DNA of 64,000 nt, taken from an uncultured beta proteobacterium. Lineage in GTDB: Bacteria > Pseudomonadota > Gammaproteobacteria > Burkholderiales > Casimicrobiaceae. Every line of letters begins with the position of its first letter. Positions within the stretch are counted from its first letter, which is position 1. Positions 1 through 64,000 of the stretch are shown here, one piece after another. The stretch spans positions 190,611-254,610 of the forward strand of contig CAVOOD010000007.1 of the NCBI GenBank assembly GCA_963697485.1, read 5' to 3'. The translations under genes and the position numbers were made by a program. Under the pieces are notes generated by a model. The model saw nothing but the letters and a program-made list of their open reading frames with translations, was not told where the DNA came from and made no database searches.

Positions 1-1103
1 CGACGCGGTCGAGCTCGGTCCGTACAGCCATTTCATGCAGAAGGAAATCTTCGAGCAGCCGCGCGCGATCGCCGACACGCTGGAAAGCGTCGGCGGCATC
101 GGGCCCGAGCTGTTCGGGGCCGCGGCGGCCGGAGATCTTCGCCGGCGTCAATGAGGTGCGCGTGCTCGCCTGCGGCACCAGCTACTACTCGGGCATGGTG
201 GCGCGGCTGTGGCTCGAGGCCGTTGCCGGCATACCGGCGCAGGCCGAGATCGCCAGCGAATACCGCTATCGCGACAGCGTGCCCAATCCCGATGCGCTGG
301 TCGTCGTCATCTCCCAATCGGGCGAGACCGCGGATACCTTGTCGGCGCTGAAGCACGCCAAGGCGCTCGGCCATCGCCACACGCTCGCGATCTGCAACGC
401 GCCGACGAGCTCGATGGTGCGGCAGACCGCGCTCACCTACCTGACCCGCGCCGGCGTCGAGATCGGCGTCGCTTCGACCAAGGCGTTCACCACGCAACTG
501 ACCGCGCTGTTCCTGCTGACGCTGACGCTGGCCAAGCAGCGCGGACGGCTCGACGCGGCGCAGGAAGCGCGCTGGCTGCAGGCCTTGCGCCATCTGCCGG
601 CGGCGATCCAGGCGGTGCTGGCGCTCGAGCCCTCGATCATCGCCTGGGCCGAGCGCTTCGCCAAAAAGGAAAACGCGCTCTTTCTCGGACGCGGTCTGCA
701 CTATCCGATCGCGCTGGAAGGCGCGCTGAAGCTCAAGGAAATTTCGTACATCCACGGCGAGGCGTATCCGGCCGGCGAGTTGAAGCACGGGCCGCTCGCG
801 CTGGTCGACGCCAACATGCCGGTCGTCGCGATCGCGCCGAACGACGCGCTGCTGGAAAAGCTCAAGTCGAACCTGCAGGAAGTGCGCGCCCGCGGCGGCG
901 AGCTCTACGTCGTCGCCGATGCCGACAGCCAGATTCCGTCGAGCGACGGCATCCACGTGCTGCGCCTGCCCGAGCACGCCGGGCTGCTGTCGCCGATCGT
1001 GCACACGATCCCGCTGCAGCTGCTCGCCTACCACACGGCCGTGCTGCGCGGCACCGACGTCGACAAGCCGCGGAATCTGGCGAAGTCGGTGACGGTGGAG
1101 TGA
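1..1103 (+). pseudogene. glmS: Glutamine--fructose-6-phosphate aminotransferase GlmS, 3' part (5' end outside window); frame break near 131
   Basis: ORF 156..1103 has SIS-domain motifs ([32 protein letters not shown]) and the canonical C-terminus [12 protein letters not shown]. The upstream residues [28 protein letters not shown] continue the protein in another frame that stops at 152-154. One extra base around ccgg 129-132 separates the two parts. Confidence 0.9.
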
Positions 1104-1125
1104 GAAGCGCCGCCGCAGTCGCGCG

Positions 1126-1473
1126 ATGAAGCTCCGTACCGAATTTCGCCTGCGCATCCGTCGCGGCGATGACATCGCGGTCGGCCCGGGCAAGATCGAC
1201 CTGCTCGAAGCGATCGACGCCGCCGGCTCGATTACCGCCGCGGCGCGCTCGCTCGGCATGTCGTACCGCCGCGCGTGGCTTCTGGTCGACACGATGAATC
1301 GATGCTTTCGCACTCCGGTGGTCGACGCGGAAGCCGGAGGGAAGCGCGGCGGCGGCGCGCGCCTGACCCGGCTTGGGCGAGACGTGATCGAGCGCTACCG
1401 CCGGATCGAACGAAACGCGGCGCGCGCCAGCGCGGCCGACATCCGCGCATTGACACGAAAGCTCGCCGGCTAG
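1126..1473 (+). CDS. ModE N-terminal-domain (winged HTH) molybdate-responsive regulator-like protein, 115 aa, without Mop/TOBE domains
   Basis: The segment GPGKIDLLEAIDAAGSITAAARSLGMSYRRAWLLVDTMN matches the ModE/LysR-type HTH N-domain. The gene lies next to modCBA. Its length is too short to include molybdate-binding domains. Confidence 0.75.
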   Translation: MKLRTEFRLRIRRGDDIAVGPGKIDLLEAIDAAGSITAAARSLGMSYRRAWLLVDTMNRCFRTPVVDAEAGGKRGGGARLTRLGRDVIERYRRIERNAARASAADIRALTRKLAG

Positions 1474-1477
1474 TGTA

Positions 1478-2567
1478 CTAGGCGTAGCCGACGCTGCGCC
1501 GGTCGAGCGATACCGCCTTGATCAGCGCGTAGACTTGCTGGCCTTCGCGCAGTGCGAGCTCGTGCACGGAACGACGCGTGATGCGCGCCGTGAGCGGCAG
1601 CTGTCCGACGCGCAGCTGCACGTCGACGATCGGGCCTTCTTCGGCGGCGATCGCGACCAGCGTCGCCGGCAGCACGTTGAGCACGCTCAATCCCGGCGGG
1701 CGCGCGAGCGCCAGCGACACGTCGCGGGCGCGAATGCGAACGCGTACTCGTTCGCCGACCAGCGCCTCGACGTTGGGCACGATCAGCTCGCCGCCATCGA
1801 AGCGCAGCGTGGTGAGCCCATAGGCGAGATCGTGGGCGGCGACGACGGTCTCGATCACCGATCCCGATTCGTATCGTCCGGTGTGCGGTCGCAGGTCGAT
1901 CCGCCCCATCACCTCGTCGACCGGTCCGGAAGCCAGCGCCTTGCCGTCGGCGAGCAACACGACCGTGTCGGCCAGGCGCGTGATCTCGGCGACCGAGTGG
2001 CTGACGTAGACGATCGGAATATGCAGATCGTCGCGCAGCTGCTCGATGTAGCGCAGCATCTCGCTCTGCCGCGGCACGTCGAGCGAGGCGAGCGGCTCGT
2101 CCATCAGCAGGAGTGCGCGGCTGCGCGAGCAGCGCGCGGCCGATCGCGACGCGCTGCTTTTCGCCGCCGGAAAGCTTGTCCGGCAATCGACGAAGCAGCG
2201 AGTCGAGCCCGAGCAGTCGGATGACGTGCGCCGGATCGATGACGCGCGCAGCAGCCGGCGCGCGATGCAGTCCGTACAGCAGGTTGGATTCGACGTCGAG
2301 GTGCGGAAAAAGCAGCCCATCCTGGAATACGTAGCCGAGGCGTCTCTTGTCCGGCGGCAGGTCGATGCCGCGAGCGCTGTCGAACAGCGCCTCGCCGTTG
2401 ATGACGATGCGTCCGCGTTGCGGACGGCTGATGCCCGCGATCGCATTGACGACGCTGGTCTTGCCCGAGCCCGAGCGACCGAACAGGCCGACGATCGGCG
2501 CCTCGGCGCGAAACGCGACCTTGAGCTCGAACGCCCCGAGGCGCTGCTCGATGTCAACGTCGATCAT
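1478..2567 (-). pseudogene. modC: Molybdate ABC transporter ATP-binding protein ModC, one frame break near 2115
   Basis: N-terminal part has Walker A GRSGSGKTS and signature LSGGEKQRVAIGRALLAQPR. After the break, the frame of ORF 1478..2557 gives LLLMDEPLASLD and a C-terminal TOBE-like domain. The ATG at 2567 overlaps the modB TGA (ATGA). Confidence 0.9.
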
Positions 2568-3221
2568 CGGCCAGCCGTCCTGCGCGATCGTCGCGTCAGC
2601 CATTCGGAAGCGATCAGCGCCGCGATCGACAGAACCACGGCGAAGAGCGACAGGCGCAGCGCCTGGGCATCGCCGCCGGGCATCTGCGTGAACGTGTAGA
2701 TCGCGAGCGGCAGCGTTTCGGTCTCGCCGGGAATGTTGGACACGAACGTGATCGTCGCGCCGAACTCGCCGAGGCTCGCGCGCGAACGACAGCAGCGCGC
2801 CGGTGACGATGCCCGGCAGCGCCAGCGGCAGCGTGATCGACGCGAACACCCAGGCGCGCGATCCGCCGAGCGTGCGCGCGACGATTTCGAGGCGGCGGTC
2901 GATCGCGTCGATCGACAGGCGTATCGCGCGCACCATCAGCGGAAAGCCCATGATCGCGGCCGCGAGCGCGGCGCCGGTCCAGCGAAACGCGAACACGATG
3001 CCGAACCAGTCGGCGAGCCATGCGCCGAGCCGCCCGTGCTTGCCGAAGAGCAGCAGCAGCGCGAATCCGACGACGACCGGCGGCAGCACCAGCGGCAGGT
3101 GGACGAGCGCATCGAGCAGCGTCTTGCCGGGAAAATCGGTGCGCGCGAGCACGTAGGCGAAGAAGATCGCCAGCGGCAGGCTGCACGCAACGCCGACGAA
3201 CGCGACCTTCAGGCTCAGCAC
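2564..3221 (-). pseudogene. modB: Molybdate ABC transporter permease ModB, frame break near 2778; true start uncertain
   Basis: LSLKVAFVG...LVHLPLVLPPVVVGF...FPLMVRAIRLSIDAID, then FAR followed by a 1-nt insertion. The continuation SLGEFGATITFVSNIPGETETLPLAIY...SEWLTRRSRRTAGR is readable in another frame and ends at 2564. Confidence 0.88.
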
Positions 3222-3260
3222 GATGATGCCGAATTCGGTCGTCGCTCGGCACGATGCCCG

Positions 3261-4039
3261 CTAATTCGCCATCGCGAAGCCGTGGCGCAGCCAGATCGCT
3301 CGCGCGGCCGGGCGATGCGCAGGTAGTCGACGAAGCGTCTGCGCGTGATGCGAGCGGCTCGTTGCGACGATCGCGACCGGATAGACGATCGGCGGGTGCG
3401 TCTCCTCGGGAAATGTATCGACGATGCGCACCTTGGGTTCGGCGAGCGCGTCGGTCGTGTAGACGATGCCGAAGCGGCGCCTCGCCGCGCGCCACCAGCA
3501 CGAGCGCGGCGCGCACGTTGTCGTCGCGCGCGATGCGCGATTCGACGCTCGCCCACACGCCGAGCGCAGTCAGCGCCGCCTTGCCGTACTTGCCGGCCGG
3601 AACGCTGTCGGGGTTGGCCATCGCGAGCTTGCTCGTACCGAGCGCGGCAGCGAGCGCGAAGCCCGGCGCGATCGGGAGCGATGCTCGCGCTTGGGCAGGC
3701 GCGATCAGTACCAGCCGGTTGCGCAGCAGGTCGATCCGCGTGCCGGGCGCGCAGCAGATTGCGCTTGTCGAGATAGTCGATCCAGTCGAGGTCGGCCGAG
3801 ACGAAGACGTCTGCGGGCGCACCGGCTTCGATCTGCCTGGCCAGCGCATTGCTTGCTCCGTAGGAGACGACGATCTTGTCGCCTGTTTCGGCTTCGAACC
3901 TGTTGACCTGCTCGTCCAGCGCTTCCTTGAGGCTCGCGGCGGCGAAGACGGTGAGATCGGCGCCGCGCGCAGGCTCGATCGGCAGCCCGGCAAGCGTCAA
4001 TCCGATCGCGACGGCGGCGGTCACCAATAGGCCCCGCAT
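3261..4039 (-). pseudogene. modA: Molybdate ABC transporter periplasmic binding protein ModA, at least 3 frame breaks
   Basis: Signal peptide [18 protein letters not shown], then [15 protein letters not shown]...[30 protein letters not shown]. It continues in other frames (NRLVLIAP..., [21 protein letters not shown]..., [14 protein letters not shown] stop at 3261). Confidence 0.85.
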
Positions 4040-4067
4040 GTTGTTCCCTTCTGCAGCCATGTCGAAT

Positions 4068-4093
4068 GGTAATATACCGTGGGATATAACGAT
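4068..4093. promoter_or_regulatory. Candidate ModE operator upstream of modA
   Basis: ggTAATATAccgtgggATATAACGAt is an AT-rich imperfect inverted repeat. It resembles the enterobacterial ModE box (TATAT-N7-TAYAT flanked by CG) and lies 29-54 nt upstream of the modA ATG in otherwise GC-rich DNA. Confidence 0.5.
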
Positions 4094-4241
4094 GGACAAT
4101 TCGGCACCCGACGGCCCACTCGCGCTCGTCTCGCTCAAGGACACGCGGCCCGGGCCACGCCACGTCAAATGGCTGCAGTCTGTCGAGTTTCGCCTGCTGG
4201 ACAAATAGCGCTCAAGCCGCAGCGCAGGAACTGCGAGCGAT

Positions 4242-5070
4242 TCATGCGTCGCGGTCGCCGGCATTCGGATAGAACAACTGCTCGCCGTCGATCTTGTAGC
4301 CGGCGATGGCGCTCTGGCCCTGCGGGCGAGATCAGCCAGTCGATGAACTGCTGACCCAGATCTTTTTTCACGTTCGGGTGCTTGGCCGGGTTCACCAGCA
4401 TCACGCCGTACTGGTTGAACAGGCGCTTGTCGCCTTCGACCAGGATCGTCAGGTCGCCACGGTTCTTGAATGCGAGCCAGGTCCCGCGGTCGGCAAGGAT
4501 GTAAGCATTCATCGATCCCGCGGTATTTAGCGCCGGCCCCATTCCCTGGCCGACGTCGCGATACCAGGCTCCCTTGCTCTTGTCGATGTCGATGCCGGCG
4601 GTTTTCCATAGCGCGAGCTCCGCCATGTGCGTGCCGCTGCGATCGCCGCGCGACACGAACGGGGCATGCGCAGCCTCCAATTTGGTCAATGCGACGACGA
4701 TGTCCTTGCCACCGCCAACTTTTGCCGGATCGCTTTTCGGGCCGATCAACACGAAGTCGTTGTACATCACCGGAAAGCGCGTGACGCCTTCGCCTTCGGC
4801 GAGAAATTTCTCCTCGGCGGAGCGCGCGTGCACGAAGACGACGTCGGCGTCGCCGCGCCGCGCGACGTCGAGTGCCTGCCCGGTGCCGAGAGCCACGACG
4901 TGCACTTTGGTGCCTGTTTTCGTTTCGAAGATCGGCAACAGGTAGCCGAACAGACCCGATTGCTCGGTCGAAGTGGTCGAGGCGACCGTGATGAATCGTT
5001 CCTGCGCGCCGGCGGCCAACGCCGTCAGCGCCAGTAGAGCGAACAGGCAAACGCGACGAGTCATCACCAT
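4242..5070 (-). pseudogene. tupA: Tungstate/oxyanion ABC transporter substrate-binding protein TupA-like, frame break near 4318
   Basis: Signal peptide plus [14 protein letters not shown] and [10 protein letters not shown] motifs typical of TupA-type binding proteins. An extra base in a ccc/ggg run truncates the ORF-track product. The corrected frame reads [24 protein letters not shown] and stops at 4242. Confidence 0.8.
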
Positions 5071-5798
5071 GGCAATTCTCCTTCGAGGAAACGTGCGGCT
5101 TCGACAGACTGCGGATGCTTGAAAAAAGTCTGGGCGCTCGCGCGCTCCGCGATCCTTCCCAGATGCAGAAAGAGGATCTCGTCGCCCATGCGCCGCGCCT
5201 GGCCGAAGTTGTGGGTGACCAGCACGATCTTGGTACCCGCGGCGACCATGGCCAGGATCACGTTCTCGACCTCGTGGGTTGCGCCGGGATCGAGGCTGGC
5301 TGTAGGCTCGTCGAGGAAAATGATCTCGGGCTGCAATGCCCAGGCACGGGCCAGCGCGAGGCGCTGCTGCTCACCGCCGGAGAGAACGCGTGCCGGATGC
5401 GCGGCGTGCCCCTCGAGGCCCACCTTGGAGAGCGCCTCGCGCGCACGCTCGGAGCGGATCCGCGTCGGAACGCCCGCGATGCCGAGCGCGTGCGAGACGT
5501 TGGCCAGCGCCGAGCGGCGAAGCAGGACCGGCCGCTGAAACACCATCGCCTGCCGCCGCGGGGCTCCGACCGGCTCGACCGAGTTCCAGACGATTGAACC
5601 CGAGGTCGGTGCGAGCAAGCCATGACACAGGCGAAGCAATACGCTCTTGCCCGCTCCGTTGGGCCCGACGATCACCGTGCGCGGCCCTGCGTCGATCGCC
5701 AGCGACAGGTCATCGATGATGCGGCGGCCGCCGGCGGTGAACGTCACGTGGTCGAGACGCAACGGCAGGAGCGACATCGGCGACCGCATGTCCATCAC
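5064..5798 (-). CDS. tupC: ABC transporter ATP-binding protein (TupC-like)
   Basis: Walker A GPNGAGKS, signature [14 protein letters not shown], Walker [13 protein letters not shown]. The stop overlaps the tupA start. Confidence 0.85.
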
Positions 5799-5800
5799 CG

Positions 5801-6505
5801 TTACCCGTAGCGCCGTTGCGCGGTTTCCTTGACCAGGTACGCCGCCGCGTTAAGCGCAACCACGATCGTGACCAGGATGACCCCGAGCCCGAGCGCGAGC
5901 GGAAGATCGCCCTTGCTGGTCTCCAGCGCGATCGCGGTGGTCATCACGCGCGTGACGCCGTCGATGTTGCCGCCGACGATGATCACCGCGCCGACTTCGG
6001 CCGCTGCCCGTCCGAACCCGGCGAGCACGATCGTCACCAGCGAAAAGCGAAGGTCCCAGAGCAAGGTCGCAACCGATCCGAGCCGGGTCTCGCCCAGCGA
6101 GCGAAGCTGCTCTCGGTATTCGATCCAGGCGTCCTCGACGACTTGCCGGGTAAGCGCTGCGATGATCGGCGTGATCAGAATCGCCTGGGCGATCACCATC
6201 GCCGACGGGGTGAACAGCAGTCCCATGGCGCCCAGCGGACCCGCACGCGAAAGCAGCAGATACACCAGCAGCCCGACCACGACCGGCGGCAGACCCATCA
6301 GCGCGTTCAAAAGGACGATGGTGGTCCGGCGCGCGGGAAAGCGACTGATGGCGATCAACGCGCCGAGCGGGAGGCCGACGGCGCTGGCGATCGCGACGGC
6401 GCTTAGGCTAACGCGCAGGCTCAAGCCCACGATGCCGCCCAGCCGCGGATCGAGCGACGCGACCAGATGCCAGGCGTCGGCCAAGGCCGCGGGAACGCTG
6501 CTCAC
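5801..6505 (-). CDS. tupB: ABC transporter permease (TupB-like)
   Basis: Multi-pass membrane protein with binding-protein-dependent transporter architecture. It is the first gene of the tupB-tupC-tupA operon and has a GTG start. Confidence 0.8.
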   Translation of the reverse strand: MSSVPAALADAWHLVASLDPRLGGIVGLSLRVSLSAVAIASAVGLPLGALIAISRFPARRTTIVLLNALMGLPPVVVGLLVYLLLSRAGPLGAMGLLFTPSAMVIAQAILITPIIAALTRQVVEDAWIEYREQLRSLGETRLGSVATLLWDLRFSLVTIVLAGFGRAAAEVGAVIIVGGNIDGVTRVMTTAIALETSKGDLPLALGLGVILVTIVVALNAAAYLVKETAQRRYG

Positions 6506-6732
6506 GAGGCGGGGGGCAAGCTTGGGTTAATATGCACTAACATACTTATATGAAGATTTATTAACTATCATCATGCAGATTCAAGATGATAAGGCCAGGC
6601 GGCCCGCAGTCCAACAGGCAAAGATGTGCCTAATCGGGCCGGCTCGGTCAACGCCTCTCGCCAGCCGGCGCCTGCCTTCGGGGCGTAGCTGATTTACGGT
6701 ACGATGGGCGCCCCCGATCCACTGCCTTTCCG

Positions 6733-7680
6733 ATGGAATTTGCGTTCATCGTCGATCCGCCCGAGTGGCTGAAGGCCTACAAGGACACGAGCATTTCGAT
6801 GATGCGTGCCCTGCAGGCCCGGGGGCACGCGATCTACCTGACCGAACCCAAGGAGCTTTTCTGGCGCGACGCGGTGACGCAGGCGCGTGTGCGTCGCATC
6901 GAGGTTACCGCCGATGACCACGACTGGTACCGGTCCGCGGAAGCCCAAACGCGGCCGCTGGCCTCGTTCGCCGCGGTGCTGATGCGCAAGGACCCTCCGT
7001 TCGACATGGAATACGTCTACTCGACCTATCTGCTCGAGGCGGCCGAGCACGAAGGCGCGTACGTGATCAACGGCCCTCGCGCGATACGCGACCACAACGA
7101 AAAATGGGCGATCGCCGAGTTTCCCGAGTTCACCGTTCCGACGCTGGTGACGCGCGATCCCGATCTCATCGCCGGCTTCATCGACGAGCACGCCGACGTC
7201 ATCCTGAAGCCGCTCGACGGCATGGGCGGATCGTCGATCTTTCGCGTGCGCCGCGACGACGTCAATCGCAACGTGATCATCGAGACGATGGCGCATTTCG
7301 GCGCGCGCAGCGTCATGGCACAGCGATTCATTCCCGAGATCGCCGATGGCGACAAGCGGATCATCCTGATCAATGGCGAGCCGGCGCCGCATGCGCTGGC
7401 GCGCATCCCCAAGGCCGGTGAGACGCGCGGCAACCTGGCGGCCGGCGGCCGCGGCGTGGCGCGTCCGCTGACGCCGCGCGATCGCGAGATTGCCGAAACG
7501 ATCGGGCGGGCGCTGGCCCCCAAGGGCCTGTTCGTCATCGGTCTCGACGTGATCGGCGACTACCTGACCGAGGTCAACGTGACCAGCCCGACCGGGTTTG
7601 TCGAGATCAGCCAGCAGACCGGGTTCGACGTCGCCGGCGCCTTTGCGCAGGCGCTGGAAAAGAGCGTCGCTGCGCGTTGA
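6733..7680 (+). CDS. gshB: Glutathione synthetase
   Basis: ATP-grasp GshB motifs are present: VILKPLDGMGGSSIFRV, GDKRIILINGEP, ARIPKAGETRGNLAAGG, GLDVIGDYLTEVNVTSPTG. Confidence 0.92.
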   Translation: MEFAFIVDPPEWLKAYKDTSISMMRALQARGHAIYLTEPKELFWRDAVTQARVRRIEVTADDHDWYRSAEAQTRPLASFAAVLMRKDPPFDMEYVYSTYLLEAAEHEGAYVINGPRAIRDHNEKWAIAEFPEFTVPTLVTRDPDLIAGFIDEHADVILKPLDGMGGSSIFRVRRDDVNRNVIIETMAHFGARSVMAQRFIPEIADGDKRIILINGEPAPHALARIPKAGETRGNLAAGGRGVARPLTPRDREIAETIGRALAPKGLFVIGLDVIGDYLTEVNVTSPTGFVEISQQTGFDVAGAFAQALEKSVAAR

Positions 7681-7819
7681 GGCGCGACCGGGCGCGAGCC
7701 TTGCCGCGCAGTCGTGCGTGCTAAGATAAAGCCACCGCGCGCGAGGTATCTAAAGTTCGGGACCAATGACAAATGCCGCGGGACACACTCATGGCGCGGG
7801 CCGTCAGGGGACAGACAGC

Positions 7820-8233
7820 ATGATCGGCATCCTCATCGTCGCCCACGGCACCTTGAGCGACAGCCTGATCGGGGCGGTGACTCACGTGCTCGGGAGCCGT
7901 CCGCCCCAGTTCGAGGGCATGCGCGTTGCCGCGGCTGACGATCCGCTGGCGTTGCTGCCGCGGGCGCGCGAGGTTGTCAAGTCGCTCGACAGCGGCGACG
8001 GCGTGCTGATCTTCTCCGACATCTACGGCGCCTCGCCCTGCAACCTTGCGATCAAGCTGCTGCAGCCCGGGCGCATCGAAGCCATCGCCGGCGTCAACCT
8101 GCCGATGCTCGTGCGTGCCTTTACCTATCGCAACAAGGGCATGGACACGATGATCAAGAAGGCCATCAGCGGCGGCTGCGACGGCGTCGTGCGCGTCGAG
8201 GTGGACCCGATCTATGCAGCAACGCGAAATTGA
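7820..8233 (+). CDS. PTS EIIA component, mannose/fructose family
   Basis: MIGILIVAHGTLSDSL contains the phosphorylatable His region. This is the conserved first gene of an EIIA-HPr-EI cluster. The ATG at 7820 is preferred over the ORF-track start at 7766. Confidence 0.8.
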   Translation: MIGILIVAHGTLSDSLIGAVTHVLGSRPPQFEGMRVAAADDPLALLPRAREVVKSLDSGDGVLIFSDIYGASPCNLAIKLLQPGRIEAIAGVNLPMLVRAFTYRNKGMDTMIKKAISGGCDGVVRVEVDPIYAATRN

Positions 8234-8483
8234 AATCGTCAACAAGCTGGGATTGCATGCGCGCGCATCGGCGAAGCTGACGCAGCTTGCTGCGAAATAT
8301 CAATGCGATGTGTCGCTGGCGCGCAACGGACGCAAGATCAATGCCAAGAGCATCATGGGCGTGATGATGCTGGCGGCGGGCAAGGGTTCCCGCGTCGTGC
8401 TCGAGACCGACGGGCCCGACGAGACCGAGGCGCTCGACGCGATTACCGCGCTGATCGGCGACTACTTCGGCGAAGGACAATGA
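8214..8483 (+). CDS. ptsH: Phosphocarrier protein HPr
   Basis: 89 aa with the GLHARAS active-site His and the NAKSIMGVM regulatory Ser region. Confidence 0.9.
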   Translation: MQQREIEIVNKLGLHARASAKLTQLAAKYQCDVSLARNGRKINAKSIMGVMMLAAGKGSRVVLETDGPDETEALDAITALIGDYFGEGQ

Positions 8484-8645
8484 CGACCGCGCTGCGCGCG
8501 CAGCGGATCGTCGCCGATGGCAGACACATCGAGTTGCATCATTCGCGGAACCAAAGCCCGCGGCGCAGGCTCAATGAACAAGCGTGCTTCCCGGTCGTAA
8601 CCAGGCACGCAGGCTCATACCTCAACTGCGACGGGCGTCTCGATC

Positions 8646-8915
8646 ATGCAAAGTCTCGACATCGGCATCACCAACCGCTTGGGTCTTCACGCACGCGCGG
8701 CAGCACAGATTGTGCGTCTCGCGTCGCAATTCCGGTGCAGCGTCTGGCTGATCGTGAACGGACGGCGCGCGAGTGCGCGCAGCATGGTCGCCGTGATGAT
8801 GCTGGCGGCCAGCATGGGCAGCACGATCAGGCTGGAAACCAGTGGACCCGACGAGGCGGCGGCGATGGTGGCGATGGTGCAGCTGATCGGCGACGGGTTC
8901 GGCGAGACGCGTTAA
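8646..8915 (+). CDS. Second HPr-family phosphocarrier paralogue
   Basis: 89 aa, with GLHARAA and SARSMVAVM retained. It is roughly half identical to the upstream HPr by eye. No obvious Shine-Dalgarno sequence. Confidence 0.7.
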   Translation: MQSLDIGITNRLGLHARAAAQIVRLASQFRCSVWLIVNGRRASARSMVAVMMLAASMGSTIRLETSGPDEAAAMVAMVQLIGDGFGETR

Positions 8916-8931
8916 CCCGGCGTCCTCGCCG

Positions 8932-10662
8932 GTGAGCTTTGTCCTGCACGGCATCGGCGTTTCAGGCGGCGTCGCCATCGGCCGGGCGCAGCTGGTCTCG
9001 CACGCAACGCTGGAAGTCGACCACTACGCGATCCGCCCCGAGCAAGTCGCGGCCGAGATCGACCGGCTGACGCTCGCATTGCGGGCGGTCCAGAAGGAGC
9101 TCGAGGCGCTGCACGGCGCGATGACGTCGGGCGATGCGCCGGCCGAATTCGGCGCATTCCTCGACGTTCATTGGATGATCCTGACCGATCCGACGCTTTC
9201 CGAGGCGCCGAAGCGGATGATCGCCGACCAGCTGTGCAACGCCGAATGGGCGCTGACGCAGCAGATGAACGTGCTGGTCGAGCAGTTCGAGTCGATCGAG
9301 GACCCGTACCTGCGCGAGCGCAAGGCCGATGTCGTCCAGGTGGTCGAGCGCGTGCTCAAGGTCCTGCTTGGCAAAGCGCAGCGGCGTCCCGCCAGCGCCG
9401 AAGACGAGACGATCCTGGTCGCGCACGATCTGTCGCCGGCAGACGTCATTCAGTTCAAGAGCCACCATTTCGCCGCGTTCCTGACCGACCTGGGCGGCGC
9501 GAGCTCGCACACCGCGATCGTCGCGCGCAGCCTCAACGTCCCGGCCGTCGTGGCGACGCACAACGCGCGCGGCCTGATCCGCGAGCACGAGCTGTTGATC
9601 GTCGACGGCGCCAAGAACGTCGTCATCGTCAATCCCGACCGTTCGGTGCTCGCCGAGTACCGGCTGAAGCAGGGCGAGATCGAGCTCGCGCGCAAGAAGC
9701 TCAAGCGTCTCAAGACGACGCGCGCGACGACGATCGACGGCACCGACATCGAGCTGTTCGCCAACATCGAGCTGCCCGACGATCTCGATCAGGCGCTGGA
9801 CAACGGCGCCGGAGGCATCGGGCTTTTCCGCAGCGAGTTCCTGTTTCTCAATCGCCAGGGACTGCCTTCGGAGGACGAGCAGTTCGAGGCGTACCGGCAG
9901 GTCGCTGCCGGCATGCGCGGCAAGCCGGTGGTCATTCGCACGTTCGATCTCGGCGCCGACAAGAGCAAGGAGGGTCTCGACGGGCTGGTGCGCGTCGCGC
10001 CGAATCCTGCGCTGGGATTGCGCGCGGTGCGCTTTTGCCTCGCCGAGCCGCGGCTGTTCCTGACGCAGCTCCGGGCGATCCTGCGCGCATCGCATTACGG
10101 CAACATCCGGATCCTGCTGCCGATGCTCGCCTCGATCGCCGAAATCGATCAGACGCTGGTGCTGCTCGCGCAGGCCAAGGGCAGCCTGCTCGAGCGCGGC
10201 GTGCCGTTCAATCCGTCGATCGAGGTCGGCGGCATGATCGAAATTCCGGCCGCGGTGCTCACGATCGAGCCGTTCGCGCGCCGGCTGGATTTCCTGTCGA
10301 TCGGCACCAACGACCTGATCCAGTACACGCTGGCCGTCGATCGCGCCGACGAAGCCGTTTCGCATCTCTACGATCCGCTGCATCCGGCGGTGCTCAAGCT
10401 GATCGCGCTGGCGATCGCGACGGCGAACAAGGTCGGTGTTCCCATCGCCGTCTGCGGCGAAATGGCCGGTGAAGTACGCCTGACGCGCCTGTTGCTCGGC
10501 ATGGGCCTGCGCAACTTTTCGATGCATCCGGCGCATCTGCTGGCGGTCAAGCAGCGCGTGCTGATGACCGACGTCGGCGAGATCCGGCCGCTGGTCAGGC
10601 GCCTGCTGCGCGGCGAGGAGACGGTGAAGGTCGCCGCCCTGCTCGAGAAGCTCAATGATTGA
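8932..10662 (+). CDS. ptsI: Phosphoenolpyruvate-protein phosphotransferase (PTS enzyme I)
   Basis: 576 aa. GGASSHTAIVARSL is the active His region. GLFRSEFLF, IRTFDLGADK and SIGTNDLIQY are also present. Confidence 0.93.
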   Translation: MSFVLHGIGVSGGVAIGRAQLVSHATLEVDHYAIRPEQVAAEIDRLTLALRAVQKELEALHGAMTSGDAPAEFGAFLDVHWMILTDPTLSEAPKRMIADQLCNAEWALTQQMNVLVEQFESIEDPYLRERKADVVQVVERVLKVLLGKAQRRPASAEDETILVAHDLSPADVIQFKSHHFAAFLTDLGGASSHTAIVARSLNVPAVVATHNARGLIREHELLIVDGAKNVVIVNPDRSVLAEYRLKQGEIELARKKLKRLKTTRATTIDGTDIELFANIELPDDLDQALDNGAGGIGLFRSEFLFLNRQGLPSEDEQFEAYRQVAAGMRGKPVVIRTFDLGADKSKEGLDGLVRVAPNPALGLRAVRFCLAEPRLFLTQLRAILRASHYGNIRILLPMLASIAEIDQTLVLLAQAKGSLLERGVPFNPSIEVGGMIEIPAAVLTIEPFARRLDFLSIGTNDLIQYTLAVDRADEAVSHLYDPLHPAVLKLIALAIATANKVGVPIAVCGEMAGEVRLTRLLLGMGLRNFSMHPAHLLAVKQRVLMTDVGEIRPLVRRLLRGEETVKVAALLEKLND

Positions 10663-10696
10663 CTTTCGCCTGCGCGGCGCTAGACTAGAACCCACG

Positions 10697-10737
10697 CGCC
10701 GATTTGACGATCAGCTTGCGGGCGCAAGGGAAGCTTC
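10697..10737 (+). ncRNA. Candidate SAM-II-like riboswitch aptamer in the metX leader (unverified)
   Basis: cGATTTgacgatcaGCTTGCgggcGCAAgggAAGCTt has a U-rich tract, a CUUGC/GCAAG hairpin and a 3' AAGCU complementary to the AGCUU just 5' of the hairpin. This is the kind of layout recalled for SAM-II elements upstream of metX/metA. Confidence 0.3.
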
Positions 10738-10784
10738 TTCGCGGTTTCCCTGACAAATACGGCTAAAGCGGCGACGGAGATCCG

Positions 10785-10820
10785 AACCCGATTGGCGCCA
10801 AGCTGGTCGGGTTTTTTATT
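10785..10820 (+). terminator. Intrinsic terminator or attenuator hairpin between ptsI and metX
   Basis: 7-bp stem aacccga/tcgggtt (10785-10791 and 10807-10813) with a 15-nt loop, followed by ttttatt. Confidence 0.5.
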
Positions 10821-10860
10821 GTCTCGAATATCGCCGCGCGGCGACAGCGCCGCTTTTGCC

Positions 10861-12000
10861 TTGACTCGGACGCCTGCTTCAGTGGGTCTGGTGACGCCCC
10901 AGCGTGCGGCGTTCGATGCGCCGCTCGCGCTGCGCTCCGGCGCGACCTTGCCGGCGTTCGAGCTCGTCTACGAGACCTACGGGACGCTCAACGCCGCGCG
11001 ATCGAATGCGATCCTGATCTGCCACGCGCTGAACGCTTCGCACCATGTCGCCGGCACCCACGCCGGACAGAACGAAAGCGAAGGCTGGTGGGACAACATG
11101 GTCGGCCCGGGCAAGCCGGTCGACACCGACCGCTTTTTCGTCGTCGGCGTCAACAATCTCGGCAGCTGCTTCGGCTCGACCGGCCCCGCGTCGATCAACC
11201 CGGCTACGGCTAAGCCCTGGGGCGCCGATTTCCCGATCGTCACCGTCGAAGACTGGGTCGACGCGCAGGCGCGGCTGGCCGACCGGCTGGAGATCGGGCG
11301 CTTCGCCGCGGTGATGGGCGGCAGCCTCGGCGGCATGCAGGCGCTCGCCTGGGCGATCCGCTATCCGCAGCGGATCGGACGCGCGCTGGTGATCGCGGCG
11401 GCGCCGAACCTCTCCGCGCAGAACATCGCATTCAACGAAGTCGCGCGCGCGGCGATCATGACCGATCCCGACTTCCACGCCGGCCGTTACTACGATTACG
11501 GCGTCAAGCCGCTGCGCGGCTTGCGCGTCGCGCGCATGGTCGGGCACATCACCTACATCTCCGACGAACAGATGGGCGAGCGCTTCGGACGCCAGTTGCG
11601 CGAGGGCCTCAACTACTCGTTCGCGCCCGAGTTCGAGATCGAGTCGTACCTGCGCTACCAGGGCGAGAAGTTCGCCGAGTACTTCGATGCCAACACCTAT
11701 CTCGGCATCACCAAGGCGCTCGACTACTTCGACCCGGCGTCGGCCACCGGCGGCGACCTGGCGCAGGCGCTTTCGCCGGCGCGCTGCCGCTTTCTGGTGA
11801 TCTCATTCACCACCGACTGGCGTTTCTCGCCGGCGCGGTCGAGAGAGATCGTCAAGGCGCTGGTCGACAACCGGCGCGACGTCTGCTATGCCGAGATCGT
11901 CGCCCCGCACGGACACGACGCCTTCCTGCTCGACACGCCGCAGTATCACGCGATCGTGCGCGCGTATCTCGCGCGCGCGGCGGAGGAGCAAGCCAGTTGA
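10861..12000 (+). CDS. metX: Homoserine O-acyltransferase MetX (acetyl- or succinyl-transferring)
   Basis: [31 protein letters not shown] and [10 protein letters not shown] (nucleophile elbow). The start is uncertain: TTG 10861 or GTG 10882. The ORF-track start at 10792 lies inside the upstream hairpin. Confidence 0.9.
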
Positions 12001-12596
12001 GCTATTCGACCCGCGCCGACTTCTCGACGATCGCCGGCTGGATCGCGGCGAACGCCCGCGTGCTCGACCTGGGCTGCGGCGACGGCAGCCTGCTCGCGTA
12101 CCTGCGCGAGTCGCGCGGCGCGTTCGGCTATGGCATCGAAATCGACGACGCCGGCGTGCTGGCGTCGATCGGCAACGGCGTCAACGTCATCCAGAGCGAC
12201 CTGGAAAGCGGGCTCGCCGGTTTCGACAGCCGGTCGTTCGACAGCGTGATCCTGTCGCAGACCTTGCAGGCGATGCGGCACACCGAACAAATCGTGCTCG
12301 AGATGCTGCGGGTCGGTCGCGAAGCGATCGTCACCTTCCCGAACTTCGGGCACTGGTCGCACCGGATGCAGGTGCTGCGGGGACGCATGCCGGTGTCGAA
12401 GAACCTCCCCTACCAGTGGTACGACACGCCGAACATCCACCTGTGCACGGTGGCCGATTTCGACGCGTTCTGCGCGGCCCGCCGCTTCGACGTGCTCGAG
12501 CGCGTCGTGCTGCATGATGCCCGGAACGTGACGATGCTGCCGAACCTGTTCGGCTCGCTCGCCATCTATCGCTTCCGGCAGGGCGCCGCCGCCTAA
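11997..12596 (+). CDS. metW: Methionine biosynthesis protein MetW
   Basis: [15 protein letters not shown] methyltransferase-like fold and the MetW-typical FPNFGHW and [12 protein letters not shown]. It overlaps the metX stop. Confidence 0.9.
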
Positions 12597-12632
12597 AAGC
12601 GCCGCGCCTGCGTAGCGCGGCGCTTCGCTACA

Positions 12633-13919
12633 ATGCCGGCGATGGGTGACTCGAGGCCGCCGCTGGCCAAAGCGCTGTTCAACCGCCGGATGCTGATCTG
12701 CATCTTCACCGGCTTCAGCTCCGGGCTGCCGCTTTACATACTGATCAATCTGCTGCCGGCGTGGCTTCGCACCGAGCACGTCGACCTGAAGGCGATCGGC
12801 CTGTTCGCGCTGATCGGCTTGCCGTTCACCTGGAAATTCATCTGGTCACCGCTGGTCGATCGCTACGCGCTGCCGCTGCTCGGGCGGCGGCGCGGCTGGA
12901 TGCTGGTCACGCAGGTCGCGCTGATCGCGTCGCTGCCTCTGTTCGGCACGCTCGAGCCGCAGCAGGATTTGTGGACGATCGCCTACCTTGCCACGGCGGT
13001 CGCGTTTTTCGCCGCGACGCAGGACATCGTCCTCGACGCCTATCGCCGCGAGCTGCTGCCCGAGGTCGAGCTGGGTCTGGGCAACGCGATCCACGTGCAG
13101 GCCTACCGGATTTCGAGCCTCGTTCCCGGCGCGCTGTCGCTGATCCTCGCCGACCGGCTGCCCTGGCAGAGCGTCTTTTTCATCACCGCGCTGTTCATGC
13201 TGCCGGGCATCGTCAACACGCTGCTGATCGACGAGCCCGCACTGTCGCGCGCGGCGCCGCGCACGCTGCGCGAGGCGGTCGTCGAGCCGTTTCACGAATT
13301 CATCACGCGCGCCGGCTGGCGGCAGGCGCTGCTCGTGCTCGGCTTCATTTTTCTCTACAAGCTCGGCGACAGCATGGCGACCGCGCTGGCGACGCCGTTC
13401 TATCTGGACATCGGCTTCACGATGTCGGAGATCGGCCTGATCGCCAAGAACGCCGGGCTGTGGGCGAGCGTATTCGGCGGCTTGCTCGGCGGCATCTGGA
13501 TGCTCAGGATCGGCATCAATCGCGGACTGTGGCTGTTCGGCGCGGTCCAGGTCTTCTCGATCCTCGGCTTTGCCTGGCTCGCGTACGTCAATCAGCCGGA
13601 CCGGCTGCTGCTGGCCGGCGTCATCGCCTTCGAGGCGCTCGGCGTCGGACTGGGCACCGCTGCATTCACCGCGTTCATCGCGCGCACCACCGATCCGCGC
13701 TACACGGCGACGCAGTTCGCGCTGTTCACGAGCCTCGCCGCCGTGCCGCGTTCGCTGATCAACGCGACGACCGGGTGGATCGTCGACGCCATCGGATGGT
13801 TCGACTTCTATCTGCTGTGCATGGCGCTGGCGCTGCCCGGCATGGCGCTCTTGTTGCGCGTGGCGCCGTGGAATGCGCCGACTCCCGGCGCGGAACCGCC
13901 TCCGCCGGTCAAGGCATAG
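12633..13919 (+). CDS. ampG: AmpG-family muropeptide MFS permease
   Basis: FTGFSSGLPLYILINLLPAWL and FTWKFIWSPLVDRY are characteristic of AmpG. The protein has 12-14 predicted TM segments. Confidence 0.88.
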   Translation: MPAMGDSRPPLAKALFNRRMLICIFTGFSSGLPLYILINLLPAWLRTEHVDLKAIGLFALIGLPFTWKFIWSPLVDRYALPLLGRRRGWMLVTQVALIASLPLFGTLEPQQDLWTIAYLATAVAFFAATQDIVLDAYRRELLPEVELGLGNAIHVQAYRISSLVPGALSLILADRLPWQSVFFITALFMLPGIVNTLLIDEPALSRAAPRTLREAVVEPFHEFITRAGWRQALLVLGFIFLYKLGDSMATALATPFYLDIGFTMSEIGLIAKNAGLWASVFGGLLGGIWMLRIGINRGLWLFGAVQVFSILGFAWLAYVNQPDRLLLAGVIAFEALGVGLGTAAFTAFIARTTDPRYTATQFALFTSLAAVPRSLINATTGWIVDAIGWFDFYLLCMALALPGMALLLRVAPWNAPTPGAEPPPPVKA

Positions 13920-13941
13920 CGAACGCGGCACGAACCGCGCC

Positions 13942-15866
13942 TTAGCCGGCGGCGCGCTCGAGCGCTTCGTGCAGCTCGAGCCACTCGGCCTCGTCGCGCG
14001 CGAGCTCCCAGGCTAGGTCGCCGCGCCGCGCGAGCGAAGCGATCAGCCGCTCCTTGTTCTCTTCGATGTAGGCCTCGGAGGTCGCGAGCCATTCGTCGAG
14101 CCCGCGTTTTTCTGTCGACAAGAGATCGATCCTCTGCTCGATGCGTTCGATCTTCTGCTGCAGCGGCTTGCGCAGCTCCGACAGGCGCTGCCTCGTCTCG
14201 CGCTTCGGCGCGCTTTTGCGTCTTGCGGTCGGGCGACGCGGTTGCGGCATCGGCCACCGTCGCCGCGCTCTCGCGTCCGCGTCCGGCCAGCACCCATTGC
14301 CGGTAGTCGTCCAGGTCGCCGTCGAACTGCGCAAGCGCGCCGTCGGCGACCAGCCAGAGCTCGTCGGCGGTGGCGCGCAGCAGGTGGCGGTCGTGCGCGA
14401 CGACGATCAGCGCCCCGGTGTAGTCCTGCAGCGCCTCGGTCAGCGCTTCGCGCATGTCGATGTCGAGATGATTGGTCGGTTCGTCGAGCAGCAGCAGATT
14501 CGGCCGCTGCCGCACCAGCAGCGCGAGCGTTAGGCGCGCCTTTTCTCCGCCGGAAAATTCCCGCACCGGCGCGCTGACCCGGTCGCCGCGAAAATCGAAG
14601 CCGCCGAGAAAGTCGCGAAACGCCTGCTCGCGCGTCCCGGGCTCGATCTGCTGCAGATGCCACAGCGCGCTCTGGTCGAGGCGAAGCTGCTCGACCTGGT
14701 GCTGGGCAAAATAGCCGATCGACAGACCCTGCGCCGCCAGGCGTTCGCCGCTCGCAGGTTCGAGCTCGCCGGCGATCGCGCGCAACAGCGTCGATTTGCC
14801 CGCGCCGTTGGGACCGAGGAGACCGATCCGCGCCCCGGCCAGGATCGCCCAGTCGACGCCGGTGAGTATCGCCTTGCCGCCGTAGCCCAGCGTCACGTGA
14901 TCGAGCTTCAGCAGCTGTCGCGCGCGGATGGTGGTGGCCGGAAATTCGAACGAGAACGGACTGTCGACGTGCGCCGCGGCGATCAGCTCCATCCGTTCGA
15001 GCGCCTTGATCCGGCTTTGCGCCTGCCTGGCCTTGGTCGCCTTGGCGCGGAAGCGATCGATATACGAGCGCAGGTGCGCGATCTGCTTCTGCTGCTTGAC
15101 ATAGGCCGAATGCTGCGACGCCAGCACCAGCGCGCGCTCGCGCTCGAACTGGGTGTAGTTGCCGGTGTAGAGGCGCAGCTTGTTGCTTTCGAGGTGCGCG
15201 ATCTCGGTGACGACCGCGTCGAGAAAGTCGCGATCGTGCGCGATCAGCAGCAGGGTGCCCGGATAGCGCGCCAGCCAGTCCTCCAGCCAGAGCACGGCGT
15301 CGAGGTCGAGATGGTTGGTCGGCTCGTCGAGCAACAACAGGTCGGAACGGCACATCAGCGCCTGCGCGAGATTCAAGCGCATCCGCCAGCCGCCGGAAAA
15401 GCTCGCCACCGGCTCGCTCTGGCGCGCGGCGCTGAAACCCAGGCCCGCGAGCAGCGACGCTGCCCGCGCGCGGGCGCTGTAGCCGCCGATCGCCTCGAAG
15501 CGGTGATGCAGCTCGGCCAGCTGCTCGCCGCCGGCGTGCGGATCGGTCTCCGCCGTCGCTTCGGCGTCCTGCAGCGCGCGCTGGACCTGGCGCAGTTCGG
15601 CGTCGCCGTCGAGGACATAGTCGATCGCCGGCGACCGCGACCGCCGGCGTTTCCTGCGCCACGTGCGCGATCACCCACGCCGGCGGCAGCGCCACCTCTC
15701 CCGCGTCCTGCGAGAGCTCGCCGCGCAGGAGCGCGAACAGCGACGACTTGCCGCTGCCGTTGGCCCCGATCAGGCCGACCTTGTGTCCCGCGTGCACGGT
15801 CAGCGACGCGCCTTCGAGCAGACGCTTGTTGCCGCGGGACAGCGTGAGATTGCTCAGTCGCAGCAT
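13942..15866 (-). pseudogene. yheS: ABC-F family ATPase YheS-like, at least 2 frame breaks (near 15635 and 14200)
   Basis: MLRLSNLTLSRG..GANGSGKSS; SFSGGWRMRLNLAQALMCRSDLLLLDEPTNHLDLDAV; YIDRFRAKATKARQAQSRIKALERME; a second cassette [20 protein letters not shown]; and a coiled-coil C-terminus in a third frame. Confidence 0.88.
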
Positions 15867-15876
15867 CGTGGAGGCG

Positions 15877-15924
15877 CTACAGCACATAGTCGTAGTCGAT
15901 GATCAGCGGAGCGTGATCGGACAA
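15877..15924 (-). other. Relic copy of the xthA 3' end (last 15 codons plus stop)
   Basis: The segment translates to LSDHAPLIIDYDYVL-stop, identical over SDHAPLIIDYDYVL to the end of xthA at 16012-16059. It differs at synonymous positions and in the stop codon (TAG versus TGA). Confidence 0.8.
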
Positions 15925-16011
15925 CGCGGCGCGTAGCGCCTCGTTGCGGCGTAGGCTAACCTGCGCACGCAGGTTAAGCGCGCAGCGCGGCCGAAGCCAA
16001 AATCGCCGCGG

Positions 16012-16785
16012 TCACAGCACATAGTCATAGTCGATGATCAGCGGGGCGTGATCGGAGAATCTCCGGTTCGTATAGATCGCCGCCGTCCGCGCTGTCGCGG
16101 CGATGCCCGCCGTCGCGATCTGGTAATCGATACGCCATCCGACGTTCTTCGCCCAGGCCTGGCCGCGATTCGACCACCAGGTGTACTGGTCGGGTTCGCG
16201 ATTGATCCGGCGAAAGACATCGACAAAGCCCAGCTCGTCGAACACCCGCGTCAGCCACGCCCGCTCTTCCGGCAGGAATCCGGAATTCTTCTGGTTGCTG
16301 CGCCAGTTTTTGAGATCGATCGGCTGGTGCGCGATGTTCCAGTCGCCGCAAAGGATTACTTCGCGTCCGGCGTCGCGCAGCTGCTCGAGGTGCGGCAGGA
16401 ATTGGGCGAGGAAGCGGAACTTGGCGAGTTGGCGCTCCGGCGAGCTCGACCCGGACGGCAGATAGACGCTGATCACGGTGAGCTTGCCGAAGTCGGCCTC
16501 CAGATAGCGGCCCTCGGCGTCGAACTCGCTGCTGCCGAAACCGCTGCGCACCGGCACCGCGCGGCGGGCGTACAAAGCGACGCCGCTGTACCCCTTCTTT
16601 TGCGCGTGATGGAACGCGGCGTGCGATTTTCGCGGCGCCCGCAGCGCCTTCGGCACGTCGTCGGGATGAGCCTTGATCTCCTGCAGGCACACGACATCCC
16701 ATGGCTCGATCCGCGACAGCCATCGCACGAGACCTTTGCGCTCCGCGGAGCGGATGCCGTTGACGTTGAGTGTGACGATGCGCAT
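16012..16785 (-). CDS. xthA: Exodeoxyribonuclease III
   Basis: MRIVTLNVNGIRSA, VVCLQEIK, CGDWNIAH and RFSDHAPLIIDY are the EEP nuclease motifs. The start at ATG 16785 is preferred over the long ORF-track extension. Confidence 0.92.
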   Translation of the reverse strand: MRIVTLNVNGIRSAERKGLVRWLSRIEPWDVVCLQEIKAHPDDVPKALRAPRKSHAAFHHAQKKGYSGVALYARRAVPVRSGFGSSEFDAEGRYLEADFGKLTVISVYLPSGSSSPERQLAKFRFLAQFLPHLEQLRDAGREVILCGDWNIAHQPIDLKNWRSNQKNSGFLPEERAWLTRVFDELGFVDVFRRINREPDQYTWWSNRGQAWAKNVGWRIDYQIATAGIAATARTAAIYTNRRFSDHAPLIIDYDYVL

Positions 16786-16917
16786 GTCGAGTGGGGTCGG
16801 CCGGACGCTGCCGCGGCGCGAAAGTTTACACGAGGACCCGCTCCCTTCGCCTCGGCGCCGGCGACGAGGGTCGCGCGGTATAATTTGCGGCCGAACCGCG
16901 CCCGCGCAACGCCTTTC

Positions 16918-17562
16918 ATGTCCGATTTCCGCCAGGAATTCCTCGAGTTTGCCTTGGCACGCGACGTGCTTCGATTTGGTGCGTTCGTCACCAAGGCGGG
17001 CCGCAAGACACCTTACTTTTTCAACGCGGGGCTGTTCAACGACGGAGCGAGTTTGGGCGAGCTGGGTCGGTACTACGCCACGGCGTATCTGGCCTCGGAG
17101 GTGCGTTGCGATCAACTGTACGGCCCGGCCTACAAAGGCATAACGCTGGCCGCGGTGACGGCTGTCGCCCTCGCCGCAAAAGGTCACAATCTGCCGTACA
17201 GTTTCAATCGCAAGGAAGCCAAGGATCACGGCGAGGGTGGCGTGATCGTCGGCGCCGCGCTCAAAGGCAGGGTGCTGATCGTCGACGACGTCATTACCGA
17301 CGGCGGGGCGAAGCGCGAGGCGATCGAGCTGATCCGATCCCATGGCGCGGTCGCCGCCGGTGTGCTTATCGCCTTCGATCGGATGGAACGCGGCCGCGGC
17401 GAGCGCTCCGCGGTGCAGGAGTTGGAACAGGAATTCGGCATTCCGGTCGTCGCGATCGCGACGCTCGATGACTTGCTGGGACTGCTGGCCCGGCGCAAGG
17501 ACCTGGCGCAACAAAGGCGTGAAGTGCTCTCGTATCGCGAGCAATTTGGCGCCGCCGCTTGA
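16918..17562 (+). CDS. pyrE: Orotate phosphoribosyltransferase
   Basis: FGAFVTKAGRKTPYFFN, YGPAYKGITLA and VLIVDDVITDGGAKRE (PRPP-binding loop). Confidence 0.93.
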   Translation: MSDFRQEFLEFALARDVLRFGAFVTKAGRKTPYFFNAGLFNDGASLGELGRYYATAYLASEVRCDQLYGPAYKGITLAAVTAVALAAKGHNLPYSFNRKEAKDHGEGGVIVGAALKGRVLIVDDVITDGGAKREAIELIRSHGAVAAGVLIAFDRMERGRGERSAVQELEQEFGIPVVAIATLDDLLGLLARRKDLAQQRREVLSYREQFGAAA

Positions 17563-17599
17563 GGCGGCGCGAATCACCGGAATCAGGAAAAGGCTTATC

Positions 17600-18363
17600 G
17601 TGAAAGTTAGCGAATTTCGGTTGTCGGCTTTCGGACTGGCGGGCGCGCTCGCCGTCCTGGGCCTCGTCTGCGGCGCGGGCACGGCCGCCGGCGCGGGGAT
17701 GTACAAATGGGTGGACGACCAGGGGGTGGTCCACTATACCGACCGCATACCTCCGGAGTCGGTCAGCAAGGGCGCCACCGTGCTGGACAAGCAGGGGCGA
17801 TCGGTCAAGACGATCGATCCGGCGCCGACGGCGGAGCAGCGCAAGGCGATCGAGGTCGAGGCCGAGCGGCAGCGCGAGCTCGCCAAGCTGGACGCCGAGC
17901 AGGCGCGACGCGACCGGGCGCTGACCCAGTCTTTCAGCAGTGAAGCGGAGATCGACGTCGCCCGGGCTCGCGCCGTGTCGACAATGGAGGCGCAACTGAC
18001 GACGATCGGTGCGTACATCGCCGACATGACGCGCCGCGAGCAGGATCTGGAAAAGCGCAAGGCTGGCTACGGAACCAAACCGGTGCCACGCGGCGCTGGA
18101 CAACGAGCTCAATTCGGTCAATGAAGAACTGGCGCGGCAGAGCCGCGCTGCTCGCCCAGAAAAAAGAGGCGCTCGCCGCCGTCGGCAAGAAGTACGACGC
18201 CGACAAGCAGCGCTGGCAGGAGATCAAGCTGGAACAGGACCAGGCGGCCGAACGGCAACGCGCGGCCGACTTGCAGAAGGCCAGCGCGCCGCCGACCGCA
18301 GACTCGCGGCAAGAGCGCGTCAGCAACACCCCCCGGCACGACGCGCTAACGGTCCTGCCCTAG
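17600..18363 (+). pseudogene. DUF4124-domain periplasmic coiled-coil protein, two frame breaks (near 18085 and 18145)
   Basis: Signal peptide, then MYKWVDDQGVVHYTDRIP (DUF4124 signature). The coiled-coil tail continues across three frames (..ALDNELNSVNEELARQ.. then ..KKEALAAVGKKYDADKQRW..). Confidence 0.7.
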
Positions 18364-18467
18364 GGCTCGCCTCGCCCCGCGAGCCCGCGGATTATCGCCG
18401 CACATCGGCGATAATCACGCCTTGCGGCGTCTTCGCGCCGTTTCCATCCAAGAACGTCAGGAATTCC

Positions 18468-20132
18468 GTGGCCCAGTACGTCTACACGATGAACCGCGTC
18501 GGCAAGATCGTGCCGCCGAAGCGGGTCATCCTCAAGGACATTTCGCTGTCGTTTTTCCCCGGCGCCAAGATCGGCGTGCTCGGCCTGAACGGCTCGGGCA
18601 AGTCGAGCCTGTTGCGCATCATGGCCGGCGAGGATCGCGAGTTCGAGGGCGAGGCGGTGCCGATGCCGAACATGCGCATCGGTTACCTGCCGCAGGAGCC
18701 GCAACTCGCCCCGGACAAGTCGGTGCGCGAAACGGTCGAGGAAGGGCTTGGCGAAATTCTCCAGGCCAAGCGAAAGCTCGATGAAGTCTACGCGGCCTAT
18801 GCCGAGCCCGACGCCGACTTCGATGCGCTGGCGGCGGAGCAGGCGCGCCTCGAGGCCGTCATCGCAGCCGCCGGCGCCGACACCGAAGTGCAGATGGAAA
18901 TCGCCGCCGATGCGCTGCGGCTCGCGCCCTGGGACGCGACGATCGGCAAGCTGTCGGGCGGTGAAAAGCGCCGCGTCGCGCTGTGCCGACTGCTGCTGTC
19001 CAAACCCGACATGCTGCTGCTCGACGAGCCGACCAACCATCTGGATGCCGAAAGCGTCGAATGGCTCGAGCAATTCCTGCTGCGCTTTCCAGGCACGGTG
19101 ATCGCGGTCACGCACGATCGCTACTTCCTGGACAACGCCGCCGAATGGATCCTCGAGCTCGACCGCGGCTACGGCATTCCTTGGAAAGGCAACTACAGCT
19201 CGTGGCTCGAGCAGAAGGAGCAGCGGCTGGAGATCGAGGCCAAGCAGGAATCGGCGCGCATCAAGGCGATGCAGAAGGAGCTCGAGTGGGTGCGCACCAA
19301 TCCGAAGGGCCGCCAGGCGAAGGCCAAGGCGCGCATCGCCCGCTTCGAAGAGCTGTCCAGCCACGAGCACCAGAAGCGCAACGAGACGCAGGAAATCTTC
19401 ATCCCGGTCGCCGAGCGGCTCGGCGGCCAGGTGATCGAGCTCTCCGGCGTGAGCAAGGGCTATGGCGACCGGCTGCTGATCGACGATCTCAGCTTCAGCG
19501 TGCCGCCGGGTGCGATCGTCGGCATCATCGGCCCGAACGGCGCGGGCAAGACGACCTTGTTCCGCATGATCACCGGCGCCGAAAAACCGGACAAGGGCAA
19601 GATCGTCATCGGCTCGACGGCGAAGCTCGCCGTCGTCGACCAGTCGCGGGAGGCGCTGCCCGACGGCAAGACCGCGTGGGAAGCGATCTCCGGCGGCCAC
19701 GACATCCTGACGGTCGGCAAGTTCGAGATGCCCTCGCGCGCTTACCTGGGCCGCTTCAATTTCAAGGGCGCCGATCAGCAAAAAATGGTCGGCACGCTTT
19801 CCGGCGGCGAGCGCGGGCGGCTGCACCTCGCGCTGACCTTGCTCAAGGGCGGCAACGTGCTGCTGCTCGACGAGCCGTCGAACGATCTCGACGTCGAGAC
19901 GCTGCGCGCGCTCGAGGACGCATTGCTCGAGTTCGCCGGCAGCGTGCTGGTGATCTCGCACGACCGGTGGTTTCTCGACCGCATCGCCACGCACATACTC
20001 GCGTTCGAAGGCGACTCGCGGGTGGTGTTCTTCGAGGGCAATTACCAGGAATACGAAGCCGACAAGAAAAAGCGCCTGGGCGAGGAAGGCGCGCGGCCGC
20101 ATCGCATCCGTTACAAGGCGCTGATGGCTTGA
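18468..20132 (+). CDS. ettA: Energy-dependent translational throttle protein EttA (ABC-F)
   Basis: The N-terminus MAQYVYTMNRVGKIVPPKRVILKDISLSFFPGAKIGVLGLNGSGKSS is near-invariant in EttA. Two ABC cassettes, 554 aa. Confidence 0.93.
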   Translation: MAQYVYTMNRVGKIVPPKRVILKDISLSFFPGAKIGVLGLNGSGKSSLLRIMAGEDREFEGEAVPMPNMRIGYLPQEPQLAPDKSVRETVEEGLGEILQAKRKLDEVYAAYAEPDADFDALAAEQARLEAVIAAAGADTEVQMEIAADALRLAPWDATIGKLSGGEKRRVALCRLLLSKPDMLLLDEPTNHLDAESVEWLEQFLLRFPGTVIAVTHDRYFLDNAAEWILELDRGYGIPWKGNYSSWLEQKEQRLEIEAKQESARIKAMQKELEWVRTNPKGRQAKAKARIARFEELSSHEHQKRNETQEIFIPVAERLGGQVIELSGVSKGYGDRLLIDDLSFSVPPGAIVGIIGPNGAGKTTLFRMITGAEKPDKGKIVIGSTAKLAVVDQSREALPDGKTAWEAISGGHDILTVGKFEMPSRAYLGRFNFKGADQQKMVGTLSGGERGRLHLALTLLKGGNVLLLDEPSNDLDVETLRALEDALLEFAGSVLVISHDRWFLDRIATHILAFEGDSRVVFFEGNYQEYEADKKKRLGEEGARPHRIRYKALMA

Positions 20133-20213
20133 TTGCGTAACGGGGCGGGCGTTGCGCGGGCGGCCAGAGGCCAGCACAATGGCCGCCGGATCGGGAGCTC
20201 CAAGGGGGAGGCG

Positions 20214-23200
20214 ATGAAGTGCCGGACGTGTGGCCGCGTGTCGCGGCCCGGGCAGCGGTTCTGCGAATCCTGCGGGACGCAGGTCGACAAGTCCTGCCCG
20301 ATGTGCAATGCCCCGGCGGCGCCGGACGCCAGTTTCTGCGGCACCTGCGGCGCATCGTTTTCCGACAGCGCGGATGTGCAACGCACGTCCGAGGCTGCAA
20401 CTGCGGCCGGCCATTCTGCGATCCCATCGGAGGGTGAGCGTCGCCAGTTGACGGTGCTGTTCGCCGACGTCGTGGGTTCGACGGCGCTCGCCGGAAGACT
20501 GGACCCCGAGGCATTGCGCGACGTGCTGCGCGCCTACCAGGACATCTGCAACAAATGCGTCACGCGCTACGGCGGAAACATCAACCAATACATTGGAGAC
20601 GGCGCGGTAGCTTTTTTTGGTTATCCGTCGGCGCACGACAACGACGCCGAGCGTGCCATCCTTGCCGGCTTGGCCATCATCGCTGGCGTGCGCGAGCTGG
20701 ACGCGTCTCTGAAGTCGCAGGGTGAGGCCGGGCTCCAGGCGCGGATCGGGATCCATACCGGTCTCGTCGTTGTCGGCGCCATGGGTGCCGGCGGCGCGAA
20801 CATCGATCATGCGGTTGGCGAAACACCCAATATCGCCGCAAGAATCCAGGCCGAAGCCCCGCCCAATGCCGTATGCATCAGCGCGTCGACGCTCGGCCTC
20901 GTCGGCAAACGCTTCGATGTGCGGTCGCTTGGGGCACGGACATTGAAAGGGATGGCGACCGATACGGAGCTCTATGAGGTTGCCGGTGCGGTCGAGTCCA
21001 AGTCTGGACCGGAGAGCCGTCAGACGGCGCCGCTCGTGGGCCGCGAGATGGAGCTTCGGCACTTGCTGGAACGATGGGACCTGGCTCGCCGCGGGCAAGG
21101 GCAGGCAGTACTGCTGTCCGGAGAGGGAGGAATCGGAAAATCCCGGTTATTGAGCGCATTTCGCGAACATGCTTCTGCCGAAGGCAGTGCCTGGCGCAGC
21201 ATTTATTGTTCACCGTTCTATCAGAACAGCGCGCTGCATCCGATTATCGATCTCATCGAACGCGCGATAGAGGCGGGCGCAACGCCGGAATCCGACCGTG
21301 CTGCCGCATTGAGACAGAGCCTGAAAGCATCGGGTATCAACGACGACACCACCTATCGGCTTATCGCGGCGCTGCTTGGCCTGGGGGAAGAAAACAGCCA
21401 GGCGCTAAGCGATCTCGCTCCGGCTCAACGCAAGCGCCGCACGCTCGACGCCCTCATCGCGTGGCTCCGTGCCGATGCGCAAAAGTATCCGCTGGTCGTC
21501 GTCGTCGAGGACCTACATTGGATCGACGCATCGACGCGCGAACTGCTGGGGATGCTTCTGGAGCGCATCGTCGAAGTGCCTATGCTGGTCGTCCTGACTT
21601 TCCGCCCCGAGTTTGTTCCGACGTGGGCGATGCACGGGCAGATTTCCATGATCGCACTCACCAAGCTGTCTGCCGAGCAGGTGGCGACGGTGGCCAGAGG
21701 CGTGACCGGCGGCAAGGCGCTGCCCCCGTCGATTGCTGACGAGATCGTGCGTCGTACGGATGGCGTGCCCTTGTTTGCAGAGGAGCTTACCAAGGCGATA
21801 TTGGCATCCGGACTGGTCGAGGAGCATGACGGCGAGCTGGAGCTCTCCAAGAGCCAGCTCTCACACCTCGAAGTCCCGTCGACGCTTCGCGACTCGTTGA
21901 CGGCACGCCTCGATCGCCTCGGGCCTGCCAAGGCTGTCGCGCAACTTGCTTCCGTGCTCGGCCGCGCATTCGACTACTCGATTCTGCAGTCGGTGTGCGA
22001 TCTTCCCGCCGCCGAGCTCGAGGATCAGCTGGCCGCGCTGAATCGCGCGGACATCATTCAGCAAAGCGGGGTTCCGCCGCAATCGTACTATGTCTTCAAG
22101 CACGCGCTGATCCAGGAAGCGGCTTACGATACCCTTCTGAAGAGCGTTCGCCAGCGCCACCATCAGCGGATTGCGCAGTCGTATGTCGAGCGCTTTCCGG
22201 ATGTGGTGCAGTCGCGGCCGGAGCTGGTGGCCCATCACTACAGCCGCGCGATGATGCCAGGCGCCGCGGTCCCGTTCTGGCAGCAGGCGGGTGAGCTTGC
22301 CGTAGCGCGCTCCGGCTACGAAGAGGCCGTTGCGCACCTCGGCGAGGCGCTCGAGCAGATCCGGCTCGTTCCCGACTCGAAGGCGCGCGCTGCCACCGAA
22401 CTTGGCTTGCGGGTGACGATCGGACCGGCACTGATCGCCGGCAAAGGCATGGCCGCACCGGAAACCGGGGCCAACTATACCCGGGCTTGCGAGCTCGCCG
22501 AAACGCTCGGCGAGACGAAGGAGCAATTCGCGGCGTTGTGGGGCGATTGGGTTTACAAGAATAGCGCCGGGCAGCTCATCGCGGCTTCGCGCCGGTCCGA
22601 GGACCTCGTCATGCTCAGCCGCAAGCTTGGCGACGACGAATATATTTTGCAGGCACATCACTCCCGATGGACCAATTACTTTTTTCTCGGCGACATCACG
22701 GTCACGCGCGCGGACTCGCTGCAGGGGATCCAGATCTACGACCGCGCCAGACATCGGAATCACAAGCATCTGTATGGCGGCCACGACCCCGGCGTGTGCG
22801 CCTACAATTTTGGCGCAAACGCGGCCTGGGCAGCCGGACACACCAAGGAGGCTCTGCGCCTCGCGGAGGATTCGGTGACTCTGGCGAAGGACCTCGATCA
22901 CTCGCTGAGCCTTGCAACCGCGTATCTTTTCTCGCTGCAGGTGTTCCATTATGTACGCGATCACACTGCCGTAGTGGCAGGCGCTGAAGCATTGCTCGCG
23001 CTCTGCGAAAAGCATCGGTTCCCGCAATGGGTTGGCTCGGGCTTGGTGCTATCCGGTGTGTCGCATGTCGCGCAGGGCAGCACGGACCTCGGTTTGAAGC
23101 TTATCGACGACGGGCTCAAAGCGCAGCGCGCGAAGGGGCACGTAGGCATTTCCTTGATGCTCCTGGCGTTGGCCGCCGACTCGCATCTCAAGCTCGGCAA

Positions 23201-23555
23201 CGCGGGCCGCGCGGGGGAACTGCTGACAGAAGCGACCGAACTCGCGGACAAGAGTCACGTGGGATGGTATCGCCCGGAAGTCGTGCGCTTGCAGGCGGAG
23301 TTGATGCTGCAAACAAAGCAGATCGCCGTCGACGACGCGATTGCGCGCGTCGAGCATGCCGCGTGGCTAGCGAAGGAAAAAGGCTCCATCGCGCTGGAAT
23401 GGCGCGCGACTACGGCGCTTGCTCGCCTGCTCGAGCAGCGCGGAGGCGCTGAGGCGGCTCGCGACCGTCTGCGCGCGGTCTGCGGCTCGTACGCCGATGG
23501 TCTTGACTCGCTGGAGCTTGATGAAGCGAAAAGCCTGCTCGTTGCCCTGAGCTGA
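20214..23555 (+). CDS. Multidomain signalling protein: double zinc ribbon, class III adenylate/guanylate cyclase domain, STAND/AAA ATPase, TPR repeats
   Basis: CRTCG..CESCG..CPMCN..CGTCG; the cyclase core LTVLFADVVGSTAL...YIGDGAVAFFG...RIGIHTGLVVVG...GETPNIAARIQ; the P-loop LLSGEGGIGKSRLL; and a long helical-repeat C-terminus. A good SD (gggggag) precedes the ATG at 20214. Confidence 0.85.
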   Translation: MKCRTCGRVSRPGQRFCESCGTQVDKSCPMCNAPAAPDASFCGTCGASFSDSADVQRTSEAATAAGHSAIPSEGERRQLTVLFADVVGSTALAGRLDPEALRDVLRAYQDICNKCVTRYGGNINQYIGDGAVAFFGYPSAHDNDAERAILAGLAIIAGVRELDASLKSQGEAGLQARIGIHTGLVVVGAMGAGGANIDHAVGETPNIAARIQAEAPPNAVCISASTLGLVGKRFDVRSLGARTLKGMATDTELYEVAGAVESKSGPESRQTAPLVGREMELRHLLERWDLARRGQGQAVLLSGEGGIGKSRLLSAFREHASAEGSAWRSIYCSPFYQNSALHPIIDLIERAIEAGATPESDRAAALRQSLKASGINDDTTYRLIAALLGLGEENSQALSDLAPAQRKRRTLDALIAWLRADAQKYPLVVVVEDLHWIDASTRELLGMLLERIVEVPMLVVLTFRPEFVPTWAMHGQISMIALTKLSAEQVATVARGVTGGKALPPSIADEIVRRTDGVPLFAEELTKAILASGLVEEHDGELELSKSQLSHLEVPSTLRDSLTARLDRLGPAKAVAQLASVLGRAFDYSILQSVCDLPAAELEDQLAALNRADIIQQSGVPPQSYYVFKHALIQEAAYDTLLKSVRQRHHQRIAQSYVERFPDVVQSRPELVAHHYSRAMMPGAAVPFWQQAGELAVARSGYEEAVAHLGEALEQIRLVPDSKARAATELGLRVTIGPALIAGKGMAAPETGANYTRACELAETLGETKEQFAALWGDWVYKNSAGQLIAASRRSEDLVMLSRKLGDDEYILQAHHSRWTNYFFLGDITVTRADSLQGIQIYDRARHRNHKHLYGGHDPGVCAYNFGANAAWAAGHTKEALRLAEDSVTLAKDLDHSLSLATAYLFSLQVFHYVRDHTAVVAGAEALLALCEKHRFPQWVGSGLVLSGVSHVAQGSTDLGLKLIDDGLKAQRAKGHVGISLMLLALAADSHLKLGNAGRAGELLTEATELADKSHVGWYRPEVVRLQAELMLQTKQIAVDDAIARVEHAAWLAKEKGSIALEWRATTALARLLEQRGGAEAARDRLRAVCGSYADGLDSLELDEAKSLLVALS

Positions 23556-23591
23556 GCAGCACATCGATGAGCTAGCCTCGACAGGCCACTT

Positions 23592-24290
23592 CTACCGGAT
23601 CCTCCTGGCGTACAACAGCGAGAGTTCCGCGCGCCGTGCAAAACCCAGCGCGAGGTACAACTCGATCGCGCGCTTGTTGGCGCTCTCGACGTGAAGGATC
23701 GGCGTCTGCCCCGCGCGCATCATCGCATTGACGACCCGCGCTATCAGCGCCCTCGCGTACCCGCGTCCCTGAACGTCGGGATGCGTGCACACGGCGCTGA
23801 CCTCGCTGAAATCATCGATCCACAGCCGCTCGCCCGCCATCGCCACCAGGCGTCCCGACAGACGCAATCCGATATACGTTCCCAGTTCGATCGTGCGGAG
23901 TCGAAACGGTCCGGGCTTGGTGAGTTCGACCAGCGCCAGCATTTCGGGAACATCGGCCGGGCCAAGGGTCGATGCATCGACATCCCCCTCCGATAACGGC
24001 GTCCGTTCGTTCCGGATCATCTGGGTCAGGCGCGATTCGTACAGGATTTCCCAATGGGGCGGCAGCTTGGGCATCGATCGCGCGACGGTTGCCATGTCAT
24101 CGCCGACGTCCACGAGCGTTTCCAGGGCGGTGATGTTCGCCGGTCCCGGCGCGGCCAATCCGGCGATCGGCGAAATGTCGGCCGGATATCGCCGTGCGAG
24201 CGTTCCCCCCAGCGCGAAATGCGCATGCCCGGTCGTCAGGCTCGACCAGAAGGGGTTATCGAGGGCGCGCTGGAGGTCGGAAGCGATCAT
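23592..24290 (-). CDS. GNAT-family N-acetyltransferase
   Basis: The C-terminal acetyl-CoA binding region is VCTHPDVQGRGYARALIARVVN...ILHVESANKRAIELYLALGF. The start at ATG 24290 is preferred. Confidence 0.75.
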   Translation of the reverse strand: MIASDLQRALDNPFWSSLTTGHAHFALGGTLARRYPADISPIAGLAAPGPANITALETLVDVGDDMATVARSMPKLPPHWEILYESRLTQMIRNERTPLSEGDVDASTLGPADVPEMLALVELTKPGPFRLRTIELGTYIGLRLSGRLVAMAGERLWIDDFSEVSAVCTHPDVQGRGYARALIARVVNAMMRAGQTPILHVESANKRAIELYLALGFARRAELSLLYARRIR

Positions 24291-24442
24291 CGCCGGTATT
24301 CTGTCACGCGACGCCGCCCTCGGGCGCGACGACAGCACGGTTCGATGCGATGCTGCCCGGCGCGCGAGTCGTCGTCTGCGGTGTGCGATTGCGGCGAGGC
24401 TCAAACCGCTGCAAACTGCGCAGGCTCCGATCGAAGCAGAAC

Positions 24443-25075
24443 ATGATCACCGTCTATCACCTGGAGACCTCGCGCTCCGAGCGCATTGTCTGGCTGATGG
24501 AGGAGCTCGGTCTTCCGTACGATCTGCAGGTCTTTCCGCGCGAGACGACCGGTGCGGCTCCGCACCCGTTGAAGGAAATCCACGCGCTCGGCAAGGCGCC
24601 GGTGATCCGCGACGGCGACATCGTGCTCGCCGAGTCGGGTGCGATCGTCGACTATGTCGTCCATCGGCACGGGGGTGGGCGTCTGGCGCTTGCGCCCGAA
24701 GATTCCGCGTATGCGCGTTACGTCTACTGGCTGCACTTCGCCGAAGGCAGCCTGATGTCGCTGCTGCTGATCGCGCTCGTGCTGAGCCGCGTCAAGGAAG
24801 CTGCGGCGAGCCCGGTCACGGCGCGTATCCGCGAGCGGATCAAGCAAATGCTGAGCTTCGTCGACGTCGAGCTCGCCGGCGGTCCGTGGTTCGCCGGCGA
24901 AGCATTCACCGCGGCCGACGTGATGATGGTGTTCCCGTTTACGACCTTGCGGAACTTCCTCGACTACGATCTAGCGCCGTACGCCAACATCGCCGCCTAC
25001 CTCGCGCGGGTCGGGGCTCGCCCGGCGTACAGGAAGGCGATGTCGATCGCGGGTCCGACGAAGACGTATGTTTGA
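24443..25075 (+). CDS. Glutathione S-transferase family protein
   Basis: The N-terminal thioredoxin-like fold has SRSERIVWLMEELGLPY and GKAPVIRDGDIVLAESGAIVDY, followed by a helical C-domain. Confidence 0.85.
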   Translation: MITVYHLETSRSERIVWLMEELGLPYDLQVFPRETTGAAPHPLKEIHALGKAPVIRDGDIVLAESGAIVDYVVHRHGGGRLALAPEDSAYARYVYWLHFAEGSLMSLLLIALVLSRVKEAAASPVTARIRERIKQMLSFVDVELAGGPWFAGEAFTAADVMMVFPFTTLRNFLDYDLAPYANIAAYLARVGARPAYRKAMSIAGPTKTYV

Positions 25076-25777
25076 CTAGCCGGTCGGCAGGCTCGCCGGA
25101 CGATCGATAGCGCCGGCATCGCGCTGCCGCTGCATCGTGCGTGCGCGCAAACGATCTTCAATCTGCAGCACGACATCGGCCAGCGGATAGGCAAACGCGA
25201 CGCAGGTCCAGACGACGGTCTCGACGACCGCGACGCCAAGCGTCTCCCACCCGGTGAGACCGAGAATCACGCGCACCTCGAGAAAAACGATCGCCATCGC
25301 GAAGCTGCGTGTCATCCACTGCCGGTGCTGCTCGATCCTGCGGCCGCGGATGCACCAGAACGCCATTCCCGTCGCGAGCAGCCATAACGAAGCGTCGACC
25401 ACCGTGGCGATGGTGAATGAGCGCGGATCGCCGGTGCGCTCGTTCAGGTACTGGATCGTGACGCCGAGGGGCGCGGCGATGGCGACCAGGCCGACATAGA
25501 TCCGTCCGAGCGTCCGGTGCACGGTAATGTGCTGGGCGCGAATGCGGCTCGAGAACTGGGAGATCGCGAGGAAAATCGCGATGGCGCCGGCGATGCCATG
25601 CGGCAGCAGCCACCATTTGATCGGCTGGTAGTGCTCCCACGCCGGATCGGCGTCGTTGAGCAGAAACGCCTCGTTGTGCTGGATGACATACACGATCATC
25701 ATGCCGATGAACGCGAACAGCAGGTATTTGGCGCGCAGACGCCAGGCGCTTCTCTGCGGCACAGGAATGGTCGACAT
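25076..25777 (-). CDS. Integral membrane protein, DUF2306-like
   Basis: About 6 TM segments. LPHGIAGAIAIFLAISQFSSRIRAQHITVHRTLGRIYV fits the DUF2306 pattern recalled from memory. Confidence 0.5.
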   Translation of the reverse strand: MSTIPVPQRSAWRLRAKYLLFAFIGMMIVYVIQHNEAFLLNDADPAWEHYQPIKWWLLPHGIAGAIAIFLAISQFSSRIRAQHITVHRTLGRIYVGLVAIAAPLGVTIQYLNERTGDPRSFTIATVVDASLWLLATGMAFWCIRGRRIEQHRQWMTRSFAMAIVFLEVRVILGLTGWETLGVAVVETVVWTCVAFAYPLADVVLQIEDRLRARTMQRQRDAGAIDRPASLPTG

Positions 25778-25860
25778 TGCTTTCCTCCCGTCGGCAACGT
25801 GGGCGCAACTATACAACAGCGGGCCGATGGCCCGTGCCCAGCCGTTGCCGCACGCCGAAT

Positions 25861-27312
25861 TCAGCCGAGCATTTTCTTCAGCGCAGCGTTGACCTCGATC
25901 GGATTCGCCTTGCCCCGGCTTGCCGCCATCGCCTTGCCGACCAGCGACTGGAAAGCCTTGTCCTTGCCGGCCTTGTACTCGGCGACGATCGCTGCGTTGG
26001 CGGCGAGCACGTCGGCGACAATCTTCTCGATTGCGCCGACATCGGAAATCTGCCGCAGACCCCGCGCGGCGATGATCGCGTCGGCGTCGCCTTCGCCCGC
26101 CCACATCGCATCGAATACCTCTTTGGCGAGCTTGCCCGAAATCGTGCCATCTCCGATACGCCGCAGCATGCCGGCCAGCAACGTCGAAGACACCGGCGCG
26201 TCGGCGATATCGATCTCCGCTTTGTTGAGCGCAGCCGACACTTCCCCGAGCAGCCAGTTGCCGGCCAGCCGAGGATCGACGCCGGCGGCAACGAGCCGCT
26301 CGAAATAGGTGGCCATTTCGCGGCGGGAAACCAGCATTGCCGCTTCCGCCGCCGGCAACGCGTACTCGCGCACCAAGCGTGTCTGCATCGCCTCCGGCAG
26401 CTCGGGCATCTGGGTGCGAATCCGTTCGATCCATGCCTCGTTGATCGCCAGCGGCGGCAGGTCGGGATCGGGAAAATAACGGTAGTCCTGCGCGTCCTCC
26501 TTGCTGCGCATCGAGCGCGTCTCGCCGCGGTCGGGGTCGTACAGACGCGTTTCCTGCACGACGGCGCCGCCGTCCTCGATCAGCTCGGTCTGCCGGCGCA
26601 CCTCGAAATCGATCGCCTGCTGCAGAAAACGGAAGCTGTTCAGATTCTTGATCTCGCAGCGCGTGCCGAGCTTCGCCTCGCCTTGCCGGCGTACCGAGAC
26701 GTTGGCGTCGAAGCGGAAGCTCCCTTCCTGCATGTTGCCGTCGCAGATGCCGATCCAGCGCACCAGCGCGTGCAGCGTCTTGGCGTAGGCGACGGCTTCG
26801 GCGGCCGAGCGCATGTCCGGCTCGGACACGATTTCGAGCAGCGGCACGCCGGCGCGGTTCAAGTCGATGCCGGTCATGTCGTGGCCCGGCGTTCCGGGCG
26901 AGGCAATTCGCTCGTGCAGCGACTTTCCGGCGTCCTCCTCGAGATGCGCGCGCGTCAGCGCGATACGGATCTCGCCGCGGGTCGGCGACACGATCGCGAT
27001 CGATCCGCCCTGCACGACCGGTATTTCGTATTGCGATATCTGATAGCCCTTCGGCAGGTCGGGGTAGAAGTAGTTCTTGCGCGCGAACACGCTCTTCCGG
27101 TTGATCGCTGCCCCCGCGGCCAGGCCGAAGCAGATCGCGCGATCGACCGCGCCTTTGTTCAATACGGGCAGGACCCCGGGCAGTGCAATATCGACGGCCG
27201 AGGCCTGCGTGTTCGGCGCGGCGCCGAACGCCGTTGACGCGCCGGAAAAGACCTTCGATGCGGTCGACAGTTGCGCATGGGTCTCCAGCCCGATGACGAC
27301 TTCCCAGGTCAT
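25861..27312 (-). CDS. gatB: Asp-tRNA(Asn)/Glu-tRNA(Gln) amidotransferase subunit B
   Basis: [44 protein letters not shown] and a C-terminal YqeY-like tail. Confidence 0.95.
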
Positions 27313-27503
27313 CGGACTTCCCTCCGCGCTGCGCGCTTCGGGGCTGATTCGTGCTCCGGGCGGCCCTTCGCGGTCATTGAACTTCCCTCCGCGCTGCGCG
27401 CTTCGGGGCTGATTCGCGCTCGGGGCGGCCCTTCGCGGTCATTGAACTTCCCTTCGCGCTGCGCGCTTCGGGGCTGATTCGCGCTCGGGGCGGCCCTTCG
27501 CGC
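27309..27503. repeat. Three abutting 65-bp tandem repeats filling the gatA-gatB intergenic space
   Basis: Units lie at 27309-27373, 27374-27438 and 27439-27503, with 2-5 mismatches between units. On the coding (minus) strand each unit carries an RBS-like GGAGGGA/GAAGGGA and ends in caATGAcc. Confidence 0.95.
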
Positions 27504-28979
27504 TCATGGCGCGAACTCCGGCGGCACGCGGCGATGCCAGTCGGTGACCTGTTGATAGCGATGCGCGGCGTTGAGGATTTGCGCCTCGGCGAAGTGATTG
27601 CCCTGGATCTGGAGGCCGATCGGCAGGCCCGCGTCGTCGAATCCGCAGGGAATCGACATCGCCGGCGCCCCGGTCAGGTTGCCAGCGATGGTGAAAATGT
27701 CGTTCAGATACATCTTGACCGGATCGTCGCTCTTTTCGCCGAGCCGGAAAGCGGCCGTCGGCGACGTCGGTCCGACGATCAGGTCGCAGCTTTCGTAGGC
27801 GCGGCGGAAATCGTCGGCGATCAGCCGGCGTACCTGTTGCGCCTTCAGGTAGTAGGCGTCGTAGTAGCCGTGCGAGAGCACGTAGGTCCCGACCAGGATG
27901 CGGCGCTTGACCTCGGCGCCGAAACCTTCGGCGCGGGTTTTCCTGTACATGTCGTCGAGATCGCCGTAGCTCGCCGCGCGATGCCCGTAGCGCACGCCGT
28001 CGAAGCGCGACAGGTTGGACGAGGCCTCGGCAGACGCGATCACGTAATAGACGGGGACCGACAGGTGCACGTTCGGCAGGCTCACGTCGACCGTGACCGC
28101 GCCGAGCCGGCGGAATTCGTCGAGCGCGGTCTCGATCGCCCGCGCTACGGCGGCGTCGGTCCCGTCGCCCGCGTACTCGCGCGGCAGGCCGATGCGCAAA
28201 CCCGCCAGCGGCTTGCCGGTCGCCGCCGCGTCGATGTCGCGCGAGTAGTTCTCGCGTGGCCGGTCGAGGCTGGTCGAGTCGCGCGCATCGTGGCCGGCCA
28301 TCGCCGTCAGGAGCATTGCGCAGTCGGCGGCCGTCTGACCGAAGACGCCCGGCGTATCGAGACTCGACGCGAAGGCGACGAGCCCGTAGCGCGAGCACAC
28401 GCCATAGGTCGGCTTGATGCCGCACACGCCCGACAGCGCCGCCGGCTGTCGAATCGATCCCCCGGTGTCGGTGCCGGTCGCCGCGGGGACGAGCCGCGCC
28501 GCGACCGCCGCCGCCGACCCGCCCGAGCTGCCGCCGGCCACATAGTCGGCGTGCCACGGGTTCCTGACCGGGCCGAAATAGGAGTTTTCGTTCGACGAGC
28601 CCATCGCGAACTCGTCCATGTTGGTCTTGCCGACAAGCACCATGCCCGCGGCCGCCAACTGTTCGACGACAAAGGCGCTGTACGGCGCGACGAAGTTTTC
28701 CAGCATCCGCGAGCCGCAAGTCGTCTTGAGCCCCTCGGTCATGATGACGTCCTTGTGCGCGATCGGGATGCCGGTCAGCGCGCCGGCGTCACCGCGGGAG
28801 CGCTGGGCGTCAGCCGTCCGGGCTGCGGCGAGCGCGCGCTCGCGGTCTAGCGTCAGGAAGGCATTGAGGCGGCGGTTGGCCCGCTCGATGCGGACGAACA
28901 ATCCTTCGACCAGCTCGACGCTGGACAAGCGCCTGGAGGCGAGCGCCTGCGAAAGCTCGGTGAGCGGTGCGGTAATCAT
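27504..28979 (-). CDS. gatA: Asp-tRNA(Asn)/Glu-tRNA(Gln) amidotransferase subunit A
   Basis: Amidase signature [25 protein letters not shown] and [15 protein letters not shown]. Confidence 0.95.
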
Positions 28980-29087
28980 CGGCGGCGAGATCGGGACCCG
29001 CGGCTTTGCCGCCGCGGCGACCTCGCACCGGGGCCGGCGGCAGTCGACGCGTGCGCTTGCCTTGGCGCGGTCAGTGGACCGGTTTCC

Positions 29088-29375
29088 TCACTCGATGACC
29101 CTGGGGACCAGATACAGGCCGTCTTCGACCGCCGGAGCGCCCTGCTGATAGAGCGCGTGACGATCGCTTTCGGTGACCCGGTCCTCGCGCAGCGGCAGGA
29201 CGACGTCCTGCGCATGCGACATCGGAACGATGCCGGTCGTGTCGACGGCGCGCATGCGGCCGATCAATTCGAAAATGCTTTCGAGCTTGGCGCGCACGTC
29301 GGCGGCTTCAGCCGGCGTGATCTCGATCCGGGCCAGATGTGCGATGCGCCGCACTTCGTCGAGGGAAAGGGCCAT
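29088..29375 (-). CDS. gatC: Asp-tRNA(Asn)/Glu-tRNA(Gln) amidotransferase subunit C
   Basis: [24 protein letters not shown]... is typical of GatC. The ATG at 29375 is preferred over the ORF-track start. Confidence 0.88.
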
Positions 29376-29447
29376 TGTTTTAGGCTCGCCACCAAAATTG
29401 CGGTGCAGAAACAAAGCTGAATAGGGTATCATAATCACTTGTCATAA

Positions 29448-30530
<1,083 letters not shown>

Positions 30531-30631
30531 TCGGATCGGATCGGCGACGAGCATGCCCGCTACCACGCATCCCGTCTTCCGCTGTCTGACCGTCGGGGTT
30601 CGTCCCCGCCGCTGACCGGCCGGCCCGTTTG

Positions 30632-31547
30632 ATGCGTCACCTCTCGGTCGAGCCGCCGCCCTTTTTTCACCGCGGCCCGTCACCGCTGACGCGGCTCGCG
30701 GTCTTCGCGCTGCTGTCGCTGGCGCTTCTGTTCGCGGACACGCGCTATCGCTATCTCGAGAACATCCGGCGCGGCGCGGCGATCGTGCTCTATCCGATGC
30801 AGCGCATCGTGCAGATGCCCGGTGAAGCGCTGGCTTATGTCGGAACCTACTTTTCATCGCAGCGTGCGCTGGCCGACGACAACGCGGCCTTGCAGGCGCA
30901 ATTGCTGAGCCAGGCGCCTCTGGTGCAGGCTTACCCGGCGGTCGAGAAGGAAAATGCGCGGCTGCGCGGGCTGATGAAGCTCGAGGCGCGCGTCCCGGTC
31001 GATGCGACCGCGGCCGAAGTGCTCTATTCCAGCCGCGATCCGTTCACGCAGAAGCTCTTTGTCGACAAGGGCGAGGCGGCGGGCGTGCAGGCCGGGCGGG
31101 CGGTGATCGACGAGCATCGGCGTCGTCGGACAGGTCACGCGCGTGTTTCCCTACATGTCCGAGGTCACGCTGGTCACCGACAAGGATCACGCGGTGCCGG
31201 TCAAGGTCGAGCGCAGCGGCGTGCGCAGCGTCATGTACGGCGCCGGCGCCGCGCGACCGCCGGAGCTTCGCTACCTTTCGCCCAGCGTCGAGATCGAGCC
31301 GGGCGATCTGTTGGTCACATCGGGCATCGACGGCACGTATCCGGCCGGGCTGGCGGTCGCGCAGGTGGTCTCGGTCGAGCGCGAGACCGGGCAGAGTTTC
31401 GCGCACGTGACCTGCAAGCCGCTGGCGGGTATCGACAACAGCGCGCAGGTGCTGATCCTCGGGTCGTCCGCGTCGGTGCCGCCGCGTCCGGAGGATCCCG
31501 TCGACACGGCCGCGCCGCGCAAGGGCCGCGGCAGGCGCAAGGGCTGA
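30632..31547 (+). pseudogene. mreC: Rod shape-determining protein MreC, frame break near 31118
   Basis: The N-terminal TM and coiled coil (ORF 30629..) run up to VIDEH. They continue in the frame of ORF 31143..31547 as GVVGQVTRVFPYMSEVTLVTDKDHAVPV...TSGIDGTYPAGLAVAQV. Confidence 0.88.
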
Positions 31548-31554
31548 ACACACG

Positions 31555-32079
31555 ATGCCACCTTTCGTCGCCGCGCGCCCCGAAGAGATTCTGCTGCCGG
31601 TCCGGCCGTGGTTCATCGTGCTGACCTTGCTCGTCGGCCTGGTGGCCAATACGCTGCCGATGTCGGGGATGGCCTTGACGCTGAAGCCCGATTTTCTGGC
31701 TCTGGTGCTTCTTTACTGGTGCATCCAGGAGCCGCGATTGATCGGCGTCGGCGTCGCGTGGTGCCTGGGGCTGATGATGGACGTCGTCGATGCGACGGTG
31801 TTCGGCCAGCATGCGCTGGCGTATGCGGTGCTCGCCTACGGCGCCGGATATTTTCGCCGGCGCGTATTGCGCTTTCCGCTCTGGCAGCAGGCGGCGCAGG
31901 TCGCGGTGCTGCTGCTGCTCAGTTCGGGACTGGTGCTGCTGGTGCGCATTGCCGGCGGCGCGCCGCCGCCGCGCTGGACCTACGTCGTCGGTGCGCTGAC
32001 GGGCGCGCTGCTCTGGCCGCTGGTGACCGCTTTGCTGCAATGGCCGCAGCGGCCGCAGCGCTCGCCCGCGGAGCGCTAG
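31555..32079 (+). CDS. mreD: Rod shape-determining protein MreD
   Basis: Small polytopic membrane protein immediately after mreC. LVLLYWCIQEP and HALAYAVLAY are typical. Confidence 0.85.
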   Translation: MPPFVAARPEEILLPVRPWFIVLTLLVGLVANTLPMSGMALTLKPDFLALVLLYWCIQEPRLIGVGVAWCLGLMMDVVDATVFGQHALAYAVLAYGAGYFRRRVLRFPLWQQAAQVAVLLLLSSGLVLLVRIAGGAPPPRWTYVVGALTGALLWPLVTALLQWPQRPQRSPAER

Positions 32080-32094
32080 CGAAGACAATTTCTC

Positions 32095-34063
32095 ATGCGA
32101 CGCCTGTTCACCCATCGCGGCCACCGCGCCTTCTCGCCGCCCGAGCTCAAGGATCCCGAGCGCGAAAGCTTTCGCTTCCGCCGCCGATTGTTGATCGCCG
32201 GCGTGCTGATGCTCACCGCGTTCGGCGGGCTGTTCGGCCGCTTTTTCTACTTGCAGGTCATCCAGCACGGCCACTACCAGACGCTGGCAGAAAGCAATCG
32301 CGTCGCGATCGTCCCGATTGCGCCCAATCGTGGCGTGATCACCGATCGCAACGGCGTCGTGCTCGCGCAAAGCTACTCGGCGTACACGCTCGAGATCATG
32401 CCTTCGCGCGTGACGAATCTCGAGGCGACGATCGACCAGCTGGCCAAGATCGTCGAGGTCCAGCCGCGCGACCGCAAGCGCTTCAAGCGCCTGCTGGACG
32501 AATCGAAGACGCCTCGAGAGCGTGCCCTTGCGGACGCGCCTGACCGACGAGGAAGTCGCGCGCTTCGCGGTCAATCAATACCGGTTCCCCGGCGTCGACA
32601 TCAAGGCCCGGCTGTTCCGGCAATATCCGTTCGGCGAGATCGCTTCGCAGCTGATCGGCTACGTGAGCCGCATCAACGATCGCGATCTCGAGCGCATCGA
32701 CGAATGGAACGAGACCGCCAACTACAAGGGCTCCGACTACATCGGCAAGGTCGGCGTCGAGCTGTCGTACGAGCGCGAGCTGCACGGCGGCACCGGCGTC
32801 GAGGAAGTCGAAGTCGATTCCAGCGGCCGCGCCGTGCGCACGCTGTCGCGCACGCCGCCGATATCCGGCAACAACCTGCGGCTCGCACTCGACATCCAGC
32901 TGCAGAAAATCGCCGAGGAAGCGTTCGGAACGCGGCGCGGGGCGCTGGTCGCGATCGACCCGGCGACCGGCGAGATCCTCGCCTACGTCTCGCGGCCCGG
33001 GTTCGATCCGAACCTGTTCGTCGACGGCATCGATCCGTCGGCCTGGGAACAGTTGAACGATTCGCCCGACAAGCCGCTGCTCAACCGCCCGCTTGCGCGG
33101 CGCGTACCCGCCGGGATCGACGATCAAGCCCTACCTCGCCCTCGCGGCGCTGACCTCGGGCAAGCGGACCGCGACGCAGACGATTTTCGATCCCGGGTAT
33201 TACCAGATCGCCGGCAGCTGCGCATCGCTTCCGCGACGACAAGCCCGGCGGCCACGGCTACGTCGACATGACCAAGTCGATCGTCGCGTCCTGCGACACT
33301 TACTACTACATGCTGGCCGGCGAAACCGACATCGACGACACCTATGCCTTCATGTCGCAGTTCGGGTTCGGGCAGAAGACCGGCATCGATCTCGAGGGCG
33401 AACTGCCCGGCGTGCTGCCGTCGCGGACGTGGAAGCGCGAGCGCTTCTCCGGGAGCAACTATCGTGAGGAGCATCGCAAATGGTATCTGGGCGATTCGAT
33501 CTCGGCCGGGATCGGCCAGGGATACAACGCCTTCACGCCGCTGCAGCAGGCCCAGGCGATCGCGATCCTCGCCAATGACGGCGTGGCGATGCGCCCGCGC
33601 GTGGTCAAGGCGATCGAGAACACCCGCACCGGCGCGCTGCGCGAATTGCCCTCGGAGCAGACGCACACGCTCGCCGTCAAGCCGCAGGACCTGGCTGTCA
33701 TCAAGAAGGCGCTGATCGGCGTGCCGCGCGAAGGCACCAGTGCGGCGGCGTTCGTCGGCGCCAAGTACGTATCCGCGGGCAAGACCGGCACCGCGCAGGT
33801 CTATTCGCTCAAGGGTGAGCGCTATTCGGCGCGCAGTCGATGAACGCTTGCGCGATCACGCCTGGTACGCGGCCTACGCGCCGGCTGAAAAGCCGAAGAT
33901 CGCGCTGGCCGTGCTGGTCGAGAACGGCGGATTCGGCGCGCAGGCGGCCGCGCCGATCGCGAGGATCCTGCTCGATTACTATCTGCTCGGGTTGAAGCCC
34001 GGCGCCGCGCCCGGCGGCGGCAAAGCCGAGCCGACGCGAGATTCCGACGACGAATCCGACTGA
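32095..34063 (+). pseudogene. mrdA: Penicillin-binding protein 2 (elongasome transpeptidase), at least 4 frame breaks (near 32505, 33095, 33222, 33833)
   Basis: FYLQVIQHGHYQTLAESNR, RGVITDRNGVVLA, the active site PPGSTIKP, SCDTYYY, SAGIGQGY, KTGTAQV and RDHAWYAAYAP are spread over four frames. Confidence 0.9.
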
Positions 34064-35175
34064 TGGAGAAACTCGTCGCATTGCTCGGGAAGGTCTGGCA
34101 GCTGATCGCGCGCCGAATCGACAGCTACCTGATGGCGGCCGCGCTGGCGATCGCCGGCGTCGGCATGATCACGCTGGTGTCGGCGTCCGACCAGAGCGTC
34201 GCCCGCTTGACCAGCCAGGCGCTGTCGCTCGGCTTCGCGCTGGTGCTGATGTGGGCGATCGCCAACATCGCGCCACAGCGTCTGGCGCGCGTCGCGCTGC
34301 CGTTGTACGTGGTTGCCGTGGCGTTGCTGATCGCGGTCGCCGTCGGCGGAACGCTGGTCAACGGCTCGCGGCGTTGGCTGAGCATCGGCATCGCGCGCTT
34401 CCAGCCTTCCGAGCTGATGAAAATCGCGCTGCCCTTGATGCTCGCCTGGTATTTCCAGCGGCGCGAGACCCGGATTCACCTGCTCGACTACGCGCTTGCG
34501 CTGGTGCTGATCGCGGTGCCGGTTGTCCTGGTGCGGCGCCAGCCCGATCTCGGCACCGCGCTGATCATCGGCGCAACCGGCTTCTACGTGCTGTATCTGG
34601 CGGGGTTGTCGTGGAAGATCATCATCGGGCTGGTGGCGATCGGCGCCGCCGCCGCGCCGCTGATCTGGCCGCATCTGCACGACTACCAGCAGGAACGCAT
34701 ACTGACGTTTCTCGATCCGAGCCGGGATCCGCTCGGCGCCGGGTATCACAGCTCGCAGGCGTCGATCGCGCTGGGGTCGGGAGGCGTGATCGGCAAGGGG
34801 TGGCTGAACGGCACGCAGACGCACCTCGATTTCCTTCCGGAGCGGCATACCGACTTCATCTTCGCGGTCTTCGGCGAGGAGTTCGGGCTGATCGGCGTCT
34901 CGGTTCTGCTGCTGCTCTACGTGCTGCTGATCGGCCGGGCGCTCGCGATCACGATGAATGCGTCGACGATGTTCACGCGCCTGGTTTCCGGCGCGATCAC
35001 CTTGATGTTCTTCACCTACGCCTTCGTCAACATGGCGATGGTCAGCGGCCTGCTTCCGGTCGTCGGCGTGCCGCTTCCGCTGGTGTCGTTCGGCGGCACG
35101 GCGCTGATCAGCCTGTTCATCGGGCTGGGCATCCTGATGAGCGTGCAGGCGAATCGCAAGCTCGTCAGCACCTAG
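34063..35175 (+). CDS. rodA: Peptidoglycan glycosyltransferase RodA (SEDS family)
   Basis: FQPSELMKIALPLMLAWY, RQPDLGTALI, LPERHTDFIFAVFGEEFG and SFGGTALIS. Confidence 0.93.
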   Translation: MEKLVALLGKVWQLIARRIDSYLMAAALAIAGVGMITLVSASDQSVARLTSQALSLGFALVLMWAIANIAPQRLARVALPLYVVAVALLIAVAVGGTLVNGSRRWLSIGIARFQPSELMKIALPLMLAWYFQRRETRIHLLDYALALVLIAVPVVLVRRQPDLGTALIIGATGFYVLYLAGLSWKIIIGLVAIGAAAAPLIWPHLHDYQQERILTFLDPSRDPLGAGYHSSQASIALGSGGVIGKGWLNGTQTHLDFLPERHTDFIFAVFGEEFGLIGVSVLLLLYVLLIGRALAITMNASTMFTRLVSGAITLMFFTYAFVNMAMVSGLLPVVGVPLPLVSFGGTALISLFIGLGILMSVQANRKLVST

Positions 35176-35194
35176 TCGCTTCGACGCGTCGCGA

Positions 35195-35740
35195 TCAGGC
35201 GTACCAGACGCGATACGTCGCGATGCCGAGCAGCGCGACCGCCCAGTAGCCGGCCAGCGTCGCGCGCATCAACGTCTTCCAGCCGCGGATGTGCCAGCGC
35301 GCCGGCAGGATGTCGTTCATCTGCAGCACCAGCCACAGACCCGCGAGCAAGGTCAGCGCGCCGACCGTCGCGTGGATGACGATGATCAGGTTGCCGCTGT
35401 TGGCGAGGTCGGACAGATGCGCGAGCTTGAACGTGCGGATCGAGGCGATCATGATCAACGCGACCAGCACTGCATTGACCAGCACCCACGCCGTCTGGTT
35501 GACGCGATGCGCATCGATGTTGCCGCTGCGGGCCAGCATCATGCCGAAGCTGAGCCCCGCGACCAGCAGCAACTCGAGCGCGATGTTGACGTCGGCGAGC
35601 AGCGTGCCGGGGCCGAAAAAACCGGGTGCGTCCGCCTTGCCGAAGACGCGGAGAGCCAGCACCAGCGCTGCCGCGGCGCCGGCCAGCACGATGCCGCCAA
35701 TGAGCGCAGTTTTTTTCACGCCGCCTCCGAGCAAGAACAT
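35195..35740 (-). CDS. Integral membrane protein of unknown function (4-5 TM)
   Basis: Hydrophobic profile only. I recognised no motif with confidence. Confidence 0.5.
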   Translation of the reverse strand: MFLLGGGVKKTALIGGIVLAGAAAALVLALRVFGKADAPGFFGPGTLLADVNIALELLLVAGLSFGMMLARSGNIDAHRVNQTAWVLVNAVLVALIMIASIRTFKLAHLSDLANSGNLIIVIHATVGALTLLAGLWLVLQMNDILPARWHIRGWKTLMRATLAGYWAVALLGIATYRVWYA

Positions 35741-35796
35741 TGGGCGCCCGCGCGGTGCGCGGGCAGGTTCGTTGCCGACGTATAATCTGCAACTAT

Positions 35797-36753
35797 ATGT
35801 CGCCGATTTCCACCGGTCAAAGCGCGCTCGCCTGCCTGCGCGCCGCGATGATCGCGTCGTTGGCCGGCATCGTGGCCGCGTGCGCGCCAGCGCTCAAGCG
35901 CGAGCCGCCGGAGCCGTCGACCGCAGCACCGTCGATCGCTGCGCCGGCGATCGCGCCGCCGCGGCCCGGCGCTTACTATCAGGACGACGGACCGGGCGCC
36001 AATCCGCCGGACAACCTCGAGGCGATTCCCGATGCGCTGCCCAGGGTCGAGCCGCTGCATCGTTTCGCCAACCGGCCGTACACGGTGTTCGGGCATGAAT
36101 ATGTTCCGGCGACGACCCTCACCAGCTATCGCGAGCGCGGACTCGCGTCGTGGTACGGCCGCAAGTTCCACGCGCAAAAGACGGCGATCGGCGAGCCCTA
36201 CGACATGTACGCGATGACGGCGGCGCACCCGACGCTGCCGCTTCCTTCGTACGCGCGCGTGACCAATCTGGCCAACGGCAGGAGTGTGGTCGTGCGCGTC
36301 AACGATCGCGGCCCGTTTCATCCGGGGCGCATTATCGATCTGTCGTATGCGGCGGCCTACCGGCTGGGCATTGCGCAGAAGGGCAGCGGCGAAGTCGAGG
36401 TCGAAAGCATCCTGCCGGGCGCGGCGCCGCCGGTGCTCGCCGGGCCGCTGCCGCCGGTGGCCGCGAGCGAGGCCCCGCCGGCGATCGCGCTGCCGATCGG
36501 CCAGGAAGCAGGCGGCTATGTCAGTCAGCTCGGTGCATTCGCCAACTATGCGAACGCACAGGAATTTGTCGCCCGGCTGGCGAACCAAACCGGGACTCTC
36601 GGCGTCGAACCAAAAGTCCGGCAGGACTCGGGCCTTTATCGGGTTTATGTCGGTCCCTATTCGACCAGGGAGGAGGCACGCCGGGCCGCCGACCGGCTGC
36701 GCGATGCATTGGGGCTCGATTCGACGGTACGCATTGAATCGCCGGTCCGTTGA
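35797..36753 (+). CDS. rlpA: Septal ring lytic transglycosylase RlpA-family lipoprotein with C-terminal SPOR domain
   Basis: Lipobox IVAAC; DPBB core GLASWYGRKFHAQKTAIGEPYDMYAMTAAHPTLPLPSYARVTNLANGRSVVVRVNDRGPF; SPOR-like tail YVSQLGAFANYANAQEF...YRVYVGPY. Confidence 0.9.
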   Translation: MSPISTGQSALACLRAAMIASLAGIVAACAPALKREPPEPSTAAPSIAAPAIAPPRPGAYYQDDGPGANPPDNLEAIPDALPRVEPLHRFANRPYTVFGHEYVPATTLTSYRERGLASWYGRKFHAQKTAIGEPYDMYAMTAAHPTLPLPSYARVTNLANGRSVVVRVNDRGPFHPGRIIDLSYAAAYRLGIAQKGSGEVEVESILPGAAPPVLAGPLPPVAASEAPPAIALPIGQEAGGYVSQLGAFANYANAQEFVARLANQTGTLGVEPKVRQDSGLYRVYVGPYSTREEARRAADRLRDALGLDSTVRIESPVR

Positions 36754-36877
36754 CCCAGTTGCGCCCCCACGTTCGTTATAATCGTTGGGCTGCGCCGCCG
36801 TCCACGTCGACGGGCGAGGCGCACCCGCAATCGATCACCGCCGCAACGATTTCCCCATCACAAAGACCCGGACCCCG

Positions 36878-38158
36878 ATGCCCCGATTGTTGATGCGCAC
36901 CCTGTTCGCGTTGTGCTGTGCGGCGGCTTTCAGCGCCCATGCGCAGCTGACGATCGAGATCATCGGCGGCGGCGCAACGACGATTCCGATCGCCATCGTC
37001 CCGTTCGCCGGCGAGTCGAACTATCCGCTGGGCGTCTCCGGCATCGTCGGCGCGGACCTGTCGCGCAGCGGTCTGTTCCGGCTGGTCGATCCGGGCGGGG
37101 TCGTCCCCGCGGCCCGCGCGCGCCGAGGACGTGCGCTACGGCGATTGGACCGGACGCGGCGCCGACGCCGTCGTCGTCGGCAGCATGACGGCGCTCCCCG
37201 ACGGTCGCGTCGAGGTCCGCTTCACGCTGCTCGATGCGGTCAAGCAGGCGCAGCTCGCCTCGTTCAGCTACGTGGTGCCGCCAGCGCAGTTCCGCGCGAC
37301 CGCGCATCGCATCGCCGACGTCATCTACGAAAAGCTGACCGGCGACGTCGGCGTGTTCAGCACGCGCATCGCCTACGTCGCCAAGCAGGGCGCGCGCTAC
37401 GAATTGCTGGTCGCCGATGCCGACGGCTACAACCCGCAGTCGATCGTCACGTCGAACGAGCCGCTGCTCTCGCCGGAGTGGTCGCCGGACGGCACGCGCA
37501 TCGCGTACGTCTCGATGGAAAACCGGAAGCCGGTCGTCTACGTGCAGTCGCTGACCACGGGCAGCGCGACAGCTGGTCGCCAATTTCCGCGGCAGCAACA
37601 GCGCGCCGTCGTGGTCGCCCGACGGCAGCAGGCTTGCGGTGACGCTGTCGAAGGACGGCAGCTCGCAGATTTACCTGATCAACACCGATGGCGGCAACGC
37701 GCAGCGCCTGTCCACGTCGGCCGGCATCGACACCGAGGCGACGTTCGCGCCCGACGGCCGGTCGATATTGTTCACCTCCGACCGCGGCGGCAGTCCGCAG
37801 ATCTATCGCCTCACGCTTGAGCGGCGGCGCGGTCGAGCGCATGACCTACGACGGCAATTACAACGTGTCGCCGCGATTTCTGCCCGATGGCAAGGGATTC
37901 GTGTTCGTGCGCCGCGACAATGGTCGGCTCAACGTCGCGCTGCAGGATTTCGCGACGCGGCAGGTCCAGATTCTGACGCAGGGCAGTCTCGACGAATCGC
38001 CCAGCGTCGCACCGAACGGCAAGCTGATCCTCTATGCGTCCGAAGTCGGGGGCCGTGGTATATTGGCCGCGGTCTCCAGCGACGGTCGCGTCAAGCAGCG
38101 GCTGACCGCAACAGCGAGCGATGTGCGCGAACCCGCGTGGGGTCCGCTGCAGAAATAG
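36878..38158 (+). pseudogene. tolB: Tol-Pal system beta-propeller protein TolB, at least 3 frame breaks (near 37115, 37570, 37815)
   Basis: Signal peptide, then LTIEIIGGGATTIPIAIVPF. SPEWSPDGTRIAYVS, APSWSPDGSRLA, ATFAPDGRSILFTSDRGGSPQIY and PSVAPNGKLILY are distributed over four frames. Confidence 0.9.
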
Positions 38159-38193
38159 ATCCGCCCGCATCCGCAACGACGAAAGGAGAACCC

Positions 38194-38746
38194 ATGAACA
38201 AGATTCTGATCGCGTGTACTGGCCGCATTGGCGCTCGCCGCATGTTCGACGAACGCCGAAGCAGGAAGGCGGCGCGCCCGTCGACGAACGGCAACCCCGG
38301 CGCGACGACACCGGGCGCGGCCACCTCCGGCGCAGCCACGCGGCATCGGTCGCCGGGACCGCCAGCCAGGCCGGGCAGAGCAATCCGCTGAAGGATCCGA
38401 GCAGCATCCTGTCCAAGCGCAGCGTCTATTTCGATTTCGACAGCGTACGCGATCAAGGACGACTACAAGTCGCTGCTCGAGGCGCATGCGCGCTACCTGC
38501 AGGCCAATCGCAACGCGCGCATGACCGATCCAGGGCAATACCGACGAGCGCGGCAGCCGCGAATACAACATCGCGCTGGGCCAGCGCCGCGCCGACGCCG
38601 TCAAGCGGATGATGTTGCTGTCCGGTGCGACCGAGGCGCAGATCGAGACGGTCAGCTTCGGCAAGGAAAAGCCGAGGAATCCCGGCCACGATGAATCGGC
38701 GTGGGCCGAGAACCGGCGCGACGATATCGTCTATCGCGGCGACTAA
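38194..38746 (+). pseudogene. pal: Peptidoglycan-associated lipoprotein Pal, about 6 frame breaks in 0.55 kb
   Basis: SD aaaggag; MNKILIA..; lipobox LALAAC in another frame. The OmpA-like domain KRSVYFDFDS / DDYKSLLEAHARYL / IQGNTDERGSREYNIALGQRRADAV / ENRRDDIVY can be read only by repeated frame switching. Confidence 0.88.
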
Positions 38747-39629
38747 GTGTCGCGCGACAGCTGCCGTCCGGCACCGGCCGCAGGCGAGGCGTTTCCCGCT
38801 GCGGGCGAGACTCGCGCCGCTCGCCGTCCTGCTGTTCGCCGCGCAACTCGCGGCGCCGGCGCGCGGCGCGCTGTTCGACGACGACGAGGCGCGCCGCCGC
38901 ATCGAGGACGCTCAAGACCCGCGTCGACCAGATCGAGCGCTCGCTGGCGCAGCGGCTCGACGCGCTCGAAGCGAAAAGCGCGGGGCTGGTCGACCTGTTC
39001 CGCGACGTCGAGCAGATCAAGGGCGACATCGCCAAGCTGCGCGGCCAGTATGAAGTGCTGACCTACGAGCTCGAGCAGGCGCAAAAGCGCCAGCGCGATC
39101 TGTACGTCGATCTCGACAGTCGGCGTGCGCAAGCTCGAAGGCGGGCCGCGGGCGCACCCGGGCGCGCCGGCGAACCCGGGCGCACCGCCGGCCTCAGGCG
39201 ATGCGGGCGCGCCGCGCGGCAGCCGGCCGGCGCGCCGGCGCGCCGCCGCCGATCCCGCGTCCGAGCAGCGCGCTACGACGCCGCGCTCGACCAGTTCAAG
39301 AGCGGCAATTTCGGCGCCGCGGTCGCGAGCTTCCAGTCGTTCGTCCGCACCTATCCGAAAAGCCCGCTCGCGCCGTCGGCGCTGTACTGGGCCGGCAACG
39401 CGCAGTACGCGCAGCGCGAATTTCGCGCGCGCGATCGCCACGCAGCGGCAGCTGATCGCGACCTATCCCGACAGCCAGAAGGTGCCCGACGCGCTGCTCA
39501 ACATCGCGAGCTGCCAGATCGAGCTGGGCGACATGCCGGCGGCGCAGGCGCACGCTCGAGGAAGTCGTCGCCAAGTATCCGACGTCCGAAGCGGCGGCCA
39601 AGGCGCGCCAGCGCTTGTCGGCGCGGTGA
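38747..39629 (+). pseudogene. cpoB: Cell division coordinator CpoB (YbgF), several frame breaks; start uncertain
   Basis: Signal peptide [16 protein letters not shown], coiled coil [42 protein letters not shown], and TPR part [70 protein letters not shown]. Confidence 0.85.
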
Positions 39630-39669
39630 GGCGAGGCACGCCGGACCCGGCGCGCTTCGCCCGATCGTC

Positions 39670-40788
39670 GTGACGCGCTTCGCGACCGGGCTGATCGCGT
39701 GGCAGCGGCGCGCCGGACGCCACGACCTGCCCTGGCAGAACACGCGCGATCCGTATCGCATCTGGCTGTCCGAGATCATGCTGCAGCAGACGCAGGTCGC
39801 GACGGTCATCCCGTATTTCGAGCGCTTCCTCGCGGCGTTTCCCGACGTGGCGAGCGCTCGCCGCCGCGCCGATCGAGCGCGTGCTCGAGCATGTGGAGCG
39901 GCCTGGGCTACTACCGGCGCGCGCATCATGCTGCATCGCGCCGCGCAGGCGATCGTCGCGCGAGCATGGCGGCGTCTTTCCGCGCGATGCGGCGGCGCTC
40001 GCGGCGCTGCCCGGCATCGGCCGCTCGACCGCCGCGGCGATCGCGGCGTTCGCCTTCGGCGCGCGCGGCGCGATTCTCGACGGCAACGTGAAGCGCGTGC
40101 TCGCGCGCCACGCCGGCATCGACGGCGTCGCCTCCGATGCGGCGCGTCGAGCGCGCGCTCTGGGCGCGTGCCGAGGCGCTGCTGCCGGCGCGCGACATCG
40201 AAACCTACACGCAGGCGCTGATGGATCTCGGCGCCACGGTGTGCCTGCGCACCCGGCCGCGCTGCGACGTCTGCCCGGTCGCCGCCGATTGCGTCGCCCG
40301 CCGCGAGCATCGGATCGCCGAGCTCCCGGGCCGGCGCGCAAAAAAAGCGCTGCCGCAGCGCGCGACCACGCGTGCTGCTGCTCGAGCGGCACGGCGAGGT
40401 GCTGCTCGAGCGCCGGCCGAACGTCGGCATCTGGGCGCGGCCTGTGGAGTCTGCCGGAGATCGTCGCGAGGCGCCGACGCGGCGCGCGCATTGCCGCGCG
40501 CGCTTTGCCGCCGACGTCACGCCGCGGCGCCGCGCTGCCGCCGATCGAGCATGGCTTCACCCACTTCCGCCTGACGCTCGAGCCGCTGCCTTGCGCGGTG
40601 CGCCACTGGCCGCGACGCGCGCGAGGAGCCGGGACTGCTGTGGCTGCCGCTGGCGGACGCCGGCGGCGCGGCGCTGCCGGCGCCGATCAAGAAGCTGCTG
40701 CGCTCGCGCGCAGCGACGCTCGCGCTCGGTTGCTCAAGGCTTGGCGTCGCGCAGATCGGCGGGAAGCAAGGCGTCCGCGCGCTCCTGA
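39670..40788 (+). pseudogene. mutY: A/G-specific adenine DNA glycosylase MutY, at least 5 frame breaks; 3' end undefined
   Basis: [62 protein letters not shown], the Fe-S cluster CLRTRPRCDVCPVAADC and the NUDIX-like tail IEHGFTHFRL. No nearby stop exists in any frame after PAPIKKLL. Confidence 0.85.
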
Positions 40789-41696
40789 TATCGCGCGCGG
40801 AACGCGGCGAGCTCCTTGGCCGCGAGATCGTTCCTGCCTTCGGCCTTGAGCCGCCGGATCAACCGGATCCATTCGTCGACCGTCCGCGGCTGCGGCCTCG
40901 TCCATCGCCGCTGCGCTGTCCTGCGCGCGCTTGGCGAGCGCCGGCTGCGCATTCGACGGCGCGGCCTCGCGGCGCGCGGCGAGCGCACCGGCGGCGGCGG
41001 GTGCGGTCTTGCGCTCGTCTTCCGCGAACGGCGCCGGCGCTTGCTGCGCGCTCGCGCCGGCGCTCGATGGCGGCGTCTGCTGCCGCGCTTTCGGACTCGC
41101 CGGCGCGGCGGTCAGGCGATCGTCGGCGGCGGGCGCGGCCGCGTTCGTCGCCGGGCTCGCATCGGATGGCGAAGCCGGGAACGGCACGCCCGGCTTGGCG
41201 GCTTCGCTCGCTGCTGCGGGGCCGCGTTGGCGAGCCGCCTCCGACGCGGTGCCACCCGTTGCCTCGGCTGCGGCCGGCGCATCGGCGCGAATCGGCGGCG
41301 CCGCGCGCTCGACCTTGCGCGGCGCTTCGACGCGACGGGACGGCGTCGGCTGCGGCGACGGCGGCGGGCGCGGCCGCGCGCTGGTCGCGCTCCGTGTCCT
41401 GGCGCGACGGGGGTTCCGCGGGCGGTGTGGCTTGCGGCGCGGCGGGTGCAATCTCCGTCGGCGCGACCTGGTCGGGCGGCGTCATCTCGACGATGCCGAT
41501 CGCGACGACCGCGACGACGGCCGCGGCGGCGACCGGCCACCAGGCGCGCGGCGCATCGCAGACGCTTCGGTCCGGCGCCGACCGCGCGCCGCGCCGCGGC
41601 GGGAATCGCCGCGTCGAGCGCCGGCGGCGGCTGCTCGCGGCTGGCCGCGCGCCACGCCGCGTCGACGTCGGGATCGCGATGCTCGTCGGGATTCAT
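40734..41696 (-). pseudogene. Membrane-anchored anti-sigma factor (Ala/Pro-rich periplasmic region), frame breaks
   Basis: The ATG overlaps the stop of the ECF sigma gene (ATGA). The N-terminus is MNPDEHRDPDVDAAWRAASREQPPPALDAAI, the TM segment WWPVAAAAVVAVVAIGIV lies in another frame, and the C-terminus DEWIRLIRRLKAEGRNDLAAKELAAFRARY is in ORF 40734..40988. Confidence 0.6.
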
Positions 41697-42256
41697 CCGG
41701 TGTCCTCGCGCAGCTGAGGAGACAGGTCGGCGAGCTCGGCGCGCAGTTTGTTCGTCGCGTAGCGCAGGCGGCTCTTGACCGTCTCGACGCCGACGCCGGT
41801 CAGCGCCGCGATTTCTTCGAGCGTCAGTCCGCCCTCCTGCTGCAGCAGAAAGGCGTCGCGCTGCGCAGCCGGAAGCGCGGCCACCGCATCCCTGAGCCGC
41901 GCGCCGAGCTCGCGGTTGAGCGCGCGCGACTCCGGCTCGCTGCGGCGGCTCGCAGGCAGCGCGGCGACGACGTCGGCGTGATTTTCGTCGTCGGTCGAGA
42001 CGAGCGTGACACGACCGCTGGCGCGATGATGGTCGATCAGGCGGTTGTGCGCGAGCGTGTACAGCCAGGTCGTGAATTTGGCGCTGGGCTGGTAGCTCGC
42101 GCGCACGCGGATCAGATTCATCCACACGTCCTGGAAAAGTTGCTCGGCGATGCCGGCGTCGCGGCATTGGCGCAGCAGATAGCGATAGACGCCGCCCTTG
42201 TGCCGCGCATAGAGCGCATCGAATGCCGCGGCATCGCCGGCGGCATAGGCGAGCAT
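41693..42256 (-). CDS. ECF (group IV) sigma-70 family RNA polymerase sigma factor
   Basis: Region 2 is FDALYARHKGGVYRYL..AEQLFQDVWMNL and WLYTLAHNRLIDHHR. Region 4 is LPAAQRDAFLLQQEGGLTLEEIAALTGVGVETVKSRLRYA. The true start may lie slightly upstream. Confidence 0.88.
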   Translation of the reverse strand: MLAYAAGDAAAFDALYARHKGGVYRYLLRQCRDAGIAEQLFQDVWMNLIRVRASYQPSAKFTTWLYTLAHNRLIDHHRASGRVTLVSTDDENHADVVAALPASRRSEPESRALNRELGARLRDAVAALPAAQRDAFLLQQEGGLTLEEIAALTGVGVETVKSRLRYATNKLRAELADLSPQLREDTG

Positions 42257-42443
42257 CAAGTGTTCGTCGCTGGAATCGGCACGCGTCGCGCATCGCGCGG
42301 CCAGTATGCCCGCCGCTTGCGCGCGCAACAACCGCCCGCCATCGCTGGAGGCCGCGCGAGACACGCTGCGCGACTGTCTGCATCCGGCGCGGCCGCCGCC
42401 CGGCCGCCGAACCGCGCGTGCGACGGCCGCGAGACTTCCGAAT

Positions 42444-43273
42444 TCAGTGCGGGTCCGGCGTGAATCGGCCGCGATCGGGAAACGGATCGGGCTGCCAGCG
42501 CGCGACGCGCGGCGCGCCGACCGGCACGCCCTGCGCCAGCAGATTCTGGTACGAGTCGTAGTAGATCGTGATCGTCTGCTCGGGCACCGTGCTGGCGCGC
42601 TCGAACTGGGTGTAGCTCGCGTACGACGATTCGCTGCGGCCATGCCCGGTGCCGAGGCTCGGCTGCGGCGCGGCCTGCCGCTTCGGAATTCAGCGCGCCA
42701 GCGCCGGCGGGCTTGGCGGCCTTGGCCATCGGCTCGGCGGCATCGCGCGCGGCTTCGCGGCGATCCAGCCGTTCCAGCGGCTGCTCGACCACCCGGCGCG
42801 GCCGCTCGCGGAACACGGCGACGCCGATCACGCCGACGTTGTCCGGCCGGCCGGTGCGCGCCGCGTACGAATCGGGCAGCGTCGTGAAGTAGAACGCCGC
42901 GGTGTTCGACATGCTCTTGCGCCATCCGGCGATGTCGGCGCTTTCGTACGGCGAAAGCACGTAGCCGGTCTGCGCCGTCGACGCGGTGTCGCCCGAGATC
43001 GCGTTGACGCCGTCGACGCTCATCACGGTGAGCACCCGCCCGCCGCTCTGGTTGCGCACGCGGATCGCGTATTCGTTGCCCGGCTTGCCGACGACATAGC
43101 GCCGGCCCTGATACATGTAGCTCGGCAGCACGCGGCCTTCGGTGCGGTCGTAGATTTCGACGGCCGCGGGCTCGGCACGGCCAGTGCGCTTCGACGGTGG
43201 CGCAGGCGCCGAGCAAGGTCGCACCGACGGCCGCGGCGACCAGCGTCGCCAGTACGTTTCCGATTCGCTTCAT
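42444..43273 (-). pseudogene. Conserved lipoprotein of unknown function upstream of the ECF sigma gene, at least 3 frame breaks
   Basis: Lipobox LLGAC, then VLPSYMYQGRRYVVGKPGNEYAIRVRNQSGGRVLTVMSVDGVNAISG... The C-terminus GTGHGRSESSYASYTQFERASTVPEQTITIYYDSYQNLLAQGV can be read in another frame and stops at 42444. Confidence 0.6.
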
Positions 43274-43385
43274 CGCTGTCTCCTGTTTGCCGCTCGAAAG
43301 TCGCGGTCCAGGACTGTAAACGCGCGGCGGCCGCGCAACGGGGTTAACCGGATGCGCCGAAACGTGCATGCGATAATCGCCGGTC

Positions 43386-44516
43386 ATGCCGGATTCGAGC
43401 CATCTTCCTGCACTCGTCGCCTGGCTCGCCTTCGCGCTGGCCTTTGTCTTCGGCGCGGTCGCCAACCGGGTCAACTTCTGCACGATGGGCGCGATCACCG
43501 ACATCGTGCACATCGGCGACTGGCGCCGGATGCGCATGTGGCTGCTCGCGATCGCCGTCGCGATCGCCGGCGCGGCGTCGCTGGAAGCGGCGGGCCTCGT
43601 CGACTTGTCGAAGACGATCTATACGACGCCGCGGATCGCCTGGCTGTCGTACCTGGTCGGCGGATTCCTGTTCGGCTTCGGCATGACCCTTGCTTCGGGT
43701 TGCGGCAGCAAGACGCTGATCCGGCTCGGCGGTGGAAGCCTCAAGTCCCTGATGGTGTTGATCGTGCTGGCGATATCGGCCTACATGACGCTGAAGGGCT
43801 TGTTCGCCGTCTGGCGCGTCAACACGCTGGACCTCGTGCGCTGGGACATCGCCCCGCTGGGCATCGCGCGCTCCGACCTGGGCAGCTTTGCCGACGCGTC
43901 TGGGCGGCGGCGGCGCGGCGATCCGGCTTGGCCGTCGCGCTGGCGATCGCGGCGGCGATCGCGGTATTCGTGTTCGCCAGCCGCGATTTCCGCAGCAGCC
44001 GCGAGCTCGCGATCGGCGGCATCGTCATCGGCGCGGTGATCGTCGGCGGATGGTACGTGTCGGGTCATATCGGCTACGTCGCCGAGGATCCGAGGACGCT
44101 GGAAGAAGCGTTTGTCGCCACCAATTCCGGACGCGCCGAGTCGTTCAGCTTTGTCGCGCCGGCGGCCTATTTGCTGGAACTATTGCTGTTGTGGAGCGAT
44201 CAGTCCAAGCTCGTCACCTTCGGCATTGCCGGCGTGCTCGGCGTGGCGGCGGGATCGGCGGCCATGGCGCTTGCGACGCGGGGCGTTCCGCTGGGAGGGC
44301 TTCGCCTCGACCGAGGACCTTGTCAACCATATCGTCGGCGGAGTGTTAATGGGATTTGGCGGCGTCACGGCGCTCGGATGCACGATCGGCCAGGGGCTGA
44401 CCGGCATTTCGACCCTGGCGCTGGGATCGTTCCTGGCCTTCGGGGCGATCATCGCCGGGTGCGTGGCGGCGTCGAAGTACCAGTATTGGCGGGTGGAAAG
44501 CGTTTCCGCCGCATGA
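43386..44516 (+). pseudogene. YeeE/YedE-family sulfur-compound transport membrane protein, 2 frame breaks (near 43905 and 44290)
   Basis: It has the two characteristic Cys loops FGFGMTLASGCGSK and GFGGVTALGCTIGQG. Three consecutive ORF-track pieces (43386.., 43184..44530 frame, 44112..44516) join into one protein. Confidence 0.8.
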
Positions 44517-44526
44517 AAGCGCTGCA

Positions 44527-44970
44527 ATGATTGTTTACGACCTGGTTTGCGCGCAGCAGCATCGGTTCGAGGGCTGGTTCGCCTCGACCGAGGATTACGC
44601 GCGCCAGCACGAGCAGACGATGATTCGTTGCCCGGTGTGCGACGACGCCGCGATCGAGCGCCGGCCTTCGGCCAACGTGCAGGTCGGACGCGCTGCGATG
44701 CCCGCAGACGAACGTCAAACTGAAACTCAAACTGAAACCGAAACGATCACCTCCGGCGAAGCCGAGGCGCTGAAGCTGATGCGGCGCCTGGTGGCCAACG
44801 CCGAGAACGTCGGACGCGCCTTCCCCGAGGAAGCGCGCAAGATCCACTACGACGAAGCGCCGAAGCGAGGCATTCGCGGCCAGGCGTCGCCCGAGGAAGC
44901 CGAATCGCTGCGCGACGAAGGCATCGACTTCATGTCGCTGCCCGGTTTCCTGACGCGCGATCTGAACTAG
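44527..44970 (+). CDS. DUF1178-family zinc-ribbon protein
   Basis: MIVYDLVCAQQHRFEGWFAS...IRCPVCDDAAIERRPS is typical of the family. Confidence 0.75.
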   Translation: MIVYDLVCAQQHRFEGWFASTEDYARQHEQTMIRCPVCDDAAIERRPSANVQVGRAAMPADERQTETQTETETITSGEAEALKLMRRLVANAENVGRAFPEEARKIHYDEAPKRGIRGQASPEEAESLRDEGIDFMSLPGFLTRDLN

Positions 44971-45012
44971 CGCCGCGCAGTCTTTTTCCGTCGGCGCAAA
45001 CGCGCGCTCGCC

Positions 45013-45042
45013 TTTGCGGGAGCGCGCGAGATTCGCTATAAT
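45013..45042 (+). promoter_or_regulatory. Candidate sigma-70 promoter of tRNA-Lys(UUU)
   Basis: A perfect TATAAT at 45037-45042 lies 11 nt before the mature tRNA 5' end. tttgcg at 45013-45018 gives 18-nt spacing. Confidence 0.45.
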
Positions 45043-45053
45043 CCGCGCCCTTT

Positions 45054-45129
45054 GGGTCGTTAGCTCAGTTGGTAGAGCAGCGGACTTTTAATCCGTTGGT
45101 CACTGGTTCGAGTCCAGTACGGCCTACCA
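45054..45129 (+). tRNA. tRNA-Lys (anticodon UUU)
   Basis: 76 nt, gggtcgttagctcagttggtagagc..., anticodon loop ct-TTT-aa, T-arm ggttcgagtcc, encoded CCA end. Confidence 0.93.
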
Positions 45130-45179
45130 GTAACATCAGTAGGTTGAGCTGGCTCTGCAGCGCGGGGAGCGCTCGCTGA

Positions 45180-45362
45180 TCAGCTGCTGCCCGCGACTCT
45201 GGCCCACTCGCCGGCCTGCACTCGAGCGATGCGGCGCGGGTTGCCCGAGGCGTCGGGCTTGAACACCAACGCTTCTCCCTCCCTGATATCAGCCACGTCC
45301 TGCCCGAACGCATCCAGAACATTGGTCTTGTGCGTCACGATGATCGTATTGGTCGCTGGCAT
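45180..45362 (-). pseudogene. C-terminal fragment of a histidine-phosphatase-family gene
   Basis: The 60-aa ORF NTIIVTHKTNVLDAFG...GEALVFKP resembles only the C-terminal third of such proteins. No N-terminal part is present between it and the next gene. Confidence 0.4.
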
Positions 45363-45457
45363 CGGCGGTGTCGAAGCCAGATCCGCAACGCTTCACCGTG
45401 GCCCTGACTGCCGCCTCCATCGCCCGCGATCCGCGAATGGGAGCGCGGGCGGTCCGT

Positions 45458-46620
45458 CTAGAACGTTCGTCGCATGAAGTAGGTGCTGGTGGCGCTGATG
45501 AGACCAATGACGAGCATATAGGTCGCGATCAGCCAGGGTTGATCGTTACCGCCGTGCAGCAACGTGGTCGCGATAAGCGGCGTAATCGAGCTGGAGACGA
45601 TCCCCGACACCTGATAGACGACAGAGATCCCGGAATAGCGCACGCGCGTATCGAACAACTCACAGAACAGCGCTGCCTCGGGACCGTATACGGGTGCGTA
45701 GATCACGCCGAGCGCGAGGACGATAGCCGCTCCTGCCAGAACTACGCCGCCGGAGTGCATCATCCAGAACATCGGGAACGCGGCGAGTCCGCAGGCGAGC
45801 GCGCCCCAGCCATAGACGGTGCGGCGCCCGAAGCGGTCCGACCATTTCGCCGCGACCGGTATGGTGAAGATCAGTACGAACGCCGCGGTGGAGATCGCCA
45901 CGAGAACGCTCGTTTTGTCGTAATGCAGCGACCCGACCAGATAGGCGATGGCGAACACCGCGTAGATGTTGAACACGACACCGTCGATCCAGCGCGCACC
46001 CCAGCCGAGCAGGACGTTGGTCTTGTACTCCCGGAAAATCTCACCGACCGGCACGTCGACTATTTTCTTGGCGTTCTTGATGCGGGCGAATTCCGGCGTT
46101 TCGAGAATCCTCAGCCGCACGAAGATTCCGACGGCCACGAGCACGATCGACAGGAGAAACGCGGATCGCCAGCCCCATGACATAAAGGCTTCGTCGGACA
46201 TCGAATAGGACAGCAAGGCGACGACGCCGGTGGCGAGGCACAGTCCGATCGCCAGGCCGACTTGCGGGAAGCAGGCGAAGAAGCCGCGCCGCTCGCGTGG
46301 TGCGTACTCGAACGCCATCAGGACGGCACCGCCCCATTCTTGCGGCCGATCTTGTCGCCGAAGTGTCCGAACAGGATGCCACCGACGGGGCGAGTCACGA
46401 AGCCCATCGCGTAGACCGTGTACGCGAGCATCGTCGCTACGAAAGCGTTATCGGCGGGAAAGAACAGCTTGTTGAAGACGAGTCCGGTGATGGTGCCGTA
46501 CAGAAAGAAGTCATACCACTCGACCGTCGTGCCGATCAGGCTCGCGATGATGACAAGCCTTCTGCTGCGCTCATCGACCTGGGGTACTCCCTGCGGCGGT
46601 GCTGATATTGCTGCTTCCAT
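45458..46620 (-). pseudogene. MFS metabolite:H+ symporter (MHS) family transporter with an internal deletion (junction near 46340)
   Basis: A strong SD gaggagga precedes the ATG at 46620. TVEWYDFFLYG...FGHFGDKIGRK is joined directly, out of frame, to EWGGAVLMAFEYAPRERRGFF. In family members these motifs are separated by roughly 50 residues. Confidence 0.8.
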
Positions 46621-46654
46621 GACTTCCTCCTCTGTTTGACCGGGCTTCCGGCCG

Positions 46655-47775
46655 TTATGCTCCGGCGGCGTTTGACGGATCACAAGCGGACCGCGACCCT
46701 ATGAAATTCTGTCCCCTCGGTCCATCGAGCGCGTCGCTGATCATCCGAAGTGATTCGCTTTCCGGCACGCCATAAGCTTCGAACCGCGTGCGCACGGCGA
46801 GCGCTTCAAGAAACGTCTGCAGATACACCGGCGCCTGCGCGAGCGGGCACGGGAACACTCGAGCGAGGATCCCGTCGCGCTCCGCACTGCAACCAATCGC
46901 GCGCTCGAGCACGAAAGGCAGGGTGAAGGAGCAGGCGATGCCGTGCGGCAAGCCGTAGCGCAGCGTCATTTCGTACGATATCGAATGCGCGAGCGCAGTC
47001 TTGGTGTTGGAAAATGCGAGTCCGGCTTGCAGCGCGGCGAGAGAAGTCGACGTACGCAAGCCGATGTTGTCCGGGTCTTCGACCAGACGCGGTAATGTAT
47101 CCATCATCAGCGTTGCGGACGCCACCGCCAGCGCGTCGGAAACCGGGTTGGCGTTCAGGTTCCAGATGGACTCCAGCGCATGAGACAGTGCGTCGAGGCC
47201 GCTTTGAACGGTCACGGCGTGAGGCAGGGTAATCGTGAGTTCAGGGTCGACGATCGCTCGTTCCGGCCACGTTTCCCGAAGGTGCAGCGAATACTTCCGG
47301 TTGATCGAACGATCCCAGACGGTCGCCCATGGCGTGACCTCGCTGCCGGTTCCGGCCGTCGTGGGGACGGTGATCAACGGTTTCACTTGCCCCGGCTCGA
47401 AGGCTTCGCCGCGTGCGAGCAAGCGCATGAGCTCGCGGAAACCGCCACTCGCCGGCGCAACCATCAGAACCTTGGCGGTGTCGAGCGCGCTACCGCCGCC
47501 GACCGCGACGATCAACTCGCAGGAAGGGTTCTGCTCCCAGAAACGGGCGTGCAGGCGTGCGAGATGCTCGACATCGGGATTGAGCTCGACGTCGGCAATG
47601 ACGCCGAAGCCAGCGCGGGGCCCAGTTGTCGCCGGATCCGATCGGTCAGGCCAAGCGCCGCCGCCTCGGGAAACGTCACGAGGACCGTCTTGCGCCCGCC
47701 GACGGCCTCCGGCAGCCGTTCCAGCGTGCCCAGCCCGAACAGCACGTCGACGGGGTTGTGATAGCGCCAGCTCAC
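46655..47775 (-). pseudogene. Iron-containing (group III) alcohol dehydrogenase, frame break near 47608
   Basis: MSWRYHNPVDVLFGLGTLERL...; AVGGGSALDTAK; VPTTAGTGSEVTPWATVWD; metal ligands in GLDALSHALES and LAHSISYEM. Confidence 0.85.
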
Positions 47776-47991
47776 GCCGATCAGGACCTGCGGAAGTCGA
47801 GTGCGCGCGCGCTGCAGGAGGCGCGCGATCGATTGCGCCTCCGGCCGTCCGCGATGCTGGGCACTCGACGAACCGAATGGGCTGCCCGCTGCGCCACATC
47901 TCCTCCGCCATGCCGACCGATGGACAGAGTATCGGTGCGGGTCTAGTATTCAGCCAATACATTTTCTCGCCAGAATCCATAGCTTTTACCA

Positions 47992-48966
47992 ATGCGACTG
48001 ACCCAGCTTCGTTCCTTCTATGCGGTCGCTCGCCACGGCGGCTTCACTGCGGGGGCCAAGGCGCTGCATATCAGCCAGCCGACGGTCACGACTCAGGTCC
48101 GCGCGCTTGAAGCGAACTATGGCGTCGAGCTTTTCGTGCGCCGTGGACGCAGCGTCATCCTGACCGACGTGGGCCACACTCTATTTACGATGGCGCAGCG
48201 CGTTTTTGCGCAAGAGGAGGAGGCGCTGAATTTTCTTCGCGAGACCGGCGAGTTGCGCACCGGGCGACTGCGAATAGGCGCCGTCGGACCGTTCCATGTG
48301 ATGGAGATGATTTCGGCGTTTCGCCGACGATATCCGAAAGTCGAAGTCTCGATCACGATCGGGAACTCGGAAGAGACGATGCGCGGCCTGCTGGCGTTCG
48401 AGACGGACGTTGCGGTGCTTGCACAGTACGCCAGTGAGCCTCTGTTGCACTCCGTACCCTATAGATCCCATCCTGTCGTGATCTTCGTGCGCAGAGACCA
48501 TCGCCTGGCTGGACGCGAGACCATCCGCATCGAGGAATTGGCCGATGAAGACCTGATCATGCGGGAACCAGGCTCTACGACGCGCAAGGCTTTGGAGGAT
48601 GCACTGCGCGCCGCGGGCGTGAAACCGCGACTTGCAATGGAAATCGGTAGCCGCGAAGCCGTGCGCGAAGCGGTGATCCGCGGGCTGGGCATTTCCGCAG
48701 TGTCGGAATTCGAATTCGTCGCGGATCCATGCCTGCACGCGATCAAAATCACCGGCGCGAAGGTCACGACACATGCCCATGTCGCCTGTTTGCAAGAGCG
48801 ACGGCAGGTACGCATCGTCAACGCGTTCTTTGACGTGATCGACGAAATCTTGAAACGCGGGAGAGATCGGGGGTTGCCGCGCCGGACGTCGGCGGGTACA
48901 ATTCCAGCGAAGGTAGCGCCACGTATTCGAGCGATTTCCGGCAAGCCTTCCATATCGGGTCGTTAG
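47992..48966 (+). CDS. LysR-family transcriptional regulator (divergent from the dehydrogenase-MFS pair)
   Basis: HTH MRLTQLRSFYAVARHGGFTAGAKALHISQPTVTTQVRALE. The last ~25 residues look like read-through, and the stop codon lies inside the tRNA-Lys(CUU) gene. Confidence 0.88.
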   Translation: MRLTQLRSFYAVARHGGFTAGAKALHISQPTVTTQVRALEANYGVELFVRRGRSVILTDVGHTLFTMAQRVFAQEEEALNFLRETGELRTGRLRIGAVGPFHVMEMISAFRRRYPKVEVSITIGNSEETMRGLLAFETDVAVLAQYASEPLLHSVPYRSHPVVIFVRRDHRLAGRETIRIEELADEDLIMREPGSTTRKALEDALRAAGVKPRLAMEIGSREAVREAVIRGLGISAVSEFEFVADPCLHAIKITGAKVTTHAHVACLQERRQVRIVNAFFDVIDEILKRGRDRGLPRRTSAGTIPAKVAPRIRAISGKPSISGR

Positions 48967-49032
48967 CTCAGCTGGTAGAGCAGCGGACTCTTAATCCGTT
49001 GGTCGTAGGTTCGATCCCTACACGGCCTACCA
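48957..49032 (+). tRNA. tRNA-Lys (anticodon CUU)
   Basis: 76 nt, gggtcgttagctcagctggtagagc..., anticodon loop ct-CTT-aa, T-arm ggttcgatccc, encoded CCA. Confidence 0.93.
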
Positions 49033-49039
49033 TTCAAAT

Positions 49040-49078
49040 GCGGTTAGTGACGACAACGGTCACTAACCGCTTTGTTTT
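49040..49078 (+). terminator. Intrinsic terminator of tRNA-Lys(CUU)
   Basis: Perfect 12-bp stem gcggttagtgac/gtcactaaccgc, 7-nt loop, then tttgtttt. Confidence 0.85.
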
Positions 49079-49123
49079 GGGGTTACCCAAGTTTCACCGG
49101 TTACGGATCCGACCGTTAATCAT

Positions 49124-50419
49124 TTGGGAGCAGCGGTGGCGGAAAGCAATCCCCCCAGCCTGTACCGCATAACGACGGACGCCGACAAGGCTTTGCAAGC
49201 GCGCGACTATCACACGGCCGTCCGCCTCTACACGGAGGCGTTAACGCGGACTTCCGTTCAAAGCTACCAGCGCGCTGCCATACTCAGCAATCTGGGTCTT
49301 GCCTGGCAGAACCTCAACCAAGGCGAAAAAGCGACGGCCTGCTTCGAAGACGCTGTCGCGGCGAATCCGAATCTCGCATCGGCACGGATTAGCCTGGGGA
49401 ACACCTATGCGCTGCGCGGGTTGCATGCGGAAGCGCTGCAGCAGTATGACCGAGCCCTGGTACTCGATCCTGCGAGCGCCGTCACTCATACCAACCGGGC
49501 GCTGAGCCTGGAGGCCCTGGGGCGGATCGAGGAAGCCTGGAAGGAATCGGAATGGCGCTACTCTCTTCCCACGGCAACATCGTTCTATCCCCATCGCTAC
49601 GCGAAGCCCAGGTGGAAGGGTGAGCCGTTACGCGGCCAGACTCTCCTTGTGCATCGGGAGCAGGGCCTGGGCGACGTCATTCAATATCTTCGCTTTCTGC
49701 CGCTCCTCGAGCGCTTCGATGCATCGGTCAAATTCGAGTGTCCGCAGCCGCTTGTGCAGCTGATCTCGCCAACGCTCCGACTCGAAGTGATTCCGGCAGA
49801 AGCGCGGCCGGTTCCGGAAGACCTTTTCGATTGTTACATCCCTTTGCTCAGCTTGCCGCATGCGCTCAAATTCAGCGCCATAGACCTTCCGAAGACTTGT
49901 CCCTACTTGTCACGCAGGCTGACAGGAGAAGCGAAACAGTCCCCCGAGCGGGAAACTTTGAAGATCGGCTTCGTCTGGTCCGGCAGCGCGTTCAATCGAA
50001 CGCGCAACGCGGAGCTCTCGGATTTCCTGCCTCTGGTCCGTTTGAATGCGGCGCTCGTTTCTCTGCAAAAGGAAGTCAGTGATCCGGAACGCCGCCAGAT
50101 GTTGGTACACGGCATCGAGAACCCTGGCGTTGCGTTTCGAAACTTTGGCGACACACGCGATGCGATCGTGGCGCTGGACGTCGTCGTCGCGGTCGATACG
50201 GCAGTCGCTCACCTGGCGGGAGCCTTGGGAAAGCGCACGTGGCTGCTTCTGAATGAACCTGCGGCCGTTCGATGGATGATGAATCGCGCCGACAGTCCAT
50301 GGTATCCGACGATGCGCATCCGCCGCAGGCGGGAGAGTCAATCGTGGGCGGACATGATCACCGGCGTGGCGAGCGAGATCGAGAAAGAGACGGCGCTCGC
50401 GTCTCCGCCCCGTGATTAG
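49124..50419 (+). CDS. TPR-repeat protein fused to a glycosyltransferase family 9 (heptosyltransferase)-like domain
   Basis: N-terminal TPRs (AILSNLGLAWQNLNQGEKA..., LGNTYALRGLHAEAL...). The C-terminal part has REQGLGDVIQYLRFLP and VDTAVAHLAGALGKRTWLLL, typical of GT9-like domains. GC content is visibly lower than in the flanks. Confidence 0.7.
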   Translation: MGAAVAESNPPSLYRITTDADKALQARDYHTAVRLYTEALTRTSVQSYQRAAILSNLGLAWQNLNQGEKATACFEDAVAANPNLASARISLGNTYALRGLHAEALQQYDRALVLDPASAVTHTNRALSLEALGRIEEAWKESEWRYSLPTATSFYPHRYAKPRWKGEPLRGQTLLVHREQGLGDVIQYLRFLPLLERFDASVKFECPQPLVQLISPTLRLEVIPAEARPVPEDLFDCYIPLLSLPHALKFSAIDLPKTCPYLSRRLTGEAKQSPERETLKIGFVWSGSAFNRTRNAELSDFLPLVRLNAALVSLQKEVSDPERRQMLVHGIENPGVAFRNFGDTRDAIVALDVVVAVDTAVAHLAGALGKRTWLLLNEPAAVRWMMNRADSPWYPTMRIRRRRESQSWADMITGVASEIEKETALASPPRD

Positions 50420-50438
50420 GAAGTGTACGGACGACGGG

Positions 50439-50485
50439 GCGGACTCCTAGTCCGTTGGTCGTGGTTCGATCCCTACACGCCTGCC
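50439..50485 (+). pseudogene. Decayed 3' half of a tRNA-Lys(CUU)-like gene
   Basis: gcggactcctagtccgttggtcgtggttcgatccctacacgcctgcc aligns with the anticodon stem to acceptor 3' strand of the tRNA at 48957, with a few mismatches or indels. It is followed by a degenerate copy of the same terminator (ggttag..ctaaccgc..ttttgcttttt). Confidence 0.75.
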
Positions 50486-50680
50486 GATCCGAAGGGTTAG
50501 CCTAACCGCGAGCCATTTTGCTTTTTGGACCGCGACAAAGACGTGTCAACCCGCCTTCGTGAGCGCTCGCTCGAAGGCCAACTTCCGCACGATGCCCCCG
50601 GCGGTTAGAATAATGGCCGGGGAAGCATCGGGACGGCAACGGCGAGCAGGCCGCCATGCGTAAATCGAGGGAGACCTAGC

Positions 50681-52297
50681 ATGACAGGGCTAAAGCGATT
50701 GGGCGGGGTTACATTTCATCACGCGGGGGCGTTCTGGTTCGGCGTGGTGGCGGTGACGGCCGGCGTCGTTGCGCATATCCCGATGTACCTGATGGGCGAG
50801 AACATCGGGTACCGCCTGGTCGGCATGCCGATGGACATGCCGATGATCATCGGCATGGTCGCGATCGTCGTCGGCCTGATCGTCGAGCTTGTACGGGCTC
50901 TATCCGCGCTCGGCAGAGGATACGGCGCGCGCCGTATCCCGCATCCGCGTCAGCGCTCTCGACGACGCGCCGCTCAACCTGACTCACGTCGGGCTGCTAC
51001 TTGCGATGGCGCTGGCCGTCATCATCGACATCATGAAGCCGACGGCGCTTGCGTTCGTGATGCCGGGCATGTCTATGGAATACGGATTGAAGTCGCCGCT
51101 CAATCCCGGCGGCAGCATTCCGGTGGCGTATGTCGCGCTCTCGGGAATCACGGGCACCGTTCTTGGGTCATTCCTCTGGGGCTGGTTGGGGGACCGGATC
51201 GGGCGGCGCGCTTCGATCCTGTACGCCGGCATCGCTTTCATTGCCACGTCGATCTGCGGCGCGATGCCCGACTTCTCCTGGAATTTGGTGATGTGCTTCA
51301 TGATGGGGTTGGCCGTCGGCGGCATGCTGCCGATCTGCTACGCGCTGCTTGCCGAAGCGATTCCCGCGCGTCACCGGGGCTGGCTGATGATACTGATCGG
51401 CGCCGACATCGCTGGCGGCTACATCATTACCAGCTGGCTTGCCGCGTCACTGGTGCCGACGTACAGCTGGCGGATTCTGTGGCTCATCGGCATGCCGACG
51501 GGCGTGGTATTCATCCTGCTCAACCGCTGGATTCCCGAGTCGCCGCGGTTTCTGCTCGCCGTCGGGCGCGAGGACGAGGCGCGGGCCGTGATGGCGCGCT
51601 ACGGCGCCCGCGTCGTCGAGGGCAGCGCAGTCCGAGACGGCGGTCGAAGCCAAGGTCCACAGTCGCTGGAGCGAGCTGATCAGCCCCGGATTCCTGCGGC
51701 CGACGCTCGTCGTCGGTTGTCTTGCGCTGGGCTCGGGTCTGGTCTTGTTCGGCTTCAACCTGTGGATTCCGACCAACCTGCGCAAGCTGGGCTTTACCGA
51801 GGCCGACTCGATTCTGCGCAACGCGGCGCTGATCGGCTTTCCGCTGACATTTCGTCGTCGCGTGGATGTACGGTTTCTGGAGCAGCCGAAACACGATCAT
51901 CGTCCTGTCGTCATTGACGGCCGCGTCGCTTTTCGGCTTTGTCGTTGCCGGAGACGCCGTCGTGCAGCATCGCTGGCTGCTTTATGTGCTGCTCGTGGTG
52001 CCGATCTGGGGAATCAGCTCGGTCGTCGCGGTGTTGTCGGTCTACAGCTCGGAGATCTATCCGACGCGCATCCGATCGCACGGGACGGGGTTTGCCGCCG
52101 GCGCGAGCAAGGCGGGCGGCGTCGCGATCATCGCGCTGGTGGTCTTCGGAATCGCTGCGCCATCGATCTCGACGGTCGCCCTCATGGGAGCCATCCCGAT
52201 GGCGCTCGCCGTGCTGCTCGCGGTGCGTTACGGCGTGGAGACGCGCAGGCGCAGTCTGGAAGAGATCACTGCGGAAGAGCTTGCGCGCGCGGGCTGA
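50681..52297 (+). pseudogene. MFS transporter, about 3 frame breaks (near 50885, 51640, 51855)
   Basis: WGWLGDRIGRR, GGMLPICYALLAEAIPARHRGW, WRILWLIGMPTG, PESPRFL and SSEIYPTRIRSHGTGFAAGASKAGG are spread over four ORF-track pieces. Confidence 0.8.
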
Positions 52298-53271
52298 TCA
52301 CCTTCTCGCCAAGCGCGCCGGGATCGGCCGCGGGCAGCCGGCAATAATGCTGAAGATGCTGCCAGGAAACATTCCACGAATATCTGCGCCACTCGTCGCG
52401 CAGGAAGTTCGCGTACTGCTCGACGAGCGAGTCGACGCGCTCATCGTGGGTCGACTGCGGCCCGAGGACCTGAAAGGGTGCTCCGAACTCCATGACGAAC
52501 GACCCGCGCGGCGTAAATCGATAGGCGAGCAGGCACGACGTGAGCGCCAGTCTTGAGCGCGAGCTCGGCGAACCCGATGGCGAGTCGGCGCCGGCGCCCG
52601 AAGAACTCCACCGAACGCGAATTGTCGAGGTTCTGGCGGGCATCGGGCAGGTTGAAGACCAGGCCGCCTCGGCTGAGCCGCTGCTTGGCTGCGTGCATCT
52701 GCCGCGCGAGCTCGAAACGCTTCGTGGCCGGCGTCGCGAAACCCCTCTGCTCGAGCTGATCGTTGGTGAGGCCGAGCTCGAGGCCGTCGTGTCCGCGATG
52801 GCGGAGGTACGGTTGGAACAGGCGGCAGAACTGGCCGTGGACCGGCACGACGATGAGCCCCGCTCCGTCTTGCCGGCCTCGATCGAAGTGTTCCCACCCG
52901 ATGACGCGTGTCAGTCGCGCTACCAGCTCGGGCGGCCCGTTCGACAGACTCTGGAACCATCCGGCGAACCAGAGCCGGCCCAGCAGGCTCAGGCCGACGA
53001 ATTGGCGCCGCTCGGCGAGTGGCAAGCCGAACAGCGTCGCGAAACGATGAAGGAGATCGGCGTCTGCGGGCCAAACGTCCCTCTGCACCGGCGTCTGGCT
53101 ACAAAGGAACTTCAGCCAGCGCGCCTCCATGCGATGCGCGTTCTCGTCGCCTGCGCCGCGCCTCACGGCCTCGTCGACGAGCCGCTTGGCGCGGTCGAAC
53201 CGCTGCCGATTGAGCTCGGAGCTGAGATTCCGCCTGAGGTGACGCTCGATCGGTCTGATGAGGTAAATCAC
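52266..53271 (-). pseudogene. LpxL/HtrB-family (lipid A biosynthesis-type) acyltransferase, frame break near 52535
   Basis: Overall similarity to the Lip_A_acyltrans family (GLIVVPVHGQF... region, LSRGGLVFNLPD, AIGFAELALKTGAHVVPA). The C-terminus continues in ORF 52266..52643. The family assignment was made by eye. Confidence 0.55.
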
Positions 53272-53293
53272 GAGCGATTCATTCCGATCGGCG

Positions 53294-54622
53294 TTACTTG
53301 AGCGGAATGTCGAGCGGGCGTACGCGCTCGGTCGCCGCCCGATGCGCCGCGGGACTGTCGGCCATCGAGTCGAAGTTGCCGGAGCGATCGGTCAGCAAGG
53401 ACGCGGCGTACATCAGTGCCTGCGCCTGGGTGCTGCTGAATCCCATCGCCTCGCGAGCTTTCGCATGCCCGGCGTCGCTCGCCTGGTAGTAGGGCAGCGC
53501 GAGCGATCGGCTGAGCTCCAACCTAGCCTGCACCTGCGACGAGAAGATGGATCGATGCTCGTCGCGCCTGGCGCGCTGGCGAAAACACCGGTCGATCGTG
53601 TGTGCCGCCGCGTAGGCCGAGTACATGCCGAATACGACGCCCACCGAGAAGATAGGGTCGACGAAGCCCGCCGCGTCGCCGAGCAGGAAGAATCCCGGCC
53701 CGGCAACCCGGTTGGACCGGTACGAGTAGTTCCGTACGAGCCGCACCGACCCTTCGCAGAACGTCGCGTCGGCCAGCAGCCGCTGCAGCAGCGGCAACGC
53801 GCGGCATTGCCTCAAAAACCAGGCCTCCCACGACTCGCCGCTTGCTTTGCTTTCGCTCGCCCACGCCTTGGGGATGACGAGGCCGATGCTCGTCGACTCC
53901 CGCAGCATGATGTGCCAGAGCCAGGCCCATCCGTCGCCCTGCGGCAGCGCGCTGACGTACGTTGTCGGCGGCACTTCGCGCACCGACTGCGCCGGATAGA
54001 TCTGGCCGTCGGCCGCCAGATAGCTCGAGTTCGCGAAATAGCCCCACACGCTCATGAAGCGGAAGCCCTCGTCGAAAACGCGCAGTCCCAACTGCCTGCC
54101 GAGGACGCCGGTCTGCCCGCTGGCATCGACGACGTACCGGCAGCGAATCCGCGACGCGCTGCTCTCGCCGACCGGCCGATAGCTGACCGAGACTTCGCTC
54201 TCGTCGTCCTCCGCCCGCGAGAGATCCGCCCCCAGGACCGCGATCTCCTCGCCGACCCAGGCGCCGGACGCGCGCGCCCGCTCGAACAGAATCTGATCGA
54301 AGCGGTCGCGCTCGACATGCAGCGCGGGCCGCGTGTATCCGAAGTCGCCGAACGAAAGGCGGCGCATCTCGCCGTTCCAGTCGACGCTGCCCCCGGCCTT
54401 CCGCAGGAAACCTTCACCGGCGATCGCGTCGCTCACCCCGGCGGCGTCGCAGTACTTCCAGACATCGGGCAGCAGGCTCTCCCCCACTTGATACCGAGGG
54501 TGCTTCTGCCGCTCGAACAAGGCAACGGAGTAGCCCTTGTCGGTCAGGTAGGTCGCAGCGAGACTGCCCGCCGGCCCGCCGCCGATCACCACCACGTCGC
54601 ACGATTCGGGAACCGTGCTCAC
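53294..54622 (-). CDS. FAD-dependent halogenase-like oxidoreductase
   Basis: Rossmann VVVIGGGPAGSLAA; a WxWxI-type motif GWAWLWHIM; FVDPIFSVGV matching the halogenase Fx.Px.Sx.G motif. The GTG start overlaps the carrier-protein stop (GTGA). Confidence 0.65.
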   Translation of the reverse strand: MSTVPESCDVVVIGGGPAGSLAATYLTDKGYSVALFERQKHPRYQVGESLLPDVWKYCDAAGVSDAIAGEGFLRKAGGSVDWNGEMRRLSFGDFGYTRPALHVERDRFDQILFERARASGAWVGEEIAVLGADLSRAEDDESEVSVSYRPVGESSASRIRCRYVVDASGQTGVLGRQLGLRVFDEGFRFMSVWGYFANSSYLAADGQIYPAQSVREVPPTTYVSALPQGDGWAWLWHIMLRESTSIGLVIPKAWASESKASGESWEAWFLRQCRALPLLQRLLADATFCEGSVRLVRNYSYRSNRVAGPGFFLLGDAAGFVDPIFSVGVVFGMYSAYAAAHTIDRCFRQRARRDEHRSIFSSQVQARLELSRSLALPYYQASDAGHAKAREAMGFSSTQAQALMYAASLLTDRSGNFDSMADSPAAHRAATERVRPLDIPLK

Positions 54623-54882
54623 GGGGGGAGTTTCTTCACGATCAGATTCCTGACCGCCCGCAGCGTCTGGAAATTTTCGATGAGGACTTCGTCGGGCTCG
54701 ATCGAAACCGCGAACTTCTCTTCGACGAACGCGATGAGCTTGAAGATGCCCAGCGAATCGACCAAGCCTTCGGCGATGATGTCGGTATCCGGCGCGACGA
54801 CGATCGCGCCTTCCCGCCCCGCTTCTTCCTGTGTGAAGAACCGTGCGAGCGTGTCGAAGATTTGCTGGTCGGTATAGATCAT
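54619..54882 (-). CDS. Acyl/peptidyl carrier protein, DltC-like
   Basis: 87 aa. EGLVDSLGIFKLIAFVEEKF contains the phosphopantetheine-Ser motif in a DltC-like context. The ATG overlaps the upstream stop (ATGA). Confidence 0.8.
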   Translation of the reverse strand: MIYTDQQIFDTLARFFTQEEAGREGAIVVAPDTDIIAEGLVDSLGIFKLIAFVEEKFAVSIEPDEVLIENFQTLRAVRNLIVKKLPP

Positions 54883-55863
54883 GGCGCTTTGAAGATCTCC
54901 GTGTTGGGGATGGCAGGCGGCGAACTCGTACCACTCTCCAACGCCGGATTCGAGGTACGCGAGCTGCGTTCCGGCGAGAGGGCCGGAGATCGCTTCGCCC
55001 ATTTCGTTCCACACCGACCCGGTCTGTTCGTCGTACACCCCGCGCGCTTCGGAGTAGCCGAACACCAGGATGCGATCGCCGACCCGGCGATGAAAGGCCA
55101 GCGCCTGCAAGGTCCCGGGCCGGCAGCGCAGGACGATCTCCGCACCGCCGAGCGAGTCGTTCAGGACCGGCCCGATCCGCGCCAACGCCTGCAGCGGATA
55201 CGCCCGGGCCTTCGCTCGCGTTCTCGACGCCGAGGACGAGCGTGTTGTGCGGGAGTCGCTCGTCGAGGGGCCTGACGAGCGTGGCGAGAAACCCAGGCGA
55301 GATGCCGGGCGAACCGGGTGAAAGTGGCTCCCGCGCCCCTCGCGCAACGCCTGCTCGGCGTACAGAACCATTGTCGTCGGATGCATCGCGAGCCACTCGC
55401 TCCACAGACACTGCGAGAGCGGGAGGCGCTTGAGGGCCGCCCCTCGCATCGCGCCGGCCAGCGCAACGCCGGTGAACGGCGACCAAAGGCTATCGGTCGA
55501 GCTGGTCTTCCAGGAGCATCGTGCCGTTGTACTGCCCTCGCAGACGAAAGAGCGAGACGCTGCCCTTCGACCTCCGCCCGAAAGGCCGACGCGCTGCTGC
55601 ACATCGCGCAGAGCGTCACGACCACGGGCCGATCGTCGAAGGCGAGGTTCGCGACGTGAGGGTGCTCTCATGATCCACCACGGCAGCGCCCAGGCGCGGC
55701 GGCCCAGATAGAGCCCGAGGACCGGGTCGTCGTCGCGAAGGTGGTCGTACACGTCGGTCCAGACCGGGTCGTTCAGCGGCTGAGGCGCCCTTGTCGCGAG
55801 TTCTTTCGCTTCAAACAGGTGCGCTTGCGGCAGTTCGCAGTGGGTGTCGACGGTTTCAACCAT
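54879..55863 (-). pseudogene. DUF3179-domain protein, at least 4 frame breaks
   Basis: PVLGLYLGRRAWALPWWIM, VVTLCAMCSSASAF (other frame), DSLWSPFTGVALAGAMRGAALKRLP, WSEWLAMHPTTMVL and the C-terminus HP-NTEIFKAP stop (an extra c in a cccc run). Confidence 0.65.
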
Positions 55864-57425
55864 GGGGAAGCTCCTCGTGCAGCCGCAGTCGGTCGACTTT
55901 GCCGGTGCTGCCGCGCGGAAGCGACCCGCGCACCGCGATCGACAGCGGAATCATATACGCAGGGAGACGTTCGGCGCAAAACGCACGAAGCTTGCCGGCA
56001 TCCAACGCGCGCCCGGCCTTGGCGACCGCCGCGGCGCGTATCACGTGGCCGCTCTCCTCGTCGGGTATGGCGATGGCTGCCGCCTCCGCTACGTCCGGAT
56101 GCTGGTGCAAAACACTTTCGATTTCACCAAGCTCGATGCGGTAGCCGCGGCTTTTTACCATTCCGTCCCGGCGGCCGAGAAGATGAAGCAGCCCGGCGCC
56201 ATCCTCGCGCACGAGGTCTCCGGTCCGATACCAGAGGGCGCCCTCGCTCCGTTCGCCGCGAGAGACGAGGGCATGTGCGGTGGCGTCGGGCATCGCCTGG
56301 TAGCCGGTCATCACGCTCGGGCCGCTGACGTAGAGCTCGCCCGTTTCGCCTGGCTCGCACACCGACCCCGCGTCGTTCACGACGAGCAGCTTGCTGTTCG
56401 CGCACGCTGTGCCGATCGGCACGGGCGCTGTCTGCTCTGGCGGCAGCGCGTCGACTGCGTAGGCGGTGCAGACGTTGGTCTCGGTCGGCCCGTACCAGTT
56501 CCAGTAGCGCGCGCCGGGGATTTGCTCGCGCAGGCGGCGCAGATGCGCGACCGGGAAGACTTCGCCGGCGAAAATGATCTGGCGCAGCTGCGACCAGTCG
56601 TGGCGCTCGAGTCCGCCCGAGAGCGCGAGTCGCGCGAGCAGCGAAGGTACCGAGTACCAGACGGTGATCCGCTGCGCTGCGATCCAGTCCGCGAGATTGC
56701 GTGGGAAGACGTTGAGGCCCGGCGGCACCAGTGCAACGCAGGCGCCCGCCTTGCAACTCGCGAAGAGGTCGAACACCGACAGATCGAAGTGCAGCGGTGC
56801 GTGGCTCGACACGACGTCGGTCGGGGCGAGCGCTGTGGCCTCGGCCGCCCAATCGACGAACGAGAGCGCGGCGCGATGGCTGAGCACGACACCTTTTGGC
56901 TGTCCGGTCGAGCCCGACGTGTAGAGGATGTACGCCGTGCACGAAGGATCGCGCTCTTCCCGACCGGCGCTCTTGTCCGGCACCGGAACACGCGAGGGGT
57001 TCGCCCTTTCGAAGCCAAACTCCACGTCGACCGGCCGCGGCGCCGCGCGAGCGATGCCGACGAAGGCCGGCGCGGACGCGAGCGCGGGAGCGAGCAGCGG
57101 CCACCACTTCGGCGTGGAGAAGATACCGCAAAGGTCGCCGTTCTCGACGATACGCGCGACTCGCTTGACAGGCGACGCGACGTCGAGCGGCACGTACGCG
57201 GCCCCGGCCCGGAGCACGCCCCACATGGCGACGATCGCGTGGAGCGACTTGTCCAGGTAGAGTCCGACGCGATTTCCGGGCCCCGCGCCTTGTGCGACGA
57301 GCTCGATCGGCGAGGCGGGCGGAGGACTCGTCCAGCTCGCGATAGCTGATCGACTTCGCCCCGTCGACGACCGCCGTCCGGTCCGGATACCTGGCCGCGC
57401 TTTGGATCAGCAGATCGTCGAGCAT
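55856..57425 (-). pseudogene. Stand-alone amino-acid adenylation (AMP-binding) enzyme, DltA/NRPS A-domain-like, one frame break near 57305
   Basis: A-domain core motifs are present: LYTSGSTGQPKGV, FDLSVFDLF, NWYGPTETNV, YRTGDLV, GRRDGMVKSRGYRIELGEIE and PRGSTGKVDR. Confidence 0.85.
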
Positions 57426-57743
57426 CGTCGGATGGGTCAGAGATCCCCCCGCGGCCGGCACCTTCGCTGATCGGACCTCATCGCACGATCAAGCGACGCA
57501 TTTGGCGCAAAATACGTGCAATTGCGCGTAAATCGCGCCGCGGATTCCGAGCTTCGCCTCATAGCCTCATTGGCCGCTTTGTCGATGATGGGCCGCTAGC
57601 TTATCCTAACCATGGTCCACCATGTCGGATGTGGTCCTACGAGGAAATCAGTTCTTATCTGATGGTCGCCAAGTCCGCTAATCACCAGACTGGCTGGAGT
57701 CCGACGGCCGTAATAGCAGCTTAACTGTTAGGGAGTTAAACCC

Positions 57744-58775
57744 ATGCGGTACCTGATAATCGCGCTTGCGATCCTCCTTGCCTCCGCGCTTCCTGCTCGC
57801 GCGCAGTTCAGCATCGATTTCAACGCCCCGGGCGTCAGTATCGGTGTCAACATGCCCGTGTATCCGCAGCTCGTTCTCATACCGGGCTACCCGGTCTATT
57901 ACGACCCCCAGGTGAATTCGAACTACTTCTTCTACGACGGCCTTTACTGGGTCTACTGGGGAGACAACTGGTACACGAGCGAGTGGTACAACGGCCCATG
58001 GCAGCTGGTCGCGCCTGAGTATGTGCCCCAGTTCCTGCTGCTCGTTCCCGTGCGCTACTACCGTTCTCCGCCGAGTTATTTCCTAAGCTGGGGTCGCGAT
58101 GCGCCGCCGCACTGGGGTGAACATTGGGGCGGCAGTTGGTCACAGCGTCGCGCCGGATGGGACAGGTGGGATCGGCGGTCGGTCGCCGCCGCGCCTCTGC
58201 CGGTTTACCAACGGCAATATTCCGGCAGTCGCTATCCTCGCGCCGCCGAGCAGCAGCAAGTGATTCGCACGCAGAATTATCGTTATCAGCCACGCGATGC
58301 CGAAGTGACCCAACACTTCCGGCAGCGAGCCGTCCAAGGGCAGCCACGAGGGCAGCAGCAGGTCCAACAACAGAATCAGCAACAGCTCCAGCCACAGGGC
58401 AATGCCGCCCGCGCCCGCGTGCAGACGCAACAGCCTGTGCAGCAGGGCGCGGCGCCGCAGGTTGAACAACTGAAGATGAATCGACAGCGTCAGCAGCAAC
58501 AGGTGCAGCAACAGCAACAGGTTCAGCAGCAACAGCAACAGGGGCGTCAAAACGGTCCGCAGGAAAAGGCGCGCGTCAATGCAGGCCCGCCGCAGGCCCA
58601 GGGTCCCGCGCCCAGGGGCGCGCCCAGGGAAACGAAGGCCGCTGCGCAAGGTCCGGGGCCGCAGGGCGGGGGCAGGGCAGGACCGCAGGAAGCCAAGGGC
58701 GGATCGCAAGACAAGGGAAACGAGAAAGGGGCGCGGGGCGGACAGGTCAAGGGAGACGAAAAGAAGAAGGAGTGA
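57744..58775 (+). CDS. Secreted protein with a Trp/Tyr-rich N-domain and a Gln-rich, then Gly/Lys-rich, low-complexity tail
   Basis: Signal peptide ending ARA-QF, then YFFYDGLYWVYWGDNWYTSEWYNGPWQLV (reminiscent of YXWGXW-type repeats). Long Q runs follow (QQQVQQQQQVQQQQQQ). Confidence 0.6.
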   Translation: MRYLIIALAILLASALPARAQFSIDFNAPGVSIGVNMPVYPQLVLIPGYPVYYDPQVNSNYFFYDGLYWVYWGDNWYTSEWYNGPWQLVAPEYVPQFLLLVPVRYYRSPPSYFLSWGRDAPPHWGEHWGGSWSQRRAGWDRWDRRSVAAAPLPVYQRQYSGSRYPRAAEQQQVIRTQNYRYQPRDAEVTQHFRQRAVQGQPRGQQQVQQQNQQQLQPQGNAARARVQTQQPVQQGAAPQVEQLKMNRQRQQQQVQQQQQVQQQQQQGRQNGPQEKARVNAGPPQAQGPAPRGAPRETKAAAQGPGPQGGGRAGPQEAKGGSQDKGNEKGARGGQVKGDEKKKE

Positions 58776-58816
58776 CGCCGTGAGCCGACATGCGGTTCTC
58801 GACTGAGGAGGTAAAA

Positions 58817-59131
58817 ATGAGCGCTACCGGATCCGGTCGCAACCATGCCCCGAGGGCCAAGGATGTCCGCGACCAGCTATCGCAAGTCGAATCGATGCTC
58901 GGTCAAGCGGCCAGGGAAACCGGGGAAAAGGCGAGTAGCTTGTTCTCCCAGGTGGAGGCGAGGCTGCGCTCGGCCACCGACGCGGTGCAGAGCCTGCAGG
59001 AGGATGCGATCGGTCGCGCCCGAGCCGCCGGGCGGGTTGCCGATGACTATGTCAGTGACAATCCGTGGCAGATGATCGGTGTCGCCGCCGCCATCGGTTT
59101 TCTGGCCGGCGCGCTGCTGAGTCGTCGCTGA
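58817..59131 (+). CDS. DUF883 (ElaB/YqjD-like) membrane-anchored stress protein
   Basis: SD gaggagg precedes the ATG at 58817. A helical N-part is followed by the C-terminal anchor DNPWQMIGVAAAIGFLAGALLSRR. Confidence 0.8.
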   Translation: MSATGSGRNHAPRAKDVRDQLSQVESMLGQAARETGEKASSLFSQVEARLRSATDAVQSLQEDAIGRARAAGRVADDYVSDNPWQMIGVAAAIGFLAGALLSRR

Positions 59132-59215
59132 GATGCGCGTCGATCAAACCTGTCCCCGGCGCGGCTCGGCATCCCGACCCGCGCTGGTCAGTCTGGGCAC
59201 TCGAGGGGATCCTTC

Positions 59216-59389
59216 ATGCTGAAATGGGCTCTGATCTTTTTTCTGATTTCGCTTGTCGCCGGCTTCTTCGGCTTTACCGGCGCTGCAGCAGACTTCAGGG
59301 GCATCGCCAAGATCCTGTTCTTCATCGCGATTGCGATATTTCTCATCGTCCTGATCTTCGGCGTGTTCCTGGGCACGCTGGTGTTCTGA
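59216..59389 (+). CDS. DUF1328 (UPF0391) small membrane protein, 57 aa; not in the ORF track
   Basis: Own translation: [57 protein letters not shown], which matches the family pattern. Confidence 0.75.
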
Positions 59390-59478
59390 TTCACGGCGAC
59401 GCCGTCTGAACTTCGGGCAGACGGCGCGGCCCCTTAGGCGTCGGCAGCCGGCGCCACCTGAAGGAATCGGAGCCTCAT

Positions 59479-59979
59479 ATGTTCAAATCACTGCTTGGGC
59501 TCGTCATTGCTGTCGTCCTGGCTGATGGCGCCCTGGCCCAGCCGGCCAATACCCCCGAGCAGGAGGCAAGAACGGTCGGTCCGTATCTGTACCTGGCCGA
59601 TTCGGATGGCAACAAGGTTCTGCTAAGTACGCAATTCTGGCGCAACGATCCGAAATACGACGACCGCGCATTCCACCGCTTTCTGGATGTCATGGAGGCC
59701 CTCGAGAAGCGCGGATTCCGCAAGAACGACAAGGCCGTGATCGACTGGGACAAGCCCGAGCCGGTCGTTCGCTGCTACATCTATCTCGAGGACCTGCAGA
59801 CGGCGAAGAAGGCGAAAGGCGCCGTCGTCAGCGATTCCCGCCTGTGGTGCGCAGACAACGGCGCGTCCGAACACGAAGTAAGGCCATCCGATACGCCGAA
59901 GCACGTCGACGAAGTCATGAAGTATTTCGACGAATATTTCGCGCGGGCGAAGGCCAAGGTGCACAAGAAAAGCGCCTAG
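59479..59979 (+). CDS. Secreted hypothetical protein
   Basis: Signal peptide [20 protein letters not shown], and the ORF is intact. I recognised no family. Confidence 0.5.
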
Positions 59980-60019
59980 GGTAGGACCTACGGCCTCGGC
60001 GGTATCCCGTACTGCCACT

Positions 60020-60145
60020 GCTCGCGGCGTTGCGAATCCCGAGCCAAACGCGCTGATCGGCGAAATGGTGATAGCTGGCGAATTGCTCAATCGGTCCAAT
60101 CGCAACGAGAACGATGACCGCGATGGCGATGAGCGCTATCGGCAA
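60020..60145 (-). pseudogene. N-terminal fragment of a ceramidase-like membrane-protein gene (truncated)
   Basis: A TTG-start peptide [37 protein letters not shown] resembles the N-terminus (YHxFADxR..GIPN) of bacterial alkaline-ceramidase-like proteins. Similarity stops abruptly near 60020. Confidence 0.3.
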
Positions 60146-60198
60146 GTAACGCAGATACCGGGTCGCGGCTTGGTCCGTCGCGACCGCAAGCCGAATCG

Positions 60199-61264
60199 CT
60201 AGAGCTTGCTCGCGTAGTCCTTCTGCACCTTCTTGATGCGCTCGTGCGAGCCCAGGAACGCGTGCTTCGACATGTCGGCGGAGTACTTGCTCGCCGGCGG
60301 ATGCTTGCCGACCGCTTCGGCCAGCGCGCGGATGTGATGCGGCCCGGCGCCGCAGCACACGCCGAGATAGCGGATGTCCAGGCGCCAGCGCCTCGCGGCC
60401 GAATTCGGCGATCTCGAAGCGATTGCAGGTGAACGGGTCGAGCGCGACCGGGAACGGCCGGCTGACCCTTCGTCGTAGTGCCAGTGCGCATCGCGCAGCG
60501 ACTGGAACGACGGCTCGCGCTCGCTGGTGCGATACGGAACCGGCAGCGCCGCGATGTGCGTCTTGACCGCGGCGCGGATCTCGCGCAGCAGCGGCATCAT
60601 CGTCGCCGGGCCGCGGATGCAGTTGAGGCCGACGACGTCGGCGCCGGCGTCGGCCAGCCGCTTGCACGCGTCGACGACGCTCCAGTTCTCGCGCGTCACG
60701 TCGGCCTGGTGCATCGCCAGCGTGATCACCGCCGTCTGCCCGGCGCGCTTGACCACGTCGAGCGCGATCAGCGCTTCCTGCGCATAGGAGAACGTCTCGC
60801 CGATGATGAAATCGACGCCGGCGTCGACCGCCCAGCCGACCTGCTCCTCGAACATCGCGCGCACCGCCTTGTGCGACGCCGCGTCGGCCGGATCGTAGAC
60901 GTTGGTGTTGCAGATGTCGCCGGCGAAGAGCGCGCCGGTTTCCGCGCGCCACGGTCTTGGCGATCTCGAGCGCGCGCCGGTTGATCGGCTCGAGGTCCTT
61001 CTCGCGGCCGATGATGCGCAGCTTCTCGCGATGCGCGTAGTAGGTGAGCGCTTCGACGACGTCGGATCCGGCGTGCACGAAGTCGCGGTGCAGCTGCGCG
61101 ACGACTTCGGGGTGCTCGAGCACCACCTCGGGGACGAAGGCGCCGGCCTGCAGATAGCCGCGCCGTTCGAGCTCGAACACGTAGCCCTCGGCGCAGATCA
61201 CCGGGCCCTGATCGAGACGTTCCAGCAGCGAGTTCGATGGGCGTTGCGTTGCGGTCGCGGTCAT
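60199..61264 (-). pseudogene. Betaine/homocysteine S-methyltransferase-family enzyme, about 3 frame breaks (near 60945, 60470, 60385)
   Basis: [63 protein letters not shown] and [18 protein letters not shown] (zinc-binding Cys pair). Confidence 0.8.
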
Positions 61265-61520
61265 GGCGTCTGCCTTGGGAGTGGAGCGCGCGACTATCGC
61301 ACCTTTGCCGGCCGCGACCAGTCGCCAGCCGACGCCGATTGTCGCCGGTGCGACATCGGCGGCTCCGACCCGGGCCTGGCGCGTCGCCGCTCGCGCCGGG
61401 GCAGCCGGCGTCCGCACCATGGACCAACCCGGGTCGCATCTGGAACACTTGCGGCCCGGCGCGCCGACTATGCTGGCGGCGAGCGCCCGCGGCACGCGCG
61501 CAAGCGCTCGGAGGATGGCG

Positions 61521-62185
61521 ATGGAAACGCTGGCGTTCATTCTGCACAACCTGCCGGCCATCGGCGAGCGCACGCTCGAGCACGTCTCGATCGTCGGCGT
61601 CGCGGTCGGCCTCGCGATCCTGACCGGCGTGCCGCTCGGCATCGCGATCACGCAGAGCCAGCGCGCCGCCGACACCGTGCTCTACCTCGGCTCGATCGTG
61701 ATGACGATTCCGTCGATCGCGCTGTTCGGCGTGCTGATTCCGCTGCTGTCGATGATCGGCCAGGGCATCGGCTACCTGCCGGCGGTGATCGCCGCGATGC
61801 TCTACGCGCAGCTGCCGATCATCCGCAACACCTACACCGCGATCACGCAACGTCGATCCGGCGCTGCGCTCGGCCGCGCATCGGCATGGGCATGTCGACG
61901 CTCGCAGCGGCTGCTGCGCGTCGAGATTCCGATCGCGCTGCCGGTGATCATGGCCGGCGTGCGCATCGCCGTCGTCATCAACATCGGCGTCACCGCGATC
62001 GCCGCGTACATCGGCGCCGGCGGGCTCGGCACGTTCATCTCGCCGCGGCATCTCGCAGACCGACGTGCGCCAGCTGATCACCGGCGCGCTCGCGCTCAGC
62101 CTGCTCGCGATCGTCGGCCGACTACGCGCTGCTCTGGCTGCAGCGCCGGCTCACGCCGAAGGGCGCCGCGGAGCGCGCGGGTTGA
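61521..62185 (+). pseudogene. Osmoprotectant (glycine betaine/choline-type) ABC transporter permease, frame breaks
   Basis: [11 protein letters not shown]...IPSIALFGVLIPL...GIGYLPAVIAAMLYAQLPIIRNTY, then VEIPIALPVIMAGVRIAVVINIG and LLAIVADYALLWLQRRL in other frames. Confidence 0.8.
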
Positions 62186-62194
62186 TGCGGTCCG

Positions 62195-63214
62195 ATGGCG
62201 ACCACAGACATGATCCGGCTCGAAGCGCTGACCAAGATCTACCCGTCGGCGCACGGCGGCGCGGCTTCGGTCGATCGCGTCAGCTTCGAAGTCGGCGCCG
62301 GCGAGACCTGCGTGCTGCTCGGGCCGTCCGGCTGCGGCAAGACGACGACGCTGCGCATGATCAACCGGCTGGTCGCGCCGACGTCGGGCAAGATCTTCAT
62401 CGACGGCACGCGACACCGGCGCCGTCGATCCGGTCGAGCTGCGCCGCACGATCGGCTACGTGATCCAGCAGATCGGCCTCTTTCCGAACATGACGGTCGC
62501 GGAGAACATCGGCGTCGTGCCGCGGCTGCTCGGCTGGGATCGCGCGCGGATGCGCCGCGCGCGCCGAGGAGCTGCTGGCGATGCTCGCGCTCGAGCCCGC
62601 GCGACTTCCTCGACCGCTATCCGAAGGAGCTCTCCGGCGGCCAGGCGCAGCGCGTCGGCGTCGCGCGCGCGCTCGCCGCCGATCCGCCGGTGCTGCTGAT
62701 GGACGAGCCGTTCGGCGCCGATCGATCCGATCAATCGCGAAGTGATCCAGGACGAGTTCCTGCGCATGCAGAAGGCGCTGCGCAAGACGGTGCTGTTCGT
62801 CAGCCACGACATCGACGAGGCGGTGAAGATGGCCGACCGCATCGCGATCTTCCGCGCCGGCACGCTCGAGCAGTTCGCAGCGCCCGACGAGCTGCTCGCG
62901 CGGCCCGGCGAACGACTTCGTCGCCGACTTCGTCGGCAGCGATCGCACGCTGAAGCGCCTGCGGCGCATCGCCGTCAGCGAAGTGATGAGCACTGCTGGC
63001 GCGGGACGTCGCCGCTGCGCCGGACGCGCCGACGGTCGCGCCAGGCGACGACCTGCGCCGCGTCGCCACGCTCTTTCTCGAGCGTGGTGTCGACGTCGCT
63101 GCGCGTGCGTCGACGCCGGCGGACGCGCTGGTCGGCGTGGTCACGCGCGACGCCGTCGCCGCACGGCTTGCGGCACCGGCCGGCGGCAACGGCTCCGGCG
63201 CGCCGCCGCGATGA
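62195..63214 (+). pseudogene. Osmoprotectant ABC transporter ATP-binding protein, several frame breaks
   Basis: [69 protein letters not shown] and [19 protein letters not shown]. The tail is compatible with CBS domains. Confidence 0.82.
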
Positions 63215-63960
63215 CCACCGCCACCGTGCCCCAGCGCTCGGCTGCTGCCGTACGCGGTGCTGGCCGGCATCGCGCTGGCGGTCGTCTGGGTGCTGGTCGC
63301 AAGCGGGCTGTGGACCGACATCCTGCGCTACCGCAAGGACATCGTCTATCTGACCAAGCAGCATCTGGTGCTGGTCGCGCATCTCCGGCAGCGCTCGCGA
63401 TCGTCACCGGCGTCGCGCTCGGCATCTGGCTGTCGCGGCCGTGCGATGGCGCGCTATGCGGAAGCGATGATCCAGGCGGTCAACATGGCGACCTCGATCC
63501 CGACGCTCGGCAAGCTCGCGCTGATGATGACGCTTGCTCGGCATCGGCGCGCTGCCCGCGATCGTCGGGCTGTGGATCGCGACGCTGCTGCCGATCGTGC
63601 GCAACACCTACGCCGGCATGCGCGCGGTGCCGGCGCACCTGGTCGACGCGGCGCACGGCATGGGCATGAGCCCGCGGCGCGATCCTGCGCCGGGTCGAGC
63701 TGCCGAACGCGCTGTTCGTGATCTTCGCCGGCATACGCACGGCGATGGCGGTCAACGTCGGCACCGCGCCGATCGCTTTCCTGATCGGCGGCGGCGGGCT
63801 GGGCGAGCTGATCTTCACCGGCATCGACCTGCAGGAATACGGGATGATGCTGGCCGGCGCGATTCCGACCGCGCTGCTCGCGGTAGCCGTGGATTTCCTG
63901 TTCGGGCAGGCGCAGTATTGGCTGGTACCGCGCGGCGTCAATCCGCTGCGGAATTCTTGA
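63211..63960 (+). pseudogene. Second osmoprotectant ABC transporter permease, frame breaks
   Basis: LAGIALAVVWVL..., IPTLAKLALMMT.., GLWIATLLPIVRNTYAGMRAVP, VELPNALFVIFAGIRTAMAVNVGTAPIAFLIGGGGLG. The ATG overlaps the ATPase stop (ATGA). Confidence 0.8.
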
Positions 63961-63981
63961 GAGCAAGTCCGAGGAGGAACG

Positions 63982-64000
63982 ATGAACAAGGCGATAGGGA
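63982..64000 (+). CDS. Start of the next gene, expected from operon layout to be the substrate-binding protein; only 6 codons in the window
   Basis: SD gaggagga followed by ATG AAC AAG GCG ATA GG. The function is inferred only from the permease-ATPase-permease-binding protein order of YehZYXW/OpuC-type operons. Confidence 0.35.

Follow-up and report, generated by a model that had tools for sequence, protein, structure and literature searches.

Frame breaks in a 64-kb stretch of a Casimicrobiaceae metagenome-assembled genome very probably stem from errors in the deposited consensus

Gene content and position of the frame breaks

The window, by which we mean the whole stretch of 64,000 nucleotides analysed here, belongs to a Casimicrobiaceae MAG of 3.58 Mb in 8 contigs with a marker completeness of 61%. 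Frame breaks were called with a codon-usage HMM, by tblastn of the intact ORFs of short-read relatives, and from nucleotide alignments to 5-7 relatives, MAGs from soil and sediment. Of the 49 analysable genes, 25 contain one or more frame-shifting indels (65 events), in agreement with a first-pass annotation that had described breaks in about half of the genes. The HMM reproduced the break points proposed there (130, 2113, 2773, 4328, 31114 and 33084) as well as its two densely broken regions (36.9-44.5 kb and 60.2-64 kb). Queried with intact ORFs of the short-read relatives, the window returned 2-5 tblastn HSPs per ORF in 2-3 frames, for example 5 for PBP2 and 4 for the YeeE-like gene, and Pfam searches with intact orthologues confirmed the identity of TolB, Pal, CpoB, MutY, PBP2 and the BHMT-like gene.

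The window starts with a broken block (1-4400) that carries the 3' part of glmS and the modCBA/tupA genes, named as in the first-pass annotation. The HMM and the alignments to all 5 relatives place about 9-10 extra-base sites here, including those at about 132, 2114, 2571, 2777, 3242, 3474, 3748 and 4321, and the glmS and modC orthologues of genomes G012 and G021 each fall into two frames in the window. Three blocks that had been called clean indeed have gene bodies free of breaks. In the first (5064-13919; HMM and alignments) indels are solely intergenic (6509-6730, 7705, 10782, 10860, 12610); the second (18468-30530; HMM and gene analysis) holds a GroEL-like ORF, an ORF of 1140 amino acids, gatCAB and mreB; the third (34063-36753; HMM and tblastn) holds rodA, a membrane protein of 181 amino acids and an rlpA-like gene. 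Sparse breaks occur at 13945-18270, namely in yheS (name again from the first-pass annotation) at about 14195-14201 and 15633, and at 16871, 18088 and 18142.

The envelope genes are located on the forward strand. The mreC gene has a single extra base at 31112, which is missing in 4-7 relatives and in L219, a conspecific short-read contig described below. In mrdA (PBP2) the extra base at 32509 is missing in L219 and in all relatives, and the one at 33092, also missing in L219, gives C+T in the window where relatives have CTG or TTG, so that both alleles stand side by side. Two more extra bases are found in mrdA at about 33218-33222 and 33831-33835 (33218-33835); the latter site reads CG[C/A] and probably represents same-site recurrence in the long-read contig L214. 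The tolB gene (36782-38155) has an additional base near each of 37108, 37563 and 37814, is covered by 4 HSPs in 3 frames, and has 7 of 7 relatives against the window sequence. It is followed by pal (38157-38743), which encodes an OmpA-family lipoprotein and is broken about 5 times (38252, 38290, 38338, 38442, 38525). At 38442 the window sequence AGCG combines two haplotypes of the relatives, AGC and GCG.

The downstream genes cpoB/ybgF (38758-39626, forward strand; about 6 breaks at 38909, 39118, 39241, 39271, 39430 and 39539) and mutY (39631-40709, forward strand) continue this pattern. With about 12 breaks and a local GC content of 70-76%, mutY is the densest stretch. The rest of the dense block (40880-44516), with unnamed genes and the YeeE-like gene, has breaks at 40895, 41358, 41562, 42674, 43894, 43922 and 44278, and an accessory operon (50681-57425) shows sparse breaks at 51623, 51854, 52531, 54904 and 57306. 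The second dense block (60199-63960; HMM, tblastn and Pfam), which covers the osmoprotectant ABC genes and the BHMT-like gene, has no fewer than 11 extra bases as far as position 62573, after which the frame changes every 50-300 nt. Error density in the dense blocks is about 1 per 130 bp.

Nature of the indels

Nucleotide alignment to the 5-7 relatives gave 77 consensus indels of a length that is not a multiple of three, 62 of which are net +1; at these 62 sites all 5-7 relatives are unanimous against the window sequence. Simple pairwise indel counts, considered as a control, gave 12-40 symmetric events per pair that arise from alignment artefacts. Since these counts were too noisy, we adopted a stricter criterion and counted only events private against all other genomes in 31 kb of gene bodies. 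By this count the window has 37 insertions of one base, no single-base deletions and no in-frame indels, whereas the close relatives G012, G011 and G002 have 0, 3 and 2 private events. The damage had been described as single-base insertion or deletion; its single-base character is upheld and the deletion part is not, nearly all events being insertions. The reported absence of in-frame stops was confirmed, as no nonsense codon lies inside a gene body and every in-frame 'stop' falls on the boundary of a stop-to-stop ORF.

As a refinement of the earlier description, the sites avoid homopolymers: only 2 of 46 insertions extend a run, against 33% expected. Homopolymer slippage was ruled out as a cause, because 80% of the inserted bases are unlike either neighbour. 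Insertions become denser with higher local GC. A look for site motifs linked to programmed frameshifting or methylation-related error, at 61 sites, gave no common slippery motif or stop codon, the context being GC-rich with a weak preference for the position 5' of CGC/GCG.

The two alleles of a single variable column stand next to each other, as the inserted base and the base beside it, at 28 of 46 sites, compared to 12.9 ± 3.0 expected under a 4-mer-matched null (P~5e-6). An initial, over-strict allele classifier had kept 21 sites; it was relaxed and the result was tested again against random and context-matched nulls. At the other 18 of the 46 sites both alleles were not seen among the relatives compared.

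Comparison with other assemblies

Across the same 11.7 kb, private frameshifts number 10 in the window and 0 in four short-read JGI/SMAG assemblies. Four ENA contigs that we call long-read-style, judging from contig names and sizes, have 12, 6, 3 and 2, at sites that differ between contigs. The frameshifts appear to track assembly technology, not lineage. Protein look-ups for independent contigs were best with MreD, which gave L219 at 96.3% identity, while MreB gave relatives at 87-95%; exact look-ups with RodA and a protein of 147 amino acids gave no match. L219 is therefore the closest independent sequence, although at 96.3% it is not the same strain. It lacks all three window insertions that it spans, shows no other indels within genes of the overlap, and encodes an intact MreC of 304 amino acids. 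Two coding insertions are common to the window and L214, the closest long-read relative, in both position and base; we read these as probable recurrence at the same hypervariable column, inheritance being the less likely alternative for both.

Frame breaks extend over the genome. In all, 3,186 intragenic frame switches were counted (0.89/kb), with a +1:-1 ratio of 2425:761 as compared to 496:495 at ordinary gene boundaries, and their density climbs monotonically with GC. They are clustered well above chance, as indicated by an inter-event CV of 2.0 and by 34 gaps of more than 10 kb where 0.4 are expected. Within the genus, MAGs with 9 or fewer contigs have completeness values of 61-88% and fragmented short-read MAGs 83-97%. 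As indirect signs of a possible strain mixture, the bin also holds alternate-haplotype contigs (C5 and C2, 90% identical over 27 kb; C6 and C3, 95.8%) and two rRNA operons that are 97-98% alike, and ENA samples hold several related populations side by side. The comparison of the operons was dropped as an error test and left out of the evidence for error, since a difference of 2-3% can come just as well from a mixture of populations within the bin.

Origin of the frame breaks

We consider it very probable that the organism itself does not carry the frame breaks and that they entered the consensus deposited for a long-read MAG as errors, each typically consisting of one spurious extra base; the sequencing platform and polisher are themselves surmised, naming style suggesting a link to Nanopore soil MAGs built with Flye+Medaka. 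The first-pass annotation had preferred a locally poor long-read consensus, and this reading is strengthened by indels that are private, missing in short-read assemblies including the conspecific one, and located at other sites in long-read-style contigs. Every available test favours consensus error, so the genes of the bacterium are almost certainly intact.

If the breaks are artefacts, collapse of strain variation is their probable origin, as suggested by the allele pairs at 28 of 46 sites. In this mechanism the sample would contain several close strains that the assembler merges into one sequence. At strain SNPs and small multi-base differences, noisy reads would align the alleles into separate columns, and the consensus would keep both, so that a substitution polymorphism becomes a +1 insertion. 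Dense blocks would then be regions where a second strain co-maps, and clean blocks those where the population is effectively clonal. It has been described that collapsed alleles bring indel errors and apparent frameshifts into a consensus (PMC8445201), that Flye collapses strains, and that indels lower marker completeness (PMC8302730). The strong GC dependence goes beyond what strain collapse alone accounts for, and lower read accuracy or coverage in very GC-rich DNA probably contributes.

A less likely source, but one to be reckoned with, is ordinary random error in the consensus of long reads where blocks are unpolished or thinly covered, strain mixtures being uninvolved. The blocky layout, the GC dependence and the error density in the dense blocks all resemble raw consensus, and error-linked loss of coding density is documented for low-coverage Nanopore MAGs in the MFD-LR study (PMC12313526). 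Random error should however also give deletions, against the observed ratio of insertions to deletions of 37:0, and about one third of the insertions should extend a same-base run. It leaves the excess of both-allele sites unpredicted, and private substitutions are not in excess in the broken genes. Of the earlier explanation by low-coverage or unpolished blocks, the poor consensus stands and the cause calls for refinement: insertion-only, non-homopolymer events with tandem alleles at polymorphic columns favour strain collapse.

Genuine recent pseudogenisation, in a lineage that is turning host-restricted and losing envelope and other genes, had been raised as a biologically important alternative. 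Half of the genes are broken and mrdA, mreC, tolB, pal and cpoB are among them, as this scenario would have it, but the damage also reaches the core machinery: the sole rpoB copy is in 6 pieces and the sole rpoC copy in 5, the two genes carrying about 17 private +1 insertions, while both are intact in genome G005. Orthologue alignment, which the first-pass annotation had proposed as a check, gave dN/dS values of 0.163 for broken and 0.194 for intact genes, and the indels proved private to this assembly. The window-private N/S (0.16 broken, 0.17 intact) is the same as in relatives, and the broken genes show no excess of private substitutions. The broken genes are under the same purifying selection as the intact ones. 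Decay is furthermore expected to be deletion-biased, whereas the events here are all +1, and nonsense codons and private in-frame or larger deletions are all absent. At the level of the genome there is no IS expansion (10 repeat pairs of at least 500 bp in the genome-wide count), and a normal size goes together with a GC content of 66% and a frame-tolerant coding fraction of 86%. Together with the conspecific L219, which is without the insertions, and the soil and sediment origin of the relatives, this makes gene decay very improbable; preference for an artefact over decay had been voiced before and is reinforced, and the notion of a host-restricted lineage shedding envelope genes finds no support.

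That the extra bases are real and skipped at expression, whether by RNA editing, by transcriptional slippage or by a programmed +1 frameshift of the ribosome, can practically be dismissed. As all insertions shift the frame by +1 and the frames downstream are intact, skipping of each site would permit full-length proteins. The sites, however, share only a GC-rich context, are not conserved among relatives, number up to 12 within one gene of 1.1 kb and fall on variable columns and allele pairs. Just as negligible is the prospect that the cell copes with +1 sites in their thousands, those in rpoB and rpoC among them, by some unknown recoding or RNA correction.

Consensus error with probable strain collapse leaves no biological finding behind the breaks. 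The frame breaks are not a biological feature, and PBP2, MreC, TolB, Pal, RpoB and others are most likely intact. The record appears to be a species representative, yet about half of its genes would wrongly be annotated as fragments or pseudogenes; likewise, the completeness of 61% understates a genome that is probably near-complete. The signature of +1-only, non-homopolymer insertions in GC-rich DNA, with tandem alleles at variable sites, could serve to flag or repair such MAGs without reads. As a remedy, strain-aware polishing is suggested rather than extra coverage.

Comparison with known systems

Mycobacterium leprae and Sodalis glossinidius are pseudogene-rich, recently host-restricted bacteria. 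The genome studied here resembles them in having many interrupted genes, but their nonsense mutations, deletions, IS expansion, relaxed selection and spared core machinery are not seen.

A closer parallel is offered by the indel errors of long-read (Nanopore/PacBio CLR) assemblies and MAGs (PMC9262707, PMC12007338, PMC12313526), which likewise break up gene calls by frameshifts unaccompanied by nonsense codons and depress marker completeness despite high contiguity, with short-read assemblies free of the errors. The classic Nanopore error is homopolymer deletion, unlike the insertions outside homopolymers observed here, and the problem cases of the MFD-LR study have low GC and long homopolymers (PMC12313526), whereas the present errors are enriched in GC-rich DNA.

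The proposed mechanism is similar to that described for Trypanosoma brucei Lister 427, where nearby allelic variants shift read alignments and thereby cause indels and apparent frameshifts in the collapsed consensus (PMC8445201). These collapse indels vanish on phasing (PMC8445201). The trypanosome case concerns the alleles of a diploid eukaryote, whereas for the Casimicrobiaceae MAG we propose co-occurring strains of a soil metagenome.

Frame breaks and their type

The assembly under study (G000; 3.58 Mb, 66% GC, 8 contigs) has a marker completeness of only 61%, with 0.8% contamination; the window corresponds to C7:190611-254610. The relatives that a protein search retrieved are MAGs of uncultured Casimicrobiaceae (Burkholderiales) of soil and sediment origin. 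Within the genus, MAGs of at most 9 contigs are 61-88% complete and fragmented MAGs 83-97%, a paradox that is expected if indels break marker genes. Since ORF lists are uninformative at such high GC, the coding frame was tracked with a codon-usage HMM, which recovered the break points noticed in the first-pass annotation (130, 2113, 2773, 4328, 31114 and 33084). The blocky distribution described there was found as well: in 36.9-44.5 kb and 60.2-64 kb the frame switches at intervals of 50-300 nt, and the rest of the window has long stretches free of breaks. About half of the genes had been considered broken, and 65 frame-shifting indels indeed fall in 25 of the 49 analysable genes, with every in-frame 'stop' located at an ORF edge and none within a gene. 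Single intact ORFs of the short-read MAGs G012, G002 and G021 gave 2-5 tblastn HSPs in 2-3 frames of the window: five for PBP2, four each for TolB and the YeeE-like gene, and two each for glmS, modC and the BHMT-like gene. Pfam analysis of intact orthologues bore out the names TolB, Pal, CpoB, MutY, PBP2 and BHMT-like. Local GC reaches 76% in 40001-42000, which includes the 3' part of mutY; for further ORFs of this segment, Pfam returned no match with the intact G021 orthologues (L200:1265-2227, minus strand, and L200:1121-2248, plus strand).

Alignment of the window to 5-7 relatives gave 77 consensus indels of a length other than 3n, 62 of them net +1; at sites in coding sequence, none of these relatives sides with the window. 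When only events private against all others were counted, gene bodies totalling 31 kb of the window contained 37 frame-shifting events, all +1, and no private -1 events or in-frame indels; the same rule gave 0, 3 and 2 frame-shifting events for the close relatives G012, G011 and G002. Compared with G021, the short-read MAG closest to it (90-94% identity over 43 kb of alignment), the window has 79 insertions and 24 deletions of one base in coding regions, with 61 clean +1 events left once nearby compensating gaps were merged. Of the originally proposed single-base insertion or deletion only the first part stands: the damage is insertion damage, not general indel damage. The inserted bases are of all four types, and homopolymer slippage is ruled out because 80% of them differ from both neighbours.

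Over the whole genome the HMM found 3,186 intragenic frame switches (0.89/kb) with a +1:-1 ratio of 2425:761, as compared to 496:495 at ordinary gene boundaries. Switch density per 2 kb rises from 0.04 below 58% GC to 5.6 at 72-74% GC, a trend repeated by alignment-based counts within the window. Clustering of the events exceeds the GC prediction: the inter-event CV is 2.0, gaps longer than 10 kb number 34 against 0.4 expected, and GC-adjusted residuals have a lag-1 autocorrelation of 0.37.

Gene decay or consensus error

Decay of the broken genes was weighed using dN/dS values computed on the relatives' codons after implicit frame correction. The median dN/dS is 0.163 for broken and 0.194 for intact genes, with amino acid identities of 86.3% and 85.1%, and window-private substitutions at otherwise conserved codons show N/S values of 0.16 and 0.17, respectively; the N/S of G011 and G012 for the same genes equals that of the window. 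The orthologue alignment and dN/dS comparison suggested in the first-pass annotation gave private +1 indels with unchanged dN/dS in broken genes. A gene that had gained 5-12 indels neutrally would be expected to have numerous neutral substitutions as well, along with occasional nonsense codons; neither was seen, which argues against decay. Furthermore, the sole rpoB copy of G000 is in 6 pieces and the sole rpoC copy in 5, with about 17 private single-base insertions in the alignment of the two, whereas in the short-read MAG G005 both are intact (1,382 and 1,423 amino acids). The rpoC gene of G011 (9 contigs, 83% complete; L221, G011:C1:100068-112510) has its own single extra bases at positions unlike those in G000 and a longest ORF of 968 amino acids, an instance of the same syndrome with fewer errors per length. 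The frame-tolerant coding fraction of G000 is 0.86, only 10 repeat pairs of at least 500 bp occur, and no IS expansion was found in this genome.

Syntenic contigs from many assemblies were retrieved by exact-protein look-up of MreB. Over the 11.7 kb from gatA to cpoB, where the window has 10 private frameshifts, JGI and SMAG short-read contigs have none, and four ENA 'contig_N' contigs (54-887 kb) have 12, 6, 3 and 2, of which most are +1 and the sites differ. Split PBP2, TolB, Pal, GatA and guanylate-cyclase genes occur in the large ENA contigs L210, L211, L212 and L214 of related Casimicrobiaceae (ERZ25039551/54/56). Which genes are affected varies from contig to contig, and the problem seems to extend across this assembly set. 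The best independent sequence is the JGI contig L219, from a different strain of the same species, which encodes an identical MreD and is 96.3% identical to the window over 2.8 kb. Relative to it the window has exactly three single-base insertions (31112, 32509 and 33092), which are all the frame breaks of the span. The sole other indel, a 9-nt in-frame difference at 30551, upstream of or at the mreC 5' end, looks like an ordinary natural indel, unlike the +1 events. Together with the selection data, the state of rpoB and rpoC, the contrast between technologies and the missing decay syndrome, this contig supports the original preference for a poor consensus over gene decay. We infer from these comparisons that the frame breaks are almost certainly an assembly artefact and no biological feature.

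Origin of the insertions

At a typical site the window has two adjacent unlike bases where relatives have one, and both are alleles among relatives; many of these sites are synonymous third positions of codons. The pattern is exemplified by CG[C/A] in PBP2, GG[C/A] and A[C/G]C in TolB, GA[C/G] in CpoB, AT[C/A], AC[G/C] and [C/G]AG in MutY, and AGCG in Pal, the union of AGC and GCG haplotypes; the ENA contig L210 shows the same doubling in CT[G/C]. This pattern was present at 28 of 46 classifiable sites, as compared to 24-26% of simulated random insertions (P~1e-7) and 12.9 +/- 3.0 sites for insertions with matched 4-mer context (P~5e-6). A same-base run is extended at only 2 of the 46 sites (expected 33%). 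Excess and scarcity together point to an origin in strain SNPs: SNPs between co-assembled strains probably entered the consensus as two alleles in tandem, and the dense blocks would mark regions in which a second strain co-maps. Such a collapse of strains would account for the +1 bias, homopolymer avoidance, use of four bases, blockiness and lack of extra substitutions. It would also account for two +1 insertions in coding sequence, at ~33831-33835 (mrdA) and ~37814 (tolB), that match in position and base between the window and L214, the closest long-read-style contig (ERZ25039556 contig_86080, another assembly; 94.8% identity). Chance alone predicts only ~0.1 shared insertions of this kind; the error thus returns at certain variable columns, which would be hypervariable ones. 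For the GC dependence strain collapse alone is insufficient; a suspected further cause is poorer accuracy or depth of the reads where GC is very high.

The 35-kb contig C5 is an alternate version of C2:505951-541326 (90% identity over 27 kb), and C6:1-5088 one of C3:251674-256783 (95.8% identity), which indicates that the bin mixes closely related populations; frame-switch density is highest in C5 (1.6/kb) and lowest in C6 (0.24/kb). The two rRNA operons (C3:1057637-1063357 and C2:154016-159826) are only 97-98% identical, differing by 102 mismatches and by 24 gaps, most of them of 1 nt. Operons within one genome usually diverge far less, which suggests either that the bin is made up of mixed populations or that the rRNA sequences contain consensus errors too. 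Several related populations occur in the same ENA samples.

Comparison with known assembly errors

A mechanism for indel errors from collapsed diploid assembly has been described (PMC8445201). Flye collapses strains of ~98% identity, and erroneous indels reduce marker completeness (PMC8302730). A large Nanopore-only soil MAG catalogue used Flye with one Medaka round and accepted MAGs of >50% completeness (PMC12313526); its contig naming matches that of the relatives studied here, and the G000 record may come from it. The frame breaks serve mainly as a quality warning on this record. The defining features of programmed frameshifting were absent from the window sites, and those of genuine pseudogene-rich genomes from G000. 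The closest known likenesses to the window breaks are the indel errors that fragment genes in long-read assemblies, and those that come from collapsed haplotypes.

Follow-up and report, generated by a model that had tools for sequence, protein, structure and literature searches.

A tandem array of a dispersed ~65-nt intercistronic repeat between gatA and gatB in an uncultured betaproteobacterium

Described intercistronic repeats

Short repeats that settle between the genes of operons are known from mycobacteria, where they are called MIRUs (Supply et al. 1997). According to two reports (PMC12548453, PMC3184786), MIRUs measure ~40-100 bp, occupy some 40-50 places per genome, often stand in tandem with a copy number that varies between strains, and contain short ORFs that share their first and last nucleotides with the stop and start codons of the flanking genes at a spacing of -4 nt. 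The same reports mention tetranucleotide direct repeats at filled sites, and the view that the elements are tolerated since coupling preserves downstream expression. The preliminary description of the locus studied here, which knew of no account of such an arrangement in gatCAB, overlooked the mycobacterial MIRUs, for which these reports give the same design. Our own literature searches for a MIRU-like element in Betaproteobacteria, or for the motifs of the encoded peptides, returned no relevant description.

REPs are extragenic palindromes, typically found in alternating orientation in BIMEs, and are associated with RAYT transposases. The Burkholderiales have a repeat of their own, the BRE (Hot et al. 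2011), which is intergenic in Bordetella and Comamonadaceae, often tandem, variable in copy number between genomes, and sometimes overlaps ORF ends (PMC3110155). MITEs such as Correia/NEMIS are cited in PMC3110155 and PMC3184786, and translational coupling by termination-reinitiation, where upstream short ORFs deliver ribosomes, is reviewed in PMC12548453.

The array between gatA and gatB

We analyzed a stretch of 64 kb (hereafter the window) in which the gatCAB operon lies on the minus strand. The genes gatA (27504..28979; TIGR00132 equivalog, E 2.5e-178, score 593.6 bits, cutoff 481) and gatB (25861..27312; NF004014 GatB equivalog, E 7.4e-228) are separated by a spacer of 195 nt. Upstream of gatA come gatC, the first gene of the operon, and then a divergent mreB. 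The ORF containing gatC (29088..29438, minus strand) matches Pfam GatC over residues 40-111 (E 3.1e-14) and is syntenic with the relatives L001-L012; relatives encode 95 aa, so the true start is probably internal to the ORF. The best GatA match is 92% identical, and a look-up of the exact GatA and GatB proteins of the window found neither on record elsewhere.

Tandem Repeats Finder (TRF) reports at 27307-27507 the strongest tandem array of the window by far, with a period of 65, 3.1 copies, 95% matches, 0% indels and a score of 360. A 56-nt unit pattern, with up to 3 mismatches allowed, matches exactly three times, where shuffles expect 0.00. In the alignment, the three 65-nt units have 97% identity per column and ATGA at every boundary, and they differ among themselves at 2-5 positions. 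They lie head-to-tail on the minus strand, unit 1 at 27443..27507 (ATGAGC start), unit 2 at 27378..27442 (ATGACC start) and unit 3 at 27313..27377, with E values against the family profile of 2.2e-19, 1.6e-18 and 1.1e-16, respectively.

The array yields three 22-codon ORFs and four consecutive ATGA stop/start overlaps, an anatomy that TRF, alignment and translation reproduce as first reported. The gatA stop (TGA, 27504-27506) overlaps the ATG of unit 1 (27505-27507), which opens mini-ORF 1 (27439-27507 including its stop, 22 aa by translation). Mini-ORFs 2 (27374-27442) and 3 (27309-27377), also on the minus strand, are called in the ORF list as 22-aa ATG ORFs, and the TGA of the last (27309-27311) overlaps the ATG of gatB (27310-27312). 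Re-translation gave peptides identical to those first listed. The purine-rich ribosome-binding site attributed to each unit can be read in the sequence as a Shine-Dalgarno-like (SD) motif, GAAGGG in unit 1 (27450-27455) and GGAGGG in units 2 (27385-27390) and 3 (27320..27325), each on the minus strand and 7 nt before the following ATG, which for unit 3 is that of gatB. This start codon is further enclosed by a perfect 8-bp inverted repeat on the minus strand (CCGATGAC / GTCATCGG, 27290..27315, 10-nt loop, 100% complementary), the terminal helix in the fold of the whole region. The stem may have a part in coupling. With the -4 overlaps, the SDs and this stem over the gatB AUG, the locus has the sequence prerequisites of translational coupling.

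The family profile finds only this one array in the window. Neither blastn-short nor the profile found other copies in the window or in the flanks of relatives, where only chance matches of at most 15 nt occur. The unit-unit junction of the window has no match in metagenome contigs, and a metagenome scan for multi-copy sequence abutting truncated elements gave no match.

Dispersal, insertion sites and reading frame

An invariant 20-mer core of the unit matched 101 stretches in the genome contig collection. Most of them, in betaproteobacterial MAGs, carry the same ~65-nt element at differing operon junctions and several times per genome, e.g., on six contigs of SJ348, at three loci of MFD04944.bin.1.190 and in four arrays of MFD09730.bin.3.37, and the flanks of the loci found contain ~1 extra array per 100 kb. 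As the family was ascertained with an exact 20-mer, the core is conserved by construction, and one subfamily is over-represented among the copies. A sister subfamily is present in cultured Variovorax; in Variovorax paradoxus, the element lies between two ABC permease genes, according to the depositors' annotation. Other junctions join operon partners such as nuoL-nuoM, mutL-mutE and DUF2868-DUF3482. The idea that the arrangement is peculiar to gatCAB does not survive its presence at so many other junctions, in MAGs and in Variovorax alike.

The elements share a common order, namely RTGA, a small hairpin, the conserved core, GGAGG, 7-8 nt and again RTGA, and the family alignment shows almost no variation in GGAGGG and the RTG that follows it. 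In 57 non-redundant arrays (37 with one unit, 16 with two and 4 with three), both flanking genes are co-oriented with the element in 44/52, the 5' TGA is the exact end of the upstream gene in 39/54, and the 3' RTG is the exact start of the downstream gene in 35/55; the chance expectation for frame and strand is ~1 in 6.

Relatives show what the gatA-gatB site looks like without the element. In the empty sites (L001, L002-L005 and L012), the two genes overlap directly in the sequence GCGCC-RTGAGC-TGGGA, and gatB starts with RTGAGC (MSWEVV); the gatB of the window starts with ATGACC (MTWEVV). In the filled loci, including the window, the units lie between ATGAGC and TGGGA, each closing on a new ATGAsC. 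Comparing the empty sites with the filled ones thus reveals a foreign insert of ~59 nt plus a duplicated ATGAsC, and the short direct repeat ATGA (ATGAsC) occurs once in the former and borders the insert on either side in the latter. Among relatives the site holds no unit, a 42-nt remnant (L118), one, two or three units, with three in the window alone among the relatives compared. The GatB tree comprises just 153 shared columns, a thin basis for choosing between one ancestral insertion followed by losses and repeated insertions.

We propose that the 195-nt spacer very probably consists of three tandem copies of a ~65-nt intercistronic repeat that is dispersed in Burkholderiales, non-autonomous, of MIRU-type design, selfish and coupling-preserving. 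The 5' RTGA would serve as the stop for the upstream frame and the start of the unit's short ORF, and the 3' RTGA as the stop for the short ORF and the start for the downstream frame. Insertion at a pre-existing RTGA overlap would leave the upstream gene its stop and give the downstream gene a new SD and start codon. Ribosomes leaving gatA would re-initiate, or fresh ribosomes would load at the SD of each unit, translate 22 codons, stop at the next ATGA and repeat this until gatB. With the stop kept, the new SD and start provided and the relay running unit by unit, an insertion would be cheap for the operon and hence tolerated. Copy number could then drift through slipped-strand or unequal recombination between units.

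The unit lengths bear on whether ribosomes read the element. Unit length modulo 3 is 2, 0 and 1 in 45, 16 and 1 unique units, respectively. When doubly coupled arrays are read from their first RTG, the frame reaches a TGA overlapping the downstream start in 21/26, is in frame with the downstream gene in 5/26, and is out of frame in 0/26. This near-absence of out-of-frame lengths is indirect evidence for ribosomes reading the units, and we infer that the units are indeed translated. Many 66-nt units have one T insertion in common and may stem from one master copy. Given this common insertion, and given that the gatAB site itself supplies 7 of the 26 arrays tested for frame, the statistics on length bias overstate independence; for ~18 independent loci, (2/3)^18 gives roughly 7e-4. 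According to the preliminary description, the ORF reading would be incidental if the unit proved to be a dispersed element of many intergenic regions. The dispersal is real, but the reading is not thereby incidental, since the whole family has the RTGA-to-RTGA design, carries an SD of its own and avoids lengths of 3n+1.

Comparison with MIRUs and other elements

The likeness to MIRUs is extensive. The Burkholderiales element, too, has many dispersed copies per genome (several loci per MAG), lies between co-oriented genes and in their orientation (the 44/52 arrays above), starts and stops its short ORF on the stop and start of its neighbors (the four overlaps of the window), forms tandem arrays of lineage-variable copy number (from none to three at the gatAB site, remnant included), and is flanked at filled sites by a direct repeat, ATGA (ATGAsC), of which empty sites have a single copy. 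The differences are the host, which is betaproteobacterial (Casimicrobiaceae-like) rather than actinobacterial, and, on the side of the element, the predominance of 65-nt units, a 5' hairpin with covariation in its favor and the GGAGG placed 7-8 nt before the 3' start. Given the host, we do not claim strict membership among MIRUs: the likeness is one of architecture, by description, and sequence homology is not expected.

The resemblance to the other elements is partial. With BRE, the element has in common the short GC-rich motifs GGGCCGCCC and GCGCAGCG, but BRE measure ~75-91 bp, have T-run ends and lack RTGA termini, and no mini-ORF or coupling architecture is described for them (PMC3110155). 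The similarity to BRE is not significant, as the family profile scores -0.7 to -1.7 bits (nhmmer) on three published BRE sequences, whereas shuffles reach 4.5 bits. Like Correia/NEMIS, the element is a small, dispersed, non-autonomous repeat with a short duplication at its insertion site. Unlike these MITEs, it has no terminal inverted repeats: the inverted repeats within the unit are internal GC palindromes of 70-77% complementarity, none of which joins the unit ends, and we discarded a MITE assignment; neither a head-to-tail tandem arrangement nor registration on stops and starts is a trait of MITEs. REPs and BIMEs are likewise small, GC-rich, hairpin-forming repeats, often intercistronic and present in many copies. 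The element differs in that its units have only a short internal hairpin, run head-to-tail and in the orientation of the genes, and reach into the stop and start codons of the latter; it was not assigned to the REP/BIME class, whose palindromes alternate in orientation. Finally, as in the short upstream ORFs of termination-reinitiation, the stop of the short ORF overlaps the next start (ATGA, -4), the product is irrelevant, and translation delivers or unmasks the downstream start. What differs here is that the short ORF is carried by repeated, apparently mobile DNA and is chained up to three times.

The element is presumably mobile, or was so formerly. No transposase, terminal inverted repeat or other machinery of mobilisation was identified, so that the word "mobile" refers only to dispersal and to the contrast between empty and filled sites. 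More broadly, we see an even case for regarding these repeats as an undescribed, widespread Burkholderiales family, present in Casimicrobiaceae and relatives that are uncultured and represented by sister subfamilies in Comamonadaceae that have been cultured, such as Variovorax, that specifically colonises RTGA overlaps with its own SD and start codon and is a convergent counterpart of MIRUs, translation through the element being selected. If so, selfish DNA of bacteria in general would have a safe harbour in stop/start overlaps, and the family would be a natural, portable coupling cassette. The data suggest that the MIRU strategy, in which a repeat enters a stop/start overlap with its own ribosome-binding site and start codon, arose independently in Betaproteobacteria. 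The presence of the family in culturable Variovorax makes it a convenient natural system for the study of termination-reinitiation, and the arrays offer copy-number-variable (VNTR) markers for uncultured soil betaproteobacteria. Units of 3n length matter for annotation, as they result in spurious or real N-terminal extensions.

Alternative readings of the array

One alternative reading makes the spacer adaptive, with the number of units selected to set the GatA:GatB ratio and each termination-reinitiation step or extra SD altering the translation of gatB. The range of zero to three copies among close lineages fits this idea, as does the SD in every unit, and the 8-bp stem around the gatB AUG could make gatB depend on upstream translation. 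However, the same element stands in 1-3 copies at many unrelated junctions, which is how a passenger would behave. The complex in which GatA and GatB act (GatCAB) has a fixed stoichiometry, which also argues against tuning, and relatives with zero units manage without the element. We therefore consider adaptive tuning unlikely. A selfish or neutral element would account for these observations, and the spacer in this essential operon is better seen as a tolerated passenger than as a gatCAB-specific regulatory device.

The element might instead be selected as a REP-like structure at the RNA or DNA level (for mRNA stabilisation, as a processing site or as a protein binding site), the chaining of ORFs being a side-effect of its location in operons. 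REP elements lie between cistrons and may increase the stability of upstream mRNA, as cited in PMC3184786, and each unit has at its positions 5-27 a hairpin (GCGC-GAA-GGG-CCGC-CCC-GA-GCGC; 27481..27503 in unit 1, while units 2 and 3 have the same hairpin at 27416-27438 and 27351-27373, respectively, all on the minus strand). Across the family, 93.4% of the cells of this stem are paired (88.4% in shuffles) and 14 changes are double-sided, against 3.0 in shuffles, of which 0/500 reach 14; slid controls are much lower. Folding one unit for minimum free energy returns this stem at -9.9 kcal/mol (z -0.7). Such compensatory changes speak for conservation of the hairpin, but its length is small, and neither it nor the whole array exceeds shuffled sequence in stability: z is +0.21 for the whole array, +0.30 for the single unit, and for the hairpin alone -0.70 as RNA and -0.95 and -0.01 as DNA. 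The consensus of RNAalifold itself contains no covarying pair, which limits the covariation to the 5' stem named by hand, and Rfam gives no match at E up to 1. The units run head-to-tail and not in the alternating orientation of BIMEs, and a structural role predicts neither the stop/start registration nor the avoidance of 3n+1 lengths. Hence, a purely structural element seems quite improbable.

It is just as improbable that assembly created the three copies and that their true number is one or two. The lineage is apparently uncultured, to judge from the 92% identity of its best GatA match, no independent assembly of it was found, and three units at gatAB are seen in no other lineage. Yet the units differ from each other at several positions and cannot be an identical repeat that was collapsed or expanded. 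Short-read assemblers usually collapse tandem repeats rather than expand them. Three-unit arrays also exist at other loci (L038, L056 and L106), and one or two units stand at gatAB in independent assemblies of related lineages, so this type of array is not an assembly artefact.

That the units encode a functional basic peptide, 22 aa long, rich in Arg/Lys and made in three copies, was among the options raised at first. The ORFs are open, have a start codon and an SD each, and are intact in most copies. Their sequence, in contrast, is under no constraint in the family: the three codon positions have entropies of 0.46, 0.53 and 0.39 across units, with no excess of variation at third positions, and codon differences are nonsynonymous in 1018 cases and synonymous in 253, a ratio of ~4 : 1. 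Compensating +1/-1 indels turn PERES into SRARI, the 66-nt units fuse frames, the two-unit gatAB lineage uses another frame, in which the peptides fuse to 44 aa or GatB is extended in frame, and L118 retains nothing beyond its remnant. With frames that differ between copies and mostly nonsynonymous differences, a peptide function is very unlikely.

The preliminary description had also spoken of a triplicated junction and, as a neutral option, of a slippage product. On a purely local reading, slippage duplicated the gatA-gatB junction into a repeat absent elsewhere, and the head-to-tail array of 95% identity and the local changes in copy number are what slippage would leave, but we rejected this origin and consider it extremely unlikely, since the unit matches neither the 3' end of gatA nor the 5' end of gatB, empty sites reveal a foreign insert, Variovorax has the element too and dozens of other junctions carry it, and slippage accounts for the steps from one to two and three copies and not for the first. 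For an inserted element of the kind proposed here, slippage is likely how the number of units changes.

The array between gatA and gatB

On the minus strand of the window, three 65-nt units run from the stop of gatA (27504-28979) to the start of gatB (25861-27312). Both genes match equivalog models, and the customary gene order is completed by gatC and by mreB, the latter divergent. Tandem Repeats Finder reports at 27307-27507 a repeat with a period of 65, 3.1 copies, 95% matches, no indels and a score of 360, the strongest tandem repeat within the window. The units are 97% identical, every boundary is ATGA, and a 56-nt unit pattern has three matches and none elsewhere in the window (expected zero). 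The ORF list, translation and repeat search returned the three units, the three 22-codon ORFs and their peptides as given in the preliminary description. The finding is real, and it is an instance of an intercistronic repeat family that resembles the interspersed repetitive units of mycobacteria (MIRUs), not an invention specific to gatCAB. The relay of stop/start overlaps follows automatically from the design of the element and its tandem amplification. We also observed a perfect 8-bp inverted repeat (CCGATGAC / GTCATCGG, 10-nt loop, window 27290-27297 and 27308-27315) that would form a stem around the gatB start codon, allowed by ACC as second codon and by the TCCG that closes unit 3; the full stem is impossible in relatives with an empty site (ATGAGC).

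An exact-sequence look-up of the window GatA and GatB returned no record for either. The closest GatA proteins (86-92% identity) come from metagenomes or MAGs labelled Casimicrobiaceae or Betaproteobacteria, which places the window in an uncultured Burkholderiales lineage. We read the junctions in the contigs encoding these proteins (L numbers denote fetched contigs and loci). Three lineages (L001, L002-L005, L012) have no spacer, with a direct gatA/gatB overlap GCGCC-RTGAGC-TGGGA. There is one unit in L116 (the nearest relative, 92%), L081 and L020, and there are two in L006-L009 (four independent assemblies), L023, L029, L068, L093 and L117; among the junctions compared, three units occur in the window alone. 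The inserted DNA is bounded by ATGAGC and TGGGA, a new ATGAsC closes each unit, and gatB starts with ATGACC in all filled sites and with RTGAGC in all empty ones. The unit resembles neither the end of gatA nor the start of gatB and is therefore not a duplicated junction, contrary to the original reading of a triplication. In a GatB tree of only 153 columns, too few to separate gains from losses, filled and empty states are interleaved.

At one gatAB junction (L118 2973-3017) we found a 42-nt unit remnant without the hairpin, in frame with gatB. The hairpin was lost by deletion between GCGCGAA direct repeats, and the remnant ATG, if used, would add 14 residues to GatB. In L006-L009, which encode the same GatA protein in four samples, the variant sites CTGGG/AAGGG, GAG/GGG and AATCAG/AATTG are partitioned differently over the two units in each assembly, and L009 has the 65- and 66-nt units in reversed order. 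The pattern suggests that units have exchanged sequence by gene conversion, or that the samples hold mixed strains which assemblers resolved differently.

Dispersal and comparison with described repeats

We scanned one genome per species with the 20-mer GCCCCGAAGCGCGCAGCGCG, the core invariant in all units known by then, and obtained 101 stretches whose neighbourhoods fall into three groups. The first comprises chance matches within genes of unrelated high-GC bacteria, and the second a different, longer Xanthomonadales repeat that has the core in common with the units. The third, the majority, comes from Burkholderiales, Casimicrobiaceae and uncultured beta proteobacterium MAGs, and has the form RTGAGCGCG(AA/CC)GGGCCGC(T)CCC(G/A)AGCGCGAAnnn-core-GAGGGTAGTCCA-RTGA. 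This element sits at a wide variety of gene junctions, with several copies in a genome, often as tandem arrays, and a profile built from 63 copies gave 122 matches in the fetched DNA. The arrangement is thus not specific to gatCAB. Over the 64-kb window the profile has no match beyond the three gatAB units; a 15-nt exact match to the core at 15976-15990 (blastn-short E 0.006), not hit by the profile, is probably chance in GC-rich DNA.

The Xanthomonadales repeat (L031, L045, L061, L073, L080, L111 and L113, from Rhodanobacter, Dyella, Aquimonas and relatives) is longer and tandem-prone, with the 20-mer core followed by GAGGGG, in the arrangement GGTTCGACRAATTCG...GGACAGCCGCAGGCTG-core-GAGGGGTGAGGCCCATGGATGGGCC; repeat families of two orders, though dissimilar elsewhere, thus have a 20-26-nt block in common. 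In three MAG contigs (L051 3904-4041, L097 3675-3816, L101 7121-7258) an identical sequence, CAACCGTCTTCCGTGTCAAGCGAGATGAAGTGCTTCG..., interrupts the element after core+GAG, and the contig ends ~140 nt past this junction, which fits a multi-copy insertion sequence breaking a k=141 assembly. This sequence may be an IS targeting the repeat; no match to it turned up in a metagenome scan.

MIRUs are described in reviews as 40-100-bp repeats found at 40-50 sites between operon genes; their ORF ends overlap the neighbouring genes, filled sites have 4-nt direct repeats, and they insert at start codons, where coupling of the MIRU ORF to the gene at -4 nt spacing limits the cost of insertion (PMC12548453, PMC3184786). 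The gatAB-type element shares every one of these architectural features. The host phylum differs, and the likeness claimed here is one of architecture, short of strict family membership. The nearest described betaproteobacterial repeat, BRE (Bordetella/Comamonadaceae, ~90 bp, T-run ends; PMC3110155), has no significant similarity to the element. We found no paper describing the present family, within incomplete literature coverage, and it appears to be undescribed. The earlier statement that no description of such an arrangement was known for gatCAB leaves MIRUs out of account, whose architecture is of this kind (PMC12548453, PMC3184786).

Registration with flanking genes and coding content

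Flanking frames were called for 57 non-redundant arrays by the length of open frames and the phase signal of GC3. In 44 of 52 arrays the genes on both sides share the strand of the element; in 39/54 the 5' TGA of the element is the exact end of the upstream gene, in 35/55 its 3' RTG is the exact start of the downstream gene, and in 25/52 registration is exact at both ends, where chance would give ~1/6 for frame and strand. These counts are conservative, since several of the arrays that fail carry additional, divergent units missed by the profile. Among the gene pairs around these arrays are nuoL-nuoM, mutL-mutE (glutamate mutase), a DUF2868-DUF3482 GTPase pair and two alpha/beta hydrolases.

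The 62 unique units measure 65 nt (39), 66 (10), 63 (5), 62 (4) or 64 (1), with three outliers; length modulo 3 is 2 in 45, 0 in 16 and 1 in one. When the 26 doubly coupled arrays are read from the first RTG, 21 end on a TGA overlapping the downstream start and five are in frame with the downstream gene, with no out-of-frame entry or premature stop (0/26). The gatAB site accounts for seven of the 26; with shared ancestry allowed for, there are ~18 independent loci, for which a neutral expectation of one third still gives roughly 7e-4. The pattern is indirect evidence of ribosomes reading the units and of the removal of frames that harm the downstream gene.

The proposal that the units encode a small basic peptide fared poorly. 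In the two-unit lineage, 65- and 66-nt units yield either a 44-aa fusion ORF or 22 aa added in frame to GatB, and PERES becomes SRARI through indels of +1 and -1 that compensate each other. Beyond the ascertained core, variability at the three codon positions is 0.46, 0.53 and 0.39, the third being no higher, and codon differences are 1018 nonsynonymous vs 253 synonymous. Frame fusions, compensated indels, nonsynonymous excess and the lack of a third-position excess all argue against a conserved product.

Hairpin and sister subfamilies

RNA folding of the whole array and of a single unit, a check suggested in the preliminary description, was no better than that of shuffles; an Rfam search gave no match, and no terminal inverted repeats were found in the unit. 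A short 5' hairpin, GCGC-GAA-GGG-CCGC-CCC-GA-GCGC, carries compensatory changes (C:G to U:A, G:C to C:G and A:U): 93.4% of stem cells are paired vs 88.4% in shuffles, with 14 double-sided changes vs 3.0, and slid controls are far lower.

Sister subfamilies (L017, 59-nt unit; L095, 74-nt unit; L114 1493-1561) have a common 5' half, RTGAGCGCGCCGGGCCGCCCCAAG..., and different 3' halves (…TACCGCAGTGCGAAGCACGGAGGT… or …TTGCTCCCTCTCGGAGGGATGGCGCGCAGCGCCAAGGG…), and all close with an SD-like motif then RTGA. The 20-mer scan therefore understates the breadth of the family, which is modular. Following a weak BLAST match, we found a sister subfamily in cultured Variovorax paradoxus, with exactly 65 nt from the ATGA ending one annotated ABC permease gene to the GTGA starting the next. 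In Variovorax sp. PBL-E5 a hydrolase gene has a copy at its start codon. On its plasmid 3 (L115 1-1600), an IS110-family transposase gene is immediately upstream of the unit, which is flanked by a 22-nt direct repeat (GGAGGTTGCCTTATGAGCGCCG), which greatly exceeds the 4-6 nt at gatAB; the SD and start used by the hydrolase gene thus seem to derive from the element.

Follow-up and report, generated by a model that had tools for sequence, protein, structure and literature searches.

A mosaic of accessory and neighbouring DNA at a conserved tandem tRNA-Lys pair in an uncultured beta proteobacterium

Introduction

In 2017, Oliveira et al. reportedly described in Nat Commun chromosomal hotspots of horizontal transfer lying between conserved core genes. 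Islands with P4-type tyrosine integrases are found in tRNA genes, with tDNA hotspots such as the asparagine tDNAs of Klebsiella (PMC4891358). Cis-mobilizable elements (CIMEs) and tandem accretion are defined in a part of PMC5704250 that cites Pavlovic 2004 and Bellanger 2011.

The locus described here is the interval 45130–60145 of a window of 64,000 nucleotides, the whole stretch of DNA analyzed, to which all positions refer. Like the P4-type tRNA islands, it appears to show insertion into the 3' half of a tRNA, regeneration of that tRNA and, at the far end, a directly repeated tRNA 3' part (43–50 nt), together with sporadic distribution among relatives and, in the islet, an atypical composition; insertions at this tRNA recur within the genus, where one relative has a P4-type integrase. 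In contrast to those islands, the window carries neither an integrase nor a detectable fragment of one, and its islet comprises one cargo gene in 1.45 kb with a decayed distal repeat. Like a core-gene hotspot, the locus has a conserved tRNA pair with different spacer genes in each species (0.1–14 kb) and no mobility genes, but here two near-identical tRNA-Lys genes stand in for the flanking "core genes", and at least one occupant of the spacer, the LysR/ADH/MFS module, would be a relocated ordinary chromosomal module rather than obviously foreign DNA.

A preliminary description made from the letters of the window had taken the interval for a single old island. Comparison with relatives reveals three different things instead of one 15-kb island: the accessory DNA is the left third alone of the flagged 15 kb, and the remainder is neighbouring DNA common to close relatives. 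We assign a probability of about 0.7 to the reading of the locus as a mosaic at a conserved tandem tRNA-Lys pair, composed of a variable spacer, an islet at tRNA-Lys(CUU), native flank, and a deletion at the right edge.

Materials and methods

The interval corresponds to C7:235740-250755, about 190 kb inside a 588-kb contig of a 3.58-Mb genome (8 contigs, 61% complete, many frame breaks). Frame shifts occur about once per 1.5 kb, flanks included, and the many frame breaks, which are also present in the flanks, are probably assembly indels. Genes were identified by Pfam and NCBIfam profile searches, and the locus was compared with those of relatives (G numbers, with the contig after the colon) by blast searches and alignment.

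Composition and search for recombinases

The interval has a GC content of 63.7%, compared with 66.1% for the genome on average, which places it 2.4 points under the mean, about 6–7 points under both flanks, and at the 11th percentile of 15-kb windows, with a tetranucleotide distance at about the 92nd percentile. The lower GC noted in the preliminary description holds for the interval as a whole, but just at this 11th percentile, and the outliers are only the TPR-GT9 islet (49033–50487; GC 60.0%, 3rd percentile; tetranucleotide distance, 97th percentile) and the stress-type cluster (GC 61.3%, 5th percentile). It does not hold for the carrier-protein operon (GC 67.0%, 58th percentile; tetranucleotide distance, 82nd percentile). 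The leftmost segment (45130–48956) lies at the 9th percentile for GC and the 75th for tetranucleotide distance.

The earlier statement that integrases and IS-like inverted repeats are missing was borne out. Six-frame searches of C7:235740-250755 gave no match to Phage_integrase (PF00589) at E ≤ 10, nor to rve (PF00665) or Resolvase (PF00239), and the repeat search found no IS-like inverted repeats in the interval. The tyrosine or serine recombinase of an integrase-mediated tRNA-integrated island is thus absent from the interval.

The tRNA-Lys pair and its spacer

The left flank, the two tRNA genes and the spacer between them hold the following features:

44527–44970, + strand: DUF1178 gene, conserved left flank (Pfam PF06676, E = 6.8e-46)
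45054–45129, + strand: tRNA-Lys(UUU); the nucleotide homology of relatives ends exactly at its CCA end
45180–45392, − strand: C-terminal fragment, about 70 codons, of a PRK06193-type phosphatase-like gene (NCBIfam NF004842, E = 2e-4)
45458–46698, − strand: MHS-family metabolite/H+ symporter (Pfam MFS_1 and Sugar_tr; TIGR00883)
46655–47992, − strand: iron-containing alcohol dehydrogenase (Fe-ADH), phosphonate-cluster type (TIGR03405 Phn_Fe-ADH; Pfam Fe-ADH)
47992–48966, + strand: LysR regulator, aminoethylphosphonate-catabolism-associated type (TIGR03339)
48957–49032, + strand: tRNA-Lys(CUU), intact, attL of the islet

DUF1178 adjoins tRNA-Lys(UUU) in every genus genome examined, and the set of DUF1178, tRNA-Lys(UUU) and tRNA-Lys(CUU) is kept in 13 of 13. 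Both tRNA genes named in the preliminary description were located, the first ending at 45129. At this nucleotide, every blastn alignment to G002, G017 and the two copies of G011 breaks off, and homology with relatives picks up again at most 18 nt ahead of tRNA-Lys(CUU). The spacer thus delimited ranges from 100 bp (G002) to 13,990 bp (G017), with at least five unrelated contents among the genomes examined, so that across the 13 genus genomes the same flanks enclose different genes, as in a gene-flux hotspot. In the window, the spacer begins directly at the CCA end of tRNA-Lys(UUU); none of the relatives has a homolog of its content there, so that at this site the content is unique to the window. 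For 45130–48956, the search yielded no att repeat of tRNA-Lys(UUU).

Profile searches recovered the proposed LysR-regulated dehydrogenase/MFS module, with LysR scoring 346.9 bits (cut-off, 341.1) and Fe-ADH 428 bits (cut-off, 423.7), the N-terminal 130 or so codons of the Fe-ADH frame lying outside the model match. The symporter reads in two frames (45458–46318 and 46318–46698) and carries a true internal deletion, as had been suspected, lacking about 47–54 codons by comparison with the intact 434-aa ortholog on G014:C47, which has about 54 extra codons in frame. The read-through tail of lysR, also noticed earlier, overlaps the 5' end of tRNA-Lys(CUU) by 10 nt: the gene lacks its last four or so codons and its stop and reads on for about 30 extra codons into the tRNA, and its alignment to the 297-aa G014 ortholog covers residues 1–293 only. 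An intact LysR/Fe-ADH/MHS module of normal GC lies on G014:C47 beside petAB, sspA and tRNA-Thr, and the module is single-copy in the window genome. The match of the phosphatase-like gene spans profile positions 146–201 of 209, and homologs with 52–55% identity form open frames of 148–274 aa at other loci in 3 of 60 other genus genomes. It is a gene fragment, as the preliminary description said, while its identity as a (histidine-phosphatase-like) phosphatase is tentative, the NCBIfam match being weak.

The spacer between the two tRNA genes is thus probably a hotspot of gene gain and loss, and its content here a lineage-specific replacement. The DUF885 gene found in the spacer of the closest relatives would have been replaced by the 3.4-kb LysR/Fe-ADH/MHS-transporter module, which on arrival may have cut short an earlier occupant, leaving the phosphatase gene tail, and lost the end of lysR at the junction. 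The internal deletion of the transporter would have come later. Both the way in which the module reached the spacer and the direction of these events (deletion or gain) are inferences.

Part of the mosaic, the window-specific spacer content especially, could alternatively be a chimeric join or collapse in an error-rich long-read metagenome assembly. The limited completeness, the division into eight contigs and the frequent frame shifts would fit such an artefact, the first 48 nt of the two tRNA-Lys genes are identical at 46 positions and could mislead an assembler, and contig C7 of G011 holds a duplicated, inverted copy of this locus. However, the window lies far inside a long contig, the module is present once in the genome and ends in truncated genes instead of clean repeats, and three relatives share the gene order of the remaining locus, which makes an artefact highly improbable.

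The islet at tRNA-Lys(CUU)

Directly at the end of tRNA-Lys(CUU) starts a segment (49033–50487) that, together with the terminator following it, holds:

49040–49079, + strand: "type I" terminator hairpin with a 12-bp stem, common to G017 (sequence, alignment)
49124–50419, + strand: TPR + GT9-like glycosyltransferase gene (TPR-GT9; Pfam TPR families), the sole remaining cargo of the islet
50439–50487, + strand: decayed direct copy of the tRNA-Lys(CUU) 3' half, anticodon stem to acceptor end, about 49 nt; attR
50493–50530, + strand: degenerate "type II" terminator, followed by the native flank (alignment with G011:C2)

TPR-GT9 is intact relative to its G017 ortholog (74% identity in one frame), with a weak Pfam match to Glyco_transf_9. 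The tRNA copy that brackets it, already recognized in the preliminary description, is 93% identical over 42 nt, with three mismatches, one indel and a changed acceptor end, and is the sole such copy in the whole genome. Among the segments tested, only 49033–50487 has a distal direct repeat. The att scar belongs to tRNA-Lys(CUU) and not to tRNA-Lys(UUU), the anchor proposed earlier. The copy is homologous to a perfect 43-nt copy on G011:C2 located directly upstream of the same MFS gene, and copy, terminator and flank together match G011:C2 with 88.5% identity over 218 nt (blastn), while 48939–49079 is 90% identical to G017 (blastn). The copy would be the displaced original 3' end of the tRNA; the alignment indicates that the "type II" terminator is the original terminator of the tRNA, and the "type I" terminator was presumably delivered by the element.

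Relatives carry perfect copies of 43–49 nt at the same tRNA. Direct copies of 45–49 nt lie downstream of tRNA-Lys(CUU) in G015, G008 (three), G013, which has one further inverted copy, and G004, and in G011 two perfect 43-nt copies enclose a 1.6-kb islet (56% GC) with a Crp-type regulator. In all, such 3' copies recur in six other genomes, and in two of them an integrase or integrase fragment adjoins: an integrase C-terminal fragment abuts the copy in G008 (PF00589, 52.6 bits), and in G090 a complete P4-type integrase adjoins a 49-nt copy that abuts a TPR-GT9 ortholog of 68% identity. The tRNA fragment of G090 is inverted relative to TPR-GT9, leaving no simple path to the window layout; no homolog of the G090 integrase was found anywhere in the window genome, nor a matching integrase in the islet-holding genomes.

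Because of the bracketing copy, the old terminator and flank behind it, and the perfect copies, integrase fragment and full integrase of relatives, the islet can be regarded as a probable recombinase-less remnant of site-specific integration that resembles a decayed CIME. In gene content it agrees with a CIME, with TPR-GT9 standing alone and no recombinase domain detected. Its attL is the intact tRNA; its attR has decayed and, given its mutations, may no longer recombine. The att arrays of relatives, such as the three copies of G008 and the 1.6-kb islet of G011, recall tandem accretion. No conjugation or mobilization genes stand among those identified in any version seen, so that descent from an ICE or IME is putative.

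By site-specific recombination, the element would have taken the 3' half of tRNA-Lys(CUU), anticodon stem to CCA, as its target and given the tRNA a new 3' half along with its own terminator, and the original 3' half and terminator, displaced about 1.45 kb downstream, would then have decayed. Integrase mediation in this lineage is suggested by the relatives. The event may be common to G017, which keeps 21.6 kb between terminator and TPR-GT9, so that the window islet, with one cargo gene and no recombinase, would most simply be a deletion derivative. However, no displaced tRNA copy was found after TPR-GT9 in G017, and a shared event therefore needs an extra loss of about 190 nt there. Since the 21.6-kb version is metabolic-looking and an integrase was not found in it, it could also have been acquired later instead of representing the original element.

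An account in which nothing was inserted, the window being ancestral, relatives differing by their own indels and the tRNA half arising from local duplication or slippage, would agree with the absence of a recombinase from both the window and G017, with the wide occurrence of the TPR-GT9 family (genomes of this bacterial family carry several paralogs each), and with the LysR/ADH/MFS module being an ordinary chromosomal module in G014. Yet the copy runs from anticodon stem to acceptor end, in the manner of integrase att sites located in tRNAs, and its type recurs downstream of the tRNA in relatives, twice beside an integrase or fragment. The sequence after the copy matches that after the tRNA or copy in G011, and a different terminator follows the live tRNA. 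The GC of the islet is low, and close TPR-GT9 orthologs are rare, occurring only in G017, G090 and G006. We consider this account unlikely.

DNA downstream of the islet

Between the islet and the right edge lie:

50681–52297, + strand: MFS transporter MFSb, first gene of the native flank (Pfam; G017 ortholog)
52441–57406, − strand: carrier-protein operon (Pfam and NCBIfam matches)
57744–59979, + strand: stress-type cluster of a Q-rich protein, DUF883, DUF1328 and a hypothetical protein (Pfam)

MFSb, a second broken-looking MFS gene that is absent from the preliminary list, has three frame shifts relative to the intact 545-aa ortholog of G017 and is intact in G015 (537 aa). As these resemble the frame shifts of flanking core genes, they are probably indels of the assembly rather than signs of erosion. 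The operon encodes an LpxL-like acyltransferase, a flavin-halogenase-like enzyme, DUF3179 plus a carrier protein, and an amino-acid adenylation enzyme; these assignments, like those of DUF883 and DUF1328, agree with the earlier ones. It is conserved and collinear in G017, G011, G016, G015, G012 and G002, and lies at other loci in G003, G014 and G006, while the stress cluster is collinear in G017, G011, G016 and G002.

MFS gene, operon and stress cluster stand in the same order beside the BHMT locus in G017, G011:C7 and G016, and the corresponding block of G017 has a similar GC content (63.5%). The presence of 50488–59979 is therefore not sporadic. The preliminary description held that the same gene order and composition in close relatives would speak for an ancestral region, and this is what two thirds of the interval display. 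From 50488 on, the DNA would be native flank of the species group. In more distant members of the genus, the tRNA pair is followed by unrelated DNA, and none of the genus members examined offered an empty site; the "native flank" may therefore itself have arrived at this tRNA in the species group's ancestor.

A direct repeat of the tRNA-Lys(UUU) 3' end had been proposed at 57678–57712; its score of 22 is also reached by random places across the window, and it was rejected.

The right edge

The right edge and the flank beyond it consist of:

60020–60145, − strand: N-terminal fragment, about 42 codons, of a membrane-protein gene (translation, blast, alignment)
60173–60199, + strand: last 9 codons of a GlxA/AraC-type regulator, equal to the C-terminus of a 349-aa G017 protein
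60199–61291, − strand: BHMT-like homocysteine S-methyltransferase, right flank (Pfam PF02574)

Core genes resume at 60199, as previously stated, with the BHMT-like gene and ABC genes; the former has one frame shift near 60946, and the 362-aa G017 ortholog matches it in two frames (tblastn). The membrane-protein fragment, putatively "ceramidase-like" but without a Pfam or NCBIfam match, is cut off towards 59979 and recurs in G011:C2. The regulator, which carries DJ-1_PfpI and HTH_18 domains in G017, is intact in G017, G011:C7 and G016. In relatives, it occupies the gap between the hypothetical gene and BHMT, accompanied by a Rieske oxygenase in G016, and the window keeps its last 27 nt. A deletion of 1–2.2 kb at the BHMT junction would have removed the GlxA-type regulator and, by comparison with G016, the Rieske oxygenase. 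The gene fragment at 60020–60145 is thus genuine but does not mark the end of an island: the edge appears to be a deletion scar between genes that are neighbours in relatives too.

Discussion

The features listed in the preliminary description (tRNAs, DUF1178, the BHMT-like locus and the modules) are real; what changes is their grouping. In that description, all of 45130–60145 formed one old, eroded island anchored at tRNA-Lys(UUU) and ending at the truncated gene 60020–60145 or the copy at 57678–57712. The lowered GC, the break of homology with all relatives exactly at the tRNA-Lys(UUU) 3' end, the absence or different location of the carrier-protein operon and BHMT locus in more distant genus members, and the two gene fragments at the right edge speak for it. 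Against it, tRNA-Lys(CUU) lies inside the interval and is kept beside tRNA-Lys(UUU) in every genome examined, and is therefore not island cargo; 50488–59979 is collinear with BHMT in three relatives, which have extra genes at the scar of the window; the proposed end repeat is at background level; and the composition of the operon is typical. A single island is very unlikely, and, as far as genome comparison can tell, synteny largely refutes it. Its core idea, tRNA-associated accessory DNA free of recombinases and built by several events, survives for 45130–50487 (about 5.4 kb) and fails for 50488–59979.

With a variable tRNA spacer and a one-gene integration leftover beside otherwise ordinary flank, the mosaic represents a routine tRNA-linked hotspot. 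It is very doubtful, though conceivable, that very small islets at tRNA-Lys(CUU) are minimal att-bounded single-gene cassettes without a recombinase, moved in trans by P4-type integrases. TPR-GT9 and the 1.6-kb islet of G011 would be examples, and the integrases would belong to co-resident or visiting elements. If so, tRNA-Lys(CUU) would work somewhat like an integron platform in this genus.

Gene content, composition and assembly quality

The genome containing the window (G000) is a 3.58-Mb assembly of 8 contigs with a GC content of 66.1% and an estimated completeness of only 61%; the window is 190611-254610 of its contig C7. Genes were called from Pfam and NCBIfam matches and from tblastn with orthologs, GC3-based calling being too noisy in G000. 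The features that had been described for the interval 45130-60145 are largely real: both tRNA genes, the only two found, were confirmed by ARAGORN and Rfam, and the gene list was upheld by Pfam and NCBIfam.

44527-44970: DUF1178 gene (Pfam/NCBIfam)
45054-45129: tRNA-Lys(UUU)
45180-45392: 70-codon ORF, a C-terminal tail weakly matching a PRK06193-type histidine-phosphatase-like family
45458-46698, minus strand: MFS/MHS transporter gene, in two frames (Pfam/NCBIfam)
within the spacer module: Fe-ADH gene, matching TIGR03405 above cut-off
ORF ending at 48966, 10 nt inside tRNA-Lys(CUU): LysR regulator gene, matching TIGR03339 above cut-off
48957-49032: tRNA-Lys(CUU)
49124-50419: gene for a TPR protein with a weak GT9 match, TPR-GT9 (Pfam/NCBIfam)
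50681-52297: second MFS gene, MFSb (Pfam/NCBIfam)
52441-57406, minus strand: carrier-protein operon, encoding an LpxL-like acyltransferase, a flavin-halogenase-like enzyme, DUF3179 plus a PP-binding carrier, and an amino-acid adenylation enzyme (TIGR01733 above cut-off)
57744-59979, plus strand: stress cluster of Q-rich, DUF883, DUF1328 and hypothetical genes (DUF883 and DUF1328 by Pfam/NCBIfam)
60020-60145, minus strand: about 42 N-terminal codons of a membrane-protein gene, also present in the relative G011 (contig C2)
60173-60199: last 9 codons of a GlxA/AraC-type regulator gene
from 60199: homocysteine S-methyltransferase gene (BHMT), then ABC transporter genes (Pfam/NCBIfam)

The interval had been described as visibly less GC-rich than its surroundings. 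Its GC content of 63.7% is only at the 11th percentile of the 15-kb windows of G000, and part of the visible contrast is due to the unusually high GC of both flanks (~70-71%, 97th-99th percentile). Lower GC is confirmed for the TPR-GT9 islet (49033-50487) and the stress cluster, but not for the operon.

Table. Composition of segments of the interval (GC; GC percentile; tetranucleotide percentile)
TPR-GT9 islet: 60.0%; 3rd; 97th
Stress cluster: 61.3%; 5th; 95th
Inter-tRNA segment (45130-48956): 62.3%; 9th; 75th
Carrier-protein operon: 67.0%; 58th; 82nd

The proposed island had been described as eroded. Using intact proteins of the relative G017 as tblastn queries, frame switches were detected in the left-flank transporter gene, BHMT, both ABC genes, MFSb (three), the acyltransferase gene and the adenylation gene. 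They average about one per 1.5 kb, both within the interval and beyond it (e.g., 43184-44530, 50681-52297, 60199-61291 and 61263-63200), equally often in the flanking core genes. This rate in the flanks, together with 61% completeness in 8 contigs, suggests long-read assembly indel errors throughout G000, and evidence of decay is limited to the larger lesions, namely the transporter deletion, the gene tails and the end of lysR. Among the relatives, G011 has the whole locus twice, the second time on contig C7 (loci L015 and L016, G011:C7:43000-72906), where the tRNA region forms an inverted duplicate together with DUF1178 and the left-flank transporter gene; this copy is probably due to a strain mixture or a hairpin-like assembly artefact.

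Gene flux between the two tRNA-Lys genes

DUF1178, tRNA-Lys(UUU) and tRNA-Lys(CUU) are kept in all 13 genomes of the genus examined, and the spacer between the tRNA genes measures 100 bp in G002, 803 bp in G004, ~1.9 kb in G011 and G015, ~2.9 kb in G003, G006, G008 and G013, 5-6 kb in G005 and G014, 11.7 kb in G007 and 14 kb in G017. Two tRNA-Lys genes lie 115 bp apart in an outgroup family. Nucleotide homology between the window and four close relatives stops exactly at 45129 and restarts at most 18 nt before 48957. Spacers and downstream stretches were compared by all-against-all tblastx, of which only clear results were used, the method being noisy in high-GC DNA; the content of the window spacer matched no relative's spacer in this comparison. 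About 1.9 kb just upstream of tRNA-Lys(CUU) is found in G011, G015 and G017, and is homologous in G011 and G017, where it holds a DUF885 gene. The window spacer lacks this piece, of which no ortholog was found anywhere in G000.

An intact LysR/Fe-ADH/MHS module is present in G014 (contig C47), in an ordinary chromosomal context (petAB, sspA, tRNA-Thr) and with normal GC. Compared with that copy, the window transporter is short of ~47-54 codons, a real deletion, and the window LysR gene lacks its last ~4 codons and stop. Only three of 60 further genomes of the genus have homologs of the tail at 45180-45392, located elsewhere and within open frames of 148-274 aa. The pattern of the spacer matches that of a gene-flux hotspot flanked by core genes.

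A probable relict integration at tRNA-Lys(CUU)

Attachment-site copies were sought by local alignment, using the last 45 nt of each tRNA. None was detected in the window for the 3' end of tRNA-Lys(UUU); 57678-57712, earlier proposed as one, was rejected, its alignment score of 22 being background for the window and no better than that of random places. For tRNA-Lys(CUU), a single strong extra match was detected at 50439-50487, in direct orientation and right behind the TPR-GT9 stop. It corresponds to the stretch of the tRNA that begins at the anticodon stem and finishes at the acceptor end, differs from it by a few mismatches and one indel, and is the sole such copy in the entire G000 genome.

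In G011 (contig C2), a perfect 43-nt copy (tRNA positions 34-76) lies 1.6 kb downstream of tRNA-Lys(CUU). The terminator and flank 3' of it are 88.5% identical to the sequence after the window's decayed copy, with the same MFS gene next in line. After its live tRNA the window has another terminator, 12 bp in stem length (49040-49079), which is also found in G017. These comparisons indicate an ancestral order of tRNA-Lys(CUU), the tRNA's original terminator (50493-50530 in the window) and the MFS gene. An element then probably recombined within the 3' half of tRNA-Lys(CUU), bringing a new tRNA 3' half and its own terminator and displacing the old ones. The islet fits a remnant resembling a CIME, an element that has kept its att sites but lost its genes for integration and transfer (PMC5704250).

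The reported lack of recombinases and IS-like repeats held in dedicated searches. Whole-genome six-frame HMM searches gave no match in the interval to Phage_integrase (PF00589) at E<=10, or to rve or Resolvase, and no IS-like inverted repeats were found in the region beyond chance-level pairs of 19-31 nt.

The window's element-type terminator (48939-49079, 90% identity) is also present in G017, as are TPR-GT9 (74% amino-acid identity) and the MFS gene behind it. In G017, 21.6 kb separate the terminator from TPR-GT9, and the displaced tRNA copy is absent. The 21.6 kb, which appear from their sequence to encode metabolic and transport genes, contain no integrase, and none of them is present in G000. 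They could have been gained in G017, but the window's breakpoint relative to G017 lies within 49080-49111, away from the att site, so that loss in the window lineage is a more parsimonious reading than a further site-specific integration in G017.

Repeated use of the same tRNA gene in relatives

tRNA-Lys(CUU) has been used repeatedly in the genus. A perfect 46-nt copy is found in G015, three direct copies in G008, two in G013 (one direct, one inverted) and one in G004. A C-terminal integrase fragment abuts a tRNA copy in G008, and G013 holds an rve transposase and a gene pair that is toxin-antitoxin-like in sequence. The three partial copies in G008 lie in tandem downstream of the gene (locus L022, G008:C4:1565000-1583000, positions 3007-12028) and fit accretion. 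The cargo of this locus comprises the integrase C-terminal fragment, a DUF6880 protein, a HigB/HigA-like pair, a nucleotidyltransferase and a cNMP-binding pyridine-nucleotide oxidoreductase; the DUF6880 and toxin-antitoxin block is common to G008 and G013 at up to 99% identity by tblastx. The 1.6-kb islet between tRNA-Lys(CUU) and its perfect copy in G011 (locus L014, 10275-11990; 56% GC) contains a single ORF with a Crp-type HTH, has no integrase nearby and seems to have inserted recently.

A complete P4-type integrase (Arm-DNA-bind_3, Phage_int_M and Phage_integrase domains) is encoded on contig C201 of G090, next to a TPR-GT9 ortholog of 68% identity whose end lies inside a 49-nt piece of tRNA-Lys(CUU). 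This fragment and the ortholog point in opposite directions, unlike the copy and the gene in the window. This locus (L032, 4001-6861) is on contig DASXQW010000201.1 of a Casimicrobiaceae MAG; the fragment, at 5263-5311, is called by ARAGORN as an odd tRNA with its anticodon at position 32, and the integrase starts 162 nt further on. Searches for homologs of the G090 integrase were negative in G000 (E<=1e-3) and in the islet-bearing relatives G011, G015, G008, G004 and G017 (E<=1e-10), which argues against ongoing mobilisation in trans; a resident trans-acting integrase related to that of G090 was rejected for these six genomes.

A family-wide search with 49124-50419 found TPR and GT9-like relatives at 31-40% identity in 85 of 151 genomes, including G000, often 2-4 per genome and mostly as open frames of 600-900 aa. 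These proteins represent a large paralogous expansion in the family.

Resident genes beyond the islet

In G017, the MFSb, acyltransferase, halogenase-like, carrier, adenylation, Q-rich, DUF883 and hypothetical genes lie in the same order beside BHMT and the ABC genes; this otherwise collinear block, with a GC content of 63.5%, has no match to DUF1328. The same order beside BHMT and the ABC genes, including DUF1328 but minus the MFS gene, is found on G011:C7. The order from carrier protein to BHMT is seen in G016, where the contig ends inside the operon, and G002, G012 and G015 hold the same pieces on short contigs. Such collinearity beside BHMT in close relatives argues that 50488-59979 is resident in the species group. 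Of the proposed 15-kb tRNA island, about one third (~5.4 kb) therefore stands as accessory DNA.

In the more distant G003 and G014, the four-gene operon and BHMT are both on other contigs; in G006 the operon lies elsewhere and BHMT has no match. Neither was detected at the nucleotide level in G013 and G008, and downstream of the tRNA pair, G013, G008 and G007 show no synteny with the contig of the window. None of the relatives examined has an "empty site" in which BHMT adjoins DUF1178 and the tRNA-Lys genes. The block may have reached this tRNA earlier, in the ancestor of the species group.

Within the operon, the DUF3179 part (54885-55834, minus strand) has a paralog at G000:C3:720038-720982 with 85% nucleotide identity and 10 single-base gaps. 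The window, G011:C2, G015 and G006 have a DUF3179 gene flanked by the adenylation and carrier genes; G017, G016, G002, G003, G012, G014 and G011:C7 have none at this position. In the window it lies in a 414-codon ORF that also holds the carrier protein; since the two are separate genes in G015, in different frames with one shared base, the in-frame fusion may be an indel artefact. The LpxL-like acyltransferase gene is tandemly duplicated in G015 and G012 (loci L061 and L062; G015:C157 and G012:C152), with duplicates ~62-68% identical to the window's single copy.

The right edge had been taken as the end of an island. A GlxA/AraC-type regulator gene (DJ-1_PfpI + HTH_18) lies between the hypothetical gene and BHMT in G017 and G011:C7, and an additional ORF in this gap in G016 looks like a Rieske oxygenase. 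In the window, only 220 bp separate the two genes. The candidate "ceramidase-like" fragment at 60020-60145 has no Pfam or NCBIfam match and is common to G011:C2 only. Judged from gene order, the edge appears to be a deletion scar between genes that adjoin in relatives too.

Implications

The annotation is corrected to an accessory tract of ~5.4 kb instead of 15 kb; the operon and stress cluster are to be treated as resident genes of the species group, not as island cargo, and most "broken" genes should not be read as decay. The region is an ordinary tRNA-linked variable region and represents no new kind of element, system or mechanism. Integration and gene flux have recurred at the tandem tRNA-Lys(UUU)/tRNA-Lys(CUU) locus in this uncultured Casimicrobiaceae genus, where the att repeats measure 43-50 nt; this hotspot is therefore a useful landmark for finding islands in MAGs of the genus.

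Follow-up and report, generated by a model that had tools for sequence, protein, structure and literature searches.

The operon described here is best explained as an orphan type II NRPS-style system in which a proline-derived, carrier-tethered pyrrole-2-carboxyl unit would be formed, probably halogenated, and released by acyl transfer, a reading that we hold with a probability of about 0.6. Release by acyl transfer, and not by a thioesterase or a PKS, is favored to the same degree. As judged from its protein sequences, the front end is a classical proline-to-halopyrrole cassette of the kind known from pyoluteorin, prodigiosin and bmp-style pyrrole formation. The unusual part of the operon is its release enzyme, an acyltransferase of the lipid A family.

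Organization of the operon

Pfam and structure searches placed six genes in the window (the whole 64-kb stretch of DNA analyzed) at the coordinates given by an earlier, sequence-only reading: five co-directional genes on the minus strand, encoding an adenylation enzyme, a DUF3179 protein, a carrier protein, a flavin-dependent halogenase and a Lip_A_acyltrans acyltransferase, and an MFS transporter gene that converges on them. The junctions are also as described there, namely an 8-nt overlap between the adenylation enzyme and DUF3179 genes at 55856–55863, which reads ATGGTTGA, an ATGA overlap at 54879–54882, a GTGA overlap at 54619–54622 and a 22-nt gap at 53272–53293; the intact ortholog L012, from Illumina data, has identical 8-nt and ATGA overlaps. 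As the window is read, DUF3179 continues into the carrier ORF to give a 414-aa product, and its ATGA stop becomes visible only once the frame is repaired. The motifs GLVDSLG, GGGPAG, WAWLWHI and FVDPIFSVG were all found. The proposed lower GC content of the operon was not borne out (0.669 versus 0.663 for the whole window); values below that of the window occur only in the flanks (0.62 and 0.615) and in the small carrier gene (0.57).

Chance co-occurrence of these genes is ruled out, since the adenylation enzyme, carrier, halogenase and acyltransferase are kept together in all 18 Casimicrobiaceae-type loci that have enough flanking sequence. These four genes are under purifying selection, with dN/dS values of 0.08–0.33 for the intact ORFs of Illumina relatives, and the locus as a whole is patchy and highly variable between close relatives. 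As had been reported, the operon ORFs include no ketosynthase, condensation or thioesterase gene, and none appeared among the genes called in related loci, which for thioesterase and condensation genes were surveyed by inspection and not by a systematic search.

Predicted activation and tethering of proline

The stand-alone adenylation enzyme (55856–57425, minus strand) is predicted, on strong sequence evidence, to be an L-proline–[carrier protein] ligase of the PltF/PigI type. Pfam matches to AMP-binding (209 bits) and AMP-binding_C cover 55856–57226, and the N-terminus lies in another frame, up to 57425, owing to a frameshift located by tblastn near 57304–57321; the intact L001 ortholog aligns with PltF (6o6e) over the whole protein in a single stretch at 361 bits. 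The pocket segment scores 153 bits against PltF and 107 against PigI, both of which are L-proline ligases, and 70 against DltA. Its motifs (D-L-F, WYSVPS, I-x-A and W-V-C) equal those of PigI at all readable positions and are identical in 33 loci across phyla.

The carrier gene (54619–54882, minus strand) is intact and encodes a stand-alone peptidyl carrier protein of 87 aa (PP-binding, 21.4 bits; Pfam cut-off, 20.8), with the phosphopantetheine-attachment serine in GLVDSLG. In the PDB it comes closest to type II PCPs, with 2my5 first (2e-08) and CcbZ, PigG and PltL next, and the gene lies directly upstream of the halogenase gene in 17 of 18 close loci and in 34 of 58 loci overall. The sequence-only reading had compared the operon with DltABCD, which D-alanylates teichoic acids, and had likened the carrier to a D-alanyl carrier. 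The two systems do share a stand-alone adenylation enzyme and a small carrier protein; however, the Dlt-like label is wrong, given the pocket scores above, the absence of DltB (MBOAT) and DltD, and an E-value of only 0.0055 between the carrier and DltC in the PDB search. The NCBIfam DltA models do give partial matches, at 260–274 bits, which is well under the cut-offs of 476–560.

In approximately half of the close relatives, a gene for a prolyl-carrier dehydrogenase of the acyl-CoA dehydrogenase family (ACAD) lies directly upstream of the adenylation enzyme gene. This enzyme matches AnaB at 1e-126 and the prolyl-carrier dehydrogenase structure 5zw0 at 1e-82, and its profile scores (PigA, 404 bits; RedW, 388 bits) lie well above that of the next ACAD family (273 bits). 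No ACAD gene occurs in the entire 64-kb window, as is also the case for about half of the close loci, and a metagenome scan for a stand-alone copy yielded only close orthologs within clusters. Relatives carry the gene; given its absence from the window, the dehydrogenase must here work in trans, unless the step is missing. The absence counts against the preferred reading, because a prolyl thioester that has not been oxidized would be an implausible substrate for the halogenase.

The flavin-dependent halogenase

The halogenase gene (53294–54622, minus strand) is an intact ORF of 442 aa (Trp_halogenase, 96.9 bits). The enzyme is of the short type, which lacks a C-terminal substrate domain and usually acts on carrier-bound substrates. 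Its PDB matches are CndH (1.4e-45), CmlS (4.5e-45) and PltA (5.8e-34), as well as Mpy16 and Bmp2. The flavoprotein groups with halogenases, as had been proposed: CndH, CmlS, RadH, PltA, Mpy16 and Bmp2 score 99–159 bits, versus 39 bits for a geranylgeranyl-type reductase. The 22 orthologs compared all retain, without variation, GGGPAG, Lys75 (which aligns with the lysine of CndH and CmlS), W234-x-W236-H-I238 and F-x-D-P-x-F-S-x-G; the WxWxIP motif ends in Met, not Pro. The enzyme forms a clade of its own, with approximately 30–35% identity to all solved halogenases, and CndH and CmlS outscore the pyrrolyl-PCP halogenases PltA, Mpy16 and Bmp2. This ranking and the Met count against the preferred reading. 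The same clade occurs across phyla in cassettes of ACAD, adenylation enzyme, carrier and halogenase.

The acyltransferase

The acyltransferase gene (52266–53271, minus strand) carries one frameshift near 52444–52529. Its assignment to the lipid A acyltransferase family passes the HMM threshold (PF03279, 30.7 bits; cut-off, 22.3), and the AF2 model (pLDDT 82.6) has the PatA/LpxM fold, with Foldseek matches to PatA (2.5e-10) and LpxM (5.7e-10), that is, a similarity at E of about 1e-10 and TM of 0.5–0.7. On the other hand, the enzyme differs from PatA (the mycobacterial PIM acyltransferase), LpxM and LpxL in several respects: the alignment shows no HX4D/E motif of lipid A acyltransferases, an extra helical region of approximately 110 residues precedes the fold, and no N-terminal membrane anchor was seen by inspection. 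An arginine probably aligns at the catalytic Glu200 of PatA, a position derived from the offset of the alignment tag and not from a read residue number. His145 and Asp210 are invariant, and catalytic competence is assumed from them; we take this His and the Asp in the “LPD...VEFFG” block to be the counterpart of the His122-Asp192 pair described for LpxM (PMC6286764).

In 54 of the 150 best-scoring relatives from a profile search, the acyltransferase follows a carrier domain within a fusion protein (A-T-AT in 47, C-A-T-AT with a condensation domain in three and T-AT in four). Because of these fusions, the enzyme probably accepts carrier-bound acyl groups, in the manner of Vibrio cholerae AlmG, whose donor is AlmF-glycine (PMC4278540). 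Linkage of the acyltransferase gene to the cassette extends to Betaproteobacteria, Sphingomonas and Chloroflexia and persists where acyltransferase identity is down to 28–40%. It is also found without the cassette, as DUF3179-DUF3179-acyltransferase in L085 and alone in the P0222 locus; therefore, its donor need not always be the carrier of the operon.

DUF3179 and the transporter

The DUF3179 gene (54879–55863, minus strand; Pfam, 76.7 bits) aligns over its full length with the intact L012 ortholog; the intact protein has 326 aa. His69, Cys85 and Cys88 of its H...CxxC motif are invariant, and a PDB search with the AF2 model (pLDDT 76.7) gave no significant match. The family includes UxxC selenoproteins (PMC9312934). 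The protein is a cytoplasmic CxxC protein and a recurrent yet dispensable accessory of the operon.

The MFS transporter gene (50681–52297, plus strand; Pfam Sugar_tr/MFS_1) overlaps the 3′ end of the acyltransferase gene by approximately 30 nt with its own 3′ end. Intact orthologs have 537 aa, tblastn with L001, L007 and L012 finds it in pieces (frames +2/+3/+1/+2), and a match to the NCBIfam aromatic acid/H+ symporter family (128 bits) falls under the cut-off. An MFS gene adjoins the cluster in nine of 18 close loci; a TolC-ABC-HlyD exporter lies directly upstream in two lineages and an MFS transporter in many others.

Alternative readings

The frame repair called for by the sequence-only reading is needed, but approximately 11 frameshifts relative to intact orthologs were found where one had been given (one in the adenylation enzyme, six in DUF3179, one in the acyltransferase and three in the MFS gene). 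Such a number within 6.8 kb, together with the missing ACAD gene and the stages of reduction seen among relatives (DUF3179 remnants in L006 and L023, and the two cassette-less arrangements above), might suggest that the window holds a decaying, non-functional remnant that lost its dehydrogenase, gathered frameshifts and makes nothing. In particular, the six frameshifts in the 985 nt of DUF3179 are denser than those of the other genes and could be real decay. However, frameshifts relative to Illumina relatives occur at a similar rate outside the operon (63611–63998, 61521–62182, 60202–61267 and 43749–44507), and because the neighboring housekeeping genes are frameshifted too, the pattern looks like assembly noise. 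The closest relatives are MFD-labelled MAGs, which we take to be long-read assemblies, and frameshifts of a similar kind occur in L004. No frame break interrupts the halogenase or the carrier ORF, and orthologous clusters without ACAD are intact in Illumina contigs and, like those with it, under purifying selection within the dN/dS range given above. Thus, the frameshifts are most likely assembly errors, and a dead remnant is improbable.

The flavoprotein might instead be a carrier-dependent oxygenase, or its substrate might be the acceptor or the finished product. In that case a prolyl or hydroxylated prolyl group would be transferred, and a dispensable dehydrogenase would be explained. The half of the close loci without ACAD do keep the flavoprotein under strong purifying selection (dN/dS 0.08–0.16), its WxWxIP motif departs from the consensus, and known pyrrolyl-PCP halogenases are not nearest to the enzyme. 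The invariance of the lysine and of GxGxxG, W-x-W-x-I and F-x-x-P-x-x-S-x-G, the strong PDB and HMM matches, all to halogenases, and the recurrence of the clade in ACAD-containing cassettes make such a role very doubtful. A less remote alternative, which we still regard as unlikely, is envelope modification in the AlmEFG or Dlt sense, in which an aminoacyl or pyrrolyl group would be esterified onto a glycolipid of the cell's own envelope, such as lipid A or LPS. Surface properties would then be changed, and there would be no secreted natural product. The family and fold of the acyltransferase agree with this, as do the absence of scaffold-building genes and the glycan or envelope neighbors in several genomes (WbsX, TPR-GT41, sulfotransferases, GT8 and a weak GT9-like match). 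By contrast, the acyltransferase lacks the visible anchor and the HX4D/E motif, TolC-ABC-HlyD or MFS neighbors fit the export of a small molecule, and the locus is patchy. Envelope modification overlaps with the preferred halopyrrole-transfer reading and differs only in acceptor and purpose.

Proposed pathway and relation to known systems

In the preferred reading, the adenylation enzyme would activate L-proline and load the carrier, a step with strong sequence evidence, and a PigA/RedW/AnaB-like enzyme would oxidize prolyl-S-PCP to a pyrrolyl (or pyrrolinyl) thioester. The carrier-bound ring would be halogenated by the flavin-dependent halogenase, as suggested by its motifs, its family and the tight coupling of the PCP and halogenase genes. 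To judge from its fold, the fusions in relatives and the AlmG precedent, the acyltransferase may then pass the acyl group on from the carrier to an acceptor with a free hydroxyl or amine, for which a lipid or glycolipid is the most plausible candidate. From adjacency only, the MFS transporter, or the ABC-HlyD-TolC set of other lineages, may move the product or a substrate. The domain calls and the activate-tether-halogenate-transfer logic of the sequence-only reading thus stand, and its Dlt-like framing does not. The first steps belong to a pathway type already characterized, because relatives carry the prolyl-carrier dehydrogenase immediately upstream; the transfer step and the product are not covered by it.

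The canonical pyrrole hook comprises a proline adenyltransferase, a carrier, a dehydrogenase and a halogenase (PMC11686505). The operon resembles the halopyrrole cassettes of pyoluteorin (PltF/PltL/PltE/PltA), bmp (Bmp1-4), marinopyrrole and indanopyrrole, and the non-halogenating PigI/PigG/PigA set of prodigiosin. A single operon encodes a stand-alone proline ligase, a stand-alone carrier and a flavin-dependent halogenase of the short type, to which relatives add the dehydrogenase; in the PDB, the ligase comes closest to PltF and PigI, and the relatives' dehydrogenase to AnaB and 5zw0. It differs from these cassettes in that a Lip_A_acyltrans-family enzyme follows in place of a PKS, thioesterase or condensation partner, that the dehydrogenase gene is missing from the window and approximately half of the close loci, and that DUF3179 is an extra recurrent member. 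Unlike AlmEFG, which modifies lipid A with glycine in V. cholerae, the ligase is predicted to be specific for proline, and the halogenase (with the dehydrogenase in relatives) would alter the tethered group before transfer.

In aminocoumarin pyrrole transfer (CloN/CouN), pyrrolyl-2-carboxyl-S-PCP is esterified onto a sugar hydroxyl. In concept this is the same ending as the one proposed here, with O-acyl transfer to an acceptor freeing a pyrrolyl group, made from proline, from its thioester on a type II carrier. The acyltransferases of those systems are of other types and are not known to have the PatA/LpxM fold, and their pyrrole is methylated, not halogenated on the carrier. The donor of the present acyltransferase is predicted to be a carrier-bound heteroaromatic acyl group, in contrast to the fatty acyl-ACP or acyl-CoA of PatA, LpxM and LpxL. 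What is new is the joining of known halopyrrole machinery to a lipid-A-family acyltransferase, in a type of operon that is common in uncultured soil Betaproteobacteria.

Operon structure and sequence quality

Five genes of the interval 50681-57425 run in the same direction on the minus strand and a sixth, on the plus strand, converges on them, and the domains that the sequence-only reading had assigned to them were all borne out by Pfam: an adenylation enzyme (AMP-binding and AMP-binding_C; 55856-57425), a DUF3179 protein (54879-55863), a carrier protein (PP-binding; 54619-54882), a flavoprotein (Trp_halogenase/FAD_binding_3; 53294-54622) and an acyltransferase (Lip_A_acyltrans; 52266-53271) on the minus strand, and a transporter (MFS_1/Sugar_tr; 50681-52297) on the plus strand. 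The junctions between the five genes are also as that reading gave them, namely ATGGTTGA, ATGA, GTGA (where the halogenase gene overlaps the carrier gene) and a 22-nt gap; L012, an intact ortholog assembled from Illumina data, has the same two overlaps at the first two junctions. Its claim of a lower GC content for the operon, on the contrary, was not upheld: the value is 0.669 in the operon against 0.663 in the window, and lower values are confined to the small carrier gene and the flanks. Scans for promoters and terminators gave no useful information.

Approximately 11 frameshifts separate the window copy from intact orthologs, six of them in the DUF3179 gene, three in the MFS gene and one each in the adenylation and acyltransferase genes, and the copy might be read as the remains of a decayed operon. 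This pseudogene reading is weakened, however, by the fact that flanking genes are frameshifted as well, the frames of unrelated genes at 43749-44507, 60202-61267, 61521-62182 and 63611-63998 being broken relative to those of Illumina relatives, and by the clean orthologs, which evolve under constraint. One of the broken genes outside the operon is homocysteine-methyltransferase-like. The closest public relatives of the window, in which one locus (L004) shows similar frame damage, are MFD-labelled MAGs, which we take to be long-read assemblies; relatives carry the label Casimicrobiaceae or uncultured beta proteobacterium. Because the flanking genes are broken likewise and the closest relatives are presumed long-read MAGs, the frameshifts in the operon are treated here as noise of the assembly, less confidently so in the DUF3179 gene, where they are densest, and the overall pattern indicates that indel noise runs throughout the assembly. 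The operon is a real and conserved orphan biosynthetic cluster.

Predicted proline activation and pyrrole formation

An intact ortholog of the adenylation enzyme has as its best single-domain PDB match the L-proline--[L-prolyl-carrier-protein] ligase PltF (361 bits). Over the substrate-pocket segment of the window sequence itself, PltF scores 153 bits and PigI (7thn, co-crystallised with PigG) 107 bits, as against 70 bits for DltA, and the pocket motifs FDLSVFD, WYSVPS, IIFAGE and NWYGPTETNVC match PigI wherever a code position could be read and differ little from PltF. These motifs are common to 33 loci, with or without a dehydrogenase gene, and the enzyme is predicted to be a stand-alone L-proline ligase. 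The sequence-only reading had called the operon Dlt-like, and NCBIfam DltA models do match the enzyme, but at 260-274 bits against cut-offs of 476-560; together with the PltF-like pocket and the absence of an MBOAT (DltB) or DltD-like ORF from the operon, this led us to reject a DltABCD identity and to regard the label as a tempting mis-annotation, which is corrected here. The carrier protein (PP-binding, 21.4 bits; Pfam cut-off 20.8) has its phosphopantetheinyl serine in a GLVDSLG motif, and its PDB matches include the type II PCPs PigG and PltL. It also gave a weak NCBIfam match to an OlsHI-associated ACP (PMC12493201), which proved unrelated.

In many relatives, the neighbourhoods of halogenase orthologs include a gene of the acyl-CoA dehydrogenase (ACAD) family immediately upstream of the ligase gene; this is the arrangement of 10 of the 18 close loci, and also of L002, L086 and L090. 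The encoded proteins match the prolyl-ACP dehydrogenase AnaB (1e-126) and the L-prolyl-PCP dehydrogenase of PDB entry 5zw0 (1e-82), and among NCBIfam models PigA (404 bits) and RedW (388 bits) lie well ahead of the next family (273 bits). Ligase, carrier, dehydrogenase and halogenase constitute the canonical halogenated-pyrrole hook of indanopyrrole, chlorizidine, armeniaspirol and marinopyrrole (PMC11686505). The front end of the operon is thus of a well-characterised halopyrrole pathway type and not of the Dlt type.

In the 64 kb of the window, tblastn with two ACAD orthologs as queries gave no match, and a search of metagenomes for stand-alone orthologs returned two close relatives only, both within clusters, and no trans copy. 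Either the dehydrogenase gene is located elsewhere in the genome or the product of the ACAD-less variants is not a halopyrrole. All genes of the ACAD-less Illumina loci are intact, and their dN/dS values (0.08-0.33) are no different from those of an ACAD-bearing pair. The DUF3179 protein was considered as a substitute for the dehydrogenase and was rejected, since both are present together in L086 and both are missing from L007, L017 and L048.

The DUF3179 protein is cytoplasmic, with invariant His69 and Cys85-x-x-Cys88, and belongs to a family that takes in UxxC selenoproteins (PMC9312934); the literature found on the family concerned CxxC/UxxC selenoprotein status alone. Its AF2 model had no PDB match below E = 0.03, and a weak Rieske/NirD-type beta-sandwich likeness over approximately 100 residues (probabilities up to 0.99, E > 0.03) hints at a possible metal or redox site. 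Loci from Cyanobacteria, Deferribacteres, Chloroflexia and Betaproteobacteria have the gene next to the cassette, of which it is a recurrent but dispensable component.

The halogenase

The strong matches of the flavoprotein, which public records call just "FAD-dependent oxidoreductase," are all flavin-dependent halogenases (CndH, CmlS, RadH, ChlB4, PltA, Mpy16 and Bmp2), and it groups with these enzymes, as proposed from the sequence, with monooxygenases and geranylgeranyl-type reductases trailing far behind in score. Across 22 orthologs from several phyla there is no variation in GGGPAG, Lys75, W234-x-W236-H-I238 or F320-x-D-P-x-F-S-x-G328; Lys75 aligns with the lysine of CndH and CmlS, and the final residue of the WxWxIP motif is Met, not Pro. 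At 442 aa, the protein is short, like carrier-dependent halogenases. A carrier-bound pyrrole is the predicted substrate, an assignment that rests on context because the known pyrrolyl-carrier halogenases PltA, Mpy16 and Bmp2 are not its specific nearest neighbours. The protein shares 96% identity with its counterparts in two related loci (L007 and L048), compared with approximately 84% for the adjacent ligase and only 65-71% for the acyltransferase; dN/dS is 0.08-0.16 for the halogenase and 0.19-0.33 for the acyltransferase. By these figures the halogenase is the most constrained member of the cluster, and the acyltransferase evolves fastest.

The acyltransferase and the proposed release step

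The assignment of the last gene of the operon to the Lip_A_acyltrans family clears the Pfam cut-off (PF03279, 30.7 bits), and a model built from 17 orthologs (pLDDT 82.6) matches PatA and LpxM in Foldseek with E values of approximately 1e-10. His145 and Asp210 are invariant, and we take them to be the probable counterparts of the pair His122-Asp192 described for LpxM (PMC6286764). PF03279 membership is common to this enzyme and LpxL/LpxM, whereas the HX4D/E motif and the N-terminal anchor are not: the residue at His145 +5 is Arg or Ser rather than Asp/Glu, Arg would occupy the position aligning with PatA Glu200 (allowing for a tag offset in the alignment), and neither sequence inspection nor the model revealed a hydrophobic segment that could serve as an N-terminal membrane anchor, the N-terminus being charged and helical.

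An exhaustive profile search yielded 1122 relatives of the acyltransferase, and in 54 of the best 150 of these a carrier domain is fused ahead of it (47 A-T-AT proteins, three with a condensation domain and four T-AT). Among the closest relatives (P0376-P0509), approximately one-third have the acyltransferase as a C-terminal domain, in A-T-AT (approximately 950-1040 aa), C-A-T-AT or T-AT proteins, so that the Lip_A_acyltrans domain occupies the usual place of a thioesterase. These fusions, a Rosetta-stone pattern, suggest that a carrier protein is the acyl donor for enzymes of the clade. The operon showed neither a thioesterase gene nor a condensation gene, and the acyltransferase would itself serve as the release step by taking the acyl group off the carrier. 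AlmG plays this role with glycyl-AlmF in Vibrio cholerae (PMC4278540), and by this analogy the release step appears to employ a lipid-A-family acyltransferase in an unusual way that resembles AlmG. The window enzyme has the family (Lip_A_acyltrans/LPLAT) and the fold expected of such a transferase, and its use of an aminoacyl-carrier donor is predicted from the fusions; the ligase of AlmEFG is specific for glycine, whereas the pocket in the window operon is of the proline type. A lipid or glycolipid acceptor is hinted at by the fold and by glycan genes nearby, a secreted product by the exporters.

Distribution and variation of the cluster

Among 58 loci with enough flank, the carrier is present in 44, the ligase in 40, the dehydrogenase in 28 and the acyltransferase in 21. 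Adenylation enzyme, carrier, halogenase and acyltransferase are found in all 18 Casimicrobiaceae-type loci, together with DUF3179 in seven and the MFS gene in nine. The fullest cluster, ACAD-A-DUF3179-PCP-Hal-AT-AT, occurs on the soil contigs L086 and L088. The acyltransferase is also joined to the cassette in Chloroflexia and in a groundwater betaproteobacterium with two halogenases and a DUF3179-methyltransferase fusion. In the cultured Sphingomonas canadensis FWC47 (L059, 5868-16628), AT-ACAD-A-PCP-Hal is followed by cupin Asp/Arg-hydroxylase-like, sulfotransferase, asparagine-synthase-like (AsnB-like) and GT8 genes; this strain is an experimentally tractable carrier of a related cluster. 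Two betaproteobacterial loci have TolC-like, ABC and HlyD genes directly upstream. At a syntenic site with an aminotransferase gene on one side and sulfotransferase, WbsX and type II secretion genes on the other, L085 (2369-5588) contains DUF3179-DUF3179-AT only and the locus encoding protein P0222 contains the acyltransferase alone; both lack ligase, carrier and halogenase, and therefore the acyltransferase and DUF3179 can persist without the cassette. Sulfotransferase genes turn up repeatedly in this vicinity (L002, L085 and the P0222 locus).

Two tRNA-Lys genes, with the anticodons UUU and CUU, are located at 45054-45129 and 48957-49032, the latter bordering the variable halopyrrole tract. 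Relatives that share only 85-90% identity in the surrounding DNA have the CUU copy at 98-100% identity, and the window has a TPR/GT9-like ORF (49124-50419) that L007 lacks here. The halopyrrole locus could be a tRNA-linked hotspot. The divergent neighbour at 57744-58775 encodes a secreted, Gln-rich low-complexity protein with no Pfam match; relatives share this gene (L004, 5519-6655), which in the window includes an 18-nt tandem repeat at 58494-58542. A GC peak of 0.74-0.76 at 39000-43000 coincides with an Ala/Pro-rich ORF (40687-41451), beside which ECF-type sigma factor-like, MutY-like and Tol-Pal/CpoB-like ORFs were read by eye from the translations; these look like ordinary core genes unrelated to the operon.

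Proposed pathway and implications

The proposed route, in which proline is loaded onto the carrier, converted to a halopyrrole and passed on by acyl transfer, is favoured with a probability of roughly 60%; proline loading and carrier-dependent transfer merit more confidence than this, and pyrrole halogenation in this dehydrogenase-less genome merits less. A bolder extension, which we consider rather unlikely, is that the acyltransferase would esterify the halopyrrole-2-carboxyl group onto a membrane lipid or glycolipid, so that uncultured Betaproteobacteria abundant in soil would contain a class of envelope lipids acylated with halopyrrole, and that Lip_A_acyltrans-fold enzymes, free or in A-T-AT and C-A-T-AT proteins, would form a widespread and unrecognised chain-release device of which AlmG is the sole studied example. 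The literature searched contained nothing relevant on this gene combination, on Casimicrobiaceae halogenase clusters or on A-T-LPLAT architectures.

The A-T-AT and C-A-T-AT fusions suggest a general role for this acyltransferase fold in releasing carrier-bound intermediates. Such a role would be of use to genome-mining tools, which seek release domains of the thioesterase, condensation or reductase type and may for that reason overlook clusters of this kind. Should the model hold, the operon would join two well-studied toolkits not previously found in combination, namely halopyrrole formation on a type II carrier and the lipid-A-family acyltransferases, and would point to a halogenated metabolite or lipid of the Casimicrobiaceae, a common uncultured lineage of soil.
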